A DNA stretch of 64,000 nt from Candidatus Latescibacterota bacterium (lineage in GTDB: Bacteria > Latescibacterota > UBA2968 > UBA8231): the NCBI GenBank assembly GCA_964291625.2, contig OZ220089.1, forward strand, positions 4,384,001 to 4,448,000, written 5' to 3'. The position numbers were made by a program, and so were the translations under genes. This document shows, piece by piece, positions 1 through 64,000 of the stretch; position 1 is the first letter of the stretch, and each line of letters opens with the position of its first letter. The notes beneath the pieces were generated by a model. The model saw nothing but the letters and a program-made list of their open reading frames with translations. It ran no database searches and was not told the origin of the DNA.

Positions 1-150
1 GTAGAGCACGAAGGCGGCGGCGAAGATCACCCCGGCCTGGAACCCGCCGCCCGGGCCGTAGTCGCCGTGGAACTGCACGTAGAGGCCGAAGAGGAGGATG
101 AAGGGGATCAGGAGCTTGGCCACGACCCGGAGGATGAGATGGTGGCTCAC
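1..150 (-). CDS. mnhB: Mrp/Mnh Na+/H+ antiporter subunit B (partial, runs off the window start)
   Basis: Hand translation from GTG at 150: (M)SHHLILRVVAKLLIPFILLFGLYVQFHGDYGPGGGFQAGVIFAAAFVLY, containing the MnhB HG..PGGGFQAG motif. GTGA overlap with the upstream stop. Confidence 0.9.
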   Translation of the reverse strand, partial: MSHHLILRVVAKLLIPFILLFGLYVQFHGDYGPGGGFQAGVIFAAAFVLY

Positions 151-683
151 GGGGCGTCCCGGCTCCGCCGGCGGCCCCCCAGGAGCAGCAGAACCCCGAC
201 GCCGGCGGTGAAGATCACGGTCAGCTCGCCGAGGGTGTCGTAGCCCCGGTAGCTGGCCAGCACGGAGGTGACGATGTTGGGCACGCCGATCTCCTCTCCC
301 GACCGCTCGATGTAGCGCGGGGCCACATGCTGGTGGACCGGGGCCCCGGGGTCCCCGTAGCGCGGCATGTCGAGGGTGGCGAAGACCAGAGCCGCCCCCG
401 TGATGACCACCACGAGGAGGGGAACGACCGTCGGATGGCCGGACTCCTCCCGCCTCGTCGTCAGCAGCATGGTGCCGAGGAAGATCACCGTGGAGACGCC
501 GGCGCCCACGGCGGCCTCGGTGAAGGCCACGTCCACGGCGTCGAGTACCGTGAAGAGGGCGGCCGAGACGAGGCTGTAGAAGCCCATGAAGACGACAACG
601 GCCAGGAGGTTGCGGAGGCGGGCCACGGCCACGGCGATGCCGGCCAGGAAGAGGAGGAGGCTGAGGTCGATCAGCCCGGTCAA
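147..683 (-). CDS. Mrp/Mnh antiporter DUF4040 / MnhB-related subunit
   Basis: Motifs DAVDVAFTEAAVGAG and NIVTSVLASYRGYDTLGE. TTG start at 683 overlaps the mnhG stop (TTGA). Confidence 0.85.
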   Translation of the reverse strand: MTGLIDLSLLLFLAGIAVAVARLRNLLAVVVFMGFYSLVSAALFTVLDAVDVAFTEAAVGAGVSTVIFLGTMLLTTRREESGHPTVVPLLVVVITGAALVFATLDMPRYGDPGAPVHQHVAPRYIERSGEEIGVPNIVTSVLASYRGYDTLGELTVIFTAGVGVLLLLGGRRRSRDAP

Positions 684-1021
684 GAGGGCTCGTCCTCTTG
701 ACCGGCGTGGGGTTCCTCCGTCTCGGGGGTGTACGGCTCCAGCCCGTCCTCGAGGGCGGCCCTGGCGATGGCGTGAGCCGCCGTCGGACTGGTGATCCAC
801 AGGAGGCCGAGGACGAAGGCCAGCTTCACCAGCACCAGCGTCCATCCCGCCTGCAGCATCAGCCCCCCGAGAACCAGTCCCGCGCCCAGGGTGTCGGTGA
901 CGCCCGCTCCGTGCATGCGGCTGAAGAAGTCCGGCAGCCGGTGGAGCCCGATGCCGCCGACGACGCAGAAGAACGCCCCCGACATCAGCAGGGCCCAGCT
1001 GGCCAGGTCGATGAAATCCAT
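680..1021 (-). CDS. mnhG: Mrp/Mnh antiporter subunit G
   Basis: GLHRLPDFFSRMHGAGVTDTLG and TSPTAAHAIARAA motifs; ATG at 1021. Confidence 0.92.
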   Translation of the reverse strand: MDFIDLASWALLMSGAFFCVVGGIGLHRLPDFFSRMHGAGVTDTLGAGLVLGGLMLQAGWTLVLVKLAFVLGLLWITSPTAAHAIARAALEDGLEPYTPETEEPHAGQEDEPS

Positions 1022-1023
1022 GG

Positions 1024-1302
1024 TCAGCGGCGGCTCACTCGTCCGGGGCCGAAGAAGCTCCCGTACTGGACGAACTTCAGGATCGCCACGGTGGAGATGA
1101 AGTTGAGGAGGACGTAGATCAGGGCGAGGTCGAGGAACTCGGGCCGCCCCGTGAGGAACCCGAGGACGGCGATGAGCAGGACCGTCTTGGTGCCGCACAT
1201 GTTGGCCCCGAGGACGCGGTCGTACACCGTCGGACCGAGGGCGGTGCGCGCCAGGGCCAGGGCCATGGTGAACAGCACGGCGGCCATGGTGGCTGCGAAC
1301 AT
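1024..1302 (-). CDS. mnhF: Mrp/Mnh antiporter subunit F
   Basis: Hydrophobic 92-aa protein with RTALGPTVYDRVLGAN and LDLALIYVLLNF; operon position. Confidence 0.92.
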   Translation of the reverse strand: MFAATMAAVLFTMALALARTALGPTVYDRVLGANMCGTKTVLLIAVLGFLTGRPEFLDLALIYVLLNFISTVAILKFVQYGSFFGPGRVSRR

Positions 1303-1307
1303 GGCTC

Positions 1308-1787
1308 TCAGTCCGCCGGGCCTTCGAGGCTGCGCACCCGCCGGTCCATCCGGCCCGCCTCCAGCTCCTCGGCGGCCTCCCGGGTCAGGGCGTGGACGGT
1401 GAATTCCTCGCCGTCGGCATCGCAGGTCAGGGTCCCCGGAGTCAGGGTGATGGAGTTGGCGTAGATCGCGCGGCCGAGGCTCGTCCTCTGTCCGGGCCGG
1501 ACCCGCAGCATGCGCGGGGCGACAGGCGGTCCCGGCCGCAGGATGCGGAGGGCCACGTCGATGTTGGACCGCAAGAGGGCCCGGATCAGCCAGGGGAGAT
1601 AGAGCAGCAGGCGCGGTGTCAGGTGCAGAGGCACCACTTCCTCGTCGAGCAGTTCCATGCGCCGGACGATGAGGACGACGAGAAGGCAGGATCCGGCGCC
1701 GCAGGCCAGCAGCAGGAGGGTGTAGTGGTTGGACCAGAGGAGCCAGGATGCGCAACAGGCGAGGCCCAGGCTGACGGCGCGTATCAA
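1308..1787 (-). CDS. mnhE: Mrp/Mnh antiporter subunit E
   Basis: SNIDVA and YANSITLTPGTLT...VHAL motifs. TTG start at 1787 preceded by GGAG. Confidence 0.9.
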   Translation of the reverse strand: MIRAVSLGLACCASWLLWSNHYTLLLLACGAGSCLLVVLIVRRMELLDEEVVPLHLTPRLLLYLPWLIRALLRSNIDVALRILRPGPPVAPRMLRVRPGQRTSLGRAIYANSITLTPGTLTCDADGEEFTVHALTREAAEELEAGRMDRRVRSLEGPAD

Positions 1788-1872
1788 GTGGCGTGACTCC
1801 GGGGGGGAGGGCTCGGGCCGGCAAGAGTTGCGCGAGGCGCCGGCGAATCCGCGTAGGCACAGAGTTCCCAAA

Positions 1873-1900
1873 AGGTTACGGGGCCGCCGTAGATCGTCAA
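1873..1900 (-). promoter_or_regulatory. Putative sigma70 promoter of the mnh operon
   Basis: Minus strand reads TTGACG-N16-TAACCT upstream of mnhE. Confidence 0.55.
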
Positions 1901-1926
1901 GCCGTCGCCGGGCCTGCCGCGTCTGC

Positions 1927-1955
1927 TTGTGACCACACGGGGCGGCCCATACCTT
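1927..1955 (+). promoter_or_regulatory. Putative sigma70 promoter of the enolase-family gene
   Basis: TTGTGA-N17-TACCTT, divergent from the mnh promoter. Confidence 0.4.
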
Positions 1956-2037
1956 GCGGCGAGAGAGCCCCCCATCGCCCGGCCGGGTGCCCGCCCTGGC
2001 GGACCCGCCGCCCTCACCCTCCAGCCTGGAGAGTCCC

Positions 2038-3309
2038 ATGCCCGCCCCCCTGCGCATCCAGGAGGTCGAGCGCATCACCGTGCGCGTGCCCTTCACCGAG
2101 CGCGTGAGCCGCTGGAACGCGCTCCTCGTCTGGCAGTGGCAGATCGTCGAGATCATCCGCGTCACCACCGACGACGGCAGCGTCGGCTACGGCGAGACCC
2201 TGCCCCACTACACCTGGGGGCCGGTCGGCGACCAGGCCCTGGAGGGCGTGCGCGGCCGCAACCCCTCCGAGCTGCTCGGCGACGACAGCCTCGGCGCCGG
2301 CCTGCAGATGGCGCTCTACGACGTGGTCGGCAAGGCCCTGGGGGTACCCGCCTACAAGCTGTTCAACCTGCCCAAGGTGCGCGACTGGTGCCCCATCGCC
2401 TGGTGGAACACCAAGATGAGCCCCGAGGACCTGGCCGGGGAGGCGAAGGACGCGGTGGCCGCAGGCTACATCTTCCACAAGTTCAAGACCCGGCCCTGGA
2501 TCGACGTCTACCAGCAGGTGGAGGCCGTCAGCGCCGTCACCCCCCGCCATTACCGGCTCGACCTCGACTGGAACGGCATGCTTCTCAACGTGGGCACCGC
2601 CGCCCCCGTACTGCAGCGGCTCGACGGGTACGAGCGGGTCTCCATCTACGAGGGCCCCATCAACCAGGGGGACGTGGAGGGCCAGCGGGAACTGCGCCGT
2701 AAGGTTTCCCGGCCGATCGCCCTCCACTTCGGGGCGCCCCCCTTTCCCACGGCGGTGAAGGAAGCGGTCTGCGACGGCTTCGTCATCGGCGGGGGCGTCT
2801 CCGCCGTGCTGCGCCAGGGCCAGCTCGCCGCCGAGTTCGAGAAGCCCTTCTGGCTGCAGATGGTCGGCGCCGGCCTGGTGACCGCCTTCGCCGCCCATCT
2901 CGGCGCGGTGCTGAACTTCGCCCAGTGGCCGGCGATCACCTGCCTGAACAACTACACCGACGACCTGCTGAGCGAGCCCCTCACCATCCGGGGAGGATAC
3001 CTGCGCGTGCCCGAGGGGCCGGGGCTCGGCGTCCAGGTCGACGAGGAGGCGCTCAGCCGCCTGGCAATGGAACCCCCGTACCGGGTGGAGGAGCCGCGCC
3101 ACATCCTCTCGGTGGTCTGGGAGGGGGGCCGCGTCGTGCACTTCTCCAGCATGCGAGACCAGTGCTGGCCGCACTTCCGGCAGGCCGGCAACGATCCGGC
3201 CCAGGAGCCGGGGGTCAGGCTGGAGATCCGGGACGACGACGGCTCCCGGGAGTGGGCCGATCTCTACGAGCGCCTGCGGCAGGGGCCGGTGCGCGAGCAG
3301 CGGTCCTAG
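2038..3309 (+). CDS. Mandelate racemase/muconate lactonizing enzyme (enolase superfamily) protein
   Basis: GYGET, ALYDVVGKALGVPAYKLF, KFK, DWNG, EGP and PEGPGLGVQVDEEAL motifs; GGAG RBS before ATG 2038. Confidence 0.88.
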   Translation: MPAPLRIQEVERITVRVPFTERVSRWNALLVWQWQIVEIIRVTTDDGSVGYGETLPHYTWGPVGDQALEGVRGRNPSELLGDDSLGAGLQMALYDVVGKALGVPAYKLFNLPKVRDWCPIAWWNTKMSPEDLAGEAKDAVAAGYIFHKFKTRPWIDVYQQVEAVSAVTPRHYRLDLDWNGMLLNVGTAAPVLQRLDGYERVSIYEGPINQGDVEGQRELRRKVSRPIALHFGAPPFPTAVKEAVCDGFVIGGGVSAVLRQGQLAAEFEKPFWLQMVGAGLVTAFAAHLGAVLNFAQWPAITCLNNYTDDLLSEPLTIRGGYLRVPEGPGLGVQVDEEALSRLAMEPPYRVEEPRHILSVVWEGGRVVHFSSMRDQCWPHFRQAGNDPAQEPGVRLEIRDDDGSREWADLYERLRQGPVREQRS

Positions 3310-3487
3310 CGCGGGGTGGCGACCCGGCAATCATCGGATCGATGACTGGAGCCGCGTCCTGGCCACGGAACCTCTCACCCTGAGGCTGCGCGTCGCCGGA
3401 GAGCGCGTCCACGGCGATCTGGAGCGCTTCCCGGTCCGCGTCGATCTCGTCCTGCCCGCCGTCGCATGGGCAGCCGCGGCATCGGGG

Positions 3488-5350
3488 ATGCGCGTCCGGG
3501 ATTCCGAGGGCGAGCTGCCCCACCGGCTTTCGGCCGACGGGGCCACCGGGCGGGTCGAGGGCTGGATCGAGGTCCGAAGGCTGGAGCGGGGGCGCGACGC
3601 CCTCCTGTTCCTGGACCTCGGCGAGGCCCCGGCCGCCGGCGGCGGGTTCTCCGACCACGCTCTCTTCGCCGGCCGGGAGACGGGCCGCGCTCCGGCGGCG
3701 GGCGACTTCGTCGTCGAGGGCTGGCTCGCGGTCGAGGAGGTGCGGGCCGAGGCGGCCCAGGTGATCGCCGCCCAGTGGGCCTTCGCCCCGGAGATGACCG
3801 GCTTCGCCACCCACGACGCCGGCTCCACCGACGGCCTGCGGACGCGGGGGTTCTTCGGCGCCGTCTTCGACGGCCGCCACGTCTACTTCGCCCCCCAGTG
3901 CAACGACGAGGGCCGCCACGGCCAGGCCCTGCGCTACGACACGCGTCGGGCCTTCGACGACCCCGCCGCCTGGGAGGGGTACGACGCCGGCGCCACGGCG
4001 GGCCTGGCCACCCGGGGCTACTACGGCGCCCTCTTCGACGGCCGCTTCGTCTACTACGTGCCGCGGACCGACGGGGAGGAGATGCACCGGCGGGTGCTGC
4101 GCTTCGACACGGCCGGGGAGTTCCGCGACCCGGCGAGCTGGTCGGCCCGGGACGCCGGCGGGGCGATCTCGAGTCAGGGCGGCGCCTTCGACGGCCGCTA
4201 CGCCTACTTCGCCCCGGGCTATCACCAGGAGAGCGGCGCCGACGGCCGCGTGCTGCGCCACGACACCGCCGGGGAGTTCCACGACGACGCCAGCTGGGCG
4301 GTCCACGACGCCGGGGCCACGGGCGGGCTCAACTGCACCAACTACGATGGCGCCCTCTACGACGGCCGGCACGTCTACTTCGCCCCCCTCGACGGCGGCG
4401 CCGTTCTGCGCCACGACCCCGGCCGCCCCTTCGAGGACCCGGCCGCCTGGGAGGCCTTCGACCCGGCCCGGCTGCCGGCGGGGTCCTTCGGCCAGTGCGT
4501 CGGCGCCGTCTTCGACGGCCGCTGGATCTACTTCACGCCGTACGTCCACGCCACCGTGGTCCGCTACGACACCGGGGCCCCCTTCCGCGACCCCGACAGC
4601 TGGCAGGCTTTCGAGGCGGCCCACATCGGCGGCCTGCGCACCCGCGGGTACGACGGCGCCGCCTTCGACGGCCGCTTCGTCCATTTCATCCCCTTCTGGG
4701 AGGGCGGGGCCCCGGGGGTCGGGTTCCACGCCCGCACCCTCCGCTACGACACGGCCCGCCCCTTCGACGACCCGGCCTCCTGGCAGGCGGCGGACGGTTG
4801 CGCCCTGGCCCCTCCGAACCCCGGTGGGTTCAACGGCGGCGCCTTCGACGGCCGCTTCCTCTACATGGCTCCCTGGCGGGAGGACGACCCCACGGGAGAG
4901 ATCCGCTCCCACGGGCAGGTCCTGCGCCTGGACACCGCCGGCGAGGGAGCCCGGTTCCAACTGCGGTGGATGGACTGCGGCCACAACGGCGGCCTCGGCG
5001 GGGCCCTTCCGGGCGCTTCGTTCCTCGTCAACTGCGAGGACGGTCCGGTCTCGGTGCGGGCCGGCCGCCTCCCGGAGCCGGGACGGCACCATGTGGCCGG
5101 GGTCTACCGCTGCGGCCGGGGGGCCGAGCTGTGGATCGACGGCGAGCTCGTCGACGAGGCCCCGCCCCGAGGGCGCCCGGTGGAGGCTTCGGCGCCCCTC
5201 ACGGTGGGGCACCTGCCGGGGGGTACGGGACGGCTGGCGGGGCAGCTCGCCGACGCCCGGGTGCGGGTGGGTCCGGTGCCCGAGGGCTGGGTGCGCACGT
5301 CCTGGGAGAGCCTGCGCGACCCCAGGGGCTTCCTGCGATTGCAGGCCTAG
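3488..5350 (+). CDS. DUF2341/LamG-like protein with seven GAxFDGRxxYFxP propeller repeats
   Basis: Seven ~55-aa repeats visible; LamG-like HHVAGVY...LWIDGELV...LTVG. The true start is probably further upstream. Confidence 0.75.
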   Translation: MRVRDSEGELPHRLSADGATGRVEGWIEVRRLERGRDALLFLDLGEAPAAGGGFSDHALFAGRETGRAPAAGDFVVEGWLAVEEVRAEAAQVIAAQWAFAPEMTGFATHDAGSTDGLRTRGFFGAVFDGRHVYFAPQCNDEGRHGQALRYDTRRAFDDPAAWEGYDAGATAGLATRGYYGALFDGRFVYYVPRTDGEEMHRRVLRFDTAGEFRDPASWSARDAGGAISSQGGAFDGRYAYFAPGYHQESGADGRVLRHDTAGEFHDDASWAVHDAGATGGLNCTNYDGALYDGRHVYFAPLDGGAVLRHDPGRPFEDPAAWEAFDPARLPAGSFGQCVGAVFDGRWIYFTPYVHATVVRYDTGAPFRDPDSWQAFEAAHIGGLRTRGYDGAAFDGRFVHFIPFWEGGAPGVGFHARTLRYDTARPFDDPASWQAADGCALAPPNPGGFNGGAFDGRFLYMAPWREDDPTGEIRSHGQVLRLDTAGEGARFQLRWMDCGHNGGLGGALPGASFLVNCEDGPVSVRAGRLPEPGRHHVAGVYRCGRGAELWIDGELVDEAPPRGRPVEASAPLTVGHLPGGTGRLAGQLADARVRVGPVPEGWVRTSWESLRDPRGFLRLQA

Positions 5351-5363
5351 GCCGGGAGAGGCG

Positions 5364-6407
5364 TCAGGCCAGCAAGGTCTCGACGTCGTGCTCGATGGGC
5401 TCCACCATGGCGGGGGGGCCGGGCCACAGGCGCAGGCGCCCCTCCACCGGCTCGAAGAGGACGGCGAAGTCGGTGTGCAGGCCGTCCTCCCCCTGCTGGC
5501 AGATGGCCCCCACGGAGGAGCGGTCCGCCAGGATCCGCTCGATGGCGATGCCCTCCCTGGCGAGGCGCAGGGCGTTGTCCAGGCGGCGCCGGCCGTTGGC
5601 GTCGATGGCGGGGCTCTGGGCCGGGTTCCGGCGCTCGAACTCAGGGTCCAGGATGTGGTTCGTATGGCCGAGGGGGATGCCGCCCTCCGCCTCGACCACC
5701 GTCATCCCGGCGCCGGTCTTCTCCACCAGAGCGAGGCGGCCCGACCCATCCCCGAGCATCAGGCTGAAGCCGTAGGCGTTCACCCGCAGGTCCCGCAGGT
5801 GTTCCAGGGCCTCGCCCACGTCGGCGCAGGCGGGCAGGACCGTGTGCAGGGCCATCAGCGAGAACAGGCCGTCCTCCTCCTTCATCGGTCCCGGGATGCC
5901 GGTCATGCCCATGGCCAGCCCCGGACGGTTGAAGCCGGCCACCGTCCACGGCGTGCCGGCGAAGTGAAAGTGGCCGTGGTCGTGGCCGTCGTCGGGGCGG
6001 CTGATCTCGAGCACGTTCAGGCCCAGTTGGTGACGCTCGATGTCGTCGGTCTTGCCGAAGCGCGCGGAGCCGTTCCGCCGCCGGCCGACGAGGGTGCACT
6101 GGGGGAGCTCGCCGGAGAGGCGGTGGTGGCAGAGGGCCGCCAGGTAGAGGTCCTCGTCCCAGCCCAGTCCGGCGGCGATGCCGCGGCACTCCTCCACCCC
6201 GTCGGGGAAGACGGCGGACCACTGGTCGGCCCAGCGGCGCGAGTTGCGGCCCAGAGTCTCCACCAGGGCGTCCCACGAGGGCGCCCGTTGCTGCGCCGCC
6301 AGGCCGGTCAGCACCCGGCGAAGCCAGCCCTGGGCGAGACCGCGGCACTGCTCGCCCTGCTGGCGCCCGCGTTCCCGCGCCGGTCCCCGGGTCTCGATCC
6401 TCAGCAC
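5364..6407 (-). CDS. Peptidase C45 / AAT family Ntn-hydrolase
   Basis: EECRGIAAG, nucleophile site QCT, GFNRPGLA and HTNH motifs. Confidence 0.8.
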   Translation of the reverse strand: MLRIETRGPARERGRQQGEQCRGLAQGWLRRVLTGLAAQQRAPSWDALVETLGRNSRRWADQWSAVFPDGVEECRGIAAGLGWDEDLYLAALCHHRLSGELPQCTLVGRRRNGSARFGKTDDIERHQLGLNVLEISRPDDGHDHGHFHFAGTPWTVAGFNRPGLAMGMTGIPGPMKEEDGLFSLMALHTVLPACADVGEALEHLRDLRVNAYGFSLMLGDGSGRLALVEKTGAGMTVVEAEGGIPLGHTNHILDPEFERRNPAQSPAIDANGRRRLDNALRLAREGIAIERILADRSSVGAICQQGEDGLHTDFAVLFEPVEGRLRLWPGPPAMVEPIEHDVETLLA

Positions 6408-6413
6408 CGGGCT

Positions 6414-7760
6414 TCAGTAGGGCGTGCCGCTGGCCGTGATCGGGCACCAGCGTGAGGTGGCCAGGTGGTGGTAGAGCAGCTCCCGGGCCCCTGAGCTGTC
6501 GACGCGCTGCAGGCAGCGGAGGGCGTTGGCGCGCACGTAGCGGTTGTCGTGGTCGAGGGCGCGGCCCAGGGCCGGGAGGGCTTCCTCGGCGGCGGCGCCG
6601 AGGCGCGCCAGGCTCAAGGAGGCGTTGCGGATCACCCACTCGTCCTCCTCCGAGCAGGCCTGGGCGAGGCGGGGCACCGCCGAGACGGCTCCCATCGTCC
6701 CCAGGGCATGGGCCGCGAGGCGGCGGACCTCCAGGTCCTCGTCCTCCAGGCTCCCGGTGACGTCGGGCACCGCCTCGGCGGCCTGGCGGCCGAGGTCGCC
6801 CAGGCAGTCGACGGCCGCGGCCCTCACCCCGGCGTCGTCGTGCTCCAGGCACTCCACCAGCCCGGGGACGGCGGCGGCGCCCGCCGCGGTCAGCCCGTAG
6901 GCGGCGTTGCGCCGGACGCCGCCCGCCCCGGAGCGCAGGCCCTCCAGCAGGGCGTCCACGGCGTCGGTGTCGGCCGACCCCCCGAGGCGGTAGGCGACGT
7001 GCAGGGCCCGGGTCTCGTCCTCGGCGCCGAGGTCTTCCGCCAGGCCCGTCGCCACCGCGGAGGAGACCGAGGCCGCCGCCGCACCCGCATGTCCCGTGTG
7101 CCAGCTCCACATGGACCGCCACAGAGGCGCGAGCCGGTCCTCCCCGTCGAAGGAGGCCGGACCGCGCCCGTTGGCCGCCGGCTCGTCGAGGCGGGTGAAG
7201 AGGAACTTCAGCATGTAGCGCTTGCGGTCGCTGGTGTTGGCCAGACCGCGGTGCCAGAGGTCGTAGTGGACGATCGTCACCGTGCCGGCGCGGCCGGCCA
7301 GCGCGACCTCGGCGTCGGGGTCGGGCGGCGAGTTCAAGTACTGCGATCCCGGCACGACGCCCGTGGGGCCCATCTCCGCGGTGGTGTCCTGCGGGTAGTA
7401 GAAGGCCATGCACCAGCGGGTCCGGTGGTGCCGCCGGGACCAGCTGTCCTTGTGCAGTTGCTGGGCCTCGCTCCCGGGCTGCCGGTAGTGGCAGAAGCGG
7501 TGGGCGTGCAGGTAGTAGTCCTCCCCCAGCAGGCTCTGCAGGGCGCCGTGGACGGGGGGGCTGTCGAGGACGCGGCGGATGCCGGGGACCCGCGGCAGGA
7601 TGTTGTTGCCGGGGTTGGACTCGGCCTCGAAGAGGCGGTCCACCTCCTCGAACTGTTCCCGGTGGAAGTCGGCGGAGAGGCCGGCGTCGAGGGTGATGTA
7701 ACCGTCGCGCAGGAACCGCTGCAGGCCGTCGTCGTCGAGGGGCGTGGGCGTGGGGCGCAT
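6414..7760 (-). CDS. PhyH-family Fe(II)/2OG dioxygenase fused to HEAT repeats
   Basis: FLRDGYI, HKD iron motif, GPTGVVPGSQ, distal LWHRG; C-terminal VRxxAAxxLG HEAT repeats. Confidence 0.85.
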   Translation of the reverse strand: MRPTPTPLDDDGLQRFLRDGYITLDAGLSADFHREQFEEVDRLFEAESNPGNNILPRVPGIRRVLDSPPVHGALQSLLGEDYYLHAHRFCHYRQPGSEAQQLHKDSWSRRHHRTRWCMAFYYPQDTTAEMGPTGVVPGSQYLNSPPDPDAEVALAGRAGTVTIVHYDLWHRGLANTSDRKRYMLKFLFTRLDEPAANGRGPASFDGEDRLAPLWRSMWSWHTGHAGAAAASVSSAVATGLAEDLGAEDETRALHVAYRLGGSADTDAVDALLEGLRSGAGGVRRNAAYGLTAAGAAAVPGLVECLEHDDAGVRAAAVDCLGDLGRQAAEAVPDVTGSLEDEDLEVRRLAAHALGTMGAVSAVPRLAQACSEEDEWVIRNASLSLARLGAAAEEALPALGRALDHDNRYVRANALRCLQRVDSSGARELLYHHLATSRWCPITASGTPY

Positions 7761-7882
7761 TGGGGCTCCTCTCTGTCCCCGCTTGCGGCGCGGGACCTAT
7801 CTTAGGCGGCTCGTATCAGGACTCGGAATCAATGTAGCAAACCGCCCGGTGAGAGGCAGGGACCGCCGGGGAAAGGTCCGTG

Positions 7883-10366
7883 ATGAACGACTACGAGCCC
7901 GTGGAGCTGACCTCCTTCTGCAACGCTGGCGCCGATCTCTTCGGGGCGGCGGTGCCCACCGGACAGCAGAGCTGGCAGGGACTGCCTTTCCAGGTGGGCG
8001 GCGGCGGCGAGCACTGCCTCGTCGCCTTCGGTCCGGGGCACCGGACCTCCAGCCTGAGGATCCCCGTCGGGCGTTCCGCCCGCCACGTCGTCTTCGCCCA
8101 CCGGCTGGCCGAGTCCCGCATCCGGGAGGGCGCCCCCACGGGCGACACCGTGGCCACCTACCACTTCCACCTGGCGGGCGGCGAGGTCGTCCCGGCGCCG
8201 CAGCGCGAACGCTTCGAGATCTGCACCGTGCCCGGCGACGGCGGCCGCCCCTTCGTCGCCTTCCCCGACCAGAAGGACGAGCTGCTGCCGCGCTGGGAGG
8301 GCCGCTGGGACGCGGCCGGCCGGCGGCAGACGGAGACGGCGGCGGCCAGCAACGCCCACTTCGCCCTCTACGTCTGGTCGAACCCGCACCCGGAGCAGGA
8401 GCTGGAGGCGATCGAGGTGGAACCGGGGGACCGGGTCTTCGCCGTGGGCGCCGTCACCCTCGGGCGCGCCGACGAGTTCCCCATCTGCCGCGAGGGGCTG
8501 CGCGACGTGCGCATCACCCTCACCGATCCCGAGGCCGCGGACCGTCCCTTCGACCTCGAGGTCGAGGTCGACCGCGGCGTCACCACCTATCCGTACCCAC
8601 TCTCGCGGAAGACGCCGGAGGCGTTCGTCGGCGACCGCAAGGGCTGGGGCGAGGCCCGGAACCCGTCCAGCAGCCCCGCGGGCCTGCAGATCGCGGCCTC
8701 CCCATCGGCGACGGTGAAGGTCAGCCAGGACGGCGAGCCCGTGGGCGAGGCCCGCTGGGGCGACGTGGTCGAGACGGGGTCGGCGGAGAGCGCCGACGGC
8801 CGCGTGCTGGTCGAGATGATCGACCACGGCCGCAACTGGGTGCGCACCCGGGTCCTCGACGGACGGACCGGCCGGCCGGTGCCGTGCCGCATCCACTTCC
8901 GCTCTCCCGAGGGGGTGGCCTACGCCCCCCACGGCCATCACGGGCACGTCAACTCCGACATGGACAGCTGGCACATCGACGTCGGCGGCGACGTGCGCAT
9001 GGGGCAGCTCTCCTACGCCTACACCGACGGCACCTGCCAGGGCTGGCTGCCCCGGGGCCGGGTGATCGTCGACGTGGCCCGGGGCTTCGAGTACGAGCCC
9101 CTCCGCCGGGAGGTGGAGATCGAGCCCGGCCAGACCGAGCTGGAGCTGACCCTCGACCGCTGGGTCGACATGAACGGCGAGGGCTGGTACTCGGGCGACT
9201 CCCACGTCCACTTCCTCTCCGCCCAGGGCAGCCACCTGGAGGCCAACGGCGAGGACCTGGACGTGGTCAACATGCTCCAGTCCCAGTGGGGCAGCCTGTT
9301 CACCGACACCCAGGAGTTCACCGGCGGCGTCTCCAGCGACGGCGAGAGCCTGGTCTACGTCTCCCAGGAGAACCGCCAGCACTTCCTCGGGCACCTGATC
9401 CTGTGGGGCCTCAAGGAGCCGGTCATGCCCTGGTGCTCGGACGGGCCCGGCGAGGCCGAGATCGGCGGCACCCTGGAGGTGACCATGTCCGACTGGGCGG
9501 ACCAGTGCCGCGGCCAGGGCGGCACGGTGGTGATCCCCCACCTGCCCAACCCCAACGGCGAGCCGGCGACCCTGATCGCCACGGGGCGGGCCGACGCCGT
9601 GGAGATGCTGCGCCACGGCCCCTTCGAGCACCAGGAGTATTACCGGTACCTCAACTGCGGCTACCGCCTGCCCCTGGTGGGCGGCACCGACAAGATGTCG
9701 AACGAGGTGCCCGTGGGGCTCTACCGCACCTACGTGCGCATCCCCGAGGACGAGCCTTTCACCTACGACAACTGGTGCGCCAACGTCGCCCGGGGCCGCA
9801 CCTTCCACAGCGGCGGCCCGATCCTGCGGCTGAAGGTGGACGGCTGCGACATCGGCGACACCCTGCGCCTGCCCGGCAACGGCGGCACCGTGGAGGTCGA
9901 GGCCCGGGCCGAGTCGGTGGTGCCGATCCACACCCTGCAGATCGTGCAGGAGGGGCGAGTGGTCGCCTCGGCCGACGACGCCGGCGGCACCCGCGCCCTG
10001 AGAGTGGAGGCGAAGGTCGAGGTGAAGGGGAACTCGTGGATCGCGGCGCGCTGCGCCGGACCCGGGTACACGGGGGTCGCGCACCACGACGGCTGGGGCC
10101 GGTCGATCATGGCCCACACCTCGCCGGTCTACCTGGCCTGCGGCGACGGCGAGTGGTGGATGTTCGACGAGAGCACCGCCCAGTACATGCTCACCCTCGT
10201 CGACGGCTGCCTCCAGTACATCCGCGGCCAGAGCCGCCAGCACGCGCCGGGCACCGCCACCCATCACCACGGCGGCGGCGACCACATGGCCTACCTGGAG
10301 TCCCCCTTCCTGGAGGCGCGGGAAGCGATCCACCGCCGCCTCCACCAGCACCGCATCCCACACTGA
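7883..10366 (+). CDS. CehA/McbA-family (PHP-like) metallohydrolase
   Basis: WYSGDSHVH, GHLILWG, GGTVVIPH, YYRYLNCGYRLPLVGGTD, RTYV, GRTF and AHTSPVY motifs. Confidence 0.8.
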   Translation: MNDYEPVELTSFCNAGADLFGAAVPTGQQSWQGLPFQVGGGGEHCLVAFGPGHRTSSLRIPVGRSARHVVFAHRLAESRIREGAPTGDTVATYHFHLAGGEVVPAPQRERFEICTVPGDGGRPFVAFPDQKDELLPRWEGRWDAAGRRQTETAAASNAHFALYVWSNPHPEQELEAIEVEPGDRVFAVGAVTLGRADEFPICREGLRDVRITLTDPEAADRPFDLEVEVDRGVTTYPYPLSRKTPEAFVGDRKGWGEARNPSSSPAGLQIAASPSATVKVSQDGEPVGEARWGDVVETGSAESADGRVLVEMIDHGRNWVRTRVLDGRTGRPVPCRIHFRSPEGVAYAPHGHHGHVNSDMDSWHIDVGGDVRMGQLSYAYTDGTCQGWLPRGRVIVDVARGFEYEPLRREVEIEPGQTELELTLDRWVDMNGEGWYSGDSHVHFLSAQGSHLEANGEDLDVVNMLQSQWGSLFTDTQEFTGGVSSDGESLVYVSQENRQHFLGHLILWGLKEPVMPWCSDGPGEAEIGGTLEVTMSDWADQCRGQGGTVVIPHLPNPNGEPATLIATGRADAVEMLRHGPFEHQEYYRYLNCGYRLPLVGGTDKMSNEVPVGLYRTYVRIPEDEPFTYDNWCANVARGRTFHSGGPILRLKVDGCDIGDTLRLPGNGGTVEVEARAESVVPIHTLQIVQEGRVVASADDAGGTRALRVEAKVEVKGNSWIAARCAGPGYTGVAHHDGWGRSIMAHTSPVYLACGDGEWWMFDESTAQYMLTLVDGCLQYIRGQSRQHAPGTATHHHGGGDHMAYLESPFLEAREAIHRRLHQHRIPH

Positions 10367-10380
10367 GAGGTGGAGTCCGA

Positions 10381-11208
10381 ATGATCGTCGACAGTCATCT
10401 GCACGTCTGGAGCGCCGACCTGGAGCGCTATCCCGTGGCCAAGGGCCGCGAGCCCCGGGAGGCGGCGCCCGTGGAGCTGCTCAACGAGAACATGGCCGCC
10501 GCCGGCGTCGACCAGGCCGTGATCGTGCAGGCGATCGGGTACATGCACGACAACCGCTACGTGGCCGACTGCCTGCGGCGGTTCCCGGGCCGCTTCGCGG
10601 GCACGGCCCTCATCGACCACAAGGCGCCGGACGCCCCGGACGTCCTCGAGAGGCTCGTGCGCGAGGACGGCTTCGCCGGACTGCGGATCCACCTGGCGTC
10701 GCGGGTCGACCACCCCTCCCTGTGGGCGACGCCCGACCAGGACCCCTTGTGGAGGAAGGCCGAGGAGCTGGGCGCCAGCATGACCCTCTACGGCCCCGCC
10801 TCCCACCTGGAGGTGGTGGAGCCGATCGTGGCCCGCTTCCCCGGCGTCAGGATCGTCCTCGACCACGTGGGCGGGGTGCCCCGTCCTGACGAGGACGACC
10901 ACGACCGCCTCCTCGAATACGTGGTCGGGTTCGCGCGCCACGAGCACGTCCACGTCAAGTTCACTCCCCAGCGCCACCGCTCGCAGGAACCGTTCCCCCA
11001 CCGCGACACCTTCGACCTCTACCGGAGGCTCTTCGACGCCTACGGCCCCCAAAGGGTCATGTGGGGGACGAACTTCCCGGGGGTGCTGAGCAGCACGGGG
11101 TACGCCCCCGCCCTGGAGCTCTTCCAGCGCCACCTCGACTTCCTCACCGACGAGGACCGCCGCTGGCTGCTGGGCGAGACGGCTCGGGAGGTCTTCAACC
11201 TGCGCTGA
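10381..11208 (+). CDS. Amidohydrolase family 2 protein
   Basis: MIVDSHLHVW, GVDQAVIVQ, IVLDHVG and RVMWGTNFP motifs; GAGGTGGAG RBS. Confidence 0.88.
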   Translation: MIVDSHLHVWSADLERYPVAKGREPREAAPVELLNENMAAAGVDQAVIVQAIGYMHDNRYVADCLRRFPGRFAGTALIDHKAPDAPDVLERLVREDGFAGLRIHLASRVDHPSLWATPDQDPLWRKAEELGASMTLYGPASHLEVVEPIVARFPGVRIVLDHVGGVPRPDEDDHDRLLEYVVGFARHEHVHVKFTPQRHRSQEPFPHRDTFDLYRRLFDAYGPQRVMWGTNFPGVLSSTGYAPALELFQRHLDFLTDEDRRWLLGETAREVFNLR

Positions 11209-11226
11209 CCGGTGGCCGCGGCAGGC

Positions 11227-12462
11227 TCAGGAGGCCAGGACCCGCCCCTCCTTCTCAACGCGGGCGTACATCTCCTCGAACCCCGGGGTGCCGTCGTCCT
11301 CCCAGAGCTCGGAACGGAAGCCGCGGAGGCCGGCCTCCTCGGTGCCGGTGACGCTCGTGGGCGAGACGTAGCCCCGGCCGTACCAGGTGGCGCCCCCGGG
11401 CATGTGCAGGATGCCGACGTGGCGGGGACGCTCGGCCGGGGCCTGCGCCGCGAGGCGCTCCACGGCGGACTCGTCCACCTCGTACCCGAGGCCGATCCCG
11501 GTGGGGACGGGCGAGGATCCTTCGACGACGGGGATCGTCTCCGTGGTCACGTCCTCCTCGTACTGGTCGTCGAGGTTGATCGAGTGGGCCGAGTGGCTCG
11601 GCAGGACGGCGGCCATGTGCATGGCCATCGCCTTGCCCAGGGTGCCCGACTCGTGCTGCAGGATCACCTGGATGTTGGCCCGGCCCAGGGCCCAGCCCGT
11701 GGTCATCGTCTCGTACATGGTGCCGCCGATCATGTAGATATCGGCCAGGTCCTGCCGGTACTCCAGCACGCCGCCCTGGGGCGTGCCGTGCATGATGATG
11801 GGGATGCGGCTCTTGCGGCGGATCGCCGCCCAGCCCTCGACGTCGCCCTTCAGGATGGGGTCCTCGACGTAGCCGACGATGGGGTGGTTGCGCTCCAGCT
11901 CGGCGATGATCGGCAGCACCGCGCCGAGGGAGCGGTTGTGGTTGAAGTCGTAGTGGATGCGGAAGCCGTCGGGGGCCACGGCCTCGGCCGCCCGGGTCTG
12001 CTCGAAGACGTCGTGGTAGGTGCAGGTGTGGATCTTGAAGGTGCGGTAGCCCTGGGCGGCGGCGCGCTGGATCTCGGCGGCGAACTGCTCGGGAGAGGCG
12101 GGCCGGGTCCAGGCCGCTACGGGCACCCAGTCCCGCCGCTTCGGCCCCATGAGCTTCCAGGCCGGCACCTCCAGGCACTTGCCCATCAGGTCGTAGGCCG
12201 CCGTGTTCAGGCCGCCGGAGAGGTTGCCGTTTAGGAAGTCGAAGGGGTCGCGCCCCACCAGCTCCTGGCCCATGTCGGCGGCCGGCTCGAACCAGGGGCG
12301 GACCCGCTGGTCGCCCCAGCCCACGATCCCGGAGTCGGCGGCCACGCGGAAGAGCAGCCGGCAATCGATGCCGTAGAGGTCGACCACGCGGTCGGCGTAG
12401 CGGCGGGCCAGCCTGGGGTAGATGGGGATGACGTCGACGGAGGTGATACGGTGGCCGGACAT
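11227..12462 (-). CDS. Mandelate racemase/muconate lactonizing enzyme (enolase superfamily) protein
   Basis: AAYDLMGKCLEVPAWKLMG, FKIH, DFNH, EDP and PTGIGLGYEVDE motifs. Confidence 0.85.
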   Translation of the reverse strand: MSGHRITSVDVIPIYPRLARRYADRVVDLYGIDCRLLFRVAADSGIVGWGDQRVRPWFEPAADMGQELVGRDPFDFLNGNLSGGLNTAAYDLMGKCLEVPAWKLMGPKRRDWVPVAAWTRPASPEQFAAEIQRAAAQGYRTFKIHTCTYHDVFEQTRAAEAVAPDGFRIHYDFNHNRSLGAVLPIIAELERNHPIVGYVEDPILKGDVEGWAAIRRKSRIPIIMHGTPQGGVLEYRQDLADIYMIGGTMYETMTTGWALGRANIQVILQHESGTLGKAMAMHMAAVLPSHSAHSINLDDQYEEDVTTETIPVVEGSSPVPTGIGLGYEVDESAVERLAAQAPAERPRHVGILHMPGGATWYGRGYVSPTSVTGTEEAGLRGFRSELWEDDGTPGFEEMYARVEKEGRVLAS

Positions 12463-12613
12463 GGGAACTCCTTTTCCGTTGCCGGGTCGGTGACGGCGGG
12501 CCCGAAAACTGTTCGCCCCGGCCGCTCTTGTCTACCCGTTCCCTGCGACGTTGTTTCCACCGCCGCCGTTTGGCCACCGAGACCGCACCGCATCTGATGA
12601 GGGGAGTTCCGGA

Positions 12614-13420
12614 ATGAAGGTGGGTTTGTACGCATCGATGTTCGGCAAGGACCGCAACAGCTTTCCGGACATCGAGAGCTTCATCAACCTGGCTTACGAG
12701 CTGCGCCTCGACGTGATCGACCTGCGCAGCGACGTCGGCTTCGAGGAGCACGGGTCCGGCTACCTGCTCCGGACCAAGATGAGCTGCCTGCGCAAGGGGC
12801 TGAGCATCGGCTACCTGGCCACGGGGGGGCACTTCGTGGGCTCCGAGGAGGAGCTGGAGGAGAAGGTCCAGCGGGTGCGCACCGACGTGGACGTGGCCGT
12901 CGCCCTCGGAGCGCCCATGGTGCGCGTGTTCTGCGGCTCCACGCCCGACGACGCCGAGACCCGGCGCCGCGAGGTGGAGTGCTTCCAGGCCTGCTGCGAC
13001 TACGCCGCCTCGCACAGCATCGCCGTGGGCCTGCAGAACCACCCGTGCACCGGAGACGGGGTGCTGAGGCTGTTCGACGAGGTGGAGCGCGACAACTTCA
13101 CCTTCATCCTCGACACCGGCCAGTGGGAGGGCTCGCCGGCGCGCACCCAGGGGCGGCCCGACCCCGACCACGACATCTACCGCTACATGGAGCAGACGGC
13201 GCACCACGCCTCCCACGTGCGCGCCAAGTTCTACAAGATGGACTCCGGCCGCGAGGAGTGGCTCGACTACGACCGCATCGTCGACACCCTCGCCGGGGCC
13301 GGGTTCAACGGCACCCTGGGGGTCGTCTTCGAGGGCAAGGACGTCAACACCTGCGACGACCGCGAGGTGCTCACGCTGGCGGCCGCCCAGCTCCGCCGGC
13401 TCGTGGGAGAGCGGTCTTGA
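12614..13420 (+). CDS. Sugar-phosphate isomerase/epimerase (xylose isomerase-like TIM barrel)
   Basis: LGAPMVRVFCG, GLQNH, LDTGQW and LDYDRIV...GFNG...VFEG motifs. Confidence 0.82.
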   Translation: MKVGLYASMFGKDRNSFPDIESFINLAYELRLDVIDLRSDVGFEEHGSGYLLRTKMSCLRKGLSIGYLATGGHFVGSEEELEEKVQRVRTDVDVAVALGAPMVRVFCGSTPDDAETRRREVECFQACCDYAASHSIAVGLQNHPCTGDGVLRLFDEVERDNFTFILDTGQWEGSPARTQGRPDPDHDIYRYMEQTAHHASHVRAKFYKMDSGREEWLDYDRIVDTLAGAGFNGTLGVVFEGKDVNTCDDREVLTLAAAQLRRLVGERS

Positions 13421-14418
13421 ACCGCCCACCCGGGGAGTACGTCCTGGTCGCCGAGGAGCGCGAGCTGGCCTTCCTCACCGAGTGCCTGGTCAAGTCGGGG
13501 ATGAAGAGCCGGGACCACGCGGCGCAGACGGCGCGGCTCCTGACCAACTCCGAGTTGCGGGGGGTGCGCAGCCACGGCATCAACTTCGTCCCCGGGTACT
13601 GCCGCCACTTCCGGGAGGGCCGCCTCAACCCCGACCCCCGCATCCGCGTCGTCCACGAAACGGCGACGACGGCGATCGTCGACGGCGACGGGGGCCTCGG
13701 GTACGTGCCCTCCCTGCTGGCCGCGGACAAGGCCGTCGAGAAGGCGAAGTCCGCCGGCGTCGGCCTCGGCCTCGTCCGCGGCATCGGCCACTACGGGTCG
13801 GCCGGGCACTACACGCGCCGGTGCATGGAGGCCGGGTGCATCGGCTTCTCGGTGCAGGGGTACCGCGGCGCCGGCGGCCAGCCGGGCCAGGACCCCAAGC
13901 CCTCGGCGGGCTGGACCGGGGCGCCGCCCATGTCCTTCTCCATCCCCGCCGGCGGCGAGCCCGGCATCGTCCTCGACATGGTGGCCCACGCCGTCTCCGG
14001 CGAGAGCCGGGAGAAGGTGGAGGACCTGCTCGAGCGGGTGCCGGCCACCTTCTTCAAGAGCATGGGCCTGGTGGCGGCGTCCACCCTCATGGGCGGCGCC
14101 CTGGCGGGGGTCACCCTTCCCGAGGCGGACGAGATCGTCGAGCGCTGGCCGGGGGCCAATCTCGGCGGCATGGTCCTGGCCATCGACGTGGCCGGCCACC
14201 TCCCCGAGGAGGCCTTCCACGCCGAGGTCGACCGCTACGTGAGCGCCATCCGCGACAACTACGCGCCCCTGCCCGGGTACGACGAGGTCCTCCTTCCCGG
14301 GCACGTGGAGGCGCGGACCATGGAGCTTCACCGCCGCGAGGGGACCCGCTTCGGAGAGCACGAGCAGCGGGCGGCGAGGGATCTGAGCGAATACCTGGAC
14401 GTTCCTCTGCCGTGGTGA
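13417..14418 (+). CDS. Ldh_2 (malate/L-lactate/ureidoglycolate dehydrogenase-like) oxidoreductase
   Basis: ELRGVRSHG, VDGDGGLG, GHYGSAGHY, VLDM and VLLPG motifs. TTG start overlaps the upstream stop. Confidence 0.85.
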   Translation: MNRPPGEYVLVAEERELAFLTECLVKSGMKSRDHAAQTARLLTNSELRGVRSHGINFVPGYCRHFREGRLNPDPRIRVVHETATTAIVDGDGGLGYVPSLLAADKAVEKAKSAGVGLGLVRGIGHYGSAGHYTRRCMEAGCIGFSVQGYRGAGGQPGQDPKPSAGWTGAPPMSFSIPAGGEPGIVLDMVAHAVSGESREKVEDLLERVPATFFKSMGLVAASTLMGGALAGVTLPEADEIVERWPGANLGGMVLAIDVAGHLPEEAFHAEVDRYVSAIRDNYAPLPGYDEVLLPGHVEARTMELHRREGTRFGEHEQRAARDLSEYLDVPLPW

Positions 14419-14527
14419 CGCCCGGGGGGCGCCGCCTTGCCCTCACCGTCGTCTCTGCGGAGTTTCGCATGAGGACGGCGGGGGCCGTGAGGGCCCCCCT
14501 CTGCCACTGGAGAACGACGACGGCCCC

Positions 14528-15460
14528 ATGAGACGATTCACCCGCACGCCCTGTTACACCGGGCCCGACGATCCCGAGCGCGGCCAGGTACGCGGCCGGC
14601 TGCAGCTCGGAGAGACGGTGGTCATCGAGACGGTGGGCGGCCACGACCAGGACTACGCCAACCAGGACAGCCTCCTCCCGGGGGCGGTCTTCGAGGTCCG
14701 CGAGAAACGCGACTCCCGCCAGGGCGGCCCCTTCTACGTGGAGGGGATCGAGGCCGGCGACTGGCTCTCCCTGGAGATCATCGACATCGAGGTCGGGCCC
14801 TACGGGTTCTACCGCAACGGCGGGCCCCTGTGGGGCAGCATGCGCTGCGTGGCACCGGTGCGCGACGGGCTGGTGCACTTCCCGCCCGACTTCGTCGTGC
14901 CCGTCCGTCCCATGATCGGCTACGTGCGCCTGGAGTCGGTGGCCCCCTACGAGATCGACACGGGCGGCAACCTCGACTACAACTCCGTCCAGCCCGGCAG
15001 CACCGTCCACGTCCGCGCCCAGAAGAAAGGCGGCCTCTTCCTGCTCACCGACGTGCACGCCCGCATGGGCGACGGCGAGCTCACCGCCACGGGCGTGGAG
15101 ATCGACTCGGCGGTGACACTCAGGGTCGACCGGTCCCCGGGATTCCCCTGCCACGCCCCGGTGGTGGAGAAGAGCCGCCATGTCGAGGACGGAGAGGAGT
15201 GGCTCACCAGCGGCCAGGGGGGCAACTGGCAGGAGGCGGTGAAGGCGGCCTGGATCGACATGGTGGCCCTCATCGCCGACCGCTGCGACTGCACGGTGGA
15301 GCAGGCCAACCTGATCGTCGGCACCATCGCCGACGCCCGGCCCGGGTACTCGGCGGGGGATCTGAACGTCCGCGGCCGTCCCCATCCGGGCGGTTACATC
15401 ACCGTGCAGCTGGCGGTGACCAAGTCCCTGCGGCGCACGGGCACGCCGTACGTTCCCTGA
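14528..15460 (+). CDS. Acetamidase/formamidase family protein
   Basis: GPFYVEGIEAGD, PMIG, GGNLD and DVHARMGDGE motifs. Confidence 0.85.
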   Translation: MRRFTRTPCYTGPDDPERGQVRGRLQLGETVVIETVGGHDQDYANQDSLLPGAVFEVREKRDSRQGGPFYVEGIEAGDWLSLEIIDIEVGPYGFYRNGGPLWGSMRCVAPVRDGLVHFPPDFVVPVRPMIGYVRLESVAPYEIDTGGNLDYNSVQPGSTVHVRAQKKGGLFLLTDVHARMGDGELTATGVEIDSAVTLRVDRSPGFPCHAPVVEKSRHVEDGEEWLTSGQGGNWQEAVKAAWIDMVALIADRCDCTVEQANLIVGTIADARPGYSAGDLNVRGRPHPGGYITVQLAVTKSLRRTGTPYVP

Positions 15461-15516
15461 GCCCGACTCGTCCCGGCCCGCGAATGCCAATACGCCAATC
15501 GGCGACAGGAGGAATC

Positions 15517-17283
15517 ATGCTGACATGGTTACTCGGCCTCGCACTCGCCCTGACCGTGCACGGCATGGCAGGTCCTGCCCATTCCCAGGACGAGGAAGAG
15601 CTGCAGAGGATGGTCGAGGAGCGCGAACAGGAGGAAGCGGAGCTGCAGAGGATCCCCGGGGCCGACCTGCCGGGGCGCGCCCAGGACCTGGTCTCCGGCA
15701 AGCTCCGCCTGCCCACCGGCGAGGAGGCGGAGAAGCTTCGCATCAGCCAGGACCGCGAAGTCGACCCGGAGACCTATATCGCCGGCCCCGGCGACGTTCT
15801 CCAGCTCTATATCTGGGGAGAGTTCGACCTCTCCTACATGGCGCAGGTCGATCCCGAGGGCACCGCCCTCATTCCCACGGTGGGCGCCTTCCACGTCTCG
15901 GGGATGTCCCTGGCCGACGGGAAGAAGCTGATCCTCGCCGCCGCGGAGGAGAAGTACCCCGGGGTGGAAATCACCCTCACCTTGGCGAGCATGCGCTTCT
16001 TCACCGCCTATGTCACGGGGGCCGTGCTGACCGAGGGCAGCTACACCGTGCATCCCACCACCCGGGTCTCGGATCTGATCGAGCGGGCCGGAGGGTTTGC
16101 CGACGAGCTGCGCGGGACCACGATCGAGGAGGAGGTGGGAGGAAAGCAGATCACCCGCGTGCGCCAGATCATCGACCAGCCCACCGCCCGCCGTTCGATC
16201 CGGGTGATCCACCGGGACGGCACGGCCAGCCTCGTCGATCTCGACATGTTCCTCTCCACGGGAGACGTGGCCCACAACCCCTACGTGCGGATGGGGGACG
16301 TGGTCCATGTGGCGTACCGAGACGAGACCGTATCCATCTTCGGGGCGGTGAACCAGGAGGGCTGGCAGGAGTACCGGCCGGGGGACACCATGGAGGACCT
16401 TGTCAACCTGGCAAAGGGGCTGCGCCAGGACGCCCCCCTCGTCAAGGTCGAGCTGTGGCGCTTCGAGGAGGGGACCGAAGAGGCCCATCTGGTCGAGTTG
16501 GGCAACGAGGCGGGAGAGGGCTTCGTGTTCGAGGACATCCGCCACTTCCCGCTGCGAGCGTACGACATGGTTTTTGTCCGGTCGCGCACACAGTGGCGGC
16601 ACACCCCCACCGTGATCGTCTATGGTGAAGTCCGCTACCGGGGGCGCTACCGCATCGACCCGGGAGTCACCCGGGTCAGAGACGCGGTCGCCCTGGCCGG
16701 TGGCCTGACCCGCCAGGCCTCCCTGATCGGAGCCAAGGTGATCCGAACCCGGCTGAGGGCCCAGGTCGACCCGGAGCTTGAGCGGCTGCGGAGCCTGAGG
16801 CGGGTGACGGGACTGGCGGACATGAGCGACGAAGACCGGGCCTATCTCAAGACGAAGGGCCGCGAGGAGCGCGGGAGGGCCGCTGTAGACTTCGAGCAGC
16901 TGTTCCTCGAAGATGACCAGGAGCAGAACATCCTACTCGAGAGCGGCGACGTCATCTACGTCCCCGCGCAGCGGCGCACGGTCACCGTCAGTGGCCAGGT
17001 GAGGAAGCCCGGGCTGATCGACTACGAGGAGGGCCGAGAGGTCGGCTTCTACCTGGAGAAGGCGGCCGGGTTCTCATACGACGCCGACCGGGGAGCCGCC
17101 CGACTCATCCGCGGGCGTTCCGGGCTCCGTGAGGAGTTGGAAGACGACCTGGTCCTCGAGCCCGGCGACGAGATCTGGGTGCCGCAAAGGGATCCGTTCG
17201 ATTACTGGGAGTTCACCCAGTCGACCATGCGTACCATCGCCGAAACGCTGACCTTGGTGGTACTGGTGCGGTCTCTTCAGTAA
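15517..17283 (+). CDS. Polysaccharide export protein with multiple SLBB domains (Wza/KpsD-like)
   Basis: Signal peptide, YIAGPGDVLQL...IPTVG, repeated VxGxVxxxGxY and LxxGDxIxVP; C-terminal amphipathic helix. Confidence 0.85.
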   Translation: MLTWLLGLALALTVHGMAGPAHSQDEEELQRMVEEREQEEAELQRIPGADLPGRAQDLVSGKLRLPTGEEAEKLRISQDREVDPETYIAGPGDVLQLYIWGEFDLSYMAQVDPEGTALIPTVGAFHVSGMSLADGKKLILAAAEEKYPGVEITLTLASMRFFTAYVTGAVLTEGSYTVHPTTRVSDLIERAGGFADELRGTTIEEEVGGKQITRVRQIIDQPTARRSIRVIHRDGTASLVDLDMFLSTGDVAHNPYVRMGDVVHVAYRDETVSIFGAVNQEGWQEYRPGDTMEDLVNLAKGLRQDAPLVKVELWRFEEGTEEAHLVELGNEAGEGFVFEDIRHFPLRAYDMVFVRSRTQWRHTPTVIVYGEVRYRGRYRIDPGVTRVRDAVALAGGLTRQASLIGAKVIRTRLRAQVDPELERLRSLRRVTGLADMSDEDRAYLKTKGREERGRAAVDFEQLFLEDDQEQNILLESGDVIYVPAQRRTVTVSGQVRKPGLIDYEEGREVGFYLEKAAGFSYDADRGAARLIRGRSGLREELEDDLVLEPGDEIWVPQRDPFDYWEFTQSTMRTIAETLTLVVLVRSLQ

Positions 17284-17327
17284 CCCTTCTCCTTCTCGCC
17301 TGAGACGATTCCAAGGGAGCACTCCCA

Positions 17328-18521
17328 ATGAGGACAGAAAGGGACATCCTCGAACACCTGGCCGTTCTGTACGCCGGCCGGCGAGTGATCATCGGCGGTA
17401 CCCTGGGCCTGTGCGCCTTGGCGGGGGCTCTGAGCTTCCTGGTGCCCGAAGAGTTCGAGGCCACCGCCCAGATCCTGCCGCCCAAGGAGCAGAAGCAGGG
17501 GTTCGGGTTCTCCGACCTGCTCTCGGCGTTGCCGATCCCGACCCTGCGCCTCGGCGAGAAGGGCACGCCGGCGGACATCTTCATCGCCACCCTCAAGAGC
17601 CGGAGGACTCGCCTGCAGATGGTAGAGGAGTTCGATCTGCTGCAGCGCTACGAAGTGGAGACCATGACCGATGCCTTGGAGATCCTGAGGACCCGGACGA
17701 CGGTCGACAAGACCGAGGAGGGCACGATCCAGATATCCGTCCTCGATCAGGACCCGCAGAGGGCCGCGGCGATGGCCAACCGGTACATCGAGCTCCTCGA
17801 CCTCACGAACAAGCAGATCTCGCGCAAGACCGCCTCCGAGCGCCTCGGCTTCGTCCGCAAGCTCCTGGAGGAGGAGAACGTCAAGCTGGAAGGAAAGATG
17901 GAGGCGCTGCAGCAGTTCCAGTCCGAGTACAACGCCATCTCGATCGCGGACCAGGCCCGGGCGGTGATCCGTGAGGCCGCCAGGATGCAGTCGGAAGCCA
18001 CGGAGCTGGAGATCGCCCGCAAAGGGTGGATCCTGTCGGGCCTGGACGCCAGCCACGACAAGGTGAAGAAGCTCCAGCAGGAGATCGCGCTGCGGGAGCG
18101 GATGCTGGTCATACTGCGGGACGGGCTCGGCGCGGGAGGCGTCGACCAGCGCCAGGAAGAGGAGCTGGACCTGGAGCTGGAGTTGGACGAGAACCTCTTC
18201 CTGCCCTTGAAACAGATCCCCGCGGTAGCCCAGGATTTCGCCGCCCTGGAGAAGGACGTCCTGGTCCAGACAGCCCTGCTGCAGCTTCTTCTGCAGCAGG
18301 AGGCCGAGGCGCTCATCGAGGCCAAGAACACGACCTCGACGGTTCAGGTCCTCGATCCGGCGATGCCCCCGGAGGTGAAGGCCAAGCCCCAGCGGCTGTT
18401 GATCGTCTTCGTCACGGGCGTCATCAGCCTCTTCGCCTCCATCTTCTACACTCTGGGGGCGGGATACGTCCGGGATGTCCGGCACCGGTGGCGCCAGGAG
18501 TGGATGGAGGAGGAGAAGTGA
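17328..18521 (+). CDS. Polysaccharide co-polymerase / chain-length determinant (Wzz-like, no kinase domain)
   Basis: N- and C-terminal TM helices, FEATAQILPP, coiled coil, VQVLDPAMPPEVKAKPQR. Confidence 0.85.
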   Translation: MRTERDILEHLAVLYAGRRVIIGGTLGLCALAGALSFLVPEEFEATAQILPPKEQKQGFGFSDLLSALPIPTLRLGEKGTPADIFIATLKSRRTRLQMVEEFDLLQRYEVETMTDALEILRTRTTVDKTEEGTIQISVLDQDPQRAAAMANRYIELLDLTNKQISRKTASERLGFVRKLLEEENVKLEGKMEALQQFQSEYNAISIADQARAVIREAARMQSEATELEIARKGWILSGLDASHDKVKKLQQEIALRERMLVILRDGLGAGGVDQRQEEELDLELELDENLFLPLKQIPAVAQDFAALEKDVLVQTALLQLLLQQEAEALIEAKNTTSTVQVLDPAMPPEVKAKPQRLLIVFVTGVISLFASIFYTLGAGYVRDVRHRWRQEWMEEEK

Positions 18522-18634
18522 AGGTGGAGAGGTCCGCGTCCTCCACAGGAGGCGCCTGAGCCGGCGAAGGGTCCCGTCCCCGTAGACGCTGCCCGGCTCA
18601 GGCCTCTAACAGCCTTCCAGCGGGAGGGACAGCG

Positions 18635-19771
18635 TTGCCCAGAGCCGTCCACCTCACCACCGTCCACGAACCGTTCGACAACAGGGTCTTTCACCGCGAG
18701 TGCAGGAGCCTGGCGGCAGCCGGCTACGAAGTGGTGCTCCTGTCCCCGGGGCAGGCCGCGGTGGTCGAGGGGATCCGGGTCGGGGGTCTGCAGCGCTTCT
18801 CCAACCGGTTCGCGCGCATGAGCCTGGGGGTCTTCCGGGCCCTCCTCAAGGCCCTGGCAACGCCCGCCGACCTCTATCACTTCCACGACCCGGAGCTCAT
18901 CCCCGCGGGTCTGCTTCTGCGGCTGCTGGGGAAGCGCGTGGTCTACGACATCCACGAGGACAACCGCACGGCCCTCGAGGAACGGGAGTACCTGCCGCTC
19001 CGACTGCGCGCCCCGATCGCCGGAACCCTCGCCCGCCTCGAGGAAGGGGCCAGCCGACACTTCCACCTGGCTCTGGCCGAGCGATACTATGCCGAACGGT
19101 TCCCCCGCGGTGAGCCGATCCTGAACTATCCTCGGCTCCCCGCCCTGGACGAGGGCGAGCTCTCCGCCCGTGCCCGTGCTGCCGGACACCCGCGGCTGAT
19201 CTACACCGGCAACGTAAAGAGCTACCGGGGGGCCCACTGCCACACCCGGCTCCTGCATGACCTGCCCGAGGCGGAGCTCTTCCTGGTGGGCCGCTGCGAC
19301 CCGGACCTGGCAGCCGACTTGCAGGCTGGCGCCGACCCGGCGCGCCTCCACCTCGAAGGCGTGGGCGTCCACGTTCCCCACGAACGCATCGTCTCGTACT
19401 ACTTGCGGGAGAGCTGGACGGCCGGCCTTGCCCTCTTTCCCCCCAGCCGGCATACCCGGAGAAAAGAGCTGACCAAGGTCTTCGAGTACATGGCCTTCGG
19501 GATTCCCGTGCTCTGCGCCGACGTCCCCAACCTGCGCCGGATCGTCGAAGGGGCCGGATGCGGAATCTGTGTCGACCCGCGGAGAGACGGGGTGGCGGCG
19601 GAAGCCGTGCGCTACCTGTGGGAGAATCCCGAGGATGCACGGCAGATGGGAGAGAGGGGGCGGCAGGCGGTGCGCGCAGAGTACAACTGGGAGAGCCAGG
19701 CGAGGAAGTTGCTGCGGCTCTACGAAGCCGTCCTCGACCGGGGGCAGACCGACCGATCGTGCCGGCCCTAG
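18635..19771 (+). CDS. Glycosyltransferase family 4
   Basis: HLTTVHEPFDNRVFHRECRSLA, YHFHDPEL, YDIHED and KVFEYMAFGIPV motifs. Confidence 0.9.
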   Translation: MPRAVHLTTVHEPFDNRVFHRECRSLAAAGYEVVLLSPGQAAVVEGIRVGGLQRFSNRFARMSLGVFRALLKALATPADLYHFHDPELIPAGLLLRLLGKRVVYDIHEDNRTALEEREYLPLRLRAPIAGTLARLEEGASRHFHLALAERYYAERFPRGEPILNYPRLPALDEGELSARARAAGHPRLIYTGNVKSYRGAHCHTRLLHDLPEAELFLVGRCDPDLAADLQAGADPARLHLEGVGVHVPHERIVSYYLRESWTAGLALFPPSRHTRRKELTKVFEYMAFGIPVLCADVPNLRRIVEGAGCGICVDPRRDGVAAEAVRYLWENPEDARQMGERGRQAVRAEYNWESQARKLLRLYEAVLDRGQTDRSCRP

Positions 19772-21645
19772 CCCCCAGGCTCCTTGGATCCCTGCTCACG
19801 GCCGGCTTCGTGCTCGGGGTTGCCGCCTGGACGGCTGGGGGGGCGTTGCTGGAGGACGTGGTGGAGGCTGCCTATGGCGGAACCTCCCTGGAGTACCTGG
19901 ACAGACTGGTCGCCAAGGATCGGCTCAAGGACCCCCAGAGCCGGACCCTGGCGTACTACCAGGAACGGGGGAGCCGTACCCTCCACCGGCTCATGATGCT
20001 CTACTTCGCCGGCCTGGGGCTGGCGGCCCTGGCCCTCTTCCATGGCCGTCAACGGCTGGCCTCCGTCTTTCTCGCCAGGACGTCTCCCCTCAACCTGGCT
20101 CTCTTCCGCATCGCCCTCTTCAGCCAGGTTCTCGTCTTCGGTCCAAGGCTGGCCATCGAGGTGAGCCACTTGCCCGAGACCGCCCTGGTTCCCCCTCCGG
20201 GATGGGGCTGGTTCCTGGCCATCCTGCCACCTACCCCCATCCTGGTGGAAGGCGCTTTCCGATTGTTCCAGTTGTTCTGCGTCGCCAGCCTGCTGGGTCT
20301 CTTCACCCGCACCGCGACCGTAGGCGCAACAGTGCTGGGTCTGTACGTGATGGGCGTTCCCCAGTTCTACGGCAAGATCGACCACTACCACGCCTTGTGG
20401 TGGTTCATGTTGCTGCTGGCCTCCAGCCCCTCGGGGCATGCCCTGTCCCTGGATGCGATCCTCAGGGCCAAGTCGCCCGATGGGGGCGCCGCGGCCCCCG
20501 GGCGGGAGTACGCCCTCCCATTGCGCTTCGTGTGGTTGTTGATCGGCGTGATCTACTTCTTCCCGGGGTTCTGGAAATTCGTCATCTCTGGCCCAGAGTG
20601 GGCCCTGAGCGACAATCTGAAATACAAGATGTACGCCAAGTGGTTTGAACTTGGCGGATGGGAACCACTCCTTCGTCTCGATCGATACCCCCTGCTGTAC
20701 AAGGCCGGCGGCGTCCTCACCATGGTATTCGAAATGGGGTTCGTCTTCGCCCTCTTCAGTCGGCCACTCCGGATCCTCTTCATTCTCGGGGGGGTGATGT
20801 TCTACCTCAACAACGTGGTCTTCCTCAACATTCACTTCACTCACTTGATCTTCACCTATGTGGCTTTCTTCGACTGGCGACTCCTCCTTTCTCGACTTGG
20901 AGCCGGGCTCTTCAGGAACGAGGCGGTCCTCCTCTACACGCCCGAGTCCGCCGCGCAAAGGCGGGCAGCGGTCATCCGTTGCCTGGATGTTCTCGGGGCC
21001 GTTCGCTACGAGGCCGACACCAGGGCTCTGCCCGGGTCCCGCATCAGCCTGTACCTGAAGGGGTCCGAGGTGCAGGGGGGCCGGCTCTGGACGATACTGG
21101 CCAGCCGTGTGCCGTTGATCATCCCGGCCCTTCCCTTCCTCGTGACGGCCCGACGACCCGCACCCCATCCCGTGAAGGGCCACCCTGGGCCCCCTTCCCT
21201 CCGGCCCACGGCCTTGACCGGCGGGATCCTGCTGTCCGCCAACATCCTGTGTGGCCTCGCTCTCGTCGATTCCTGGCCTTTCGCCGTGTATCCTACTTTC
21301 GCTTCCATCGATCGACCTGAGGCACCCTCGGTGTTGTTGGTCGCCATGGATTCGGACGGCCGGCCCCTGGCCCGGGCCGCCCCCCTGCAGGACGATCGGT
21401 TCATTTCCGCTTTCGGCAGTCCGACCCGGCTGCGCGCCTACCTGAACCTTCTCCTGGCCGGGGACCCGTATGGGAATGACGACCCCCTTCAGGCCCTCTG
21501 GCTCGTGTGGAAAGAGATGGACGGGAGCCTGGAGGGAACCAGGAGAGTCCACTTCTACCGCACCAGGCTCTCCACCATTCCGGAGGAACGATACCGCGTG
21601 TTGAACCGTGAGTTGTACTACAGGCTGGTGGTGGAGCAGGACTGA
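19759..21645 (+). CDS. Polytopic membrane protein, HTTM-like, with a degenerate DCC1-like segment
   Basis: LALFRI, LLGLFTR, YFFPGFWK...GPEW, FEMGF and WPFAVYPTF motifs; many TM segments. Start uncertain. Confidence 0.55.
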   Translation: MPALAPRLLGSLLTAGFVLGVAAWTAGGALLEDVVEAAYGGTSLEYLDRLVAKDRLKDPQSRTLAYYQERGSRTLHRLMMLYFAGLGLAALALFHGRQRLASVFLARTSPLNLALFRIALFSQVLVFGPRLAIEVSHLPETALVPPPGWGWFLAILPPTPILVEGAFRLFQLFCVASLLGLFTRTATVGATVLGLYVMGVPQFYGKIDHYHALWWFMLLLASSPSGHALSLDAILRAKSPDGGAAAPGREYALPLRFVWLLIGVIYFFPGFWKFVISGPEWALSDNLKYKMYAKWFELGGWEPLLRLDRYPLLYKAGGVLTMVFEMGFVFALFSRPLRILFILGGVMFYLNNVVFLNIHFTHLIFTYVAFFDWRLLLSRLGAGLFRNEAVLLYTPESAAQRRAAVIRCLDVLGAVRYEADTRALPGSRISLYLKGSEVQGGRLWTILASRVPLIIPALPFLVTARRPAPHPVKGHPGPPSLRPTALTGGILLSANILCGLALVDSWPFAVYPTFASIDRPEAPSVLLVAMDSDGRPLARAAPLQDDRFISAFGSPTRLRAYLNLLLAGDPYGNDDPLQALWLVWKEMDGSLEGTRRVHFYRTRLSTIPEERYRVLNRELYYRLVVEQD

Positions 21646-21670
21646 CGACGCCACCTGGTCCGGCGGGCCG

Positions 21671-22528
21671 TCAGATCAGTGGAATCCGAAAGACCGCTCC
21701 CGGGGAGCTCCCTCCTTTTCCCACCACACAAACGCCCACCTTCCGGAAGTCGACTGCCTGGAGGACCCTGGGGTCCATCTTGAGGCGGCTCCAGGCATCA
21801 CGCATGCCAACGGACCAGGAGATGTCATCGAAGATCACGAGGGACCTCTCGGACAGGTGGGGACGGAGCAGGTCGAAGTACTCGAGCGTCGCAGGGCCGT
21901 CGTGATGGCCGTCCACGAATACGTAGTCCACGGGGCGGGGGTCTTCGAGAATCGCGGGCAGTGTATTCTCGAAGAGCCCGGCAACTACGGTGGCATTCCC
22001 AAGGCCCAGGCCCGAGAGGTTGCGCGACGCCCATTGGGCAGTCTGCGGACACCCTTCTATGGTCGTCAGCGTTCCGCCGTCGGCGTTGATGGCAAGGGCC
22101 GCGCCCTGGTAGGCGGCGCTGATCCCCAGGCACGTGCCGAGTTCCACGCACCGCAGGGGCCGGAACTTGCGGACCAGCTTCATCAGGAGGAGTGACCAGA
22201 AGTAGGGCTTGCTCGCCCGGCGGCACCGTTCCCCGACGGTCACGTCCAGGGTCCCGCCGGGGCCTGCCCCATAGTCGTACGCGGCCATCGTGTCGGTGCA
22301 GCGATGCAATTTCCGCCGCAAGGTTTCGACGCGCCGCACCCAGTCCTCCTCCGCAGGGTCAAGCCTGTTTGCGAGGGCCTCACTCAGAGCCTCTTCGAGA
22401 GTGGGCGACCTCTCTTTCAGGCTGGCCACTTCCCTACGCGCAGAGGCAGCTTGCACCTTGTGGACAGCCGCACGCAGGGTTTCGTCAACGCCGAGTCCGG
22501 ATGCGATCCTCGAGAGCCAATAGGGCAT
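21671..22528 (-). CDS. Class I SAM-dependent methyltransferase (Methyltransf_24-like)
   Basis: VELGTCLGISAAY, DYVFVDGHH and IFDDISWS motifs. Confidence 0.88.
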   Translation of the reverse strand: MPYWLSRIASGLGVDETLRAAVHKVQAASARREVASLKERSPTLEEALSEALANRLDPAEEDWVRRVETLRRKLHRCTDTMAAYDYGAGPGGTLDVTVGERCRRASKPYFWSLLLMKLVRKFRPLRCVELGTCLGISAAYQGAALAINADGGTLTTIEGCPQTAQWASRNLSGLGLGNATVVAGLFENTLPAILEDPRPVDYVFVDGHHDGPATLEYFDLLRPHLSERSLVIFDDISWSVGMRDAWSRLKMDPRVLQAVDFRKVGVCVVGKGGSSPGAVFRIPLI

Positions 22529-22681
22529 CTCAGCCTCTTCCTCTGAACCGGGGAACGCCGATGGTGTCTACGGAAGAGCCCCCTTCGCCCGGTCTATCGA
22601 TGAAGACCATACCTGCCCAGGCCCGGCCCGTCTCCATGGGGAGACCGTTCCTGCATCCGCCTGGGGAGGCTGCGGCGGTCG

Positions 22682-23839
22682 TCATGCAAGGACCGCTTCG
22701 TACAGGCCATGGATCTGGCGCGCCACATGCCGGTAGTCGTATCGCTCCCGGGCCCGCCGGCGAATGGCTCGTCTGTCAAAGGTGTCGTAGTCCCGGATGG
22801 CGGCGAGAATGCCCGCGCACAGGTCTTCGGCATCACCAACCGCCACCAAGCGGCCGGCCGAGTCGTCCACCATCTCCTCGGGGCCGCCGCACCGGGTGAC
22901 CACAACGGGGAGTCCCGAGGCCAGGGCCTCTATCAAGGAGGTAGTGAGGCCTTCGCTGAAACTGGGCATGACGAAGAGATCGGCATCCGCCATACGGGCT
23001 GGCAGTTCCTCCCAGGGTATGGCGTCTTCGAAGCGGACGCAGTCGGACAGGTTCAGGGCGCGGACCTGGGGAAGGAAGGCATCGGCGGTCCCCGTGGAGG
23101 GATGTCCCCCAATGAGGCGAAGGGAGACGTCGGAACGGTGGAGGCGGACCTTGGCGAGGGCCTCGAAGAGCACCCTCAACCCCTTCGCCTCGGCGAATCG
23201 GCCAACATAGAGAAGACGCCAACCCCCGTTGCCTCCAGGCCGTGAAGACGCGCCCGAGAACAGGCGGCAGTCGACGCCGTTGGGAATGCAGTGAACCCTG
23301 TCCTCCGGGACGCCGAGGCGCAACACCTCGCGGCTCAGGTCCTGGCTCACGGCGATGACGGCGGCGGCGCGGCGGAGAGCCTCCGCCGTCAGGTCGCGCC
23401 AACTGGGATTGAGGCGGGGCAGGATCTTGATGTCGGAGCCGTGGACGGTGATGACCACGGGCCGGCCTGTGCGAGCCCCGTATTCGACTGCGGCGCGGCC
23501 ATCCGGGTAGGCGCAGTGGGCATGGATCAGATCGGGCACATGGTCGACGGCCTTCCGCAGGGCCCCGAGGTGGAATCTCCACAGTCTCGTGAAGAGCAGA
23601 CGGCGCGGCAGGGCCAGGCGGCGGGGATGCCGCACCCGGATGCCATCCAGGACCTGAGAGCGGGGGACGAGGCGGTAGTCGCTCCAACGGCCGAATCCGG
23701 GCAGGGGAAACCAGGGAACCGGTGCTATGACATCCAGCTCGCAGTGGCTATCGAGGAAGCGCAACTGGTTGTGCACGAAATTCCCATAGATCCTCGAAGT
23801 AGAGTTGGGATAGAGGTGCGAAAGCACCAGGACTCTCAC
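22682..23839 (-). CDS. Glycosyltransferase family 4 (TuaC-like)
   Basis: DLIHAH, TVHGSD, IPNGVD, LYVGR and PSFSEG...EALASGLPVV motifs. Confidence 0.9.
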   Translation of the reverse strand: MRVLVLSHLYPNSTSRIYGNFVHNQLRFLDSHCELDVIAPVPWFPLPGFGRWSDYRLVPRSQVLDGIRVRHPRRLALPRRLLFTRLWRFHLGALRKAVDHVPDLIHAHCAYPDGRAAVEYGARTGRPVVITVHGSDIKILPRLNPSWRDLTAEALRRAAAVIAVSQDLSREVLRLGVPEDRVHCIPNGVDCRLFSGASSRPGGNGGWRLLYVGRFAEAKGLRVLFEALAKVRLHRSDVSLRLIGGHPSTGTADAFLPQVRALNLSDCVRFEDAIPWEELPARMADADLFVMPSFSEGLTTSLIEALASGLPVVVTRCGGPEEMVDDSAGRLVAVGDAEDLCAGILAAIRDYDTFDRRAIRRRARERYDYRHVARQIHGLYEAVLA

Positions 23840-25269
23840 CTGCGCCCCTCCCTGTCAAGGGCCGGCAGGGCATAGATGAGCCCCGTGAACATCCACAGGA
23901 AATTGTTGGCGAACTCTCCCGTGAAGGTGAGGCTGACCTGGAAGGTGACGAAGACCGCCACGAGGGCGATCATCACCCCGCGCAGATACTCGTCCTGTAT
24001 GCTCCTCGTGCTGCGCACGCCGAAGGAGAGGATCCGCCAGACGATCCAGACGGCGACGGTCATGCCCACGAGGCCGAGCTCGGCGAGTATGGTGGCAAAG
24101 AGGGTGTGGGACTCGCGAGTCGGCAGCCAGTGGGGGAATGCCACCGGTTTGTAGTCCTCGAAGACGACTGGGAAGGCACGCCATCCCACCCCCAGCAGGG
24201 GGTGGTCCAGGAACATCTTGAGGCCAGCCAGCACGAAGTAGACCCGCGCCGAGCCCGAGGCGCGGCTGTCGGTTCCGAACTCTGCAAAGAAGGAGAAGAT
24301 GGAGACGAAGCGATCGAAGATGTAGGCAGCAATCGGGACGTAGTTCATGATCAGCAGGACTGTGGCAACCGATGCGGCCACCAGGTAGAGCAGGTAGCGG
24401 AGCCTTCCCGCCAGGAAGAGAAGCACGATGAATCCGATAAAGAGGGCCATCCAGTTGGCGCGGCTGAAGGTGATGATCAAGGCTGCCGTGCCCAGTCCGA
24501 CAGGGGGCAGGATCAGGGCTCGTTTCCACCAGCCCAGCCTGGGAATCAAGGCAATACCGGCGAAGAAGATGATGCCCACTGCCAGGAATGTGCCGAAGAG
24601 ATTGGGATTGTGGTAAGTGCCGGAGGCACGGGGTATGTTGGCTCCGAAGTGGTAGACGATACGAGCGGGGAGGTAGAACTGCCCGGTGGAGATCTGCATG
24701 AGCGCCAGGGTCGAGGTGGCGGTCAAGGCTACTGCCAGCGAGACGATCGTCAGATCGAGTTTGCCCCTGGAGTCTACCAGGACCTGGATCAGGTAGAGCA
24801 GAAGGACCATGCAACACATGCGTATGAAGCTGAGGGTGGCCTCGGGCTGGTTGGGCGAATAGGTGAGAGAGACCGCTATGCACCCCAGAAACACCAGTAG
24901 GGGGGTGAGGATTTCCAGTCGGGGAAATGACCGCCGCTTCGTCAGGAAGACGTGGGCGGCACAAGAGGCACAGAGAAGGACGAAGGCCAGGTGGAATCCG
25001 GTGACCGGCATCCCGAGGGCCGTTGTCTGCACCAGGCGCCCTGCCGAGTCCAGCGCCGTGGTACCTACCACCGCGGGGATCAGCAGCCAGGGGAACATGG
25101 GCAGCAGGAAGATTGCGGCCATGCCCGCCATGCTTCCCAGGGTCCAGAGAAGGTGCTCGAAAGGCAGGAAGAGGTACCCCGCCAGTATCGCAGCCTGCAA
25201 CAAGAGGAGGAGGGCAAAGCCGCGGTGGCGCAGGAGATGCCTCCAGGACTTCCCGGCCGGGGCCGTCAT
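23836..25269 (-). CDS. O-antigen ligase / Wzy-type polymerase
   Basis: Polytopic; RASGTYHNPNLFG, TFSRANW, HPLLGVG and SHTLFATILAELGLVG motifs. Confidence 0.85.
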   Translation of the reverse strand: MTAPAGKSWRHLLRHRGFALLLLLQAAILAGYLFLPFEHLLWTLGSMAGMAAIFLLPMFPWLLIPAVVGTTALDSAGRLVQTTALGMPVTGFHLAFVLLCASCAAHVFLTKRRSFPRLEILTPLLVFLGCIAVSLTYSPNQPEATLSFIRMCCMVLLLYLIQVLVDSRGKLDLTIVSLAVALTATSTLALMQISTGQFYLPARIVYHFGANIPRASGTYHNPNLFGTFLAVGIIFFAGIALIPRLGWWKRALILPPVGLGTAALIITFSRANWMALFIGFIVLLFLAGRLRYLLYLVAASVATVLLIMNYVPIAAYIFDRFVSIFSFFAEFGTDSRASGSARVYFVLAGLKMFLDHPLLGVGWRAFPVVFEDYKPVAFPHWLPTRESHTLFATILAELGLVGMTVAVWIVWRILSFGVRSTRSIQDEYLRGVMIALVAVFVTFQVSLTFTGEFANNFLWMFTGLIYALPALDREGRR

Positions 25270-25283
25270 GAGATCGTCAGAGT

Positions 25284-26510
25284 TCAGCGGCACAAGAGCG
25301 CCCCCCAGCCCAGGCCCTCCGTGCGCAGGTAATACGTCCCCACCAGAAGGGCCCAGGCGGCGTAGGCAATGGTGGTCGAGAGGGCGGCGCCCTGCAGCCC
25401 CAGAGCGGGGATGAGACAGAGGTTGAGGGCAAAGTTGAGCGCGAAGGCAGCGGCCGCTGCCCACAAGGTGATCGCCGGATATCCCTGTCCGGCCAGCTTG
25501 ATGTTGCACACCGAGCCCAGGCCGAGGAAGACCAGGCCGGGCAGCATCCACGCCAGGGGCAGGAACGATTCGGGGTAGGCAGGGAAGAACCAGCCGATCA
25601 GTGACTCTCCCGCGGCCAGCAATACCAGAGCCGCGGCCACGGAGAAGAGCAGGATTCGGCGGGCGACTCGCAGGCTCAAGCCGTCTTCATCCCGATCCCG
25701 TACGACCTTCGCAAGCAGGATCGCGCCGGCCACGTCCGGCACCCTCTGCATCATCTCCGCGAACTGCGTCGCCACCCGGTAGCTGCCTACCGCCGCGTCG
25801 TCGAGGAAGTAATCGATCAGGAAGACATCGCTCTTCAAGAGCAGGAAGATCAGCACCGCGGAGGCTGCTCCCCGCCAGCCGACGCCCAGGGTGCGTCGCA
25901 GGACTCTCCCGTCGCCCCAGGTGAACCCCCCGGTTCCGACCAACATCGCGAAGGCAGACAGACCGGCAAAGCCCGCCGCCCCTGCAAAAAGGACGAGGCT
26001 ATTCTCCAGGTGCAGCGTTCCCGTCAGCAGAAGGGCCGCGTTGCCCGCGAGGTAGACGGTGATGAACAGCACCGGAACCGCCGCGTACGGCCGGATGCGG
26101 TCCAGTCCCAGGAGCACCGCTTGTCCGCTGCGTTGCAGGACGACCAGGGCTGGAAGCACCCCCAGAAGGGGCCAGCTGCCCAGCGCCTCCGGCCCGAGAA
26201 CACGGGCCATCGCTCCGGCCCCCGCATAGGCCAGGCCGATCCCGCCCGCCAGGATCACCAGGCAACACAGCAAGGCGTTGTCCCGGGCCGGCGCTCCCGC
26301 CTCTTCCCGTCCCACCACGTAGGTGCTGCCGCGCCGCAGCCACTCCCCGAAGAGCATGGCGCCGATGACGACGGCGACGGTCCAGAGCCCCAGCCGTCCG
26401 TACTCGGCCTTGTCCAGATGGTTGGCAAGCAGCCATTGGTTGACCCATCCGAGGGCGAAGACCAGTCCGGTGGAGACGGCGTTGAGGGAGAAACCGCGAG
26501 AATAGCTCAT
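25284..26510 (-). CDS. wzx: Oligosaccharide flippase (Wzx / MATE-like)
   Basis: About 12 TM segments; EYGRL, DVFLI...AVGSYRVA and LIPALGLQGAALST motifs. Confidence 0.82.
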   Translation of the reverse strand: MSYSRGFSLNAVSTGLVFALGWVNQWLLANHLDKAEYGRLGLWTVAVVIGAMLFGEWLRRGSTYVVGREEAGAPARDNALLCCLVILAGGIGLAYAGAGAMARVLGPEALGSWPLLGVLPALVVLQRSGQAVLLGLDRIRPYAAVPVLFITVYLAGNAALLLTGTLHLENSLVLFAGAAGFAGLSAFAMLVGTGGFTWGDGRVLRRTLGVGWRGAASAVLIFLLLKSDVFLIDYFLDDAAVGSYRVATQFAEMMQRVPDVAGAILLAKVVRDRDEDGLSLRVARRILLFSVAAALVLLAAGESLIGWFFPAYPESFLPLAWMLPGLVFLGLGSVCNIKLAGQGYPAITLWAAAAAFALNFALNLCLIPALGLQGAALSTTIAYAAWALLVGTYYLRTEGLGWGALLCR

Positions 26511-26578
26511 CCGCGAGGCGCGACGCCCCAGGGGAAGTGTTGTTGGCCGGATCGACGGGGTTGGCGGGGAGCCGCAGT

Positions 26579-26607
26579 AATATCACCTCCACCCGGTGCG
26601 GGGACAA
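26579..26607 (-). promoter_or_regulatory. Possible sigma70 promoter for the wzx arm
   Basis: Minus strand TTGTCC-N17-GATATT in an AT-richer patch. Confidence 0.3.
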
Positions 26608-26697
26608 TTGACTTGCGGCCCAGGGCGGCCGGGACGCACCTCGACCACGAGCGGCTGCAAGGCCTGAGGTGGGTCGGCCGAAGGCGGCGTCGCAGCT

Positions 26698-27489
26698 CTA
26701 TGGAGCCTCGGGAGGGTCCTCGCCCTCCGATGGTCCGGACGCTGCAACGGGATTCTCGGAGGAGAACCGCACCACGCCGAAGCCCTCCGGCGCGTGGAAC
26801 TGGGGCTTCTCGGTGCCCGTGTCCGACCAGGTGATGTACTGGAGGTTCACGGCGCCGCCCGTGCGGTAGAGGTTCAGGCGCCACAGGTCGCCGTCCTCCG
26901 GGGGCAGTCTCGGGGCGAATCCTTCGAAGGTGTCGAAGGGGATGGCGATCTCCGTCGTCCACAGGCTGTCGAGGTCGGTCTCCTCGTTCAGGGTGCCGTG
27001 GATCTCGATGGCCACCCGCAGACCGTCGGCGTTCCAGGCGGAGCTCCGGCCCTCCCGGGGCGAACGGTCGAGGATCGTGCCCAGGGCGTTGAACTCGAAG
27101 TTGTAGTAGATGCTCACGTCGGCCGTGTCGGGGGCGATGAAGACCTCGACGCAGTCGTCCCTGGAGACCGGGTCGTCGCGGTTGGTGTGGACGGCGGAGA
27201 TGTGGGGGTCGAAGGCGCGAAAGGCGACGTAGAGGGCCTCGTCGTCCCACAGCAGGTGGGCCTCGGTGCGGTCCCTGGCCCCGGAGGTGTACCAGGGAAA
27301 GACGAAGCCGTCGATCATCGGCGCCGCGGCCCAGGAGGGTTCGTCGAGGACGCCGTCGACGGCGATGGGACCGGCCGTGCGCTGCACCACGGCTCGCGGT
27401 ACGTGGTCGGGGATCGGCTCGGCGGGGAGCGGCAGGGAGCTGCAGGCCAGGACCAGCAACGGGACGAGGAGTCTTTCACGGTGAGTCAT
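26698..27489 (-). CDS. Secreted CBM9-like (DOMON fold) carbohydrate-binding protein
   Basis: Signal peptide; IAVDGVLDEPSW, LWDDEALYVAF, DDCVEVFI, YYNFEFNALG and WTTEIAIPF motifs. Confidence 0.85.
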   Translation of the reverse strand: MTHRERLLVPLLVLACSSLPLPAEPIPDHVPRAVVQRTAGPIAVDGVLDEPSWAAAPMIDGFVFPWYTSGARDRTEAHLLWDDEALYVAFRAFDPHISAVHTNRDDPVSRDDCVEVFIAPDTADVSIYYNFEFNALGTILDRSPREGRSSAWNADGLRVAIEIHGTLNEETDLDSLWTTEIAIPFDTFEGFAPRLPPEDGDLWRLNLYRTGGAVNLQYITWSDTGTEKPQFHAPEGFGVVRFSSENPVAASGPSEGEDPPEAP

Positions 27490-28888
27490 TCAGACGCTCC
27501 TGGGCAGGGATGTGGAGGACCATGCAGGCGGGATGGCCGAAGGCGCTGTCGGGCGGCTTCTCGCCCGGTTCGAGCAGCTGGCCGTTCATGCCGATGAACA
27601 GCCTCTCGCCATCGGGGCTCAGCTCCAGGCAGTAGGACCCGCCGACGCGGTAGCCCAGGCGGCTCTCGAAGAGAGGCCCGAGGAAGGCCAGGACCTTGCG
27701 CTCACGCGTCTTCAGGTCGAACTGCACCACCGGGGCTCCGTGGCTCCAGGCCTGGCCGTGGGCCCAGGGTACCGCGTAGAGATAGCGGCCCCCGGGGCTG
27801 ATCTCCAGGGCCGTGGTGTAGGCGCCGCGGTGCGGCCCTTCGCCGGGAGGGCCCCCTTCTTCCGGCCAGATCGCGCCCAGGGGCTCGGAGCTTCGCCCCT
27901 CGGGGTCGATGCGCACCAGGCGGCCTTCGCAGACGCCGTAGAACAGACCGCGCCCGTCCCGCTTCTCGGTGCCGGCCCGCATGGGGCCGTATCCGTCGGG
28001 CAGGGGCAGGGCGCGCTCCTCCACGGTGTTGGAGTTCGCGTCGTAGCGGGCCAGCCACACCTGCCGGGAGGTGTCGGGGCGCACCGAGAACCAGGCGCCC
28101 CCGCCGGCCTCGTCGACCAGGACGAAACGTCGGCTGGCCTCGGTCCCGACGTGGCCGTAGTAGATCGTCCGCCCCCGGCGCAGATCGAAGACGGCGAAGC
28201 CCTGGCCTTGCCAGTTGCGGTCGCAGGGCAGCGCGTAGAACAGCCCCCGGCGGGTATCTGCCATGGCCGCGGGGATTACGTAAGGGCGCTTGAGGATCCC
28301 GAGGACGTCGAGCCGGCCGGAGGCGGGATCGGCGGCGACCACCATGCCGTGGTGCTCGTTTTCCTGCTCCCAGTCCTCGGGGGGGGCGTTGCCCCAGTAG
28401 GTGCCCCAGCAGATGCGGCCGTCCTCGAGCTCCTCCAGGCGGCAGTGGATCTTGCCGAACCCCCAGTCCCCCTCCCGCTGGCCGAGCAGTTGCTGCTGGT
28501 CGAAGACCAGCTCCAGGCGGCGGTCCTCCGGGTCGTAGGCGTAGACGTAGCTGCGTCCCCCGGGGCCGCCGTGGTCGCCGATGGCGGACCAGAACCGCCC
28601 GTCGCTGGCGATCAGGCCGTCCCCCCACTGGGACCAGAGGTTGCCCTCTTCCTGAAGGGGGATCGGGTAGAGGACGGCGTCGATCCGCGGCGCCGTCGAG
28701 GCCGGGACGTACCCGAAGTCGGCGGCGGACACGGAATCGGGGGCCTGCAGCAGGGCGGGATCGCCCAGTGCGAGGACGCCTCCGCCGCGGAAGCGCTCGC
28801 GCTCGCCTTCCGCTGCCAGCGTGGCGGCCCACAGGAGCCACGGCGCCGTCCACCGCCAGAGCCGGATCAGCTCAGGACCAGGCGTCAC
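27476..28888 (-). CDS. Secreted hypothetical protein, probable beta-propeller
   Basis: Signal-like N-terminus; repeated beta-blade patterns (YDPEDRRLE, SPGGRYLY, SPDGERLFIG); IGDH and GKIH motifs. Confidence 0.6.
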   Translation of the reverse strand: MTPGPELIRLWRWTAPWLLWAATLAAEGERERFRGGGVLALGDPALLQAPDSVSAADFGYVPASTAPRIDAVLYPIPLQEEGNLWSQWGDGLIASDGRFWSAIGDHGGPGGRSYVYAYDPEDRRLELVFDQQQLLGQREGDWGFGKIHCRLEELEDGRICWGTYWGNAPPEDWEQENEHHGMVVAADPASGRLDVLGILKRPYVIPAAMADTRRGLFYALPCDRNWQGQGFAVFDLRRGRTIYYGHVGTEASRRFVLVDEAGGGAWFSVRPDTSRQVWLARYDANSNTVEERALPLPDGYGPMRAGTEKRDGRGLFYGVCEGRLVRIDPEGRSSEPLGAIWPEEGGPPGEGPHRGAYTTALEISPGGRYLYAVPWAHGQAWSHGAPVVQFDLKTRERKVLAFLGPLFESRLGYRVGGSYCLELSPDGERLFIGMNGQLLEPGEKPPDSAFGHPACMVLHIPAQERLNDSP

Positions 28889-30053
28889 GGGCTCCCCGGA
28901 TCCAGGCGAGGTGATGCTCGCGCAGCTGCCCGTAGGTGTAGAAGGCGAATCCGTCCACGCCGGCCTCGGCCTGGGCCTGGATCAGCCGCCGGGTGTACGA
29001 CTCGCTCTCGAAGCCGCCGGGCCGCACGATGGAGACCAGGCGCACCTCCGGCCTCAACTCTTCCCGCCGCTGCCGCACTCCCTGGGCGGCCTCCTCCGGC
29101 GGTCCGGGCACGGAGGTGTACACGGCGTCGACGCAGGCCAGCACGCGGTCCCGGTCGAGGCCGGTGACGCCCCGGTCCAGGGAGCCGAAGAAGGTGACCT
29201 CGGCGCCGCCCTCCCGCACCGTGGCGGCCACCTCCTCGAAGAGGGAGGTGGCGGTGGCCACGCGGGCCTCCAGGTAGCTCCTGAGCCGGCCATCGTAGGC
29301 GCCCTCGATCCAGTCATCCCGGTCTCCCTGGCTGGCCGCCCCGTCGCCCGGATCCAGCCGCAACTCGCGGTCCAGATCCCGTGCCACCTCCGCCCGCAAC
29401 CGCTCTCCGTCGAGGTTGGCGCCGTTGGCGGCCTCGACGCAGTGCCGGCAGAAGCACAGCCCCATCAGGAACTGGTGACGGGGATCGATGGCCACGGCCA
29501 CCTTCGGGTTGCGGAAGCCGTAGCCGAAGCCCAGGTAGCCGAGGGACTCGAGCTGCACGTGCCGCGGAGCGAAGCGGACCATGTCGCGGGTCAGGGCCAC
29601 GGCATAGGCGCGCACATCGGGATGGGCGGGGCAGAGCTGGCCGAGGTGGGGCTCGCCGAAGCAGTCGTGCCGGGCGGTGTCGGGGAAGGCCTGCGAGAGA
29701 TGGTGGTTGTAGAGGTAGATCGCCCACGCCGAGAACTCCAGGCCGCTCTCCCGGAGACCTCCCACCAGGCCGGGCAGGTAGTCCGGGCCGGTGACGACAT
29801 GGGAGACGAGGGGCCGGAGGCCCGTTCCGCCGTAGAGGCCCTCGTCGGGGTGGAAGTAGACGGCGCCTTCCTCCCCGAAGTAGATCTTCCGCCTCGGGTT
29901 GTGGGGCGAGAAGTAGGTGGAGACGTGGTAGCTGAGGGTGAGGAGCACGCCGCCCCCCGGACCGAGGGTGTCGGCGATCACCCCCGAGGCGGCCGCGACT
30001 CCTTCATCCGACAGGTCCCACGGATAGGTGTAGAACTCGGCGCGGGTTGCCAC
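28872..30053 (-). CDS. Hypothetical glycoside-hydrolase-like TIM-barrel protein
   Basis: YPWD, YH, LCPAHPDVRAY, LESLGY and CFCxxC motifs; no signal peptide. Confidence 0.55.
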   Translation of the reverse strand: MATRAEFYTYPWDLSDEGVAAASGVIADTLGPGGGVLLTLSYHVSTYFSPHNPRRKIYFGEEGAVYFHPDEGLYGGTGLRPLVSHVVTGPDYLPGLVGGLRESGLEFSAWAIYLYNHHLSQAFPDTARHDCFGEPHLGQLCPAHPDVRAYAVALTRDMVRFAPRHVQLESLGYLGFGYGFRNPKVAVAIDPRHQFLMGLCFCRHCVEAANGANLDGERLRAEVARDLDRELRLDPGDGAASQGDRDDWIEGAYDGRLRSYLEARVATATSLFEEVAATVREGGAEVTFFGSLDRGVTGLDRDRVLACVDAVYTSVPGPPEEAAQGVRQRREELRPEVRLVSIVRPGGFESESYTRRLIQAQAEAGVDGFAFYTYGQLREHHLAWIRGARDAWS

Positions 30054-30098
30054 GTCCTCGCTCCGGCAGGGGAGGCGCGGTCACCCCGCGCCGGGGAA

Positions 30099-30890
30099 TC
30101 AGTCGCGGGCCGTGAGCTCCACGGTGCCGTCGGTGTAGAGGCGGCCCACGTCACGCACGAACTCGTAGACGATGTCGACGCTCTCGACCGGCTCGTTGCG
30201 GTAGTCGAAGCGCAGGTTGACGTCGTGGACGATCACCTTCATGCCGTCCACGTCCGGATGAAGGGCAGGGAAGACGACGAAGCCCCCGACCTCCTGGCCG
30301 CTGAAGATGTTCTCGGAGGGGAACATCGTGTTGAGCAGCAGATCCTGGCGCGCCCGGAAGCGCGAGTACTCGTTGCCCCGGTAGCCGATGGCGTAGGCGC
30401 GGTAGTAGCCCTCGAGCTGCTTGAAGCGGAGGCTCCAGTAGGTGCGGCCGTTGGAGGCGGCCAGCTCGATCCGCGTCGGGTCGAGCCTCACCTTGGGGAA
30501 GGCGTAGTTCTTGACGCCGAGGCTGAAGACGGTGAAGCGCTGGCGGGTTTCCCGGCCCTCGTAGAACTCCTGGTCGCCGAAGGTGTAGGGGTTGGTCGAC
30601 CGGGGGCCCGAGGTCGACAGGGCGGAGAACTGGCGGTTCAGCTCGTCATCGGTCAGCGGCCGCAGCCGCACCTCGAGACGGCCCTGGACGTAGGTCACCC
30701 CTCCGTCGTCGGCGACCGCCATGGCGGGGCCCTGGTCTTCGACGGGCCGCAGGGGTCCGGCGTAATGGTGATAGCCGCCGCCACAGGCGGACAGGAGCCC
30801 CAAGGCGAGAATCAGGGCCACCCCCACCAGGGGGGTCCCCGGGCGCGGGGGATGGGTCAGGGGTCGAAGGCGGACGGTCTCGGGCGGCAT
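30099..30890 (-). CDS. Lipoprotein of unknown function (paralog of 54425-55204)
   Basis: Lipobox LSAC; STNPYTFGD, FTVF, KVRLDP and YYRA..GNE motifs shared with the paralog. Confidence 0.75.
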   Translation of the reverse strand: MPPETVRLRPLTHPPRPGTPLVGVALILALGLLSACGGGYHHYAGPLRPVEDQGPAMAVADDGGVTYVQGRLEVRLRPLTDDELNRQFSALSTSGPRSTNPYTFGDQEFYEGRETRQRFTVFSLGVKNYAFPKVRLDPTRIELAASNGRTYWSLRFKQLEGYYRAYAIGYRGNEYSRFRARQDLLLNTMFPSENIFSGQEVGGFVVFPALHPDVDGMKVIVHDVNLRFDYRNEPVESVDIVYEFVRDVGRLYTDGTVELTARD

Positions 30891-30939
30891 GGCAGGTCTC
30901 CGGCGTTGGGACCGACGGTAGGAGAAGTGGCTTTCCCTG

Positions 30940-32616
30940 TCAACGGGAATGGCCGGCGCCCGGTTGCCTCACGGCCAGGTACTGGTTCGGCGGGACGGCC
31001 GTCAGGGTCTGGGCGGAGCCGCCCGGCCAGTGGACGGTCACGCTGTCGACCCGGGCCGCCTCCCCCAGGCCGAAGTGAAGGCGCGGGTCCTCGCTGCTGA
31101 GGAAGCTGCTGCCGCGCACGCTCTGACGCACCTGCCGCCGGCCGCCGGCGGCGACGACGACGCGGGCGCCGACCCCCTCGTGGTTGCAGCGCACCCCCTC
31201 CAGGCGCAGACCGAGCCAGTTGCCGCCCGGCGCGTCGTTGCGGTAGAGGGCGGGACGGTCGTCCAGGTTGGCCACGAAGAGGTCCAGGTCTCCGTCGTCG
31301 TCGAAGTCGACGACCGCCGCTCCCCGGCTCACCCGGGGCGGTCCGAAGGGATCCGACCCCTGGTCGAGGACCCGCTCGAAGCGGCCGGCGACGTTCTCGA
31401 AGAGATGGTCGGCCTGGGCGTACGCCGAGTTGGTGCCCGACGTATCGATCTGGGGATAGACGTGGCCGTTGGCGACGAAGATATCGAGATCGGCGTCGCG
31501 GTCGAAGTCGAGGAAGGCGGCCCCGAAGCCGACGAAGGGGAGACCGGCCTGGGCCAGGCCGGCGGCGAAGCTGACGTCCTCGAAACTGCCGTCGCCGCGG
31601 TTCCGGTAGAGGGTGTTGTAGTCGTCGTCGAAGTTGGTCACCAGCAGGTCGGGGGATCCGTCGCCGTCGAAGTCCCCGGCGGCCACGCCCATCCCGGCCT
31701 GGGCATTGCCCATGGCGCCGTGGCTCGCGCGGGCGGTCAGCCCCGCCTCGGAGAACCGGTCCCCGGAGTCGTTGCGGAACAGGAAGTTGGGAGACGAGTC
31801 GTTGGCCACGTAGAGATCGGCATCGCCGTCGACGTCGAGGTCCGCGAAGAGAACGCCGAGCCCGTAACCCGGGGCCACGTCGCTCACGCCGGAGGGAGCG
31901 CTCACGTCGGTGAACCGGTCGCCCTCGTTGCGGTAGAGCCGATCGGGGAGCGGGCGCAGGCCCAGGGGGCCGATGAAGGCGGGCACGCCCTTCCAGCGCG
32001 TGCCCAGGTGGGCGACGCTGTCCGCGTGGAGGTCCACGTAGTTGGCTACGTAGAGGTCCAGGTCCCCGTCCAGGTCGTAGTCGCCGGCCGCGGCTCCCGT
32101 GCTCCAGAGAGGCAGGTCCACTCCGGCCTGCGTGCCGAGCTCGGTGAAGCGCCCCCTGTCGTTGAGGAAGAGGAGGTTCCTCGTCAGGCAGGAGACGTAG
32201 AGGTCGGGGTCGCCGTCATTGTCGAAGTCGGCGGCCAGGGCCCCCATGCCCCAGCCGCGGCCCTCGACCCCGGAGGAGGCAGCCACGTCCTGGAAACCTC
32301 GATCGCCGTCATTGCGGTAGAGGGCGTTCCCCGCCCCCAGGGAGTCGTCGAGCGTCGCTCCGTTCACCCAGTAGAGATCGAGGTCGCCGTCCCCCTCGGC
32401 GTCGAGGACCGCCAAGCCGCCGCCCTTGGCCTCGACGATGTACCCCTTCTCGGGGGTGCCGCCCCTGTGGGCCCGGTGCAATCCCGCCTCGGCCGCCACG
32501 TCGACGAACAGGCGGCCCCGGTCCGCCCGCTGAGCCGGGGGTGGGTCGGCGCAGGAAGACAGCAGAAGGAGGAGGGCTCCGAAGGGCAAGCAAAAACCCC
32601 CGGGCGCCTGGTTCAT
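30940..32616 (-). CDS. CRTAC1-family lipoprotein (FG-GAP/VCBS repeats + ASPIC/UnbV)
   Basis: Repeated DxDxDGDxDL...LYRN; QAGMGV; C-terminal GARV...RLHFGLG...VHWP; lipobox LSSC. Confidence 0.9.
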   Translation of the reverse strand: MNQAPGGFCLPFGALLLLLSSCADPPPAQRADRGRLFVDVAAEAGLHRAHRGGTPEKGYIVEAKGGGLAVLDAEGDGDLDLYWVNGATLDDSLGAGNALYRNDGDRGFQDVAASSGVEGRGWGMGALAADFDNDGDPDLYVSCLTRNLLFLNDRGRFTELGTQAGVDLPLWSTGAAAGDYDLDGDLDLYVANYVDLHADSVAHLGTRWKGVPAFIGPLGLRPLPDRLYRNEGDRFTDVSAPSGVSDVAPGYGLGVLFADLDVDGDADLYVANDSSPNFLFRNDSGDRFSEAGLTARASHGAMGNAQAGMGVAAGDFDGDGSPDLLVTNFDDDYNTLYRNRGDGSFEDVSFAAGLAQAGLPFVGFGAAFLDFDRDADLDIFVANGHVYPQIDTSGTNSAYAQADHLFENVAGRFERVLDQGSDPFGPPRVSRGAAVVDFDDDGDLDLFVANLDDRPALYRNDAPGGNWLGLRLEGVRCNHEGVGARVVVAAGGRRQVRQSVRGSSFLSSEDPRLHFGLGEAARVDSVTVHWPGGSAQTLTAVPPNQYLAVRQPGAGHSR

Positions 32617-32669
32617 GCGCCCGGGGGAGGAGGCAACGCCGCTACAGCTGCGGCGGGGACAGGGTCGGA

Positions 32670-33560
32670 TCAGCGTGCGGCCTTGATCTGGCCCCAGGAA
32701 ACGTCCTCGACGGCGGTCAGGGCGGCGATGGAGGGTTCCACCTGGGCCATGACGACGTCGTTGGTGGCGGTGCAGCAGCTCTCGGGCGACATCGTCCAGA
32801 ACCCCTGATAGCTCTCCAGGGAGCACTCGGTGCAAGGCTCGTCGAAGTCGCCGACCGTCACGGAGAGGTGGATGACCTCCTCCTCCTCGAGGTCGTGGAC
32901 GACCACGCTGCTCTCGTCGACGTCGTCACCCCTCGGCATGCTCAGAATGGGGGTGATGGCCAGCTCGTAGTAGTAGGTGCTCTCGCCGAACTGGTCGCCA
33001 TCGAAACCCCAGCCGAAGTCGATCCAGTCGGAGCCGTCGACGAACCAGGGGATGGCCTGGTTGGGACGGAAGAACTGGTAGGCGCCCTCAACCGGCGGCA
33101 CGGCCCACTTGTAGCTGAAGTTGTTGGCCGGCTGTTCTGCCTGGTTGTGCTCCTCCGTCGGCGTGTGGTCGGGGTTGACCTCGACCTCCCAGGCGTCGTC
33201 CGACCAGAAGGCCGAAGGGTCCTCGCGGTCCAGATTGTGGACGTTGTCGAACACCGAGGTGGCGAAGTAGAGCTTGTTGAGGTTGTCGTTCCAACCGATG
33301 ATGTTGCGGATGTTGATGTCGCTGGCGTCGATCTCGCCGCGGCCCACGGGCTGGATGTCGGCCACCGGGGAGTAGAGCCGGTCGTTGCCGATCCAGTAGG
33401 GGCCGTCGATGGGAACGATATCCCAGTCGGAGAGATCGCCGTCCATCTGCGGCACCAGGTTGTCGGGGAACTGGGCGGCGAAGAACAGCTCCCCGGGCGG
33501 ATTGTGGGCGCTGGCGGAGACCGCGACGACCAGCGACGCACAGAGGATGATGCGCTTCAT
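32670..33560 (-). CDS. Secreted acidic CBM9/DOMON-like protein with C-terminal AVExxSWGxIK tail
   Basis: Signal peptide; MDGDLSDW, GWNDNLNKLYF, DDAWEV and YELAI motifs; ends TAVEDVSWGQIKAAR. Confidence 0.7.
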   Translation of the reverse strand: MKRIILCASLVVAVSASAHNPPGELFFAAQFPDNLVPQMDGDLSDWDIVPIDGPYWIGNDRLYSPVADIQPVGRGEIDASDINIRNIIGWNDNLNKLYFATSVFDNVHNLDREDPSAFWSDDAWEVEVNPDHTPTEEHNQAEQPANNFSYKWAVPPVEGAYQFFRPNQAIPWFVDGSDWIDFGWGFDGDQFGESTYYYELAITPILSMPRGDDVDESSVVVHDLEEEEVIHLSVTVGDFDEPCTECSLESYQGFWTMSPESCCTATNDVVMAQVEPSIAALTAVEDVSWGQIKAAR

Positions 33561-33636
33561 GCGAGGTCCTCCTGAGTCAGGAATGCGGCTGGAATAGCCG
33601 GTTGGGGGGATGGATCTCCTAATACAGAGGATTTGA

Positions 33637-33665
33637 AAAGTGCAAAAAAGCCAGGGAGAAGTCAA
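33637..33665 (-). promoter_or_regulatory. Putative sigma70 promoter for 32670-33560
   Basis: Minus strand TTGACT-N17-CACTTT in the most AT-rich intergenic stretch seen. Confidence 0.45.
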
Positions 33666-33693
33666 GCTTTTTGGGGTCCGGCACCCCTGCCCA

Positions 33694-35844
33694 TCAGTAC
33701 ACCACCGAAACCACCCCGACGCGGCGCACCGTCTCCTCGGTGCTGAGGGAGACTTCGTAGAGGTAGGTCCCCGGCGGTACCAAGTCGCCGGCGCCGTCCC
33801 TGCCGTTCCAGCTCTGGCTGCTGCGGCCGCTGGCGCCCGACCTGGGTTCCTGGACGTGGACGAGACGCCCTCCCAGATCGTAGATGCGCAGGTGGACGGG
33901 ACGCTGAACGGTCAGCTGGCGAAGCTCGTAGGTCAGGACGAGCTCGTCGTTGAGACCGTCCCCGTTGGGGGTGATGGTCTGACTGGAGGCGTTCAGATCG
34001 CCGATGAGACCGCCCTTCAGCGGTGTGGCCACGGCCAGCACGTTGCTGCCGAACCGGAAGGTCGCGTTGCCCGGGCGCACCTGCTGGCGGATCCGGTCCG
34101 GGTCATCGCTGTGGAAGACCCAGCCGCGGAACTCGGCCCCGTAACGCAGGACCGGCACCTCGAAGGTCGCCTCGATCGGCTTCAGCCGGTCGGAGCGGCC
34201 CTTGAGCTCGTCGAAGGAAAAGATGAGGCGATCCTCCCGCAGGTCGGGTGGATGCAGGTCGAAGTCGACCGGGCCCCCGTCCACGGTGAGGGAGAGGCGC
34301 TCCGGATCGACGCGATTGTGGGTCAGGATCTCCAGGCGGTTGAAGCCGAGATCCGCGTCGTCGAAGTCGGGACGCACCACGTAGGTGAAGGGCGTGGCGT
34401 CGAAGGAGGTCACCTCGGTCGGCCAGATCTCGCCCAGAACCTCTCTGGCCAGGGGAGACTCGCTGAACTGGAGCCACACCTGATCGATGCGGGAAGCCCG
34501 GGTGAAGGTGCTGAAGAGCTGGATGTCGATCTGCAGGTAGCGGCTCGGGCCAGGCGACAGGAGGGAGGTACCGTCCCCCCAGCTCTCGGCCGGGACAGTG
34601 GAGTCTCGCAGGCCCGCCTCGAAGGAGTACGGAGGCGACCAGAAGCTCCAGTTGTCCAGGTCTGGCCGGGGATCGAGGCGGCCCGTGGCGTCGATGGCCA
34701 GGTACTCCTCGGTGGAGATCCGGCGGATGTCGCCGTTGACGCTCTCGGCGACGTAGAAGTTGGGGTCCGGGGTCTGCCCGGTGCGCGTGCGGATCTCGAC
34801 GCGCGTGCCCTCGGGGGCCTCGCCGCTCCAGCGGATCTTGCCCCAGTTCACCCGGCCGCCCGACTCGGCGCCGAAGTCGAGGATCTGCGTCCGGTAGGAG
34901 GCGTGCTCCACGAAGCCCTCGCCGAAGACCTGGAACTCCGCCACCTCCCAGTTGCGCAGGGGGAAGGTCTTGAAGGTCAGGTAGCGCACCGACCGGGTGG
35001 GAAAGTTCAGGTCGACGATGCGCTCGAGGTTCTCGGGCTTGGACTCCAGGATCTCGAGGCGGTCGTCGGTGGTCCGGACCCAGCGCAGACCCTGGGAGAA
35101 GCCGACGTGGTCGCAGGGGCTGCTGGCGAAGCTCTGGCTGTCGTCGGCCACGCGGATCTCGTAGCCCTCGACGAAGTTGGCGGCGAAGCTGCTCTCGCCG
35201 AACTCCTCGAGGGGGGGGCTCGGCTCCTGCATCTCCTCGATCAGCAGCCGGTCCTCCACGCGGCTCAGTCGCGGGAAGAACCGGATCCGGTTGACGGGCA
35301 CGGCGGCGCCGAAGTCGAGGACCACGGCGTTCTTCCATCCCGAGCCGGTGACCCCGGCGACGATGCGGCCGCCGCCCGCGAAGATGCTCGTGCCGGGGGT
35401 GAACCGGCGGAAGTGGGCGGTCGTGAAGTCTCCGTCGAACTGCTTCTTCACGATCCGGACCTCGTTGTCGATGGCCCCGCAACCGTCCGTGGTCAAGGCG
35501 ATCCCCCGGGTGGTGGGGAGGGGGATCCGGATGTCGGGAGAGTCGGGGTCGGTGAGGGCCAGGTTCTGGTCGGATCGCACGAACAGCGGCAGGATGCTGC
35601 CCGGGGAGGCCTCGTACTCGATGACGCTGTCGCCGCCCTCGCCCCAGGGCGTGGTCGGCACCGCGTCGCGGCGCACGAGGGTGCCCTCCTCGTCGAAGAC
35701 CACGAACTCGCCGGCGTCCTCCTCGGAGAGGGCCGCCGGCCAGGGATTGCCGTCGGGACCGCCCAGCACGTATTCCGTGCGAGCCGACACGGAGGCCGCG
35801 CCGAGGGCAAGGCAGAGAATGACGCAACAGGCTGAGGAGCGCAT
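33694..35844 (-). CDS. Secreted discoidin-like protein with C-terminal FlgD-Ig/PNGD domain (paralog A)
   Basis: Signal peptide from ATG 35844; VLDFGAAVPVNRIRFFPR, IRTRTG, ITPNGDGLND, IYDLGGRLV and WNGRD...VPPGTYLY motifs. Confidence 0.8.
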   Translation of the reverse strand: MRSSACCVILCLALGAASVSARTEYVLGGPDGNPWPAALSEEDAGEFVVFDEEGTLVRRDAVPTTPWGEGGDSVIEYEASPGSILPLFVRSDQNLALTDPDSPDIRIPLPTTRGIALTTDGCGAIDNEVRIVKKQFDGDFTTAHFRRFTPGTSIFAGGGRIVAGVTGSGWKNAVVLDFGAAVPVNRIRFFPRLSRVEDRLLIEEMQEPSPPLEEFGESSFAANFVEGYEIRVADDSQSFASSPCDHVGFSQGLRWVRTTDDRLEILESKPENLERIVDLNFPTRSVRYLTFKTFPLRNWEVAEFQVFGEGFVEHASYRTQILDFGAESGGRVNWGKIRWSGEAPEGTRVEIRTRTGQTPDPNFYVAESVNGDIRRISTEEYLAIDATGRLDPRPDLDNWSFWSPPYSFEAGLRDSTVPAESWGDGTSLLSPGPSRYLQIDIQLFSTFTRASRIDQVWLQFSESPLAREVLGEIWPTEVTSFDATPFTYVVRPDFDDADLGFNRLEILTHNRVDPERLSLTVDGGPVDFDLHPPDLREDRLIFSFDELKGRSDRLKPIEATFEVPVLRYGAEFRGWVFHSDDPDRIRQQVRPGNATFRFGSNVLAVATPLKGGLIGDLNASSQTITPNGDGLNDELVLTYELRQLTVQRPVHLRIYDLGGRLVHVQEPRSGASGRSSQSWNGRDGAGDLVPPGTYLYEVSLSTEETVRRVGVVSVVY

Positions 35845-35883
35845 GGGCAGTACCTCCCGGGAGGCCGGCCAGCCCCCGAGGGA

Positions 35884-35946
35884 ACGGTACTGCCGCCGAA
35901 GCGGCGGGACAAGGGAATTGACAGTGACCCGGCGGCGCTCTTTCCT
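35884..35946. promoter_or_regulatory. Back-to-back putative promoters between paralogs A and B
   Basis: Plus strand TTGACA-N17-TTTCCT (35918-35946); minus strand TTGTCC-N17-TACCGT (35912-35884). Confidence 0.45.
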
Positions 35947-35976
35947 TGCCCCGGGACCCGACTCGAGAGCGGCGGC

Positions 35977-38064
35977 ATGAATCGCGGATTCACCCTCATC
36001 GCTGCGGCGGTCCTGGCCGGCCTCGGCTGGCCGCGGATCTCCCCGGCCGCGGATACCGTCGCCATCGGTGCCGGCGGCGAGCTCGACTGGACGGGAGGGG
36101 GCTCTGCCGTGGTCGCCACGATCCCGGCCCGCCACCGCTCCCTGCTCGACTCCGACAACCTCCTCGAGGGCAACGCCCCGGGCGCCCTGCTCGAGTTCGA
36201 GAGCCAGGACCACCCCGGGGCCATCCTCCCGTTGCGCATCGCCCCCGGGCAGAACGTCGCCCACGGCACCCTCGAACGCGGCGGCGAGATCGTCGCGCCC
36301 AACGTCTTCGACTTCAGCGGCACCTTCAAGCCCCTCGACCTCAAGCAGTCGCTGGAGGAGCTGATCACCCCGGGAGGCGAGCTGGAGGCTTTCGAGCGCA
36401 AGGATCTGAACTCCCTGGGTATCTTGGTGATCCTCAACCTGGGGGGCCGCTTCGGAGTCGAGAGGATCCGGTTCTACCCCCGCAATACCGTTCAGGTCGC
36501 GCCGGCGACGCCTTTCCAGAACGACTTCCTGCGCTCCTTCGAGCTGTTCACCAACGACGGCATCGTCCTCTCCCAGGCGGGCCTGCCGATCTGGGGAGAG
36601 CCGGTGGCCTCCGAGGAGGAGAACAAGGAGGCCGTGGTCGACGTGCTCCTCGACCCTCCGCGGTACGTCCAGCACATCCGCCTGCGATCCACCTCGACCA
36701 TTTCCTACGAGATCGACGAGTTCGAGGTCTTCGGCACCGGCTTCCTGGCCACCGCCACCTATGTCTCCGACATCTTCGACGCGGGACAGCCGGCCGTGTG
36801 GCACCAGCTGCGCTGGACCGAGCGAATCCTGGGAGACCCCCGGTTCTCGGCGGTCCACATCCGGACCCGCACCGGCACCGACGCCGACCCCTTCGTCTTC
36901 ACGCGGGTCCTGCACGGGCAGGCCGACCCGGAGGAGATCCCCCTGTCGGTTGAGGATCCGTCCCGCGAGCTGAGCCTGGAGGAGTACGGGAAGCTGCCCG
37001 TCTTCGATGGCCTGGGCCGGCAGTGGAACGCCGGCCCCGTAAAGGACGATCTCGTCAACTGGAGCCCATTCAGCACGCCCTTCGACGCCGAGGTGGCCAA
37101 CACCCCGGGAGCGCTGATCACGTCCCCGAGCCCGCGGCGCTACCTGCAGCTGCAGATCGCCTTCGACAGCAGCGACCTGGAGGCGGCGAGGGTGATCGAG
37201 TCGCTGAGCTTCGACGTGCTGCGGTCGCCGCTGGCCGACTCCCTCACGGCGGAGGTCTTCCCGAGGGAGGTGGAGGAGATCCGGGCCGTGCCCTTCACCC
37301 TCGCCGTGAGGGCCCGGTTCGAGTCGGACGACCTGCTGGGATTCGACCGTCTGGAGATCCAGACGCCCCTGCGGGTCACGTCGATCGACGAGGTGGAGGT
37401 CCTCGACGGCCAGGGACAGCCGGTGGCCGGCAGGACGTTCTCGAGCCTGGCCGACACCCTCGACGAGGGCGGCTTCCGGATCGTGGAGGTGAGGGAGGAT
37501 CTCTTCGAGGTCGGCTTTCCCCGGATCGAGGAGGACGGGACCGAGGTCCGAGTCCGCTTCCACAGCGACGTGCTCACCTACAGCACGGACTTCACGGGCT
37601 CGGCCAAGCTGTCGCCCGCGGACGGGGTAGGCGAGCCTGCCATCCAGCCCCTGGTGGGCGGCGACACGGGCCAGCTGGCCCCGGGGGACGAGGCGGCCCT
37701 GTCGGGGACCACGGTCCTGAGCCCGACCCTGCTGGGGGGGCGGCTCCTCGGGCAGGTGGAGCTGGCGCCCAATCCCTTCAGCCCCAACGGCGACGGCGTC
37801 AACGACGCCATGTCCCTGACCTACAGCCTGCTGTCCCTGGAGTCGCCGCGCCAGGTGGAGCTGAAGGTCTACGATCTGGGCGGCCGGCTGCTGAGGGTCA
37901 TCAGCCAGGGGCTGGAGATCAACGGCCGCTACGAGGAGAAGGCCTGGGACGGCACCGACGACGCGGGACGGCTCGTCCCGCCGGGGCTCTACCTGGTCCG
38001 GATCGCCGTCGATGGCGACCACCGGGACGACGAGGTGCACCGGGTCGTCAGCGTGGTCTATTAG
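35977..38064 (+). CDS. Secreted discoidin-like protein with C-terminal FlgD-Ig/PNGD domain (paralog B)
   Basis: Signal peptide; LNLGGRFGVERIRFYPR, IRTRTG, PNPFSPNGDGVND and WDGTD...VPPGLYLV motifs. Confidence 0.8.
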   Translation: MNRGFTLIAAAVLAGLGWPRISPAADTVAIGAGGELDWTGGGSAVVATIPARHRSLLDSDNLLEGNAPGALLEFESQDHPGAILPLRIAPGQNVAHGTLERGGEIVAPNVFDFSGTFKPLDLKQSLEELITPGGELEAFERKDLNSLGILVILNLGGRFGVERIRFYPRNTVQVAPATPFQNDFLRSFELFTNDGIVLSQAGLPIWGEPVASEEENKEAVVDVLLDPPRYVQHIRLRSTSTISYEIDEFEVFGTGFLATATYVSDIFDAGQPAVWHQLRWTERILGDPRFSAVHIRTRTGTDADPFVFTRVLHGQADPEEIPLSVEDPSRELSLEEYGKLPVFDGLGRQWNAGPVKDDLVNWSPFSTPFDAEVANTPGALITSPSPRRYLQLQIAFDSSDLEAARVIESLSFDVLRSPLADSLTAEVFPREVEEIRAVPFTLAVRARFESDDLLGFDRLEIQTPLRVTSIDEVEVLDGQGQPVAGRTFSSLADTLDEGGFRIVEVREDLFEVGFPRIEEDGTEVRVRFHSDVLTYSTDFTGSAKLSPADGVGEPAIQPLVGGDTGQLAPGDEAALSGTTVLSPTLLGGRLLGQVELAPNPFSPNGDGVNDAMSLTYSLLSLESPRQVELKVYDLGGRLLRVISQGLEINGRYEEKAWDGTDDAGRLVPPGLYLVRIAVDGDHRDDEVHRVVSVVY

Positions 38065-38085
38065 GTCCCGCCAACGGGACCCCTT

Positions 38086-40347
38086 TCACCCCCCCTTCTC
38101 GAAGAGCTGTTCCACCATGCCCAGGGTCCGCGCCTGGGCCTCGGACCGCATGCGCCGGTGGCGCTGCTCCGCGGAGTAGCGCTCGAAGTGGGCCTTGGCC
38201 GCCTGGGCCCGGCCGGTGCGCTGGTAGAGGTGGCCGAGGAACAGGTGCGCCACATGGTCCTCGGGGGCCAGCTCGAGAATGCGCTCGAAGTGGGGCACCG
38301 CCTCTTCGTAGCGGTCGGGCTGCCGGGCCAGCAGCATGCCGAGGCTCCAGCGGGCCTGGAGGGAGCCGGGGTCGGTACGGACGGCGCGGCGCAGGTGTTG
38401 CTCGGCCTCCCGGGTCAGGGGCGTGGCCGGCAGGCTGACCCCGGTGCCCCCGGCCGAGGCCAGATCGACGAGTACCTCCCCAAGCCCCAGATGGGCCCTG
38501 GCCCGGTAGCCTTCCGCTTCCAGCAGCAGCCGGAAATGGACGGCGGCCGAGTCGGGGCGGCCCCGGGCCTGGTGCAGGCGGGCGAGCTGGTAGCGCACCA
38601 GCACGGAGTCGGGCCGGAGCTCAAGGACGCGGCGCCAGGCCCGAGCGGCCTCCTCGGGGCGCCCGGCCGCGAGCCGGGCGTAGGCCAGGCTGCCGTGCAG
38701 GTTCGCCCGCTCGGGGTGCATCTCCACGAGGCGCTCGCCCTCGGCGACGGCCTCGGCGGCCCGTCCGGCCGAGACCAGGGCGGCGGCGAGGTCCCGGCGC
38801 GCGGGCACCGAGTCCGGAGCCCCGGCGAGGTAGCGGCGGTAGAGGTCGACGGCGGAGGCGGGGTTCCCCCCCTCGACCTCCAGGGCGGCCAGGTTCACCA
38901 GCGCCCCCGGGTGTCCCGGATCGAGGCGCAGGGCGGTGCGGTACTCCCGGGCGGCCCCGGCGGGCATCTCCCGGCGCTCGTAGGCGGAGCCCCGCCAGTA
39001 GTGCTCGTCGGCGGGGCTGGCCACCGCCAGCGGGGCCGGTCCGGCGTTGAGGGCCACGCACGCGAGGGCGGTGAGGACGATCCCGGGCCACCGGAGGGGG
39101 CGCCGCGCGAGGGCCCGGGCGCCGTGGCAGGCCACCAGCAACAGGAGCGGGACCACGGGCAGGCGGCAGGGCGGCGCGACGAAGAACAGGACCGCCGCCG
39201 CGGCGTAGACGATCACGAATCCGGACAGGAGAGCGCGTTCCCGGGTGGGCCCACCCGCCGGATCTGCGGGAAAGGCGACGAGGAAGACCAGGCCGGCGAG
39301 GGCCAGGGGGGCCACCAGGCCGAAGGGGAAGGCGAGTCCCCGGTCCCAGAGGAGGGCGGCCAGGACCGGGGACTCGGCCCTGGCGAAGTAGGGGTCGAGA
39401 CCCCGCGGGCTCTCCTCGCCCCGCCAGAACAGGTAGGTCCTGCGGGCCATCAGTCCCGCCCACCCCCAGGGCTCGGCGCGGACGACCTCCCACGAGCGCT
39501 CGAGGAGATGCCGCGAGGACGCGGACAGTCCCTCGCTGCCGGCCTCTCCCGAGGAGGGATCTGCCAGCCGCAGCCGCTCCGGCCCCGGCTGCACGGCCAC
39601 CGTGCGGTCCTCAACGGCGCTGTTTCCGGTGTGGAGGCCGAGGTCGCCGCCGACGACGAGGTTGCGAACCGTGACCGGGGCCACCACCACCGCGCAGCCG
39701 GCGGCGAACCACAACCCCCGCTGCCATCGGAATCCGCGCTCCGACCCCTGCGGCGGGAACCGACACAGCCACCAGAGGACGAAGGGGGCGAGGAGCAGGA
39801 CGGTGGCCACGGTCAGGGCCGAGAGCCCCAGGACAAGGCCGGGCACCGCCCAGCGCCAGGCGGGTTCCGGCGGAGTGCGCAGCAGCAGCCACAGCAGTAG
39901 GAGGTCGAGGAGGCCGGCCAGGGTGACGGGCAGCAGCTCCCCCCCGAAGTAGACGAGGGGTCCGTACAGGGCGGCGGCGAGGCCGGCCCCGAGGGCGACG
40001 GGGGCGGTGAAGAGCCGATGGCCCACCGCCACCAGGAGCCCGCAGGTGGCCGCTCCCAGGGCCGCCTGCAGCAGGCGCGGAAGCCACGGGGACTCGCCGG
40101 CCGAGCCCAGGGCGGCGAGGAGGTAGGGATAGAGCGGGGGTTGCCGGAAGGGCTCCGGCGGGCCGGCCCAGGAGACCTCCGTCAGGTAGCGGGCGTCCTC
40201 GACCCAGGCGGCGGCGTCGAGGACGGGGGCTTCGAAGAGCGGCGTCTGCTCAAGGTAGAAGAGGTGGCCCAGGCGCACAGCGAAGGCCAGGGCGCAGACG
40301 AGCAGGATCCGGCGGAGGGAGGCCGGGGAGGGCGCAGTCGAGGCCAA
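38086..40347 (-). CDS. GT-C (PMT/GT39-like) membrane glycosyltransferase with C-terminal TPRs
   Basis: PFRQPPLYPYLLA, RLLQAALG and LYGPLVYF motifs; polytopic N-terminal half followed by TPR repeats. Confidence 0.75.
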   Translation of the reverse strand: MASTAPSPASLRRILLVCALAFAVRLGHLFYLEQTPLFEAPVLDAAAWVEDARYLTEVSWAGPPEPFRQPPLYPYLLAALGSAGESPWLPRLLQAALGAATCGLLVAVGHRLFTAPVALGAGLAAALYGPLVYFGGELLPVTLAGLLDLLLLWLLLRTPPEPAWRWAVPGLVLGLSALTVATVLLLAPFVLWWLCRFPPQGSERGFRWQRGLWFAAGCAVVVAPVTVRNLVVGGDLGLHTGNSAVEDRTVAVQPGPERLRLADPSSGEAGSEGLSASSRHLLERSWEVVRAEPWGWAGLMARRTYLFWRGEESPRGLDPYFARAESPVLAALLWDRGLAFPFGLVAPLALAGLVFLVAFPADPAGGPTRERALLSGFVIVYAAAAVLFFVAPPCRLPVVPLLLLVACHGARALARRPLRWPGIVLTALACVALNAGPAPLAVASPADEHYWRGSAYERREMPAGAAREYRTALRLDPGHPGALVNLAALEVEGGNPASAVDLYRRYLAGAPDSVPARRDLAAALVSAGRAAEAVAEGERLVEMHPERANLHGSLAYARLAAGRPEEAARAWRRVLELRPDSVLVRYQLARLHQARGRPDSAAVHFRLLLEAEGYRARAHLGLGEVLVDLASAGGTGVSLPATPLTREAEQHLRRAVRTDPGSLQARWSLGMLLARQPDRYEEAVPHFERILELAPEDHVAHLFLGHLYQRTGRAQAAKAHFERYSAEQRHRRMRSEAQARTLGMVEQLFEKGG

Positions 40348-40371
40348 GGGTGAGCCCGGCGCCCCGTCGGC

Positions 40372-43035
40372 CTACAGGTCGATGCCGGCGTAGGCGGAGA
40401 TGAAGATCGAGTTGACGGTGAGAGTCTCGCCCACCTCGGGCATGCGGCGGTCGATCTTGGCCCCCAGCTGGGTGGTCACGCCGTAGCCGAGATAGGCCGA
40501 GAGGTTGGTGAACTGCACGGCGCCGACGATGCCCCGGAAGTCCCTGGAGTCGCGCAGCATGTCGTTGTGGAAGGTGAACTCCAGGCCCGCCTCAAGATCG
40601 GTCGAGCGCAGCAGGGGGAAGCCCATGAGCAGTCCGCCGAGCTCGGTGAGGGAGCGCTTCCTGTCGTTGGAGATCACGTCGATCGTCTGGTGGCGGAAGA
40701 TGCTCTTCCAGCGCGGCTCGAAGCGGATGTTGCCGATGTCGAAGCGATAGCTGATCCGGTTGATGACGCCGAAGAAGTAGTTCGTCTCGCGCTGGCTGAG
40801 CCGGGCGCGCTCCTCGGCGTCGAGGCGGGACTGGTAGAGGTCCCACTTGAAGAAGTTGTCGGTCTTCCAGCCGCGGTGGTCGTACTTGTGGCCCATCCAC
40901 AAGGTGTTGACGAAGGCGTCGCGCGCCAGCAGCAGGTCCTCGATCTTGGTCGCCTCGCCGGTGCGGATGTTGGCGTTGGGCAGCCACTGCACCAGCTCGT
41001 TCGGGATGTCGTCCTTCACGGACTTGACCATGTCGAAGATCCGCAGCCGGCCCCAGCCGGCGATGTCCCGGTCGATGCTCACCAGGGCGTAATCGGCGTG
41101 GTTCCTCTGGTTCGAGGAGATCAGCCCTTCGCGCAGGATCCCGGCGCTGACGCGGATGTCGGGGGTGACGTTCACGCCGCCGTAGATGTTGAAGCCGCGG
41201 TGGTCCCTGCGGTACGGGTAGTCGGGCTCCTCGTCGTTCTCGAAGCGGTCGATCCAGAAGTTGTTGTTGAGGTCGATGCCGTAGAGGAACTCGGGCCGGT
41301 CCACGTTGTGGCGCAGGAAGGGCTCGTCGTAGTCGGGGATCGAGTTGCTGATGAAGCGGTTGTCGTTCTGGTTGAAGTCGGAGATGAAGTCGTTGTTCTC
41401 GTCCCACCCGGGGAAGACGGTGGGATCGCCCGCCTGCCAGTCCTTGCGCACCGTGTCCGGGAACTGGTCCTGGTCGTCGTTGTCCTCCACCAGCTCGACC
41501 ACGTGGATGCGCTTGTCCTCGTAGTCGATGAAGCCGTCGCCAGAGGCGGTGTAGGTGCTGGTCGAGTAGCGGGGGTCCATGCTGTAGAGCTCGCCCCAGG
41601 CGAACCACGGGTAGCGGTTGCGGGAGATGTTGACCATCCAGGCCTCGGCGGCGCGGTCACCGCGGATTCCGGAGGCGGTGCGGTGGCCCTTTCTCACCAC
41701 GCTCGGGTACTTGCGGTACTTGTAGCTGAGGTCGTACTCGCCGTAGACGTCGAAGCCGGCGACTTTCTTCAACTCCAGGGTGGCGCCCCAGATCTGGGTG
41801 GCCGTGGGCAGTCCGTACTCGAAGGAGACGATCCGCAGGTTGGTGTTGTCCTGGACGTTGCCTTGCGCCTGGGTGACCAGGAGGGCCACGTTGCCCTCGG
41901 ACTGGTTGAGCTGGTTGTCGGAGGTCATCCACACCTGGTAGTCGTTGCCCAGGACATAGCGGAACTCGATTCCGACGATCTCCTCCTTGGAACCGCTGGC
42001 GTGGTTGACGAAGCCGGGGCTGTCGAAGTTGTAGCGCAGGCGGATCTCCTCGGTGCCGTCGGCGGCCAGGAAGCCGTCGCGCTCGAAGCCGCCCTCGATG
42101 ACCGGCGCGAAGCCGATCTGCTTGCCCCGGTCGACGCTGCCGTCGTCGTAGGTGATGATGATGTCCGAGCCGGCGGGGAAGAAGGATGCGCCGCCGCCGT
42201 CCTCGGGGGAGTCGTCGCGCAGGATCACTTCGATCAGGGACAGGGTCTTGTTCTGGTCGACGGTGAGCTCGCCGCTGATGGGGTTGCCGGTGAAGCCGTC
42301 GATGAGGGTGTTCGACTGGTGCGAGTTGACGGCTGTCAATCCCAGGGTGGCGAAGTCGCCCACCTGCACCGTGCCTCGGCCTCCCACCAGGGAGGTGAGG
42401 TTGGTAACGAGGGACTCCTGGTCGCTGGTGCTGCTGCCGCCGGGGCGGCTGAGGCGGGAGTAGAGGACCGTGCCCTGGTACTTGTCGGAGGCATAGTCGA
42501 ACTGCACGCCGTCCCACTGGGGCTTTGAGAAGGTCATGGGGGTCAGGGTCGTGCGGATCTTGGCGCCCATGGTCAGGGCATAGTGGTGCTGACCCTTGGA
42601 GTCGCTGGAGATCAGGACGCCGTCGAACCAGCGGCTGAAGTTGGCGCTCTTCAGCACCGACGAGCCGAACTGCCTGGGCTGGGTCTGGGAGTTGTTGAAG
42701 ATCAGCCAGCCCTTGGTGACGAAGTTGCCGTAGAGATCGTAGTAGTAGTCGCCCTCGCGGGTGACGCTGACGTACCGCTGGTAGTGGTCGCGGGCGTAGT
42801 TGGAGTAGTCCCACTGCCGCCAGCGGTACTCGTTGAACAGCTCCTGGGGGACGTACCATCTGCGAACGGCCGGGTCGAGGGCGCCGTGGAGCACACCCGG
42901 ACCCTGGGGTTGGAAAGAGACCTCGCCGCCGCGCTGGATGTCCCCCATCCGGGCGCCGTAGTCCTGGGCGGCCGAGGGCGCGGCCGGGGCCAGCAGGCCG
43001 AGGGAGCAGAGCGTCGCCAGGCGGAGTATCGTCAT
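40372..43035 (-). CDS. Large secreted/outer-membrane protein with Asp-rich core (paralog X)
   Basis: Signal peptide from ATG 43035; amphipathic beta-strand patterning; LVEDNDDQDQFPD...PDYDEPFL...DLNNN...ENDEEPDYPY. Confidence 0.7.
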   Translation of the reverse strand: MTILRLATLCSLGLLAPAAPSAAQDYGARMGDIQRGGEVSFQPQGPGVLHGALDPAVRRWYVPQELFNEYRWRQWDYSNYARDHYQRYVSVTREGDYYYDLYGNFVTKGWLIFNNSQTQPRQFGSSVLKSANFSRWFDGVLISSDSKGQHHYALTMGAKIRTTLTPMTFSKPQWDGVQFDYASDKYQGTVLYSRLSRPGGSSTSDQESLVTNLTSLVGGRGTVQVGDFATLGLTAVNSHQSNTLIDGFTGNPISGELTVDQNKTLSLIEVILRDDSPEDGGGASFFPAGSDIIITYDDGSVDRGKQIGFAPVIEGGFERDGFLAADGTEEIRLRYNFDSPGFVNHASGSKEEIVGIEFRYVLGNDYQVWMTSDNQLNQSEGNVALLVTQAQGNVQDNTNLRIVSFEYGLPTATQIWGATLELKKVAGFDVYGEYDLSYKYRKYPSVVRKGHRTASGIRGDRAAEAWMVNISRNRYPWFAWGELYSMDPRYSTSTYTASGDGFIDYEDKRIHVVELVEDNDDQDQFPDTVRKDWQAGDPTVFPGWDENNDFISDFNQNDNRFISNSIPDYDEPFLRHNVDRPEFLYGIDLNNNFWIDRFENDEEPDYPYRRDHRGFNIYGGVNVTPDIRVSAGILREGLISSNQRNHADYALVSIDRDIAGWGRLRIFDMVKSVKDDIPNELVQWLPNANIRTGEATKIEDLLLARDAFVNTLWMGHKYDHRGWKTDNFFKWDLYQSRLDAEERARLSQRETNYFFGVINRISYRFDIGNIRFEPRWKSIFRHQTIDVISNDRKRSLTELGGLLMGFPLLRSTDLEAGLEFTFHNDMLRDSRDFRGIVGAVQFTNLSAYLGYGVTTQLGAKIDRRMPEVGETLTVNSIFISAYAGIDL

Positions 43036-43087
43036 CCTTGAAGGCACGGGTTTCTCCTCGAGGGTTTCGGCTTCCTGGGCGCCGGCT

Positions 43088-46000
43088 TCAGTAGGCGACG
43101 GCGACGGTGCGGACCACGGACCGGCCCGAGTCGCCGCTGTCGACGTCGAGGTGGAGCTTGACGATGTAGATCCCCGGGGGAACGAGGTTGCCGCCGCTGT
43201 CGCGCCCATCCCAGGAGAGGGACTGCAACCCGGGGGCCACGACCCGCTCCTCGCGCCAGACGCGGCGTCCGGCCAGGGTGTAGACGCTCACCCGCAGGCT
43301 GCGCGGATCGGTGATGCGGTAGATCGACAGGCCGATCTCGGTCTGGTCGTTGATGAGGTCCCCGTTGGGCGAGAAGGGATTCGGAGAGATCGTGACCTCT
43401 TCGACCACCTCGCCTTCCAGGGGCACCGAGAGGGTCAGGGTGTTCGACTCCAGGTCCGGCACGGCATCGCCGGCCTCGACGCTCTGCCAGCGGGCCTCCG
43501 GGTCGGCGCCGGCGTTGCGCACGGCCAGGTTCAAGGTGGTGCCGTTGAGGAGCACGGGGGCCTGGAACCGGACGCGCACACGGGGGCCGGGACCGACGAC
43601 CCGGCCGCGCTCGTCGCGGGAGAGCCGGGAGTAGTCGCTGGCGTCCAGGGAGTCGCCGCGGTCATCGAAGGGATACTGGGCGCCGTCCCCCTTCTGCACG
43701 CGGAAGTAGCGCGCCAGCCGCTCGCTTTCGTCCAACTCCTCCCAGGATCGCTGGTCGGTCTCCTGCAACTCCCCGGACTCGAGCCTCCTGAAGTAGAGGA
43801 CCTTCCCCTGCTCGTCGTCGTCGAGCAGCCCCCAGGAAGCGGCCGACAGGAGGATGCCGTCCTGGGTCACGGGGACCTGCATGCTGTCGGCGGTGATGCG
43901 GTAATAGGCCCGGCTGGTGTCGGGCAGGAGCGTCACCGTGTCGGCCAGGCGCACCCAGATCGAGTCGGCCCGCTGACGGACCACGCTCAGGCGATCGCCG
44001 CCGCCGTCCGCGTAGCCGCCGTCGGGGCCGCGGGTGAACAGGCGCCGCTCCCCCTCCCGGCCCCCGTCGATCTCCATCTCGATCAGCTCCATCCGGCCGG
44101 AGGCGGGCATCGACAGCAGGAGCTCGTCGAAGCCGAGGCTGGGCGCCGGCCGGGAGATGAACCTCGGCTGCAGGAAGACGTCGAAGGTGTCGATGCGGCC
44201 CACGGCGGGCACCTCGGTGGGCGTGATCTCCGCCAGGATGCGCTCGGCCACCGGGTTTAGGAGCTCGACGCGGATCGAGCGGATGGCGGCGGCCAGATCC
44301 CGGTCGGTCGTGGTCAGGCGGACCTGGATCTGGGCGAAGCGGCGCAGTCCCGGCGAGGTCACGCGGTCGCCCTGGCGCTCGTAGGCCCGGCTCCAGGAGG
44401 ACCACCCGGCGGTGGGCACGAGGGTCGTGTCCACCGGGCCCTTGAAGCTGCCGATGAGGTTCTTCCAGGCGGTGTAGGCGATCTCCTGTCCCTGCCTGTC
44501 GAAGTAGCGTACGATCCGGCCCAGCAGGTCGCCGGAGCGGGTGCGGATCTCCATGCCGGTGCCGGGGGGCACGTCGGCCTCCCAGGTGATGGCGCCGAAG
44601 TGGCGCGGACCGGGCAGCTCGATGAGGTCGGAGGTCAACAGGACCTCCGCGGGATGCCCCTTCGAGAAGAGCTGATACTCGGCGATGGTGGGGCCCGTGT
44701 TGTAGCCTCCGCGCCGCCTCGGGTCGACGGAGACGATGCTCACTTCCAGGAAGCGCAGCGGCGGCAGGTCGTACGGGTCCAGGAGATTCTGGAAGCCGGA
44801 GACGCTGTTGTCCTCCCGGCTGCGCGGGCTGATCCGCGTCCAGTTGATCCGGCCGCTGGCGTCGAGGGAGCCGTCCGACCCGCGCACGATGTAGCCGTCG
44901 ATGTAGGGCCGCGGGCGGGAGGTGGATATGCGCATGGCGTCCAGCCAGAAGGTGGCGGCCAAGTCGACGGTCAGGACCCCGCGGTCGATGGTGGGCGACC
45001 AGACCAGGTGCAGGAAATTGGTGGAGTAATCGCCGTCGAAGCCCGGGCCGGGGGCGAAGGTGCCACCCGTGAGGAAGACGCTGCCGCCGCCCTCGATGAT
45101 GCCGGGGCTGATGTTGTCCCCCGCTCCCCAGATCTCGACATCGGCCAGGCGGGGGCGTTCACGCCGGTAGTAGTCGCGGCGCCCCTGGCGGTCGGCGCCG
45201 AGGGACTCGTAGACCTCCCGCTCCACCGGCTCCTCGGTGCCGGCCAGGTCACGGATGTAGTAGAGGATGTCGCCGCGGTCCCCCGGGTCCAGGGCGAGCC
45301 AGGCCTCCTCGCCGTCGAGGAGCTGGCCGCGCCCCTGACGCGAATCGGTGACCACGACCCGTATCGTCTGCACCATCCGTCCCGTCCACTCGGCGCTGGA
45401 GCGGTGCAGCGGGAAGTCGAAGGAGAAGGTGCGCTCGCTCTCGTTCGGCGCCTCGGTGCCCCCGACGCGAAAGAAGTCGATGCGGTCGGCGTCCTGGGCG
45501 ACGGGTTCCTGATCGGGGGCGGCGAGGAGGCGGAACTGCCGGAAGGGATCGCCGAGGTCCTCCTCGACGAAGTGGAGCCGCAGGGTGTCCACGGGGACGA
45601 CCCGCCCCAGGTCGATCTCCAGCCACCAGTCGTCGACGGGGTCGCGGGGGTCGGGCTCCCACCAGGTGCTCGGATCGCCGTCGAGGACATTGGCGGCGGC
45701 CTCCGGGTTCGAGCCGACGCGGCTGATCCCGGGGCGCAGGAAATAGGTGTAGATCGGATTGTCCTTGCGGTCGAGGATGATCTCGCCGCGCACGTCGAGG
45801 GTCTCGGTGCTGTCCACGTTCAGGATCGCCGTCTCGCCCTTTGACCTCTTCAGCCCGGGCAGGGTGCGGGTGAAGGTCTCCCGGTCGTCGAGGATGTTGA
45901 AGCGATCGCGGAAGCGGTGGGGAATCACGCTGCCATCGGCATTGAGGTCGACGGCGTGGACGGGCACGCTCCAGCGCTGCCAGTGCCGGTGGCTGTCGAC

Positions 46001-46138
46001 GACTATGGCGTTGTTGGTGAGGCGGTAGCCCGTACGCCGCTGGGCCTGGGCGGGATCGGGTGGGATCAGGGCCCAAGCGATGGCCGGGATGACCAGCCAG
46101 GGGGTGAGGGAGTGAGTGCGGGAATCGGGAACTGCCAT
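43088..46138 (-). CDS. Secreted F5/8-discoidin protein with C-terminal FlgD-Ig/PNGD domain (paralog C)
   Basis: VLDGDPSTWW...WLEIDLGRVVPV, IRTRSG, SPNPFSPNGDLIND and WDGRD...VPPGIYIV motifs. Confidence 0.8.
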   Translation of the reverse strand: MAVPDSRTHSLTPWLVIPAIAWALIPPDPAQAQRRTGYRLTNNAIVVDSHRHWQRWSVPVHAVDLNADGSVIPHRFRDRFNILDDRETFTRTLPGLKRSKGETAILNVDSTETLDVRGEIILDRKDNPIYTYFLRPGISRVGSNPEAAANVLDGDPSTWWEPDPRDPVDDWWLEIDLGRVVPVDTLRLHFVEEDLGDPFRQFRLLAAPDQEPVAQDADRIDFFRVGGTEAPNESERTFSFDFPLHRSSAEWTGRMVQTIRVVVTDSRQGRGQLLDGEEAWLALDPGDRGDILYYIRDLAGTEEPVEREVYESLGADRQGRRDYYRRERPRLADVEIWGAGDNISPGIIEGGGSVFLTGGTFAPGPGFDGDYSTNFLHLVWSPTIDRGVLTVDLAATFWLDAMRISTSRPRPYIDGYIVRGSDGSLDASGRINWTRISPRSREDNSVSGFQNLLDPYDLPPLRFLEVSIVSVDPRRRGGYNTGPTIAEYQLFSKGHPAEVLLTSDLIELPGPRHFGAITWEADVPPGTGMEIRTRSGDLLGRIVRYFDRQGQEIAYTAWKNLIGSFKGPVDTTLVPTAGWSSWSRAYERQGDRVTSPGLRRFAQIQVRLTTTDRDLAAAIRSIRVELLNPVAERILAEITPTEVPAVGRIDTFDVFLQPRFISRPAPSLGFDELLLSMPASGRMELIEMEIDGGREGERRLFTRGPDGGYADGGGDRLSVVRQRADSIWVRLADTVTLLPDTSRAYYRITADSMQVPVTQDGILLSAASWGLLDDDEQGKVLYFRRLESGELQETDQRSWEELDESERLARYFRVQKGDGAQYPFDDRGDSLDASDYSRLSRDERGRVVGPGPRVRVRFQAPVLLNGTTLNLAVRNAGADPEARWQSVEAGDAVPDLESNTLTLSVPLEGEVVEEVTISPNPFSPNGDLINDQTEIGLSIYRITDPRSLRVSVYTLAGRRVWREERVVAPGLQSLSWDGRDSGGNLVPPGIYIVKLHLDVDSGDSGRSVVRTVAVAY

Positions 46139-46254
46139 CGGTCGTCCCTGAGGCCGGATCTCCCTTCCCGGCCGGGATGGGCTGTCGCAGGACCGCGGGT
46201 CTGCCGCTGCGAGGGCGGATCAGGGCGAGATTTAGTGAAGGGCCCTCTGGTCTG

Positions 46255-48573
46255 TCAAGGCGGTCCGGCCCCGGCTCCTCGGATCTCCGCCCCGGCCTGC
46301 CCCTGGCGCACCAGCACCTCGGCGCCGGCCGGCAGGGCCCCCCAGCTCTGGCGCTGGCCGCCGGGCCATACGACCTCCAGGTGGTCCACCTCTACGGCCG
46401 TGCCCAGACCGACCGTGACGGCAGCGGCGTTGGAAGAGCCGAACCCGAAGCCGCTGGCCACCTGCGCGTGGACCCGGGAGCCGCCGGCTTCGATCAGGAT
46501 CCGGGCCCCCAGGGCGTCACGGGACCCCGACAGGGCGCGTACGGAAATCGATCGCCCCGCGGGGCCGTCGTTGCGGTACAGGGCGTTGGCCCAGATATCG
46601 GCGTCGTAGTGCCCGCCGAGGCCGGCATAGAGGTCCTGGTCCCCATCCTCGTCGTAGTCGGCGAAGGTTGCGCCGTGCCCCTTGCCCAGGTTGGCCACCC
46701 CGGCGGCCCGGGAGATGTCGGCGAAGGTCCCGTCGCCCCGGTTCAGGAACATCACGTTGGGCTCCAGCCGGAACATCTCCGGACCCCCGTTGGCCAGGTA
46801 GAGGTCGGGAAACCCGTCGTTGTCGACATCGCCCACACCGGCTCCCATGGAGCCGAAGGAGCGCCCGAGGCCGGCGGGCCGGGCCACGTCCGTGAAGGTG
46901 CCGTCTCCCTCGTTGCGATAGAGGAAGGGCCGGTTGGGCTCGACCGCCTGGCCGTTGACGGCGCTGTGGAGGACGTCGTCGAAGGCGCTCATGGTCGAGA
47001 CGAAGAGGTCGAGGAGGCCGTCGTTGTCGAAGTCCAGGAAGAAGCAGATGTAGCCGCCCTCGACAGGAAAGACCACCCCGGCTTCGGCGGCGGCGTCGTC
47101 GAAGAGCATTCCGCCCTGGTTCCGGTAGAGGCGATTGGGGCCGCCGATGTTGGCGCAGTAGATGTCGGGGAGACCGTCGGCATCGTAGTCGCCGCTGGCG
47201 GTGCCGATGCTCTTGAGGGAGTCGTTCACCCCCGCTTCCGGGGCGATGTCGGCAAGCAGGATCACCCCCCCGGGCGCCGTCCGGTTGTGGTGCAGGCCGT
47301 TGGCGCCTCCGTCGGCGATGACGCCGTTGGCGACGTAGAGATCGAGCCTGCCGTCGATGTCGAAATCGCCCCAGGCTGCGGTGAAGCTGGCCTCCGCCCC
47401 GGACAGTCCCGCCTTCCCCGCGACATCGACAAACCCCGAGCCGCGGTCGTTGCGGTAGAGCGAGTTCGGCGCCGCTCCCTCCCAGGCGTCGCGGGTGACG
47501 AAGAGGTCCGGGTCGCCGTCGTCGTCCACGTCGGCGGTGGAGGCCCCCCAGCCGCCGCGGGGATCGTCCAGCCCCTGGGCTCCGGTGACGTCTTCGAACC
47601 GCCCTCCCTGGTTCTGGTAGAGCGAGTGCGGGACGTGGATGCCGACGCTGAAGAGGTCCCAGTCGCCATCGCCGTCGAAGTCGAGCCAGCTGCTGCCCCG
47701 ACCGCGGTCGATCTTGGCAACGCCGGCCGCCATGGCGACGTCGACGAAGCGGGGCACCGAAGGGGGCGGGGGAGCAGGCGAGTAAGGGGTGAACTGGTAG
47801 CGCGGCTCGGGCTGACCCGGTGATCCCGCGGCGTCTCTGGCCAGGCTCAGCAGCCACAAGGCCCGCCGCCGGTCGAGGGCGGCATCGCCGGAGAGGTCGA
47901 CGGCCCGGCGCAGGGCGTCGACGGCCCCGCCGGCATCCCCCGCCCACAGGGCGGCGGTGCCTGTCAGCATCCACAACCCTCCGTCGGAGTGCAACTCCGC
48001 CAGCTCGCGCCCCCGCCGGGCGGCAGCCTCGAACCGGCCGAGCCTCAGCTCGGCCTGCAGCAGCATGCCCTCGGCGACGCGATGCCCGGGCGCCTCTCCG
48101 AGGATCTCGGCGCTCCATCGAGCCGCGGCTTCCAGGTCCATGGTGGCCGCCGCCTGCAGGGCGAGGCTGGCGAGCAGCACTCGCGCCTCGACGGACTCCG
48201 GCGAGCGGGCGAGAATCCGCTCGGTCTCTGCCCGGGCCTGCAGCGCCTCTCCATCGAAGGCCCGCACCCACGCCCGCAGCACACCGTAGAGGGGTCTCTG
48301 CCGCGCTTCGGGCGGCAGGCTCTCCAGTTGCTCGAGGGCGGCCTGCCGCCGGCCGCTTCCGAGATGCGCCTCGGCCAGCCTGAGGCTCACTTCGACCGGG
48401 TCCGCACCCTCCCGGGAGGCCGCCTGCAGGCAGTCCGCCGCGGCGGCATACCGTCCTTCGCGAGCCAGTTGCAGGGCGTGGCCCAGCCGGGGATCGCCCG
48501 CGGGGCCGGGGGGCGGCGCGGCGGGAGAGCAGCCCGCCGCCGCGGCCAGCCAGATGGCGAGGACCGCCGTCAA
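46255..48573 (-). CDS. TPR + FG-GAP repeats + ASPIC/UnbV lipoprotein (CRTAC1-like)
   Basis: Lipobox AAGC; N-terminal TPRs; DxDxDGxxDL repeats; GKGHG; C-terminal GARI...GLG...VVWPGG. Confidence 0.88.
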   Translation of the reverse strand: MTAVLAIWLAAAAGCSPAAPPPGPAGDPRLGHALQLAREGRYAAAADCLQAASREGADPVEVSLRLAEAHLGSGRRQAALEQLESLPPEARQRPLYGVLRAWVRAFDGEALQARAETERILARSPESVEARVLLASLALQAAATMDLEAAARWSAEILGEAPGHRVAEGMLLQAELRLGRFEAAARRGRELAELHSDGGLWMLTGTAALWAGDAGGAVDALRRAVDLSGDAALDRRRALWLLSLARDAAGSPGQPEPRYQFTPYSPAPPPPSVPRFVDVAMAAGVAKIDRGRGSSWLDFDGDGDWDLFSVGIHVPHSLYQNQGGRFEDVTGAQGLDDPRGGWGASTADVDDDGDPDLFVTRDAWEGAAPNSLYRNDRGSGFVDVAGKAGLSGAEASFTAAWGDFDIDGRLDLYVANGVIADGGANGLHHNRTAPGGVILLADIAPEAGVNDSLKSIGTASGDYDADGLPDIYCANIGGPNRLYRNQGGMLFDDAAAEAGVVFPVEGGYICFFLDFDNDGLLDLFVSTMSAFDDVLHSAVNGQAVEPNRPFLYRNEGDGTFTDVARPAGLGRSFGSMGAGVGDVDNDGFPDLYLANGGPEMFRLEPNVMFLNRGDGTFADISRAAGVANLGKGHGATFADYDEDGDQDLYAGLGGHYDADIWANALYRNDGPAGRSISVRALSGSRDALGARILIEAGGSRVHAQVASGFGFGSSNAAAVTVGLGTAVEVDHLEVVWPGGQRQSWGALPAGAEVLVRQGQAGAEIRGAGAGPP

Positions 48574-50066
48574 GGGAGGCCGCCGGGGGCAGACGGGGCT
48601 GCGAGGGCGGCCAGTCTCTCCTCCGCCCGGGAGTGGCCGGGGTCCAGGGAGAGGACCCGGGAGAGGTGCCTGCGGGCGCCGGCGGCATCGCCCGACTCCG
48701 CCAGGAGTGTCCCGAGGGCATAGTGAGCCTCGATATGGTCCGGGTCCACGGCAAGGCTCTGCCGGAGACTGGCCGCGGCTTCCCGGGTCCTGCCCCTGCG
48801 GGCGTAGATCAGGCCCAGGTGGAAGTAGGCGGCCAGGGCGTCGGGATCGCGGTCCTGAAGGCGGCGGAAGACGCTGGCCGCCTCGTCGTCCCGCTCGAGT
48901 GCGAAGAGGGCCCGCCCCCGGCCCGAGATCGCCGCGGCGGAGGAGGGAAGCAGGCTCTCGGCGGTGGTGAAGGCGGCCAGGGCAGCCCCGGGTCTGCCGA
49001 GGCGGAGGTGCGCCTCGCCCTGCAGCTCGCGGGCCCTCGACTCCAGGGGCCGCAGGGCCGCGGCCTGTTGCAGGGGCCCCAGGCTGTCCCGCGGGCGGCC
49101 GTCCGCCAGACGGAGGACGCCCAGTTGCAGCCAGGCCTCGGCGAAGGTGGAATCGACCTCGAGGGCGCGAAGGAATTCCGCTTCGGCGGCGGGTCTCTGC
49201 GAGCGGCCGGCGTAGACCTGGGCCTGGTCGAAGTGACGCCGGGCGGCCGTCAGGCGCTGGAAGGCGCGCCTGGATCCGGCCGCCTCGTCGGGACTCCCCA
49301 TCTCGTCGGCGACGCTGGCCCGCAGGTAGTGGGCGCGCTCGCTGCGCGGGTCGAGGTCCAGGGCCGCGGCCAGGTCCCGCAGGGCGGCGTCGAAGTCTCC
49401 CGAGCGGCGCCGGACCTCGGCGCGGCCCAGCAGGCTCCCGAGGCTCCCGGATTCGAGGGCGATCGCCCGGCTGTAAGCATCCGCAGCCTCGTCGAGCCGG
49501 CCCGTGGCGGCCAGCAGTTCACCGCGATACCGATGTCCCTCGCCGAGGGTTGAATCCAGGGAGACGGCGCGCTCGAAAGCGGCCAGCGCCGAGTCGAGCC
49601 GGCCCATGGCCCGCAGGACCTCCCCGCGGCTCAGGTGGAGGTCGGCGCGCGCCGGCGCCAGCGGCAGGGCGCGGGAAAAGGCGGCGTCCGCCTGGGCGTA
49701 GCGGTTCAGGGCGCGCAGCGAGGTGCCCAGGGCCAGGTGCAGCCCGACGCCGTCGAAGCCGAGCCGGCCGGCGCGCTCCAAGGCGGTGACCGCCTCGGCG
49801 TGCTGGCCGAGCCGGGCCAGCACCAGGCCGAGGTTGAAGTGGGCGTCGGGAAGCTCGGGCGCGAGATCGACGGCCCTCCGGAGAGCGGTCAGGGCCCGCC
49901 GGGGGCTGTCTTGCTGGAGGTAGATGGCGCCACGATTGCTGAGGGCCAGGGCCTCCCCGGAGGGCGCGGAACCGCCCGCGGCGGGGGCCGAACCGGGGTC
50001 GGGGGGTTCGGTGGCGCAGCTCCACAGGGCCATGGCCGCAGCCATGGCGCGCCAGCTGGCGCGCAT
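48570..50066 (-). CDS. TPR-repeat lipoprotein
   Basis: Lipobox LWSC; about a dozen TPRs (AHFNLGLVL, AYFHLGLIY, AHYALGTLL). Confidence 0.85.
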   Translation of the reverse strand: MRASWRAMAAAMALWSCATEPPDPGSAPAAGGSAPSGEALALSNRGAIYLQQDSPRRALTALRRAVDLAPELPDAHFNLGLVLARLGQHAEAVTALERAGRLGFDGVGLHLALGTSLRALNRYAQADAAFSRALPLAPARADLHLSRGEVLRAMGRLDSALAAFERAVSLDSTLGEGHRYRGELLAATGRLDEAADAYSRAIALESGSLGSLLGRAEVRRRSGDFDAALRDLAAALDLDPRSERAHYLRASVADEMGSPDEAAGSRRAFQRLTAARRHFDQAQVYAGRSQRPAAEAEFLRALEVDSTFAEAWLQLGVLRLADGRPRDSLGPLQQAAALRPLESRARELQGEAHLRLGRPGAALAAFTTAESLLPSSAAAISGRGRALFALERDDEAASVFRRLQDRDPDALAAYFHLGLIYARRGRTREAAASLRQSLAVDPDHIEAHYALGTLLAESGDAAGARRHLSRVLSLDPGHSRAEERLAALAAPSAPGGLP

Positions 50067-50068
50067 CC

Positions 50069-51712
50069 CTACATCACCTGGTCGGGCAGCGCCTCATCGA
50101 GGCGCTCCTCGTAGACCTGCACCCGGTCGCGGTAGCCCTCCCGCAGGCTCTGGAGGAAAGCCGTGAAGAGCTCCTGCTGGCGACTCCTCACGAGCAGGGC
50201 GCCTGCTCTCCGGGCGGCGCGCTCGAAGGGCTCCAGACCGCCCTCGTCGAAGTGGGCCACGCGGAAGACCGACCAGCCGCCCTCCACCTCCACCGGCCCG
50301 GTGAGGACCCGGGCCTCCGCTTTCATCAGGGCCGGAAGCAGGCGCGGATAGAGAGCGCTCTCGTGGGGGTGGTAGTGGTGGCGGGCGCTGCGTTGCGCGG
50401 CCTCCGGCCGCAGGCTGCGGGAGGCCAGCTCGGCGAAGTCGGCCCCTTCCTCGATCAGACGCAGCGCCTGGTGAGCTTCCGCCCGGGAGGCGAGGAGAAG
50501 CTCCTCCGCCCAGACGGAACGCTCGTGGACGAACAGCTCGGGGTGGTCGTCGTAGTACTGGCGCACCTCGATCTCGGAGACCTCGCGGGCCCCCGCGGTC
50601 TCCTGCCGGCGCATCGCCTCGAGCAGGGCGTCCTCCAACAGTCGCCGGTGCCGGCGCTCCAGCTCCTCGGCCTCGACGAGCCCCTGCTCGCGGGCGGCGC
50701 GTTCGAACAGCAGGGGGCGCAGCACGATCTGCTCGAGAATCACCTTCGCCCTCGCCGGCGGGGAGAGGACCTTCACCCGGCCGAGAAGGACCTTCTGGGC
50801 TTCGCCCACGGTGATGGTCAGATCCTGCCCCTGGTAGAGGCCGAGGGAGCTGGTGTCGAGTCCGGCCGTCTGCCGCAGGCGGTAGGCCTCCAGGAGGTGG
50901 GAGAGGCCCTCGTCGAGGAGCGTGATCCCGTAGCGGGCTCGAAGCGTCTCGATCTCCTCGGCCTCGGCCCGCTGCAGCCCGACGGCGAAGAGCTCGTCCT
51001 GCAGGCGCTGCCGGTAGTCGGCCAGGTCGGTGGCGCGCTCCTCCGTGAAGCGCACCAGGTGCCAGCTGGTGCCGGCGGCAAGGGGCTCCGAGACCACTCC
51101 GGCGGGCAGCTGCACAAAGACGTCCCGGGGGACGTGGACCCGGTGGGCGATCTCGGCGTCGATGAAACCCAGCTCGCCTCCGCTGGCGGCGGATCTCGTG
51201 TCGAGAGAGTGCTTGCGGGCGAGGTCCTCGAAGGAGGCGCCCTGCCGCAGTTGGGCGGAGATGGCGTCGATCTCCTCCCGCGTGCGCACGAGGATGGCGT
51301 GCAGCCGGCGCTGGCGCTGCAGCCCGAGGTCGGCGAAGCGCTGGCGCAGGTCGCTCTCGTGGACCTGCACCCGCGGCGCCACGACGGCTCGCTGGTACAT
51401 GGTCACCAGCCTGGCCCGGATGGCCCTGCCGGCGAGGCCCCCGATGGCCGGGTCCTCCGCGAGGCCTCGGGAGCGGGCCTCGATCAGCAGCAGCCGGCGG
51501 TCGATCAGAGACTGGAGGTATTGACGGCGAGCGTCCGCACCGGGGTCCGGGCTCTTCAGCCCAGCCGGGAGGCTCTCGACGAATTCACGGAGCTCGGCAG
51601 CGGTGATCGGATCACTATCGACCTTCGCCACCACCTCACCCTCTCCGCAGCCGAAGAGAATGGAGGAGACGGGGATGGTCAGGACTGCGAGGGGCCGGGC
51701 GAGGAAAACCAT
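50069..51712 (-). CDS. Parvulin/rotamase peptidyl-prolyl isomerase lipoprotein (SurA/PrsA-like, two PPIase domains)
   Basis: Lipobox LFGC; VVAKVD..ITxxEL, HAILV, FEDLARKHSLD...GGELGF; second GADFAELA unit. Confidence 0.88.
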   Translation of the reverse strand: MVFLARPLAVLTIPVSSILFGCGEGEVVAKVDSDPITAAELREFVESLPAGLKSPDPGADARRQYLQSLIDRRLLLIEARSRGLAEDPAIGGLAGRAIRARLVTMYQRAVVAPRVQVHESDLRQRFADLGLQRQRRLHAILVRTREEIDAISAQLRQGASFEDLARKHSLDTRSAASGGELGFIDAEIAHRVHVPRDVFVQLPAGVVSEPLAAGTSWHLVRFTEERATDLADYRQRLQDELFAVGLQRAEAEEIETLRARYGITLLDEGLSHLLEAYRLRQTAGLDTSSLGLYQGQDLTITVGEAQKVLLGRVKVLSPPARAKVILEQIVLRPLLFERAAREQGLVEAEELERRHRRLLEDALLEAMRRQETAGAREVSEIEVRQYYDDHPELFVHERSVWAEELLLASRAEAHQALRLIEEGADFAELASRSLRPEAAQRSARHHYHPHESALYPRLLPALMKAEARVLTGPVEVEGGWSVFRVAHFDEGGLEPFERAARRAGALLVRSRQQELFTAFLQSLREGYRDRVQVYEERLDEALPDQVM

Positions 51713-51877
51713 TGCGGAGTCTTCTCAGGGCATGTCGAGATGGGGAGGGGCGGAAAGGTGGGGTCCGGATCGGGTGGATCGAGGCAGGAGATCCCACCCG
51801 AGCAGGAATCCACCCATGTCTGCGGGGGCGACCGCGGGGAGCACCCGAAGGCGGAGAAGCCAGGCCCCCCGTGGGAG

Positions 51878-52288
51878 TCAGTCGTCCCCTTTGAGATCGT
51901 CCGTGGCCAGGGGGATCTTCTCGATCCCGACGCGCTTGGCCACCTCGAACAGGTCCAGCAGGTGCCGGTGCCGGGTCTTCTTGTCGGTGCGCACCACCAG
52001 GGTCAGGCTGTGGGTGCCCGACTTCTCGCGCAGGAGCACCTGCTCGAGGTTCTCCAGGGTCACGGGGTGGCGATTGATCTCCATCCGGCCGTCGGCGGTG
52101 ATGGAGGCCACCAGTTTCTTCTCCTCCACCACCTTGGCCTGCGTCGCCTCGGGCAGCTCCACCTGCAGACTGTAGGGCTGCTTGAACACGGTGGTGACCA
52201 TGAAGAACACCAGGAGGAGGAAGACGCAGTCGATGAGCGGCGTCATGTCCATGCCATCCTCCTCGTATACGGACCGGCGTCTGGGCAC
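51878..52288 (-). CDS. exbD: ExbD/TolR family protein
   Basis: DMTPLIDCVFLLLVFFMVTT, VELPEA and VVRTDK motifs; GTG start inferred at 52288. Confidence 0.92.
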   Translation of the reverse strand: MPRRRSVYEEDGMDMTPLIDCVFLLLVFFMVTTVFKQPYSLQVELPEATQAKVVEEKKLVASITADGRMEINRHPVTLENLEQVLLREKSGTHSLTLVVRTDKKTRHRHLLDLFEVAKRVGIEKIPLATDDLKGDD

Positions 52289-52290
52289 CT

Positions 52291-52704
52291 CTACTCCTCC
52301 TCCTGCTCCCTGGCGAAGGCGATTCCCACCACTCCCACGCTCTTGCCCGTGTCGACGACGAAGACCACGTGCTCCTGGGGGCACTCGCCGTCGGCCTGGA
52401 TGATGATGTTCTCGTTGTTGGCCTCTTCCATGGCCGTCGCCAGACGGTCACCCAGCTCGTGGGCAGCCACTTCCTCTCCCTTGATCTGGATCCGGCCCTC
52501 GCGGTCGAGGACCACGTTGATGTCCTTCTTCTGCTCCTCCGTGGCCTCGCTCTTGGCGGGCATGTCCACCTCGAGCCCCTTGGTGTGCAGGAAGACCGTG
52601 GTCACCATGAAGAAGATGAGCAGCAGGAAGACGCAGTCGATGAGAGGGGCGAGGTCCGGCCCCCCCTCTTCGCCGAAACCCTTCAGTCTGCGATGTCTGC
52701 CCAC
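52291..52704 (-). CDS. exbD: ExbD/TolR family protein
   Basis: DLAPLIDCVFLLLIFFMVTT, VDMP and IIQADG motifs. Confidence 0.92.
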   Translation of the reverse strand: MGRHRRLKGFGEEGGPDLAPLIDCVFLLLIFFMVTTVFLHTKGLEVDMPAKSEATEEQKKDINVVLDREGRIQIKGEEVAAHELGDRLATAMEEANNENIIIQADGECPQEHVVFVVDTGKSVGVVGIAFAREQEEE

Positions 52705-52722
52705 GGTCCGCGCGCCGGGAGC

Positions 52723-53466
52723 CTACCGCCCGGCGGCCTCCTGTCGCTGCCCGGTGGTGATCAGGGCGTTGGAGAAGGCGTGGCCGTACATCTCCACGTG
52801 CTCGAGCATCTTGTCCGCCCTGCGGGCCAGGTAGCGGTAGGAGACGATCGTCGGGATGGCGATGATCAGGCCCGACGCCGTCGTCACCAGCGCCTGGGAG
52901 ATGCCTCCCGCCACCACCCTGGGATCACCGGCGCCGGCCACGGCGATCGACTCGAAGGCGATGATCATGCCGAGGATCGTGCCGAGGAGTCCGATGAGGG
53001 GGCTGATGTTGCCGATCGTGTTCAGGATCGGCAGGTGCTTGCCGAGATAGGCCCGGGCGGACTCCTCGGTCTCGATGACCAGCTCGTCCTTGAGATCGGT
53101 CAGCTCCCGCTGCATCACCATGAAGCGGCTGACCTCGCCGCCGCCGCCGGCCTGGGCCAGGCGCATGATCTCCTCGTTCGTCTCCTTGAACTCCTGCTGC
53201 TCGATCCTCAGGGTGTCGTAGCGCCGCAGGAGGGAGGCGAACACGAAGTTCAGCAACCCTCTGCCTTCGTTGCACTCCGCCACGACCTGGGCCGTGCCGC
53301 CGTCCCGCAGGGCGTGCTCGAGGCGTTCCAGGCTCTCCTGAGCCTCCCCGTGCGAGGGCAGCTGGCTGAAGACCCAGAACCGCTCGATGGAATAGCCGAT
53401 GGCCAGGATGGCACAAGCGGCCAGGGGAACCATCAGGGGTCCACCGCTCTGAATGACCTCCCACAT
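52723..53466 (-). CDS. exbB: MotA/TolQ/ExbB proton channel protein
   Basis: GGPLMVPL...ERFW, ISPLIGLLGTILGMIIAF and GISQALVTTASGLIIAIP motifs. Confidence 0.93.
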   Translation of the reverse strand: MWEVIQSGGPLMVPLAACAILAIGYSIERFWVFSQLPSHGEAQESLERLEHALRDGGTAQVVAECNEGRGLLNFVFASLLRRYDTLRIEQQEFKETNEEIMRLAQAGGGGEVSRFMVMQRELTDLKDELVIETEESARAYLGKHLPILNTIGNISPLIGLLGTILGMIIAFESIAVAGAGDPRVVAGGISQALVTTASGLIIAIPTIVSYRYLARRADKMLEHVEMYGHAFSNALITTGQRQEAAGR

Positions 53467-53514
53467 CTGTCCGTCTCCTTGTGATCTCTGGAAGTTGATG
53501 CTCCGAGGCAGTCC

Positions 53515-54441
53515 TCACTCCACGACGCCGGCCCTCAAGAGGCGCGGCCCGATCCTGGAGCCCGCCTCGACCTGGCCGGCGGCGTCGACGATCGCCGCCT
53601 TGCTCAGGTGGGGGCCGATCACCTCGCTCACCCTCACCAGGGCCACTTGCAGGCTGTCCTGGTAGAGGGGCAGCAGGTCTCCGTACTCGACGTTGTCCTC
53701 GAGTCCGATACCGAGGAATACCTCTGTCCCGTCCACCGCCAGGACCACGGCGTTGTCACTCGTCAAGTCGATGGGCGGGCGTTCCGTCAGCAGGGCGCCG
53801 ATCTGCCTGCGCAACTCCTCGAAGGCGGCGTCGGCCACGATGCCCAGGGGCAGCTCGTAGAACCGCTCGGAACCGAACTCGAGCTGGAAGAGCTCGCGGA
53901 ACTCGCGATCCTGCCGGCGCGGACGTCCGAAGAGATCCAGGCCGAGGGGCGTCTCCGTGGAGTCCCGGCTCACCGCGACCGTTCCCAGGAGCTGTTCGGT
54001 GGCCACGCGAATCACCTCCACCTCGCCGATGCGCACTCTCGAGTGGTACGACTTGTAGCCCGCCAGGTTCGGGTCCCCCGCGGTGACCCGGCGCATCCCG
54101 AAGGTCTCCACGACCCCGTGGATGACGATGTCGGCCCCCAGCAGGCGGCCGGCGGCCACCGCCAGGTCCCGGCCCTCCAGCTCGGAGAGGCGGGAGTCGG
54201 CCTGGGCTTCGACCACCCGCTCTGCGGACACGACGTCAAAGGCGTCTTCTCCGTCCAGGTACCGGCCCAGGAACTCGGGAACGTCCCGGGCCAGCGTCCA
54301 GCGGCCCTGAAACCCTGCCCGATCCTCGAAGTCGAGCAAGGCGATGTTCAAGGGCGGCGGCCGGGCGATCTCTTCGTCCGCGGCCGGGCCGAGGGCCGAG
54401 CCGAGGAGGATCGCCGGAATCCATCTAAGGAGCCTGGCCAC
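53515..54441 (-). CDS. CsgG/TolB_N-like domain + FlgT C-terminal-like domain protein
   Basis: IALLDFED...FDVVS...GRLLGADIVIHG; C-terminal VLAVDGTEVFLGIG...GD...VRVSEV...SKAAI. GTG start inferred. Confidence 0.65.
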   Translation of the reverse strand: MARLLRWIPAILLGSALGPAADEEIARPPPLNIALLDFEDRAGFQGRWTLARDVPEFLGRYLDGEDAFDVVSAERVVEAQADSRLSELEGRDLAVAAGRLLGADIVIHGVVETFGMRRVTAGDPNLAGYKSYHSRVRIGEVEVIRVATEQLLGTVAVSRDSTETPLGLDLFGRPRRQDREFRELFQLEFGSERFYELPLGIVADAAFEELRRQIGALLTERPPIDLTSDNAVVLAVDGTEVFLGIGLEDNVEYGDLLPLYQDSLQVALVRVSEVIGPHLSKAAIVDAAGQVEAGSRIGPRLLRAGVVE

Positions 54442-55204
54442 CGCCCGGCGGTACCTGCCTCGCCGCGGTCTGCGGCGCCACTCTTCTGTCGATCTCCTGG
54501 TCGAACTCCATGGAGATGTCCACCGTCTCAATGGGCTGGCCCGAGGCGTCGAACTTGGTCACGAAGTCCCTCAGCGTCAGCCGGACCTGCCGGACCTCTT
54601 CGTCCAGGGGGTCGAAGGCGAGCAGGCCGGAGTAGCTCTCGCCCTTGAAAACCCTCACGTCCTCGAGATAAGCCGTGCTGCGCACGTTCCCCATGCGCAG
54701 GTCGAAGCGGTAGAACTCGTTGCCGCTCTGCCCGCGAATGGCGCGGTAATAGCGCTCGAAGCTGTTGTGGGGAGAGACCGACGGCAGGCCGTAGGAATGC
54801 AGCACCTCTCCCTGATCGGTGTAGAGCATCGCCTTGATCGGGTCGAGCAGCACCTTGGCGTAGATGTCGTTGATGATCGTGACCCGGAAGACGGTGAAGC
54901 GCTTGGGCGTGTGCCCCACGAGCGGATCGATCCAGTCTCCGTAGGTGTAGGGGTTCGTGGAAAACTGACCGCGCGTCGATTCCTCGGGGAAGATGGCGTT
55001 GAGCTCGTCGTCCTCCATCGGTTCGACCCGGACGCGGAGCCCCTCCAGAACGTAGGTGACCGACCCGCCCTCGTCGACGGTGTAGCGGTCCTCGCTAACC
55101 TGGTAGGAACTGGGCACCAGCTCGTTCGAGTAGAGGATCATCTCGGGCTGGAAGTGGCTGCAGCCGCCGAGAATCAGCAGCGGCAGAAGGAATGTCGAAC
55201 GCAT
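54425..55204 (-). CDS. Lipoprotein of unknown function (paralog of 30099-30890)
   Basis: Lipobox LGGC from ATG 55204; STNPYTYGD, FTVF, KVLLDP and YYRA..GNE motifs. Confidence 0.75.
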   Translation of the reverse strand: MRSTFLLPLLILGGCSHFQPEMILYSNELVPSSYQVSEDRYTVDEGGSVTYVLEGLRVRVEPMEDDELNAIFPEESTRGQFSTNPYTYGDWIDPLVGHTPKRFTVFRVTIINDIYAKVLLDPIKAMLYTDQGEVLHSYGLPSVSPHNSFERYYRAIRGQSGNEFYRFDLRMGNVRSTAYLEDVRVFKGESYSGLLAFDPLDEEVRQVRLTLRDFVTKFDASGQPIETVDISMEFDQEIDRRVAPQTAARQVPPGGGQAP

Positions 55205-55218
55205 GGCCACCCTCTCTC

Positions 55219-56451
55219 TCACTGGGTGCGCTGGCTGAAGAAGTCGATCTGTTGCTGCGCGATGGAGCCCTCCTGGGTCAGGGCGAAGACGACGGCGTTG
55301 ATGCCGAACCTCAACTGCGGCTCGTTGCCGAAGTTTCGCGCCCACATGTGGACGTAACCCTTGTCGGAGTACACACCCACGAGCCGGTCGCCCAGGAACA
55401 CCCCTTCGAGATAGTAGGTCTGCTGGGCGAAGACGAGGTAGTCGCGCTCCCTCTGCTCGGTGAAGGTGGGGTTCTCCATCTCCGTGCCCACCGGGGGGCC
55501 GTCGAAGTCGTAGAAGGTGTGGTAGATGGGGTGGTTGTTGGAGATGGGCCGCAGCTGTCCCTCGGCCCCGAGGGCGTCCCGGAAGATGCGCCTGAGGGAG
55601 GCCTCTCCCTGGCTGAACTCGGTGAGGGGAGTGGCGTTGTCGACGAAGATGAACCCGCCCCGCCTCAGGTATTCTCCGAGGTTGCGCAGCTCCCGCTCCG
55701 TCAGCTCGAAGGCTTCCTCGGCCGTGACGTACACGAAGGGTGTGCGGAACAGCTCCTGGGAGTCGAGGAAGAGGTGGGCGTCGACCTTGGCGGTGATTCC
55801 CGTCTGGGCGTTGAGGGCGTCCACCAGGTTGGGGATGGCGCGGGCGGCGCTGTCGAATGTCGGCTCCAGGTCGTTGGCCCAGGCCGTTCCGAGGTAGACG
55901 AAGCCCTTGACGTTGCGACGGTCCGTCGGGTCCTGGATGATCAGGCCCTTGTACTTCCCCGTGTCGAGTGCGTTCAGGTCGATCAGCTCCTCGCGCATGG
56001 CGATGCGCTTGCCCGGCTCCTTGGTGCCCCGGATGGTGGCGGCGGAGAGCTCGATGGGCCCGGACTGGAGGTTGATCTGCACGTCCGTGTCGGGCGCGTA
56101 GTCGAAGGTCTGGACGGTGCCGAAGACGGAGGGCCCCGCAAGGCGTCGCGCCGATGGCAGTGACAACCGGGGGGTGAGGGCGGTGACCTGCTTGGTAAGG
56201 GCCCGGGGGCGGAGGCGCTGGCGCTTGAGGGTGAAGGACTTGGTCGATCGGGGCTTGCGGATGATGAGTCGGGCCACCGCCGGCGGCGGCGCCGCCCTCT
56301 CCTCCACCCTCAGCACGAGATACAGCAGGACGCCCGCCACGGCGGCGAAGCCGATGAGGAGCCCGCGGGCGGTGTAGGTGACCGTGTCGCGCCACAGACG
56401 TTGCAGGTCGAGGCCGTCACTGGGCGCGCTGAAGCGCCGCGAGTCAGCCAT
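55219..56451 (-). CDS. Membrane-anchored DUF4159-domain protein
   Basis: N-terminal TM and basic Pro-rich linker; PFVYV, ELRNLGEYLRRGGFIFVDN, HPIYHTFYDF and FGINAVVFALT motifs. Confidence 0.8.
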   Translation of the reverse strand: MADSRRFSAPSDGLDLQRLWRDTVTYTARGLLIGFAAVAGVLLYLVLRVEERAAPPPAVARLIIRKPRSTKSFTLKRQRLRPRALTKQVTALTPRLSLPSARRLAGPSVFGTVQTFDYAPDTDVQINLQSGPIELSAATIRGTKEPGKRIAMREELIDLNALDTGKYKGLIIQDPTDRRNVKGFVYLGTAWANDLEPTFDSAARAIPNLVDALNAQTGITAKVDAHLFLDSQELFRTPFVYVTAEEAFELTERELRNLGEYLRRGGFIFVDNATPLTEFSQGEASLRRIFRDALGAEGQLRPISNNHPIYHTFYDFDGPPVGTEMENPTFTEQRERDYLVFAQQTYYLEGVFLGDRLVGVYSDKGYVHMWARNFGNEPQLRFGINAVVFALTQEGSIAQQQIDFFSQRTQ

Positions 56452-56494
56452 GCTCACCACCTTGATGCGGGGTCGCCAGGATCATCCCCCGATT

Positions 56495-56881
56495 TCACTC
56501 CTGGACCACCAGGGTGTCGGCCTCGGACCGGGGGCCGAAGAAGCCTTGGGCATCGAAGGCCCACACCTGGACCAGGTACGAGAGGCCCGGACTGACGTCG
56601 AGCTCCTGATCGGAGTGGGCCCTCGCCGCCGGATCCTCCACGGACCGGGTGTGCTCGGCGCCGCTGGAGTCGGTGAAGCCGACGACGAAGCCCTGCACGT
56701 TGGCCTCGGATGCGATGGCCCAGGAGACGTGGATGGCGCCGTCCTCCACGGATGCGGCTACGTCGGAGGGCCTCGGCAGGAGGCCTTCGTGGTAGGCCGT
56801 GGGCAACTCGATGTCGTCGCTGCACCCCCAGGCGAGGATAGCGCCCGCCAGGGCGATGCACACACCCGCTCGCTTCAACAT
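56495..56881 (-). CDS. Small fibronectin type III-like lipoprotein
   Basis: Lipobox AWGC; PSDVAA...IHVSW...PGLSYLVQVWAFD...GPRS. Confidence 0.7.
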   Translation of the reverse strand: MLKRAGVCIALAGAILAWGCSDDIELPTAYHEGLLPRPSDVAASVEDGAIHVSWAIASEANVQGFVVGFTDSSGAEHTRSVEDPAARAHSDQELDVSPGLSYLVQVWAFDAQGFFGPRSEADTLVVQE

Positions 56882-56906
56882 GAGGACTCCCTTCTCCCTT
56901 CCGGCA

Positions 56907-57464
56907 TCAGAAGCGGGTCACCAGGGCCAGGCCCGTCCGCTCCGGAGTGGCCGTCGGCACCAGCCCGACGCGCCCGCCGCCGGGCGGCTCCAGCCCCCCG
57001 AGGAGCAGGGCATCCACGAGGTTGTATCCGTAGACGCCGATGGCGACAACCCCGAAGAGCCGCCGCCGCAGATGGGATCCGTCGGCATCCTCCCTGAGCT
57101 GGTTCAGGCGCTGCCAGCTTTCCTCCGCCCCCTCGTAGGTCCCGCCCTCGCGGATCGACAGGTAGAGCGCCTTCTCCACGTCGATCTGCTCGGACTGGGT
57201 CTTGTAGTCGGCGTGCGATGTCAGCCAGACCACGAGGCCGAGGATCTCGGCGGCCACGAGAGCCGTGCCCTTCCCGCGGTGCCCCGTGGCAAGGTGACCG
57301 AGACCCGGAAAGGCCACGGCGAGGGCGACGGCCTGGTTTCTGGAGGCGTATTGCTCGCGTACCTGGAACCTCTCTTCCGGAGTCTGGCCCGGGGCCAGGT
57401 CGGCGGTCATCAGGGTCCCGGCGAGGACCAGCAGCAAGAGACGGCGGTAATCTATCGAAACCAT
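56907..57464 (-). CDS. DUF5683-like envelope protein
   Basis: AVALAVAFPGLGHL..G...KG and YGYNLVDA motifs; C-terminal Phe. Confidence 0.6.
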   Translation of the reverse strand: MVSIDYRRLLLLVLAGTLMTADLAPGQTPEERFQVREQYASRNQAVALAVAFPGLGHLATGHRGKGTALVAAEILGLVVWLTSHADYKTQSEQIDVEKALYLSIREGGTYEGAEESWQRLNQLREDADGSHLRRRLFGVVAIGVYGYNLVDALLLGGLEPPGGGRVGLVPTATPERTGLALVTRF

Positions 57465-57488
57465 GGGGACCTCACGAATTGGAGTTGC

Positions 57489-60400
57489 TCACAGCCGCGC
57501 GCTCACGATCCAGTCCCGGTGGGCCTTGGCGAACTGGAAGGCGTCCCGGGTGGCTCGCTCCTCCTCGAACATGCCGATGACCCGGTCGTAGGCCCCGACG
57601 GCGTCCTGCCACCTTCCGAGTTCCTCCAGGCAGACGCCCATGTTGCTCAGGGCGCCGATCTCGCTCTCCGTGCCCGGGTACCTGGCGATGACGTCCTGGA
57701 ACACCTCGATCGCCTGCCGGTAGTACTCGCTCTGTCCGCCGGCATCGGCCGAGTCCATCAGGGCGATCCCCTGCTCGTAACGCTCGTAGGCGATCGCCTC
57801 CTTGAGCTCGGCCACGAGCCGGGGCACCTCCGATGTGATCTCGGCGGAGGGATAGCGCTGCTGGACGAGGAGGTAGGCCTCCATGGCCTCCTGGTAGCGG
57901 CCGAGGTTGTAGGCGTGGTCCCCGAAGGTGAACTGGGCCGAGGCGGCGTACTCGCTGCCGGGGAAGCGGTCGAGAAGCCGGCGGAAGCTGGCCATGGCCT
58001 CATCCTGCCTGTCCAGCTCGATGAGGCACCAGGCCATGTTGTACTGGGAATCGTCGGCCGTCGTCTCTTCCGGGAACTCGTCGATGAGCCGCCTGTAGTG
58101 TCCGATGGCCTGGTCGAAGTCGCCGAGCTGGTAGTTGCTCTCGGCCACGCCGAAGAGGATGTCCGGCAGCTCGCGGGCCTCCGGATGGCCGGCCAGGAGC
58201 TGCTGGAAGAGGGTGCGGGCCTCCTCGAACTCCCTCAGGCTGTAGTGGGTGTTGGCCAGGTAGAAGGAGACGAGGAGGGCCTGCTCCCGGGTCATGTCGG
58301 CCCCCGAGAGGTCCTGGAAGAGGGCCTTGGCCTCGTCGAGCTCTCCCTCGGCGAAGTGGAAGGCGCCCAGGGTCAGGCGGATGTCCAGGGCGAAGGGCGA
58401 GGTCGGATGGACGCGCAGGGCCTCGCGGAAGGTGCGCACCGCTTCGGAGCCGCGGTTGAGCCGCATGAGGGCGTCCCCGAGGAGGAAGTAGGCCTTCTCC
58501 TTGGTGCCGTAACCTCCGCGGGCGACGGCGGTGTCGTCGAAGTCGAGGGCGATGAGGCGCCTGGCGGCCGCGATCGTCTGGGGGTAGCTCTCCTCCTCGT
58601 AGTAGAGGTCGAGCATGCGGTTCAGCAGGTCGGCGCGCTGCTCAGCCGTGGGGGCGGCGGCTACCATCTCCTCGAGGATCCGGACCGCGTCCGTCCCCCG
58701 GTCCCGCCTCACGTAGGAGAAGGCGAGGGCGTCCTGGGCGTAGCGCACCTTTTCGGGATCGGCCACGTTGGCCACCACCCACAGGAGGTCCTCCTCCCCT
58801 TGGGCGAGGTCCCCGGCGGCCAGGGCCGCGCTGCCCCGGTTGAGGCGGAGGGCCTCCACCAGCCGAGGGGCCGCGGGCCTGGCGAGGGCCTCGGTGAAGT
58901 GGGTGACCGCCCGGGCGTGCTCGCCCTCGCCGTTGTAGGCCTGTCCGAGCAGGTAGTGGAGGCTGCCCTGCTGAGCCGGGTCCTCGGCCGGGGCCAGTCC
59001 CGCCAGGAGCACGGGGATCGCCTCGGCGTAGCGCCGCTGGGCGAGCAGGACGTGGCCGGCGCCGGTCCGGCTGCGGACGAAGAAGGGGGAGTCCGGGGCG
59101 ACCTGGAGGAAGGCCTCGGCCGCCGGTTCCAGTTGCTCGGAGGCCTGGTGGGCCAGACCGATGCGCATGTGCGCCTCGTCGGCGAAGTCGGTCTCGGGGA
59201 ACTGGCTGAGGAGCTGCCGGCTGCGCTCCACCGCCCCCCCGAAGTCGCCGAAGTCGAAGAGCAGTTCGGCGAGCTGTCCGAGGGACCGCTGCACGTAGAG
59301 CTCGTCGCCGGCGTCACCGATGATCGCCTCGAACTCGCCGCGGGCTCTCGCCATGGCCTCCGGCGTGCCAAGGGCCTGGAAGGCGACGGCGCGGTTGAAC
59401 TGCGAGTCGAGGAAGTAGGGGGAACCCGGATCCGCGCACAGGGTGTCGTACTGGGCGATGGCGAGGTTCAGCCACGAGGCCGCCGCCGGCGCGTCTCCCG
59501 ACTGCAGGTGCGGCTGGGCCAGCTGCTGGTAGCCGCTGCCCACGCGGTAGCGCACCCGGCCCTCGCCGAAGCCGGCGCTCCGGGCGATGTCGCCGTACCC
59601 CTGCAGGTAGATGCGGTACTCCTGGATCGCCCGCTCGTAGTCCCCCTGGCCGAAGAGGCGCTCGGCGAGGGCGTACTGGATCCTCGCCCTCAGGGTGCGG
59701 TCCTGGGACTCGTCGATGGCCTCGCGGTAGGTGCGCAGGGCCGCCGCCTCGTCGCCACGGGCCTGGTGCAGGTCGGCCATGCGCAGGTAGGCTTCCTCCA
59801 CCAGTTGGCGCTCGGTGCTGAAGAGGGAGATCACGCGCTGGTAGGCCGCCAATCCTTCGTCGAAGCGGCCGAGGCTCGTGAAGCAGGTGCCCACCCGGAT
59901 CTCCGCCTTGGCCGCCAGCTCCAGGGCGGTTTCGTCCACGAGGCCGGCGAGCTTCTCGCGCTTCATCTGCAGCAGCTCTTCGTCGGTCAGCTCCCCGATG
60001 CGCTGGCGCTCCACGAGGCGGCGGTAGGCCTCGATCGCCTCCTCGAACTCCCCCCGCTCGCGGTGGCACTCGCCGATCTGGAAGAGGCTGCGGTCGGCGC
60101 GGTAGCCGCTGGTGAACCGGGACAACAGGGCCTGGAAGGACTCGATGGCGCGGGCGAACCGCCTGGTTTCGTAGTAGGCCCATCCGGTGTTGTAGTAGGC
60201 GACGATGACGTGGGGGTCACCGGGGTGGGCGGCGATCATCTCGCGGGAAGCGATGATGACGTCCGGATAGGCCTCGGCGCTGAAATGGAGATCGATGAGG
60301 CGGCCGTGGGCCTGCACCGTGAGGACCTCGTTGCCGCCGCTGGCGATGACCCGGCGGAAGGCGGCGACGGCCCGGTCGAAGGAGGTGTCCGCCAGGGCGC

Positions 60401-60737
60401 GGTACTCGGCCCTTCGGGCGGCGTTGCGCGCTTCTTCCGCGAACCGGTCGTACTCCTCGTAGAGCTTGGAGTAGGCGTTCCCGATCTGGTAGGCGGCGGC
60501 CTCCTGGAGGGGGAAGCTCTCCTCGCCAACGACCACCTGCACCTGGTCCACGGCCAGCACCCGGCTGCGCACGCGGGAGACGTCGGTGTACTCGTCGATG
60601 GCCTGGTCGTAGGCGCCCTCCGCGTAGAACCGCTGGGCCTCCTGGAAGGAGCTGACCAGCTCGCCCTCGGTGGGAGTGCGGGTGGCCAGGTAGGTGCCGG
60701 CGGCGGCCAGCAGACTGAGGAACAGGGTCAGGCCCAT
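57489..60737 (-). CDS. Large (1082 aa) TPR protein, BamD/YbgF-type repeats
   Basis: N-terminal hydrophobic signal/anchor; many A..F..LL..FP.S..A..A TPR pairs throughout. Confidence 0.88.
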   Translation of the reverse strand: MGLTLFLSLLAAAGTYLATRTPTEGELVSSFQEAQRFYAEGAYDQAIDEYTDVSRVRSRVLAVDQVQVVVGEESFPLQEAAAYQIGNAYSKLYEEYDRFAEEARNAARRAEYRALADTSFDRAVAAFRRVIASGGNEVLTVQAHGRLIDLHFSAEAYPDVIIASREMIAAHPGDPHVIVAYYNTGWAYYETRRFARAIESFQALLSRFTSGYRADRSLFQIGECHRERGEFEEAIEAYRRLVERQRIGELTDEELLQMKREKLAGLVDETALELAAKAEIRVGTCFTSLGRFDEGLAAYQRVISLFSTERQLVEEAYLRMADLHQARGDEAAALRTYREAIDESQDRTLRARIQYALAERLFGQGDYERAIQEYRIYLQGYGDIARSAGFGEGRVRYRVGSGYQQLAQPHLQSGDAPAAASWLNLAIAQYDTLCADPGSPYFLDSQFNRAVAFQALGTPEAMARARGEFEAIIGDAGDELYVQRSLGQLAELLFDFGDFGGAVERSRQLLSQFPETDFADEAHMRIGLAHQASEQLEPAAEAFLQVAPDSPFFVRSRTGAGHVLLAQRRYAEAIPVLLAGLAPAEDPAQQGSLHYLLGQAYNGEGEHARAVTHFTEALARPAAPRLVEALRLNRGSAALAAGDLAQGEEDLLWVVANVADPEKVRYAQDALAFSYVRRDRGTDAVRILEEMVAAAPTAEQRADLLNRMLDLYYEEESYPQTIAAARRLIALDFDDTAVARGGYGTKEKAYFLLGDALMRLNRGSEAVRTFREALRVHPTSPFALDIRLTLGAFHFAEGELDEAKALFQDLSGADMTREQALLVSFYLANTHYSLREFEEARTLFQQLLAGHPEARELPDILFGVAESNYQLGDFDQAIGHYRRLIDEFPEETTADDSQYNMAWCLIELDRQDEAMASFRRLLDRFPGSEYAASAQFTFGDHAYNLGRYQEAMEAYLLVQQRYPSAEITSEVPRLVAELKEAIAYERYEQGIALMDSADAGGQSEYYRQAIEVFQDVIARYPGTESEIGALSNMGVCLEELGRWQDAVGAYDRVIGMFEEERATRDAFQFAKAHRDWIVSARL

Positions 60738-60739
60738 CC

Positions 60740-63700
60740 TTAGTAGGTCTCCTCCTCGAAGCCGAGGATCACGTTGATGAAGACCGCCGTGAACTTCTCG
60801 TCCTTGACCTGTGCCACCGCCGGCTCGTCGAAGACCCGGTTCCTGCGGCTGAGGCCGGCGTTGGTGGAGAGGATGTAGCCGAAGTACTTGGAGTTGTTCG
60901 TCAGCATGAGCACGTAGTCATACTGCTCGAAGTCGTTCTCGGGCTGCGCCAGGTCGACCACCGAGTAGGGCAGGAGGCTGCCCAGGCCCTCCACCCCGAA
61001 CTGAAGGCGGGTCCTCAGGGTAAGGTCGTAGTTGAGCTTGAGGATGGGGATGATATGGCGCTCGTGCTGCGTGGTCACATCTCCCGTCTGCCACTCCCGC
61101 AGGAAGCGGTACTTGAGCCCCGAGAACAGGCTGAGCTTGGGCCGGATCGGCCACAGGTAGTCCAGCCGGTGCACCATGGCCCACCTCGACAGGGTCCGGC
61201 CCTCCTGCAGGGTACCGTCGTAGAGCTCTCCGTCGTGCTGCTGGTTGATCTCGTACTTGACCTTGTTGTGGAGGTTGAGGCCGGGAAGGGTCGTCCAGCG
61301 CGCGTCGACGAAGAAACGCGAGTAGGTGCTGTTCTTGAACAGCAGGGGATCCTCCCGCGGCACCTCGAGGAAGGGGGAGATGCGGATGTTGCGCTGGAAT
61401 CCGCCGAACTCCCGCCGGAGTTGCTCCGCCGCCGTCAGGACCTCGTCGCTGTAGACGCTGAGGGGATCCTCGACGCCGTCCCGTACGCGCTCGGTGAACA
61501 AGGCGCCCTTGAAGCGGCCCAGGCTCGGGATCCGGCGCTCGTAACCGAGTCGGGCGTACAGCGACTCGTTCGGGTCGCCGGCGGCGATCTGCTCGGCGTC
61601 GAGCAGGCCCAGGGTCATCTGCGCGCCGGTAATCGGCTTGAAGGTCCCGTAGACGTGCCGCCCCCGCAGCCCCGGGTCGTAGGGCAGATCCGGCTGCAGG
61701 TCGTTCTCTCTCGCGTCGATATAGTCGTTGTGGTTGAGGTCCGCACCGTAGTCGAAGATCTGCGGGTCCACGTCGTAGGTCAGGAAGGGCTCGAGGTAGT
61801 CCGGCGTGGCGTCGAAGTCCCGGTTGGTGTCCGGCACCCCGTCGTTGTCCTCGTCGAGGCCGGGGAAGACGCCGTCCAGGTCCGACTGGCCGTTCCAGAT
61901 GAAGGGCCGGTTGGTGTACCACGTGTCCGGGTAGCGGTCGTTGTCGTCGTTGTCCTCCACCAGCCGGTGCAGGTAGGTGTTGTTGTAGACCACGGGGTTG
62001 CCGAAGTTGACCTCGCTCCGGCCGATGTGGGAGCGCAGCTCGGTGTTGAAGTGGGCCCCCATGGAGAACACCTCTCCGCCCACGCCGAACCTCCGGAAGT
62101 CGCGCTTGACGGTCAGGTAGTACGCGTTGTCGTCGATGCTGGAGTGCGCCCCCGGGTTCTCCTCCCGGCGCAGGGCGTTCACCGTCTGCCCGCCGTCGGA
62201 GGGGTAGACCCGCGGTCCCGGGATCCCGCTGGCGTACTGGTAATAGCTGTTGCTGCGGCTGAACTCCCCGTCGATCTCGAAGCCCTTGAAGACGCCGTAC
62301 ACGTTGGCGCTGTAGAGGCTCAGTCCGGTGGACGCCCCCACCTTCACGCGCACCTTCTCGATGTTGTCGCTGCGCGAGTTCCCCGGCGCCGAGGCGACGG
62401 TGCGGAAGAAGCTGGCGTAGTTGTAGCGCTCCCGCGGGTTCATGAAGAACAGGTCATCCGGCTTGCCGGCCAGATCGATCTCCGAGACCTCCACGTGGTA
62501 ATCCCGGGACAGCTCCAGGTCGATGTCGACGGAGTTGATCTGCTCCTGGAAGGGCTCCAGATCGACGTAGAGGATGGCGTACTCCTCGCCGTCGAAGGCT
62601 TGTGGCAGGTCGGACTCGGTGATCAGGGCAAAAGCGCCGTCGGGCTCTGCGAGCTCGTGAGCGAACTGGTTGTGGACCGTAACGCCTTCCTCGTACTCGT
62701 GGTCCGGGCCGTAGCGCGCGAAGTCCCGGAAGTAGAGGTGGTCGATGAAGTAGGGATGCTCATAGCCCCGGTAGTAGGCGTCGGTGTCGAAGGCGGCGTA
62801 GTTGATGTACACGGCGAAGCTGTTGAAGACCGCCCCCTTGTTGATCGTCTGGTAGTCGGGCTCCAGGGGCCTGCGGCGCTCGTTGTCCTTGCCTTCGTCG
62901 AGGAGGCCGGCCACGTACGTGGTCCGGCCGGCGCCGCGCTGGTTGAGACGGAGGACGAAGACGTCGGCCTCCGGACGCAGCTCGCCGTTGACGTAGACCT
63001 TGAAGCCGTGGAACACCGGACCGTCCCGGCCGTCCTGGGGCGAGCCGTCGGAGATGCGGACGGCCACCATCGCCGTGGGACGCTGGATGTTGCCCACCGA
63101 CCCCTTGAGGGACTGGTGGCGGTTCGACATCTGGTGCTCGAACTGATGGGCGTTGACGAAGCTGGTGCCGAAGTTGAGGAAGCCCACCTTGCGCTCGTAG
63201 TGGGCGCCCACCATGGTGGTGGGCACGATGAAGCCGCCGCCGGTGGGCGTCAGGTTGGAGAACAGGGCCGAGAACTTGTCGTGCTCGGTGCCCACGTCGA
63301 GGCGCAGGCCATCGACGTTGGACATCTTGAAGGTCAGGGGCGTGAACTTCGAGCGCAGCTCGTTGGCGTAGATCGCCCGGGCCTGCCAGGAGTCGGTGCC
63401 GTCGGAGCCGACCATGACATAGTTGAAGAGGTTGGCGAAGCTGCCGCCGGGGGGCGCGTAGTCGGTGCCGCCCCGGCCGGTCCCGTGGGATCCGCCCTCG
63501 CTGACGGAGCTGTAGCCCCGGGAGGTGCCCAGGCCCCGTGACTCGACCCAGCGGATCGACTGGGTGCCGTAGACCAGGGGGTCCCCAAGGAGGTTGTAGC
63601 GGTGGCTCAGGTTGCTGGTGGCCACCGGGCGCCGGGAGTAGTCCTCGAACCCGTAGTTCCGGTAGTCCTGCCGGCCGATGCGGCCGATGAAGGGCTGGTC

Positions 63701-63817
63701 CGGCAGGATGCGCACCGGGCCCAGGGCCGGGTGTTCGGGCCGGTCTTCCTCCTCCTCCTGGGCCGTCACCGGAAGGGAGACCAGCAGCATCAGGCCGAAG
63801 ATCAGCCACAACCTCAT
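60740..63817 (-). CDS. Large secreted/outer-membrane protein with Asp-rich core (paralog Y)
   Basis: Signal peptide from ATG 63817; LVEDNDDNDRYPD...VFPGLDEDND...PDYLEPFL...DLNHN...ENDLQPDLPY, matching paralog X. Confidence 0.7.
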   Translation of the reverse strand: MRLWLIFGLMLLVSLPVTAQEEEEDRPEHPALGPVRILPDQPFIGRIGRQDYRNYGFEDYSRRPVATSNLSHRYNLLGDPLVYGTQSIRWVESRGLGTSRGYSSVSEGGSHGTGRGGTDYAPPGGSFANLFNYVMVGSDGTDSWQARAIYANELRSKFTPLTFKMSNVDGLRLDVGTEHDKFSALFSNLTPTGGGFIVPTTMVGAHYERKVGFLNFGTSFVNAHQFEHQMSNRHQSLKGSVGNIQRPTAMVAVRISDGSPQDGRDGPVFHGFKVYVNGELRPEADVFVLRLNQRGAGRTTYVAGLLDEGKDNERRRPLEPDYQTINKGAVFNSFAVYINYAAFDTDAYYRGYEHPYFIDHLYFRDFARYGPDHEYEEGVTVHNQFAHELAEPDGAFALITESDLPQAFDGEEYAILYVDLEPFQEQINSVDIDLELSRDYHVEVSEIDLAGKPDDLFFMNPRERYNYASFFRTVASAPGNSRSDNIEKVRVKVGASTGLSLYSANVYGVFKGFEIDGEFSRSNSYYQYASGIPGPRVYPSDGGQTVNALRREENPGAHSSIDDNAYYLTVKRDFRRFGVGGEVFSMGAHFNTELRSHIGRSEVNFGNPVVYNNTYLHRLVEDNDDNDRYPDTWYTNRPFIWNGQSDLDGVFPGLDEDNDGVPDTNRDFDATPDYLEPFLTYDVDPQIFDYGADLNHNDYIDARENDLQPDLPYDPGLRGRHVYGTFKPITGAQMTLGLLDAEQIAAGDPNESLYARLGYERRIPSLGRFKGALFTERVRDGVEDPLSVYSDEVLTAAEQLRREFGGFQRNIRISPFLEVPREDPLLFKNSTYSRFFVDARWTTLPGLNLHNKVKYEINQQHDGELYDGTLQEGRTLSRWAMVHRLDYLWPIRPKLSLFSGLKYRFLREWQTGDVTTQHERHIIPILKLNYDLTLRTRLQFGVEGLGSLLPYSVVDLAQPENDFEQYDYVLMLTNNSKYFGYILSTNAGLSRRNRVFDEPAVAQVKDEKFTAVFINVILGFEEETY

Positions 63818-63902
63818 GCCGGCCTCCTCGGCCTGACGCCGGCCTCGGACCGCGCGGCGGCGCTCCCATCTGCCCGCCATGTCGGTGATCGCTCTCATGG
63901 GA

Positions 63903-64000
63903 TCAGAACTGGGGCCTCAGGCCGACGATGACGCGCAGGAAGAGACGGGAGAGATCGATGTCCTGATCGCCGCGGGTCTCGTCCAGGAAGGTCCGGAGGC
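63903..64000 (-). CDS. C-terminus of an upstream gene, probably a third paralog of the X/Y family (partial)
   Basis: Hand translation LRTFLDETRGDQDIDLSRLFLRVIVGLRPQF*, resembling the X/Y termini (SIFISAYAG, AVFINVILG). Not in the ORF track. Confidence 0.5.
   Translation of the reverse strand, partial: LRTFLDETRGDQDIDLSRLFLRVIVGLRPQF

Follow-up and report, generated by a model that had tools for sequence, protein, structure and literature searches.

Two adjacent, multicopy cell envelope modules in a sponge-associated Latescibacterota bacterium, one of them with a TolQ/TolR-type motor

Organization of the locus

Does a long run of minus-strand genes in an uncultured, sponge-associated Latescibacterota bacterium encode one motor-driven machine spanning the cell envelope, and what would such a machine do? 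We analyzed a window of 64,000 nucleotides (the whole stretch of DNA considered here) and its continuation; the gene set in question, conserved but previously unstudied, recurs many times in this genome. The preliminary description of the window had read it as an uninterrupted minus-strand run from beyond 64000 to 38086, with short gaps or overlaps, encoding a single machine. GC3 frame analysis and open reading frame (ORF) calling agreed that the run is unbroken from 38086 up to the end of the window (spacing between genes, -122 to +165 nt; two overlaps are probably artefacts of over-long start calls). It extends 10.7 kb past the window, where it adds two barrel paralogues and two tailed proteins, and the first plus-strand gene lies at 35977 to 38064. 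The single machine was not borne out: the region consists of two adjacent cell envelope modules, A and B, each of them stereotyped and repeated elsewhere in the genome, and both multicopy in many Latescibacterota families.

Module A (51878 to beyond 64000) comprises two T9SS-tailed surface proteins, three paralogous barrels of ~900 to 1050 aa, a 1082-aa TPR protein, a DUF5683 protein, three lipoproteins, ExbB, two different ExbD proteins, and a DUF4159 protein. Module B (30099 to 51712) contains a fourth barrel, a SurA-like lipoprotein, FG-GAP/ASPIC, TPR, and GT-C proteins, and three more tailed proteins. Pfam and NCBIfam searches recovered most of the domain labels originally proposed (TPR, DUF4159, ExbB, two ExbDs, PPIase, TPR-CRTAC1, and the tail protein), while the DUF5683 and GT-C labels matched weakly. 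Coordinates below refer to the minus strand of the window unless marked otherwise; those prefixed L001 lie in the continuation of the run.

Motor and candidate transducer

The ExbB/TolQ-type proton channel subunit (52723 to 53466) matched PF01618 (MotA_ExbB) with 99 bits. Its best NCBIfam match was TolQ, below the TolQ cut-off, and it shares 73% identity with its paralogue in the C2 copy and 31 to 33% with other ExbB genes. The two ExbD/TolR-type subunits, 33% identical to each other, are encoded at 52291 to 52704 (subunit 1; PF02472, 94 bits; best NCBIfam match, TolR) and at 51878 to 52288 (subunit 2; PF02472, 107 bits). Each has a membrane-helix Asp that is invariant in the alignment, namely D23 (within PLIDCVF) in subunit 1 and D20 in subunit 2.

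The candidate force transducer is the DUF4159 protein (55219 to 56460; PF13709, 105 bits), which adjoins ExbB/ExbD in three different arrangements. From the N to the C terminus, its AlphaFold2 (AF2) layout consists of a cytoplasmic RFxAPSD motif, one membrane helix (residues 34 to 52), a basic RLIIRKPRxTKxF stretch, a disordered linker of ~125 aa, and the DUF4159 head; both motifs are conserved. This succession of helix, disordered linker, and head is like that of TonB and TolA, and a search for the SHLS motif of those proteins found none. The modeled head aligned with PDB 4i66 with a TM score of 0.80, and weakly with ThuA/flavodoxin-like folds. The positively charged stretch after the helix could instead place the head in the cytoplasm.

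The module A motor is distinct from the housekeeping Ton system, since a TonB_C gene adjoins another ExbB/ExbD pair (C1:4131840-4133995) and none of the 24 Plug-domain receptors of the genome is closer than 50 kb to a barrel locus. As the preliminary description had stated, no TonB C-terminal domain and no TonB-dependent receptor is recognizable: a Pfam scan of 28 proteins encoded by the run and its extension returned neither TonB_C nor Plug.

TPR scaffold and lipoproteins of module A

The 1082-aa TPR protein (57489 to 60737) begins with a hydrophobic anchor or signal, followed by CpoB(YbgF)-like and BamD-like repeats. It exceeded the cut-offs of TIGR02795 (210 bits; cut-off, 90.1) and TIGR03302 (147 bits; cut-off, 81.4) and scored 104 bits against PorW/SprE, under the cut-off of 250. 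Downstream lies a small DUF5683-like membrane protein (56907 to 57464; PF18935, E value of 5.7e-5, 23.6 bits, below the 26.7 cut-off), followed by p128, a 128-aa lipoprotein with a visible lipobox that is syntenic in relatives (56495 to 56881). The latter had been labeled an FN3 lipoprotein, and neither Pfam nor NCBIfam gave a match.

Homologues of the p259 lipoprotein (54425 to 55204) in paralogous loci are longer (377 to 467 aa) and carry a C-terminal AgmX/GltG-type TonB_C-like domain (5/5 tested; 50 to 64 bits; cut-off, 40). Exactly three such domains occur in the genome, each inside a locus with a p259 homologue; the window copy of p259 is without one. The neighboring 338-aa secreted protein, p338 (53515 to 54531; true start probably downstream of 54531), found no match in sequence searches of Pfam, NCBIfam, and PDB. 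Its language-model neighbors (scores, 0.92 to 0.93), the one source of support for the earlier CsgG/FlgT label, suggest that it is CsgG/LpoB/FlgT_C-like.

Giant outer membrane barrels

The barrel trio of module A consists of OM898 (L001:3718-6414), OM937 (3' end at 63903 to 64000, continuing to ~2.7 kb outside the window; L001:903-3716), and OM1025 (60740 to 63817), in this order. OM1025 has a signal peptide, shares 26 to 31% identity with its three paralogues, and contains an Asp-rich, Ca-binding-like insert (DNDDxDxxPD; PGLDEDNDGVPD). Its AF2 model (pLDDT, 79.5; pTM, 0.83) has 29 strands of at least 8 residues. On the evidence of this one confident model, the proteins described earlier as outer membrane-like are predicted to be beta-barrels; fold comparison of OM1025 matched generic barrels and no specific structural relative. 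OM1025 had no Pfam or NCBIfam match, and OM937 and OM898 had none in Pfam; the barrel family has no model in either database. Pfam detected no Plug domain in the barrels, and no plug or gate was recognizable.

The fourth paralogue, OM945 (40372 to 43209; start probably downstream), belongs to a module B subfamily with 12 genomic copies (36 to 55% identity). Altogether, 26 barrel ORFs are spread over 12 loci of this genome, and relatives have up to 85 first-look barrel candidates per genome.

Tailed surface proteins and module B

Upstream of the trio, module A encodes tail723 (L001:6445-8616; weak F5/8C and CHU_C matches) and tail656 (L001:8751-10721; TIGR04183, the T9SS type A C-terminal domain, 28.1 bits; cut-off, 23). 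At each of the 12 barrel loci, a tailed gene lies no more than 6 kb away (random mean, 2.4; 0/5000 shuffles reached 12), and 50 of the 78 tailed ORFs lie away from any barrel. SprA-, PorU- (two copies), and PorV-like genes occur elsewhere in the genome. Models of GldL, GldM, and GldN had no match in the genome, where the controls were equally silent, and the GldK model had weak FGE-sulfatase matches alone. The tailed proteins had been taken for probable cargo of the machine, which these data do not support: they bear T9SS sorting domains, and those of module A are fixed, orthologous components.

Module B starts with a SurA-like lipoprotein PPIase (50069 to 51712; SurA_N and two rotamase domains), which has seven genomic paralogues and occurs within 6 kb of 10 of the 26 barrel ORFs. 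It is followed by a 498-aa TPR lipoprotein (48570 to 50066; GltE, 67.9 bits, below the 225 cut-off), a 772-aa CRTAC1-like protein with TPR and FG-GAP/ASPIC-UnbV domains (46255 to 48573), the 1016-aa surface protein tail1016 (43088 to 46138; F5/8C [discoidin] and a CHU_C/FlgD_ig T9SS-type tail), OM945, and a 753-aa polytopic PMT_2-like (GT-C) protein with TPRs (38086 to 40347; PMT_2 weak, E value of 4e-4; seven hydrophobic segments). The suggestion that paralogs of these families continue down to 30 kb holds, for beyond the run lie T9SS-tailed tail695 (35977 to 38064, plus strand) and tail716 (33694 to 35844; CHU_C, 38.9 bits, and FlgD_ig, 37.7 bits, both with a cut-off of 27; weak TIGR04131), a 631-aa FG-GAP/ASPIC-UnbV protein (30940 to 32835), and p263, a lipoprotein paralogue of p259 (30099 to 30890; 36% identity). 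Among these genes is also p331 (32670 to 33665), which is weakly CBM9-like and recurrent in module B loci.

Conservation and genomic context

Co-occurrence in relatives was strong. The barrel trio was found in order at 36 of 79 related Latescibacterota loci, with tail723 in front at 34 of the 36. Within 10 kb of these 36 trios were the TPR (28 loci), DUF4159 (27), DUF5683 (24, in the same position), p259 (21), and all three motor (11) genes, and gene order was kept across loci down to ~30% identity. This genome alone has at least five module A copies and at least seven B-type loci. Across the phylum, barrels were present in 106 and p259 in 104 of 168 genomes; their phyletic profiles matched, with the same families positive and the same four families negative.

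Around the 12 barrel loci, 130 of 215 ORFs belong to recurring stereotyped families; those scanned with Pfam included neither glycoside hydrolases nor peptidases nor classical permeases. Within 15 kb of 8 of the 12 loci (random mean, 1.6) lies a gene for a polytopic DUF6785/6784 membrane protein, sugar-acid catabolic genes occupy both flanks, and the C2 copy contains a DUF4340 protein. In RNA libraries of three studies, contigs extend across the module and over gene borders; contigs of this kind can prove neither transcription nor the existence of one transcript.

Proposed function and alternatives

We consider it probable that module A is genuine: a conserved envelope module coupled to its motor and separate from canonical Ton. 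To judge by the families to which they belong and by the conserved Asp in the membrane helix, ExbB as a pentamer and ExbD1/ExbD2 as a heterodimer would together convert proton flow into force. Synteny, layout, and conservation suggest that this force may pass to the inner-membrane-anchored DUF4159 transducer. The CpoB/BamD-like TPR scaffold, p259, p128, and CsgG-like p338 would then relay it to a putative outer membrane complex of three different giant barrels carrying the two T9SS-delivered surface proteins. Module B pairs a related barrel with SurA-like and p259-like lipoproteins and three tailed proteins and has no motor of its own.

The role that we tentatively favor, on balance with some doubt, is substrate-specific surface capture of macromolecular nutrients, probably glycans, followed by energized passage through the barrels. 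The earlier exclusion of nutrient uptake is not established, because the barrel copy numbers here and in relatives, the lectin-like discoidin and CBM9-like domains, and the recurrent DUF6785/6784 protein, together with the flanking sugar-acid catabolic genes, fit uptake at least equally. There is also a precedent: in the available excerpt of PMC6851124, Fibrobacter succinogenes growing on cellulose raises the expression of ExbB, two ExbD, TonB, and neighboring TPR and OmpA genes. Against this stand the absence of SHLS from the transducer and of the TonB_C-like domain from the window copy, the lack of a recognizable plug or gate, the three barrels per unit (unusual for an importer), stereotyped families in which Pfam found neither glycoside hydrolases nor peptidases nor classical permeases, and a genome already equipped with 24 ordinary TonB-dependent receptors. 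Module B, with its SurA-like PPIase and GT-C enzyme, hints at a part in the biogenesis or secretion of proteins. For the whole explanation, motor-coupled module and uptake together, we estimate a probability of roughly 0.4.

The main rival to uptake, which we judge rather unlikely, is an Agl-Glt-like or gliding-type machine for surface adhesins, in which the motor, via transducer and TPR proteins, would move or tension the two T9SS-anchored proteins held by the trio, allowing the cell to attach to, or travel over, the surface of a host or particle. Here the Agl-Glt analogy of the preliminary description gains strength: AglRQS has its counterpart in the single TolQ-like and two TolR-like subunits, GltD/E/C in the large TPR proteins, and GltA/B/H in the barrel trio, and the AgmX/GltG domain scores above its cut-off in paralogous loci. 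The fixed tailed components, the CsgG/FlgT-like language-model features of p338, and the DUF4340 protein (DUF4340 is associated with GldG) also suit an adhesin machine. So does the finding, in the available excerpt of PMC3169522, that an ancestral Glt core (AglRQS with GltD, E, G, and C) of unknown function is found in multiple copies outside myxobacteria, including in one Fibrobacteres member. However, a motility engine would hardly call for so many A-type and B-type loci, neither a cytoplasmic platform nor an FHA domain was seen, a lipoprotein rather than a membrane-helix protein bears the AgmX domain, and the GltE and GltG equivalog models score far under their cut-offs. The sizes given for GltA/B/H in PMC3169522 are also unrelated to those of our barrels.

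Three other readings appear less probable still. In an accessory T9SS role, an improbable one, the barrels would accept or anchor specific cargo, namely the adjacent tailed proteins, as PorP/SprF do with type-B cargo, or ExbBD, DUF4159, and the lipoproteins would replace an undetected PorKLMN core. This accords with a tailed gene at every barrel locus, tails matching CHU_C, TIGR04131, and TIGR04183, the SprA-, PorU-, and PorV-like genes, and the matchless GldL/M/N searches, as well as with a lipoprotein PPIase near giant barrels, given that the SprA complex includes a PPI. Yet the silent controls blunt the Gld result, most of the tailed ORFs have no barrel nearby, and many diverged copies would be needless for a general engine. 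Quite unlikely is Tol-Pal-like maintenance, in which the motor, transducer, CpoB-like TPR, and lipoproteins would act on the outer membrane and peptidoglycan near the large barrel complexes, tethering or remodeling them, or would aid barrel assembly. TolQ and TolR as best NCBIfam matches, the CpoB and BamD scores, an adjoining SurA-like chaperone, and the lack of a TolB above cut-off in a genome search speak for it; diverged multicopy loci bound to tailed proteins and barrels, the absence of OmpA/Pal-like domains from the cluster (Pfam), and the lack of the module in four families of the phylum that still need envelope upkeep speak against it. Finally, spare ExbBD sets are common in the FCB group (Fibrobacteres-Chlorobi-Bacteroidetes) and a canonical TonB is present, so the motor might be an ordinary extra set that serves remote TonB-dependent receptors and lies among surface-protein genes without forming a functional unit with them. 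The conserved order and matching profiles, operon-size gaps, and border-spanning contigs already disfavor this reading, which we regard as very unlikely.

Comparison with known systems

In its proposed mode of action, module A is akin to the Tol, Ton, and Agl-Glt systems. As a candidate uptake device, it invites comparison with polysaccharide utilization loci (PULs), from which it differs in that barrel locus content is stereotyped, whereas PUL content is variable. If the uptake role is true, these modules would fill a PUL-like role with components other than SusC/SusD and TonB-dependent receptors.

Gene content and organization

The genome (5.9 Mb; 69.5% G+C) consists of two contigs, C1, which carries the window, and C2. 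GC3 frame analysis and ORF calling showed the minus-strand series to be unbroken from 38086 to the window end, and it runs on for four genes in the stretch just beyond (L001). Intergenic distances in the series are -122 to +165 nt, and the first opposite-strand gene lies at 35977-38064. Searches of the series and its continuation with Pfam and NCBIfam models essentially bore out the gene inventory of the preliminary description.

Module A (51878 to beyond 64000; all minus strand) comprises, beyond the window, tail656 (T9SS type A CTD; TIGR04183, 28.1 bits; cutoff, 23) and tail723 (weak F5/8C and CHU_C matches), two proteins with a T9SS-type C-terminal tail that, like others below, are named by their length in amino acids. 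Also included are three paralogous predicted outer-membrane barrels, OM898, OM937, and OM1025 (the last at 60740-63817), which had no Pfam or NCBIfam match, and the TPR protein TPR1082 (57489-60737), which matched CpoB (YbgF; TIGR02795, 210 bits; cutoff, 90.1) and BamD (147 bits; cutoff, 81). There follow a DUF5683-like protein (56907-57464; 23.6 bits, subthreshold), the lipoprotein p128 (56495-56881; no match), a DUF4159 protein (55219-56460; 105 bits), the lipoprotein p259 (54425-55204; no match), the secreted protein p338 (53515-54531; no match), ExbB (52723-53466; MotA_ExbB, PF01618, 99 bits), and the two ExbD proteins, ExbD1 (52291-52704) and ExbD2 (51878-52288; PF02472, 94 and 107 bits, respectively).

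Module B (30099-51712) comprises, on the same strand, a SurA-like PPIase lipoprotein (50069-51712), the TPR protein TPR498 (48570-50066), a TPR protein with FG-GAP/ASPIC domains (46255-48573), the tailed protein tail1016 (43088-46138), the barrel paralogue OM945 (40372-43209), and a PMT_2-like protein with TPR (38086-40347; weak GT-C). Below 38 kb are tail695 (plus strand), tail716, the weakly CBM9-like p331, FG-GAP/ASPIC 631, and the lipoprotein p263. The longest-ORF starts of p338 and OM945 add Arg/Ser-rich N-terminal extensions (54425-54531 and 43088-43209) that run into their upstream neighbors (107- and 122-nt overlaps, respectively); the true starts are thus probably further downstream.

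Between 25284 and 30053 are genes for a flippase-like protein, a CBM9 protein (26698-27489), and two proteins without a Pfam match (27476-28888 and 28872-30053); these may belong to module B, as they lie on its strand. The region 1-19771 encodes MnhE, two enolase-superfamily dehydratases, a xylose-isomerase-like TIM barrel, a Laminin_G_3 protein, a Wzz/GNVR protein, and an 837-aa ORF (7853-10366) without a Pfam match. The G+C content falls to 0.63 to 0.66 within 16001-26000, compared with ~0.70 elsewhere. On the other side, ~13.5 kb past the window end, is a gene for a DUF6785/DUF6784 protein (L001:13492-15840, plus strand; ~780 aa; 11 hydrophobic segments) that has 26 further copies in the genome and no PDB relative. 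Our literature search found no report of DUF6785.

Recurrence of the two modules and distribution in the phylum

A scan of species-representative genomes with an alignment of the four barrel sequences yielded 516 barrel relatives confirmed by tblastn, which was also used to determine layouts. The best 80 of these 516 loci were almost all labeled Candidatus Latescibacterota, and a few were labeled as Gemmatimonad or Myxococcales MAGs. The recurring gene order is tail656, tail723, OM898, OM937, OM1025, TPR1082, DUF5683, and p128, followed by DUF4159, p259, p338, ExbB, ExbD1, and ExbD2. This order is shared by orthologous loci (51 to 95% identity) and, with permutations, by paralogous loci (~30% identity). 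In a strict count within 10-kb flanks, some of them truncated by contig ends, the barrel trio was in order in 36 of 79 loci, 34 of them with tail723 in front; the remaining 43 loci had single barrels. These 36 trio loci contained TPR1082 (28 loci), DUF4159 (27), DUF5683 (24), p259 (21), and all three motor genes (11).

Within the same genome, further copies of module A are present at C2:41731-66526 (motor proteins 71 to 73% identical to those of the window), C1:8181-31012, and C1:345903-372785, and a partial copy is present at the start of C2. Module B (i.e., tail695/716, tail1016, OM945, PPIase, p263, p331, FG-GAP/ASPIC, and TPR genes) recurs at least six more times. Since each module recurs elsewhere, 51712/51878 represents the border between two modules. 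The minus-strand run that had been described as a single machine is thus real, but it is made up of two separately repeated modules. Of the 215 ORFs called around the 12 barrel loci, 130 belonged to the families of these two modules.

The copies differ in detail. In the C2:41731-66526 copy, a DUF4340 protein is encoded between the ExbD2 and TPR genes (C2:58908-60251), whereas the window copy has none. At C1:8181-10604, the DUF4159 and p259-AgmX parts form one frame of 807 to 814 aa with a TGA inside the DUF4159 match, which points to a frameshift, decay of this copy, or misassembly. At C1:353681-354517, directly downstream of p259-AgmX, an FGE-sulfatase ORF (GldK/GldJ-like fold family) occupies the position held by p338 in the window. 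Contig C2 begins inside a module A locus (TPR C-terminal part, DUF4159, and p259-AgmX; C2:296-4186), so the assembly break falls in a repeated gene set.

Of the 168 genomes of the phylum, 106 contained the barrel family, including 75/75 in family group f1 and 30/31 in f5 to f13, whereas it was not detected in f2 (0/31), f3 (0/3), f4 (0/22), or f14 (0/5). The p259 family was present in 104 of the 168, and its positive families and four negative families were those of the barrels. These counts come from related genomes and are hence not independent. First-look barrel candidates numbered up to 85 per genome. A lack of co-occurrence in relatives had been named beforehand as a possible refutation; co-occurrence was found, both in the order of the trio and in the matching barrel and p259 family patterns.

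A family of predicted giant barrels

The four barrel paralogues are 26 to 31% identical to one another and have in common an Asp-rich, Ca-binding-like motif block (DNDDxDxxPD and PGLDEDNDGVPD). The N terminus of the barrels is also conserved (NYGxEGYRRY...YDLLGD). Their profile matched 1,014 representative clusters at an E value of ≤0.001 and 312 at ≤1e-30 (database of 1.84 billion proteins). An AlphaFold2 model of OM1025 (76 sequences; pLDDT, 79.5; pTM, 0.83) has 29 strands of at least 8 residues, consistent with the "OM-like" label given to these proteins earlier. The Asp-rich block is well predicted but nonregular, and the N terminus has low confidence, so no plug is recognizable in the model. 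Fold searches with Foldseek and VIA gave only generic barrel matches (best Foldseek match, SlpA, TM 0.17; top VIA Z score, 12.5, to small porins), and the longest alignments were with SlpA/SDBC (434 residues), SprA (411), and SusC (390); these matches neither place the barrels in a known family nor exclude one. PDB sequence searches with the barrel profile, p259, p338, and the DUF6785 protein returned nothing useful. None of the four paralogues had any Pfam match, Plug included, and the SusC, SusD, and PorP models did not match any cluster protein. As judged from the OM1025 model, the OM-like proteins constitute a new family of predicted giant barrels (~900 to 1,050 aa) without a curated model.

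Motor, candidate transducer, and TonB-like domain

ExbD1 and ExbD2 are 33% identical. The best NCBIfam matches of the motor proteins were TolQ (86.7 bits versus an equivalog cutoff of 221) and TolR (61.6 and 58.9 versus 127). Genes for DUF4159 proteins adjoin ExbB/ExbD in three different arrangements in the genome. A single strong membrane helix was identified in the window's DUF4159 protein, and an alignment of 31 orthologues and paralogues revealed conservation of a cytoplasmic RFxAPSD motif and, just past the helix, of the stretch AP.PA..RLIIRKPR.TK.F..K.QR..PRAMTK. AlphaFold2 predicted a helix (residues 19 to 51), a disordered region (54 to 179), and an alpha/beta head (180 to 412). The head matched PDB 4i66, an uncharacterized protein (E value, 2.5e-13; TM, 0.80), and, weakly, ThuA/flavodoxin-like folds; no vWA entry was among the matches listed for it. 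A regex search found no SHLS-type membrane helix in any cluster protein. With its predicted TolA/TonB three-part layout, the DUF4159 protein is a candidate transducer. When the periplasmic portions of the two ExbD proteins were modeled together with the linker of the DUF4159 protein (residues 53 to 145), the complex prediction scored 0.04 (mark, 0.32), which counts neither for nor against an interaction. Beyond the observed gene content, synteny, and co-distribution, the barrel model, and the transducer layout, we infer that the DUF4159 protein is driven by the motor and in turn acts on a complex of barrels, lipoproteins, and surface proteins.

The p259 homologues in paralogous loci are longer (377 to 467 aa) and carry an extra C-terminal domain, which in 5 of 5 tested cases matched NF033768 (50 to 64 bits; cutoff, 40), the AgmX/PglI domain that is also present in the GltG tail. 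Pfam TonB_C reached E values of only 0.014 to 0.027 on these proteins. The genome has exactly three AgmX-type domains, all on p259-family ORFs in module A loci. In the window and C2:41-66 kb copies, p259 is without this domain, and both copies instead carry p338, DUF5683, and an adjacent motor. The designation of p338 as CsgG/FlgT-like comes from its language-model neighbors (CsgG/LpoB/FlgT_C-like) only; there was no Pfam or NCBIfam match.

Ton and T9SS components elsewhere in the genome

The only strong TonB_C gene in the genome (C1:4131840-4132070) adjoins another ExbD and ExbB, and none of the 24 Plug-domain receptors is encoded closer than 50 kb to a barrel locus. The module's motor is thus an extra one. 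In agreement with the reported absence of a TonB C-terminal domain and of a TonB-dependent receptor from the run, scanned window proteins did not match TonB_C or NF033768, and every Plug receptor lies elsewhere.

Regarding the T9SS, the genome has a SprA_N match in a 2,117-aa ORF and two PorU genes over the cutoff. One PorU gene lies 29 kb past the window end, and the other is adjoined by a PorV-like gene; the GldK model gave only weak FGE-sulfatase matches. The nearer PorU-type sortase is in C1:4470727-4480130 (L101:3727-13127; 23 to 32 kb past the window end) and is preceded by two T9SS-tailed proteins (GSDH-like and Reg_prop beta-propeller) and a UxuA-like gene. A T9SS-type tail ends 78 ORFs in the genome; on tail695 and tail716, CHU_C scored 27.0 to 38.9 bits (cutoff, 27). 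Tailed ORFs were present within 6 kb of all 12 barrel loci (random mean, 2.4; maximum, 8; 0 of 5,000 trials reached 12), while only 28 of the 78 were near barrels. A language-model atlas search with tail723 retrieved no clusters other than those of its own kind. The best interpretation of the tailed proteins is that they are T9SS substrates and act as fixed partners of the barrels.

Presence in RNA libraries

Contigs from RNA libraries of three studies (two sponge and one marine) matched window 44001-64000 at 95 to 99% identity, and those of run X1 covered 30 of 30 bins; strand, ends, and the presence of a single transcript cannot be deduced from such contigs, which may also reflect DNA carryover. 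Single contigs bridged ExbD2/ExbD1/ExbB, ExbD1/ExbB/p338, p338/p259/DUF4159, and TPR1082/OM1025. Stretches without contigs in runs X2, X3, and X6 were left out of the interpretation.

Proposed role

We favor a role of the module in nutrient capture and import. Points in favor are the great expansion of the barrel family, the occurrence of discoidin and CBM9-like domains, and the sugar-acid catabolic genes on both flanks. Members of the DUF6785/6784 polytopic membrane family (27 copies) are encoded within 15 kb of 8 of 12 barrel loci (random mean, 1.6; at least 8 in 1 of 5,000 trials). In Fibrobacter succinogenes, the ExbB, two ExbD, and TonB genes (FSU_2400-2403) and adjoining TPR and OmpA genes are upregulated on cellulose (PMC6851124). 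Against such a role, the loci are stereotyped, no enzyme is recognizable among the recurring cluster families, no plug was seen, and three barrels per unit would be unusual in an import system. Its chief rival is an adhesion or gliding device of the Agl-Glt kind, to which the AgmX domain and the core-complex parallels (Luciano et al. 2011, PMC3169522) both point; the surface proteins and barrels differ from those of Agl-Glt, as detailed below. Two lesser rivals concern known envelope systems. One is an accessory or engine of the T9SS; the window has none of the core parts PorK/L/M/N, SprA, PorV, and PorU. Models of GldL, GldM (two models), and GldN had no match in the genome, but the controls were silent too, so these searches are no evidence of absence. 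A Tol-Pal-like envelope function is favored by the lack of any TolB over the cutoff genome-wide (best, 124 versus 343 bits), whereas Pfam detected no OmpA-like domain in the cluster.

Returning to nutrient capture and import, we give a probability of roughly one in four to a tentative, more specific proposal, namely, that the loci represent a third, undescribed class of energized outer-membrane transporter. In this scheme, T9SS-anchored lectin-like proteins would feed a heteromeric assembly of three barrels, each plug-less and with ~30 strands, and the ExbB-ExbD1-ExbD2 motor would gate this assembly via a DUF4159-headed transducer and a lipoprotein-borne TonB-like domain. If true, the many diverged copies would fill in Latescibacterota the role of SusC/SusD loci in Bacteroidota. 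The module is a dominant feature of these genomes and is present in contigs of sponge and marine RNA libraries. Its function, once known, would indicate how a widespread uncultured phylum handles surfaces or food and would test the reach of the 5:2 motor-plus-transducer principle.

Comparison with known systems

Only a few proton-motor systems are known to extend to the outer membrane, namely, Ton, Tol-Pal, Agl-Glt/Nfs, and the PorLM motor of the T9SS. The module is like canonical Ton in its ExbB/ExbD-family motor with the conserved membrane-helix Asp and in its multicopy large outer-membrane barrels, but it has two ExbD proteins, no TonB_C, and no Plug. With Tol-Pal it shares a CpoB TPR match over the cutoff, though inside a 1,082-aa protein, and it has no TolA-type SHLS anchor. 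SusC/SusD polysaccharide utilization loci and PorP/SprF with type B T9SS cargo pair an outer-membrane barrel with surface proteins in many diverged copies. The module is likewise multicopy and diverged, with barrels and surface proteins; unlike SusC/SusD loci, it has a stereotyped gene content without a recognizable enzyme among its recurring families (sulfatase, BNR, and GDSL matches were only sporadic among 84 neighboring ORFs).

Luciano et al. 2011 (PMC3169522) describe an ancestral "core complex" of AglR, AglQ, AglS, GltD, GltE, GltG, and GltC. Agl-Glt/Nfs, like the module, is encoded by multicopy loci and combines motor genes of the TolQ type (one) and TolR type (two) with genes for large periplasmic TPR proteins and three outer-membrane barrels. 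The AgmX/GltG-type TonB_C-like domain (NF033768) is over the cutoff in the module's paralogous loci; however, its carrier is a lipoprotein, the window copy does not have it, and the module's membrane-helix protein bears DUF4159 rather than TonB_C or FHA. No GltG-type transducer (membrane helix plus AgmX/TonB-like C-terminal domain) was found in the window. The GltG model scored 30 to 45 bits on p259 homologues of paralogous loci (cutoff, 650), and the GltE model scored 67.9 and 54.2 bits on cluster TPR proteins (cutoff, 225), TPR matches being promiscuous. The barrels of ~900 to 1,050 aa from a family without a curated model and the T9SS-tailed surface proteins are further differences from Agl-Glt.

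The closest printed parallel of the candidate DUF4159 transducer is the group of vWA-headed periplasmic force transducers that occur downstream of TPR-tolQ-tolR-tolR (Williams-Jones et al. 2025, PMC12204202). Both kinds of locus encode a TPR protein, a TolQ-like protein, two heterologous TolR-like proteins, and a helix-linker-head protein. The module differs in its DUF4159 head with a 4i66/ThuA/flavodoxin-like predicted fold, its helix without SHLS or His, its giant barrels and T9SS-tailed proteins, and its phylum. From another member of the FCB superphylum (Fibrobacteres-Chlorobi-Bacteroidetes), F. succinogenes FSU_2396-2403 (OmpA, two TPR, ExbB, two ExbD, and a TonB-family protein; raised on cellulose [Raut et al. 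2019, PMC6851124]) is similar by gene content, with TPR, ExbB, and two ExbD genes adjoining outer-membrane proteins, and both clusters are linked to T9SS-displayed surface proteins and polymer use. A TonB-family protein and OmpA are encoded there, in contrast to DUF4159 and giant barrels in the module.

For Latescibacteria, the passages of PMC4454575 on ExbB describe only a canonical TonB system, and we found no paper connecting Latescibacter with type IX secretion or the T9SS. Searches of articles proper, as distinct from their supplements, returned no account of the module's version of such a system and, for DUF4159, only the Pfam article. The kind of system is known, i.e., a 5:2 proton motor with a periplasm-spanning transducer. 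What is new relative to the systems compared here is the DUF4159 head, the lipoprotein-borne AgmX domain, the barrel trio without a curated family, the T9SS-tailed partners, and the presence of dozens of copies.
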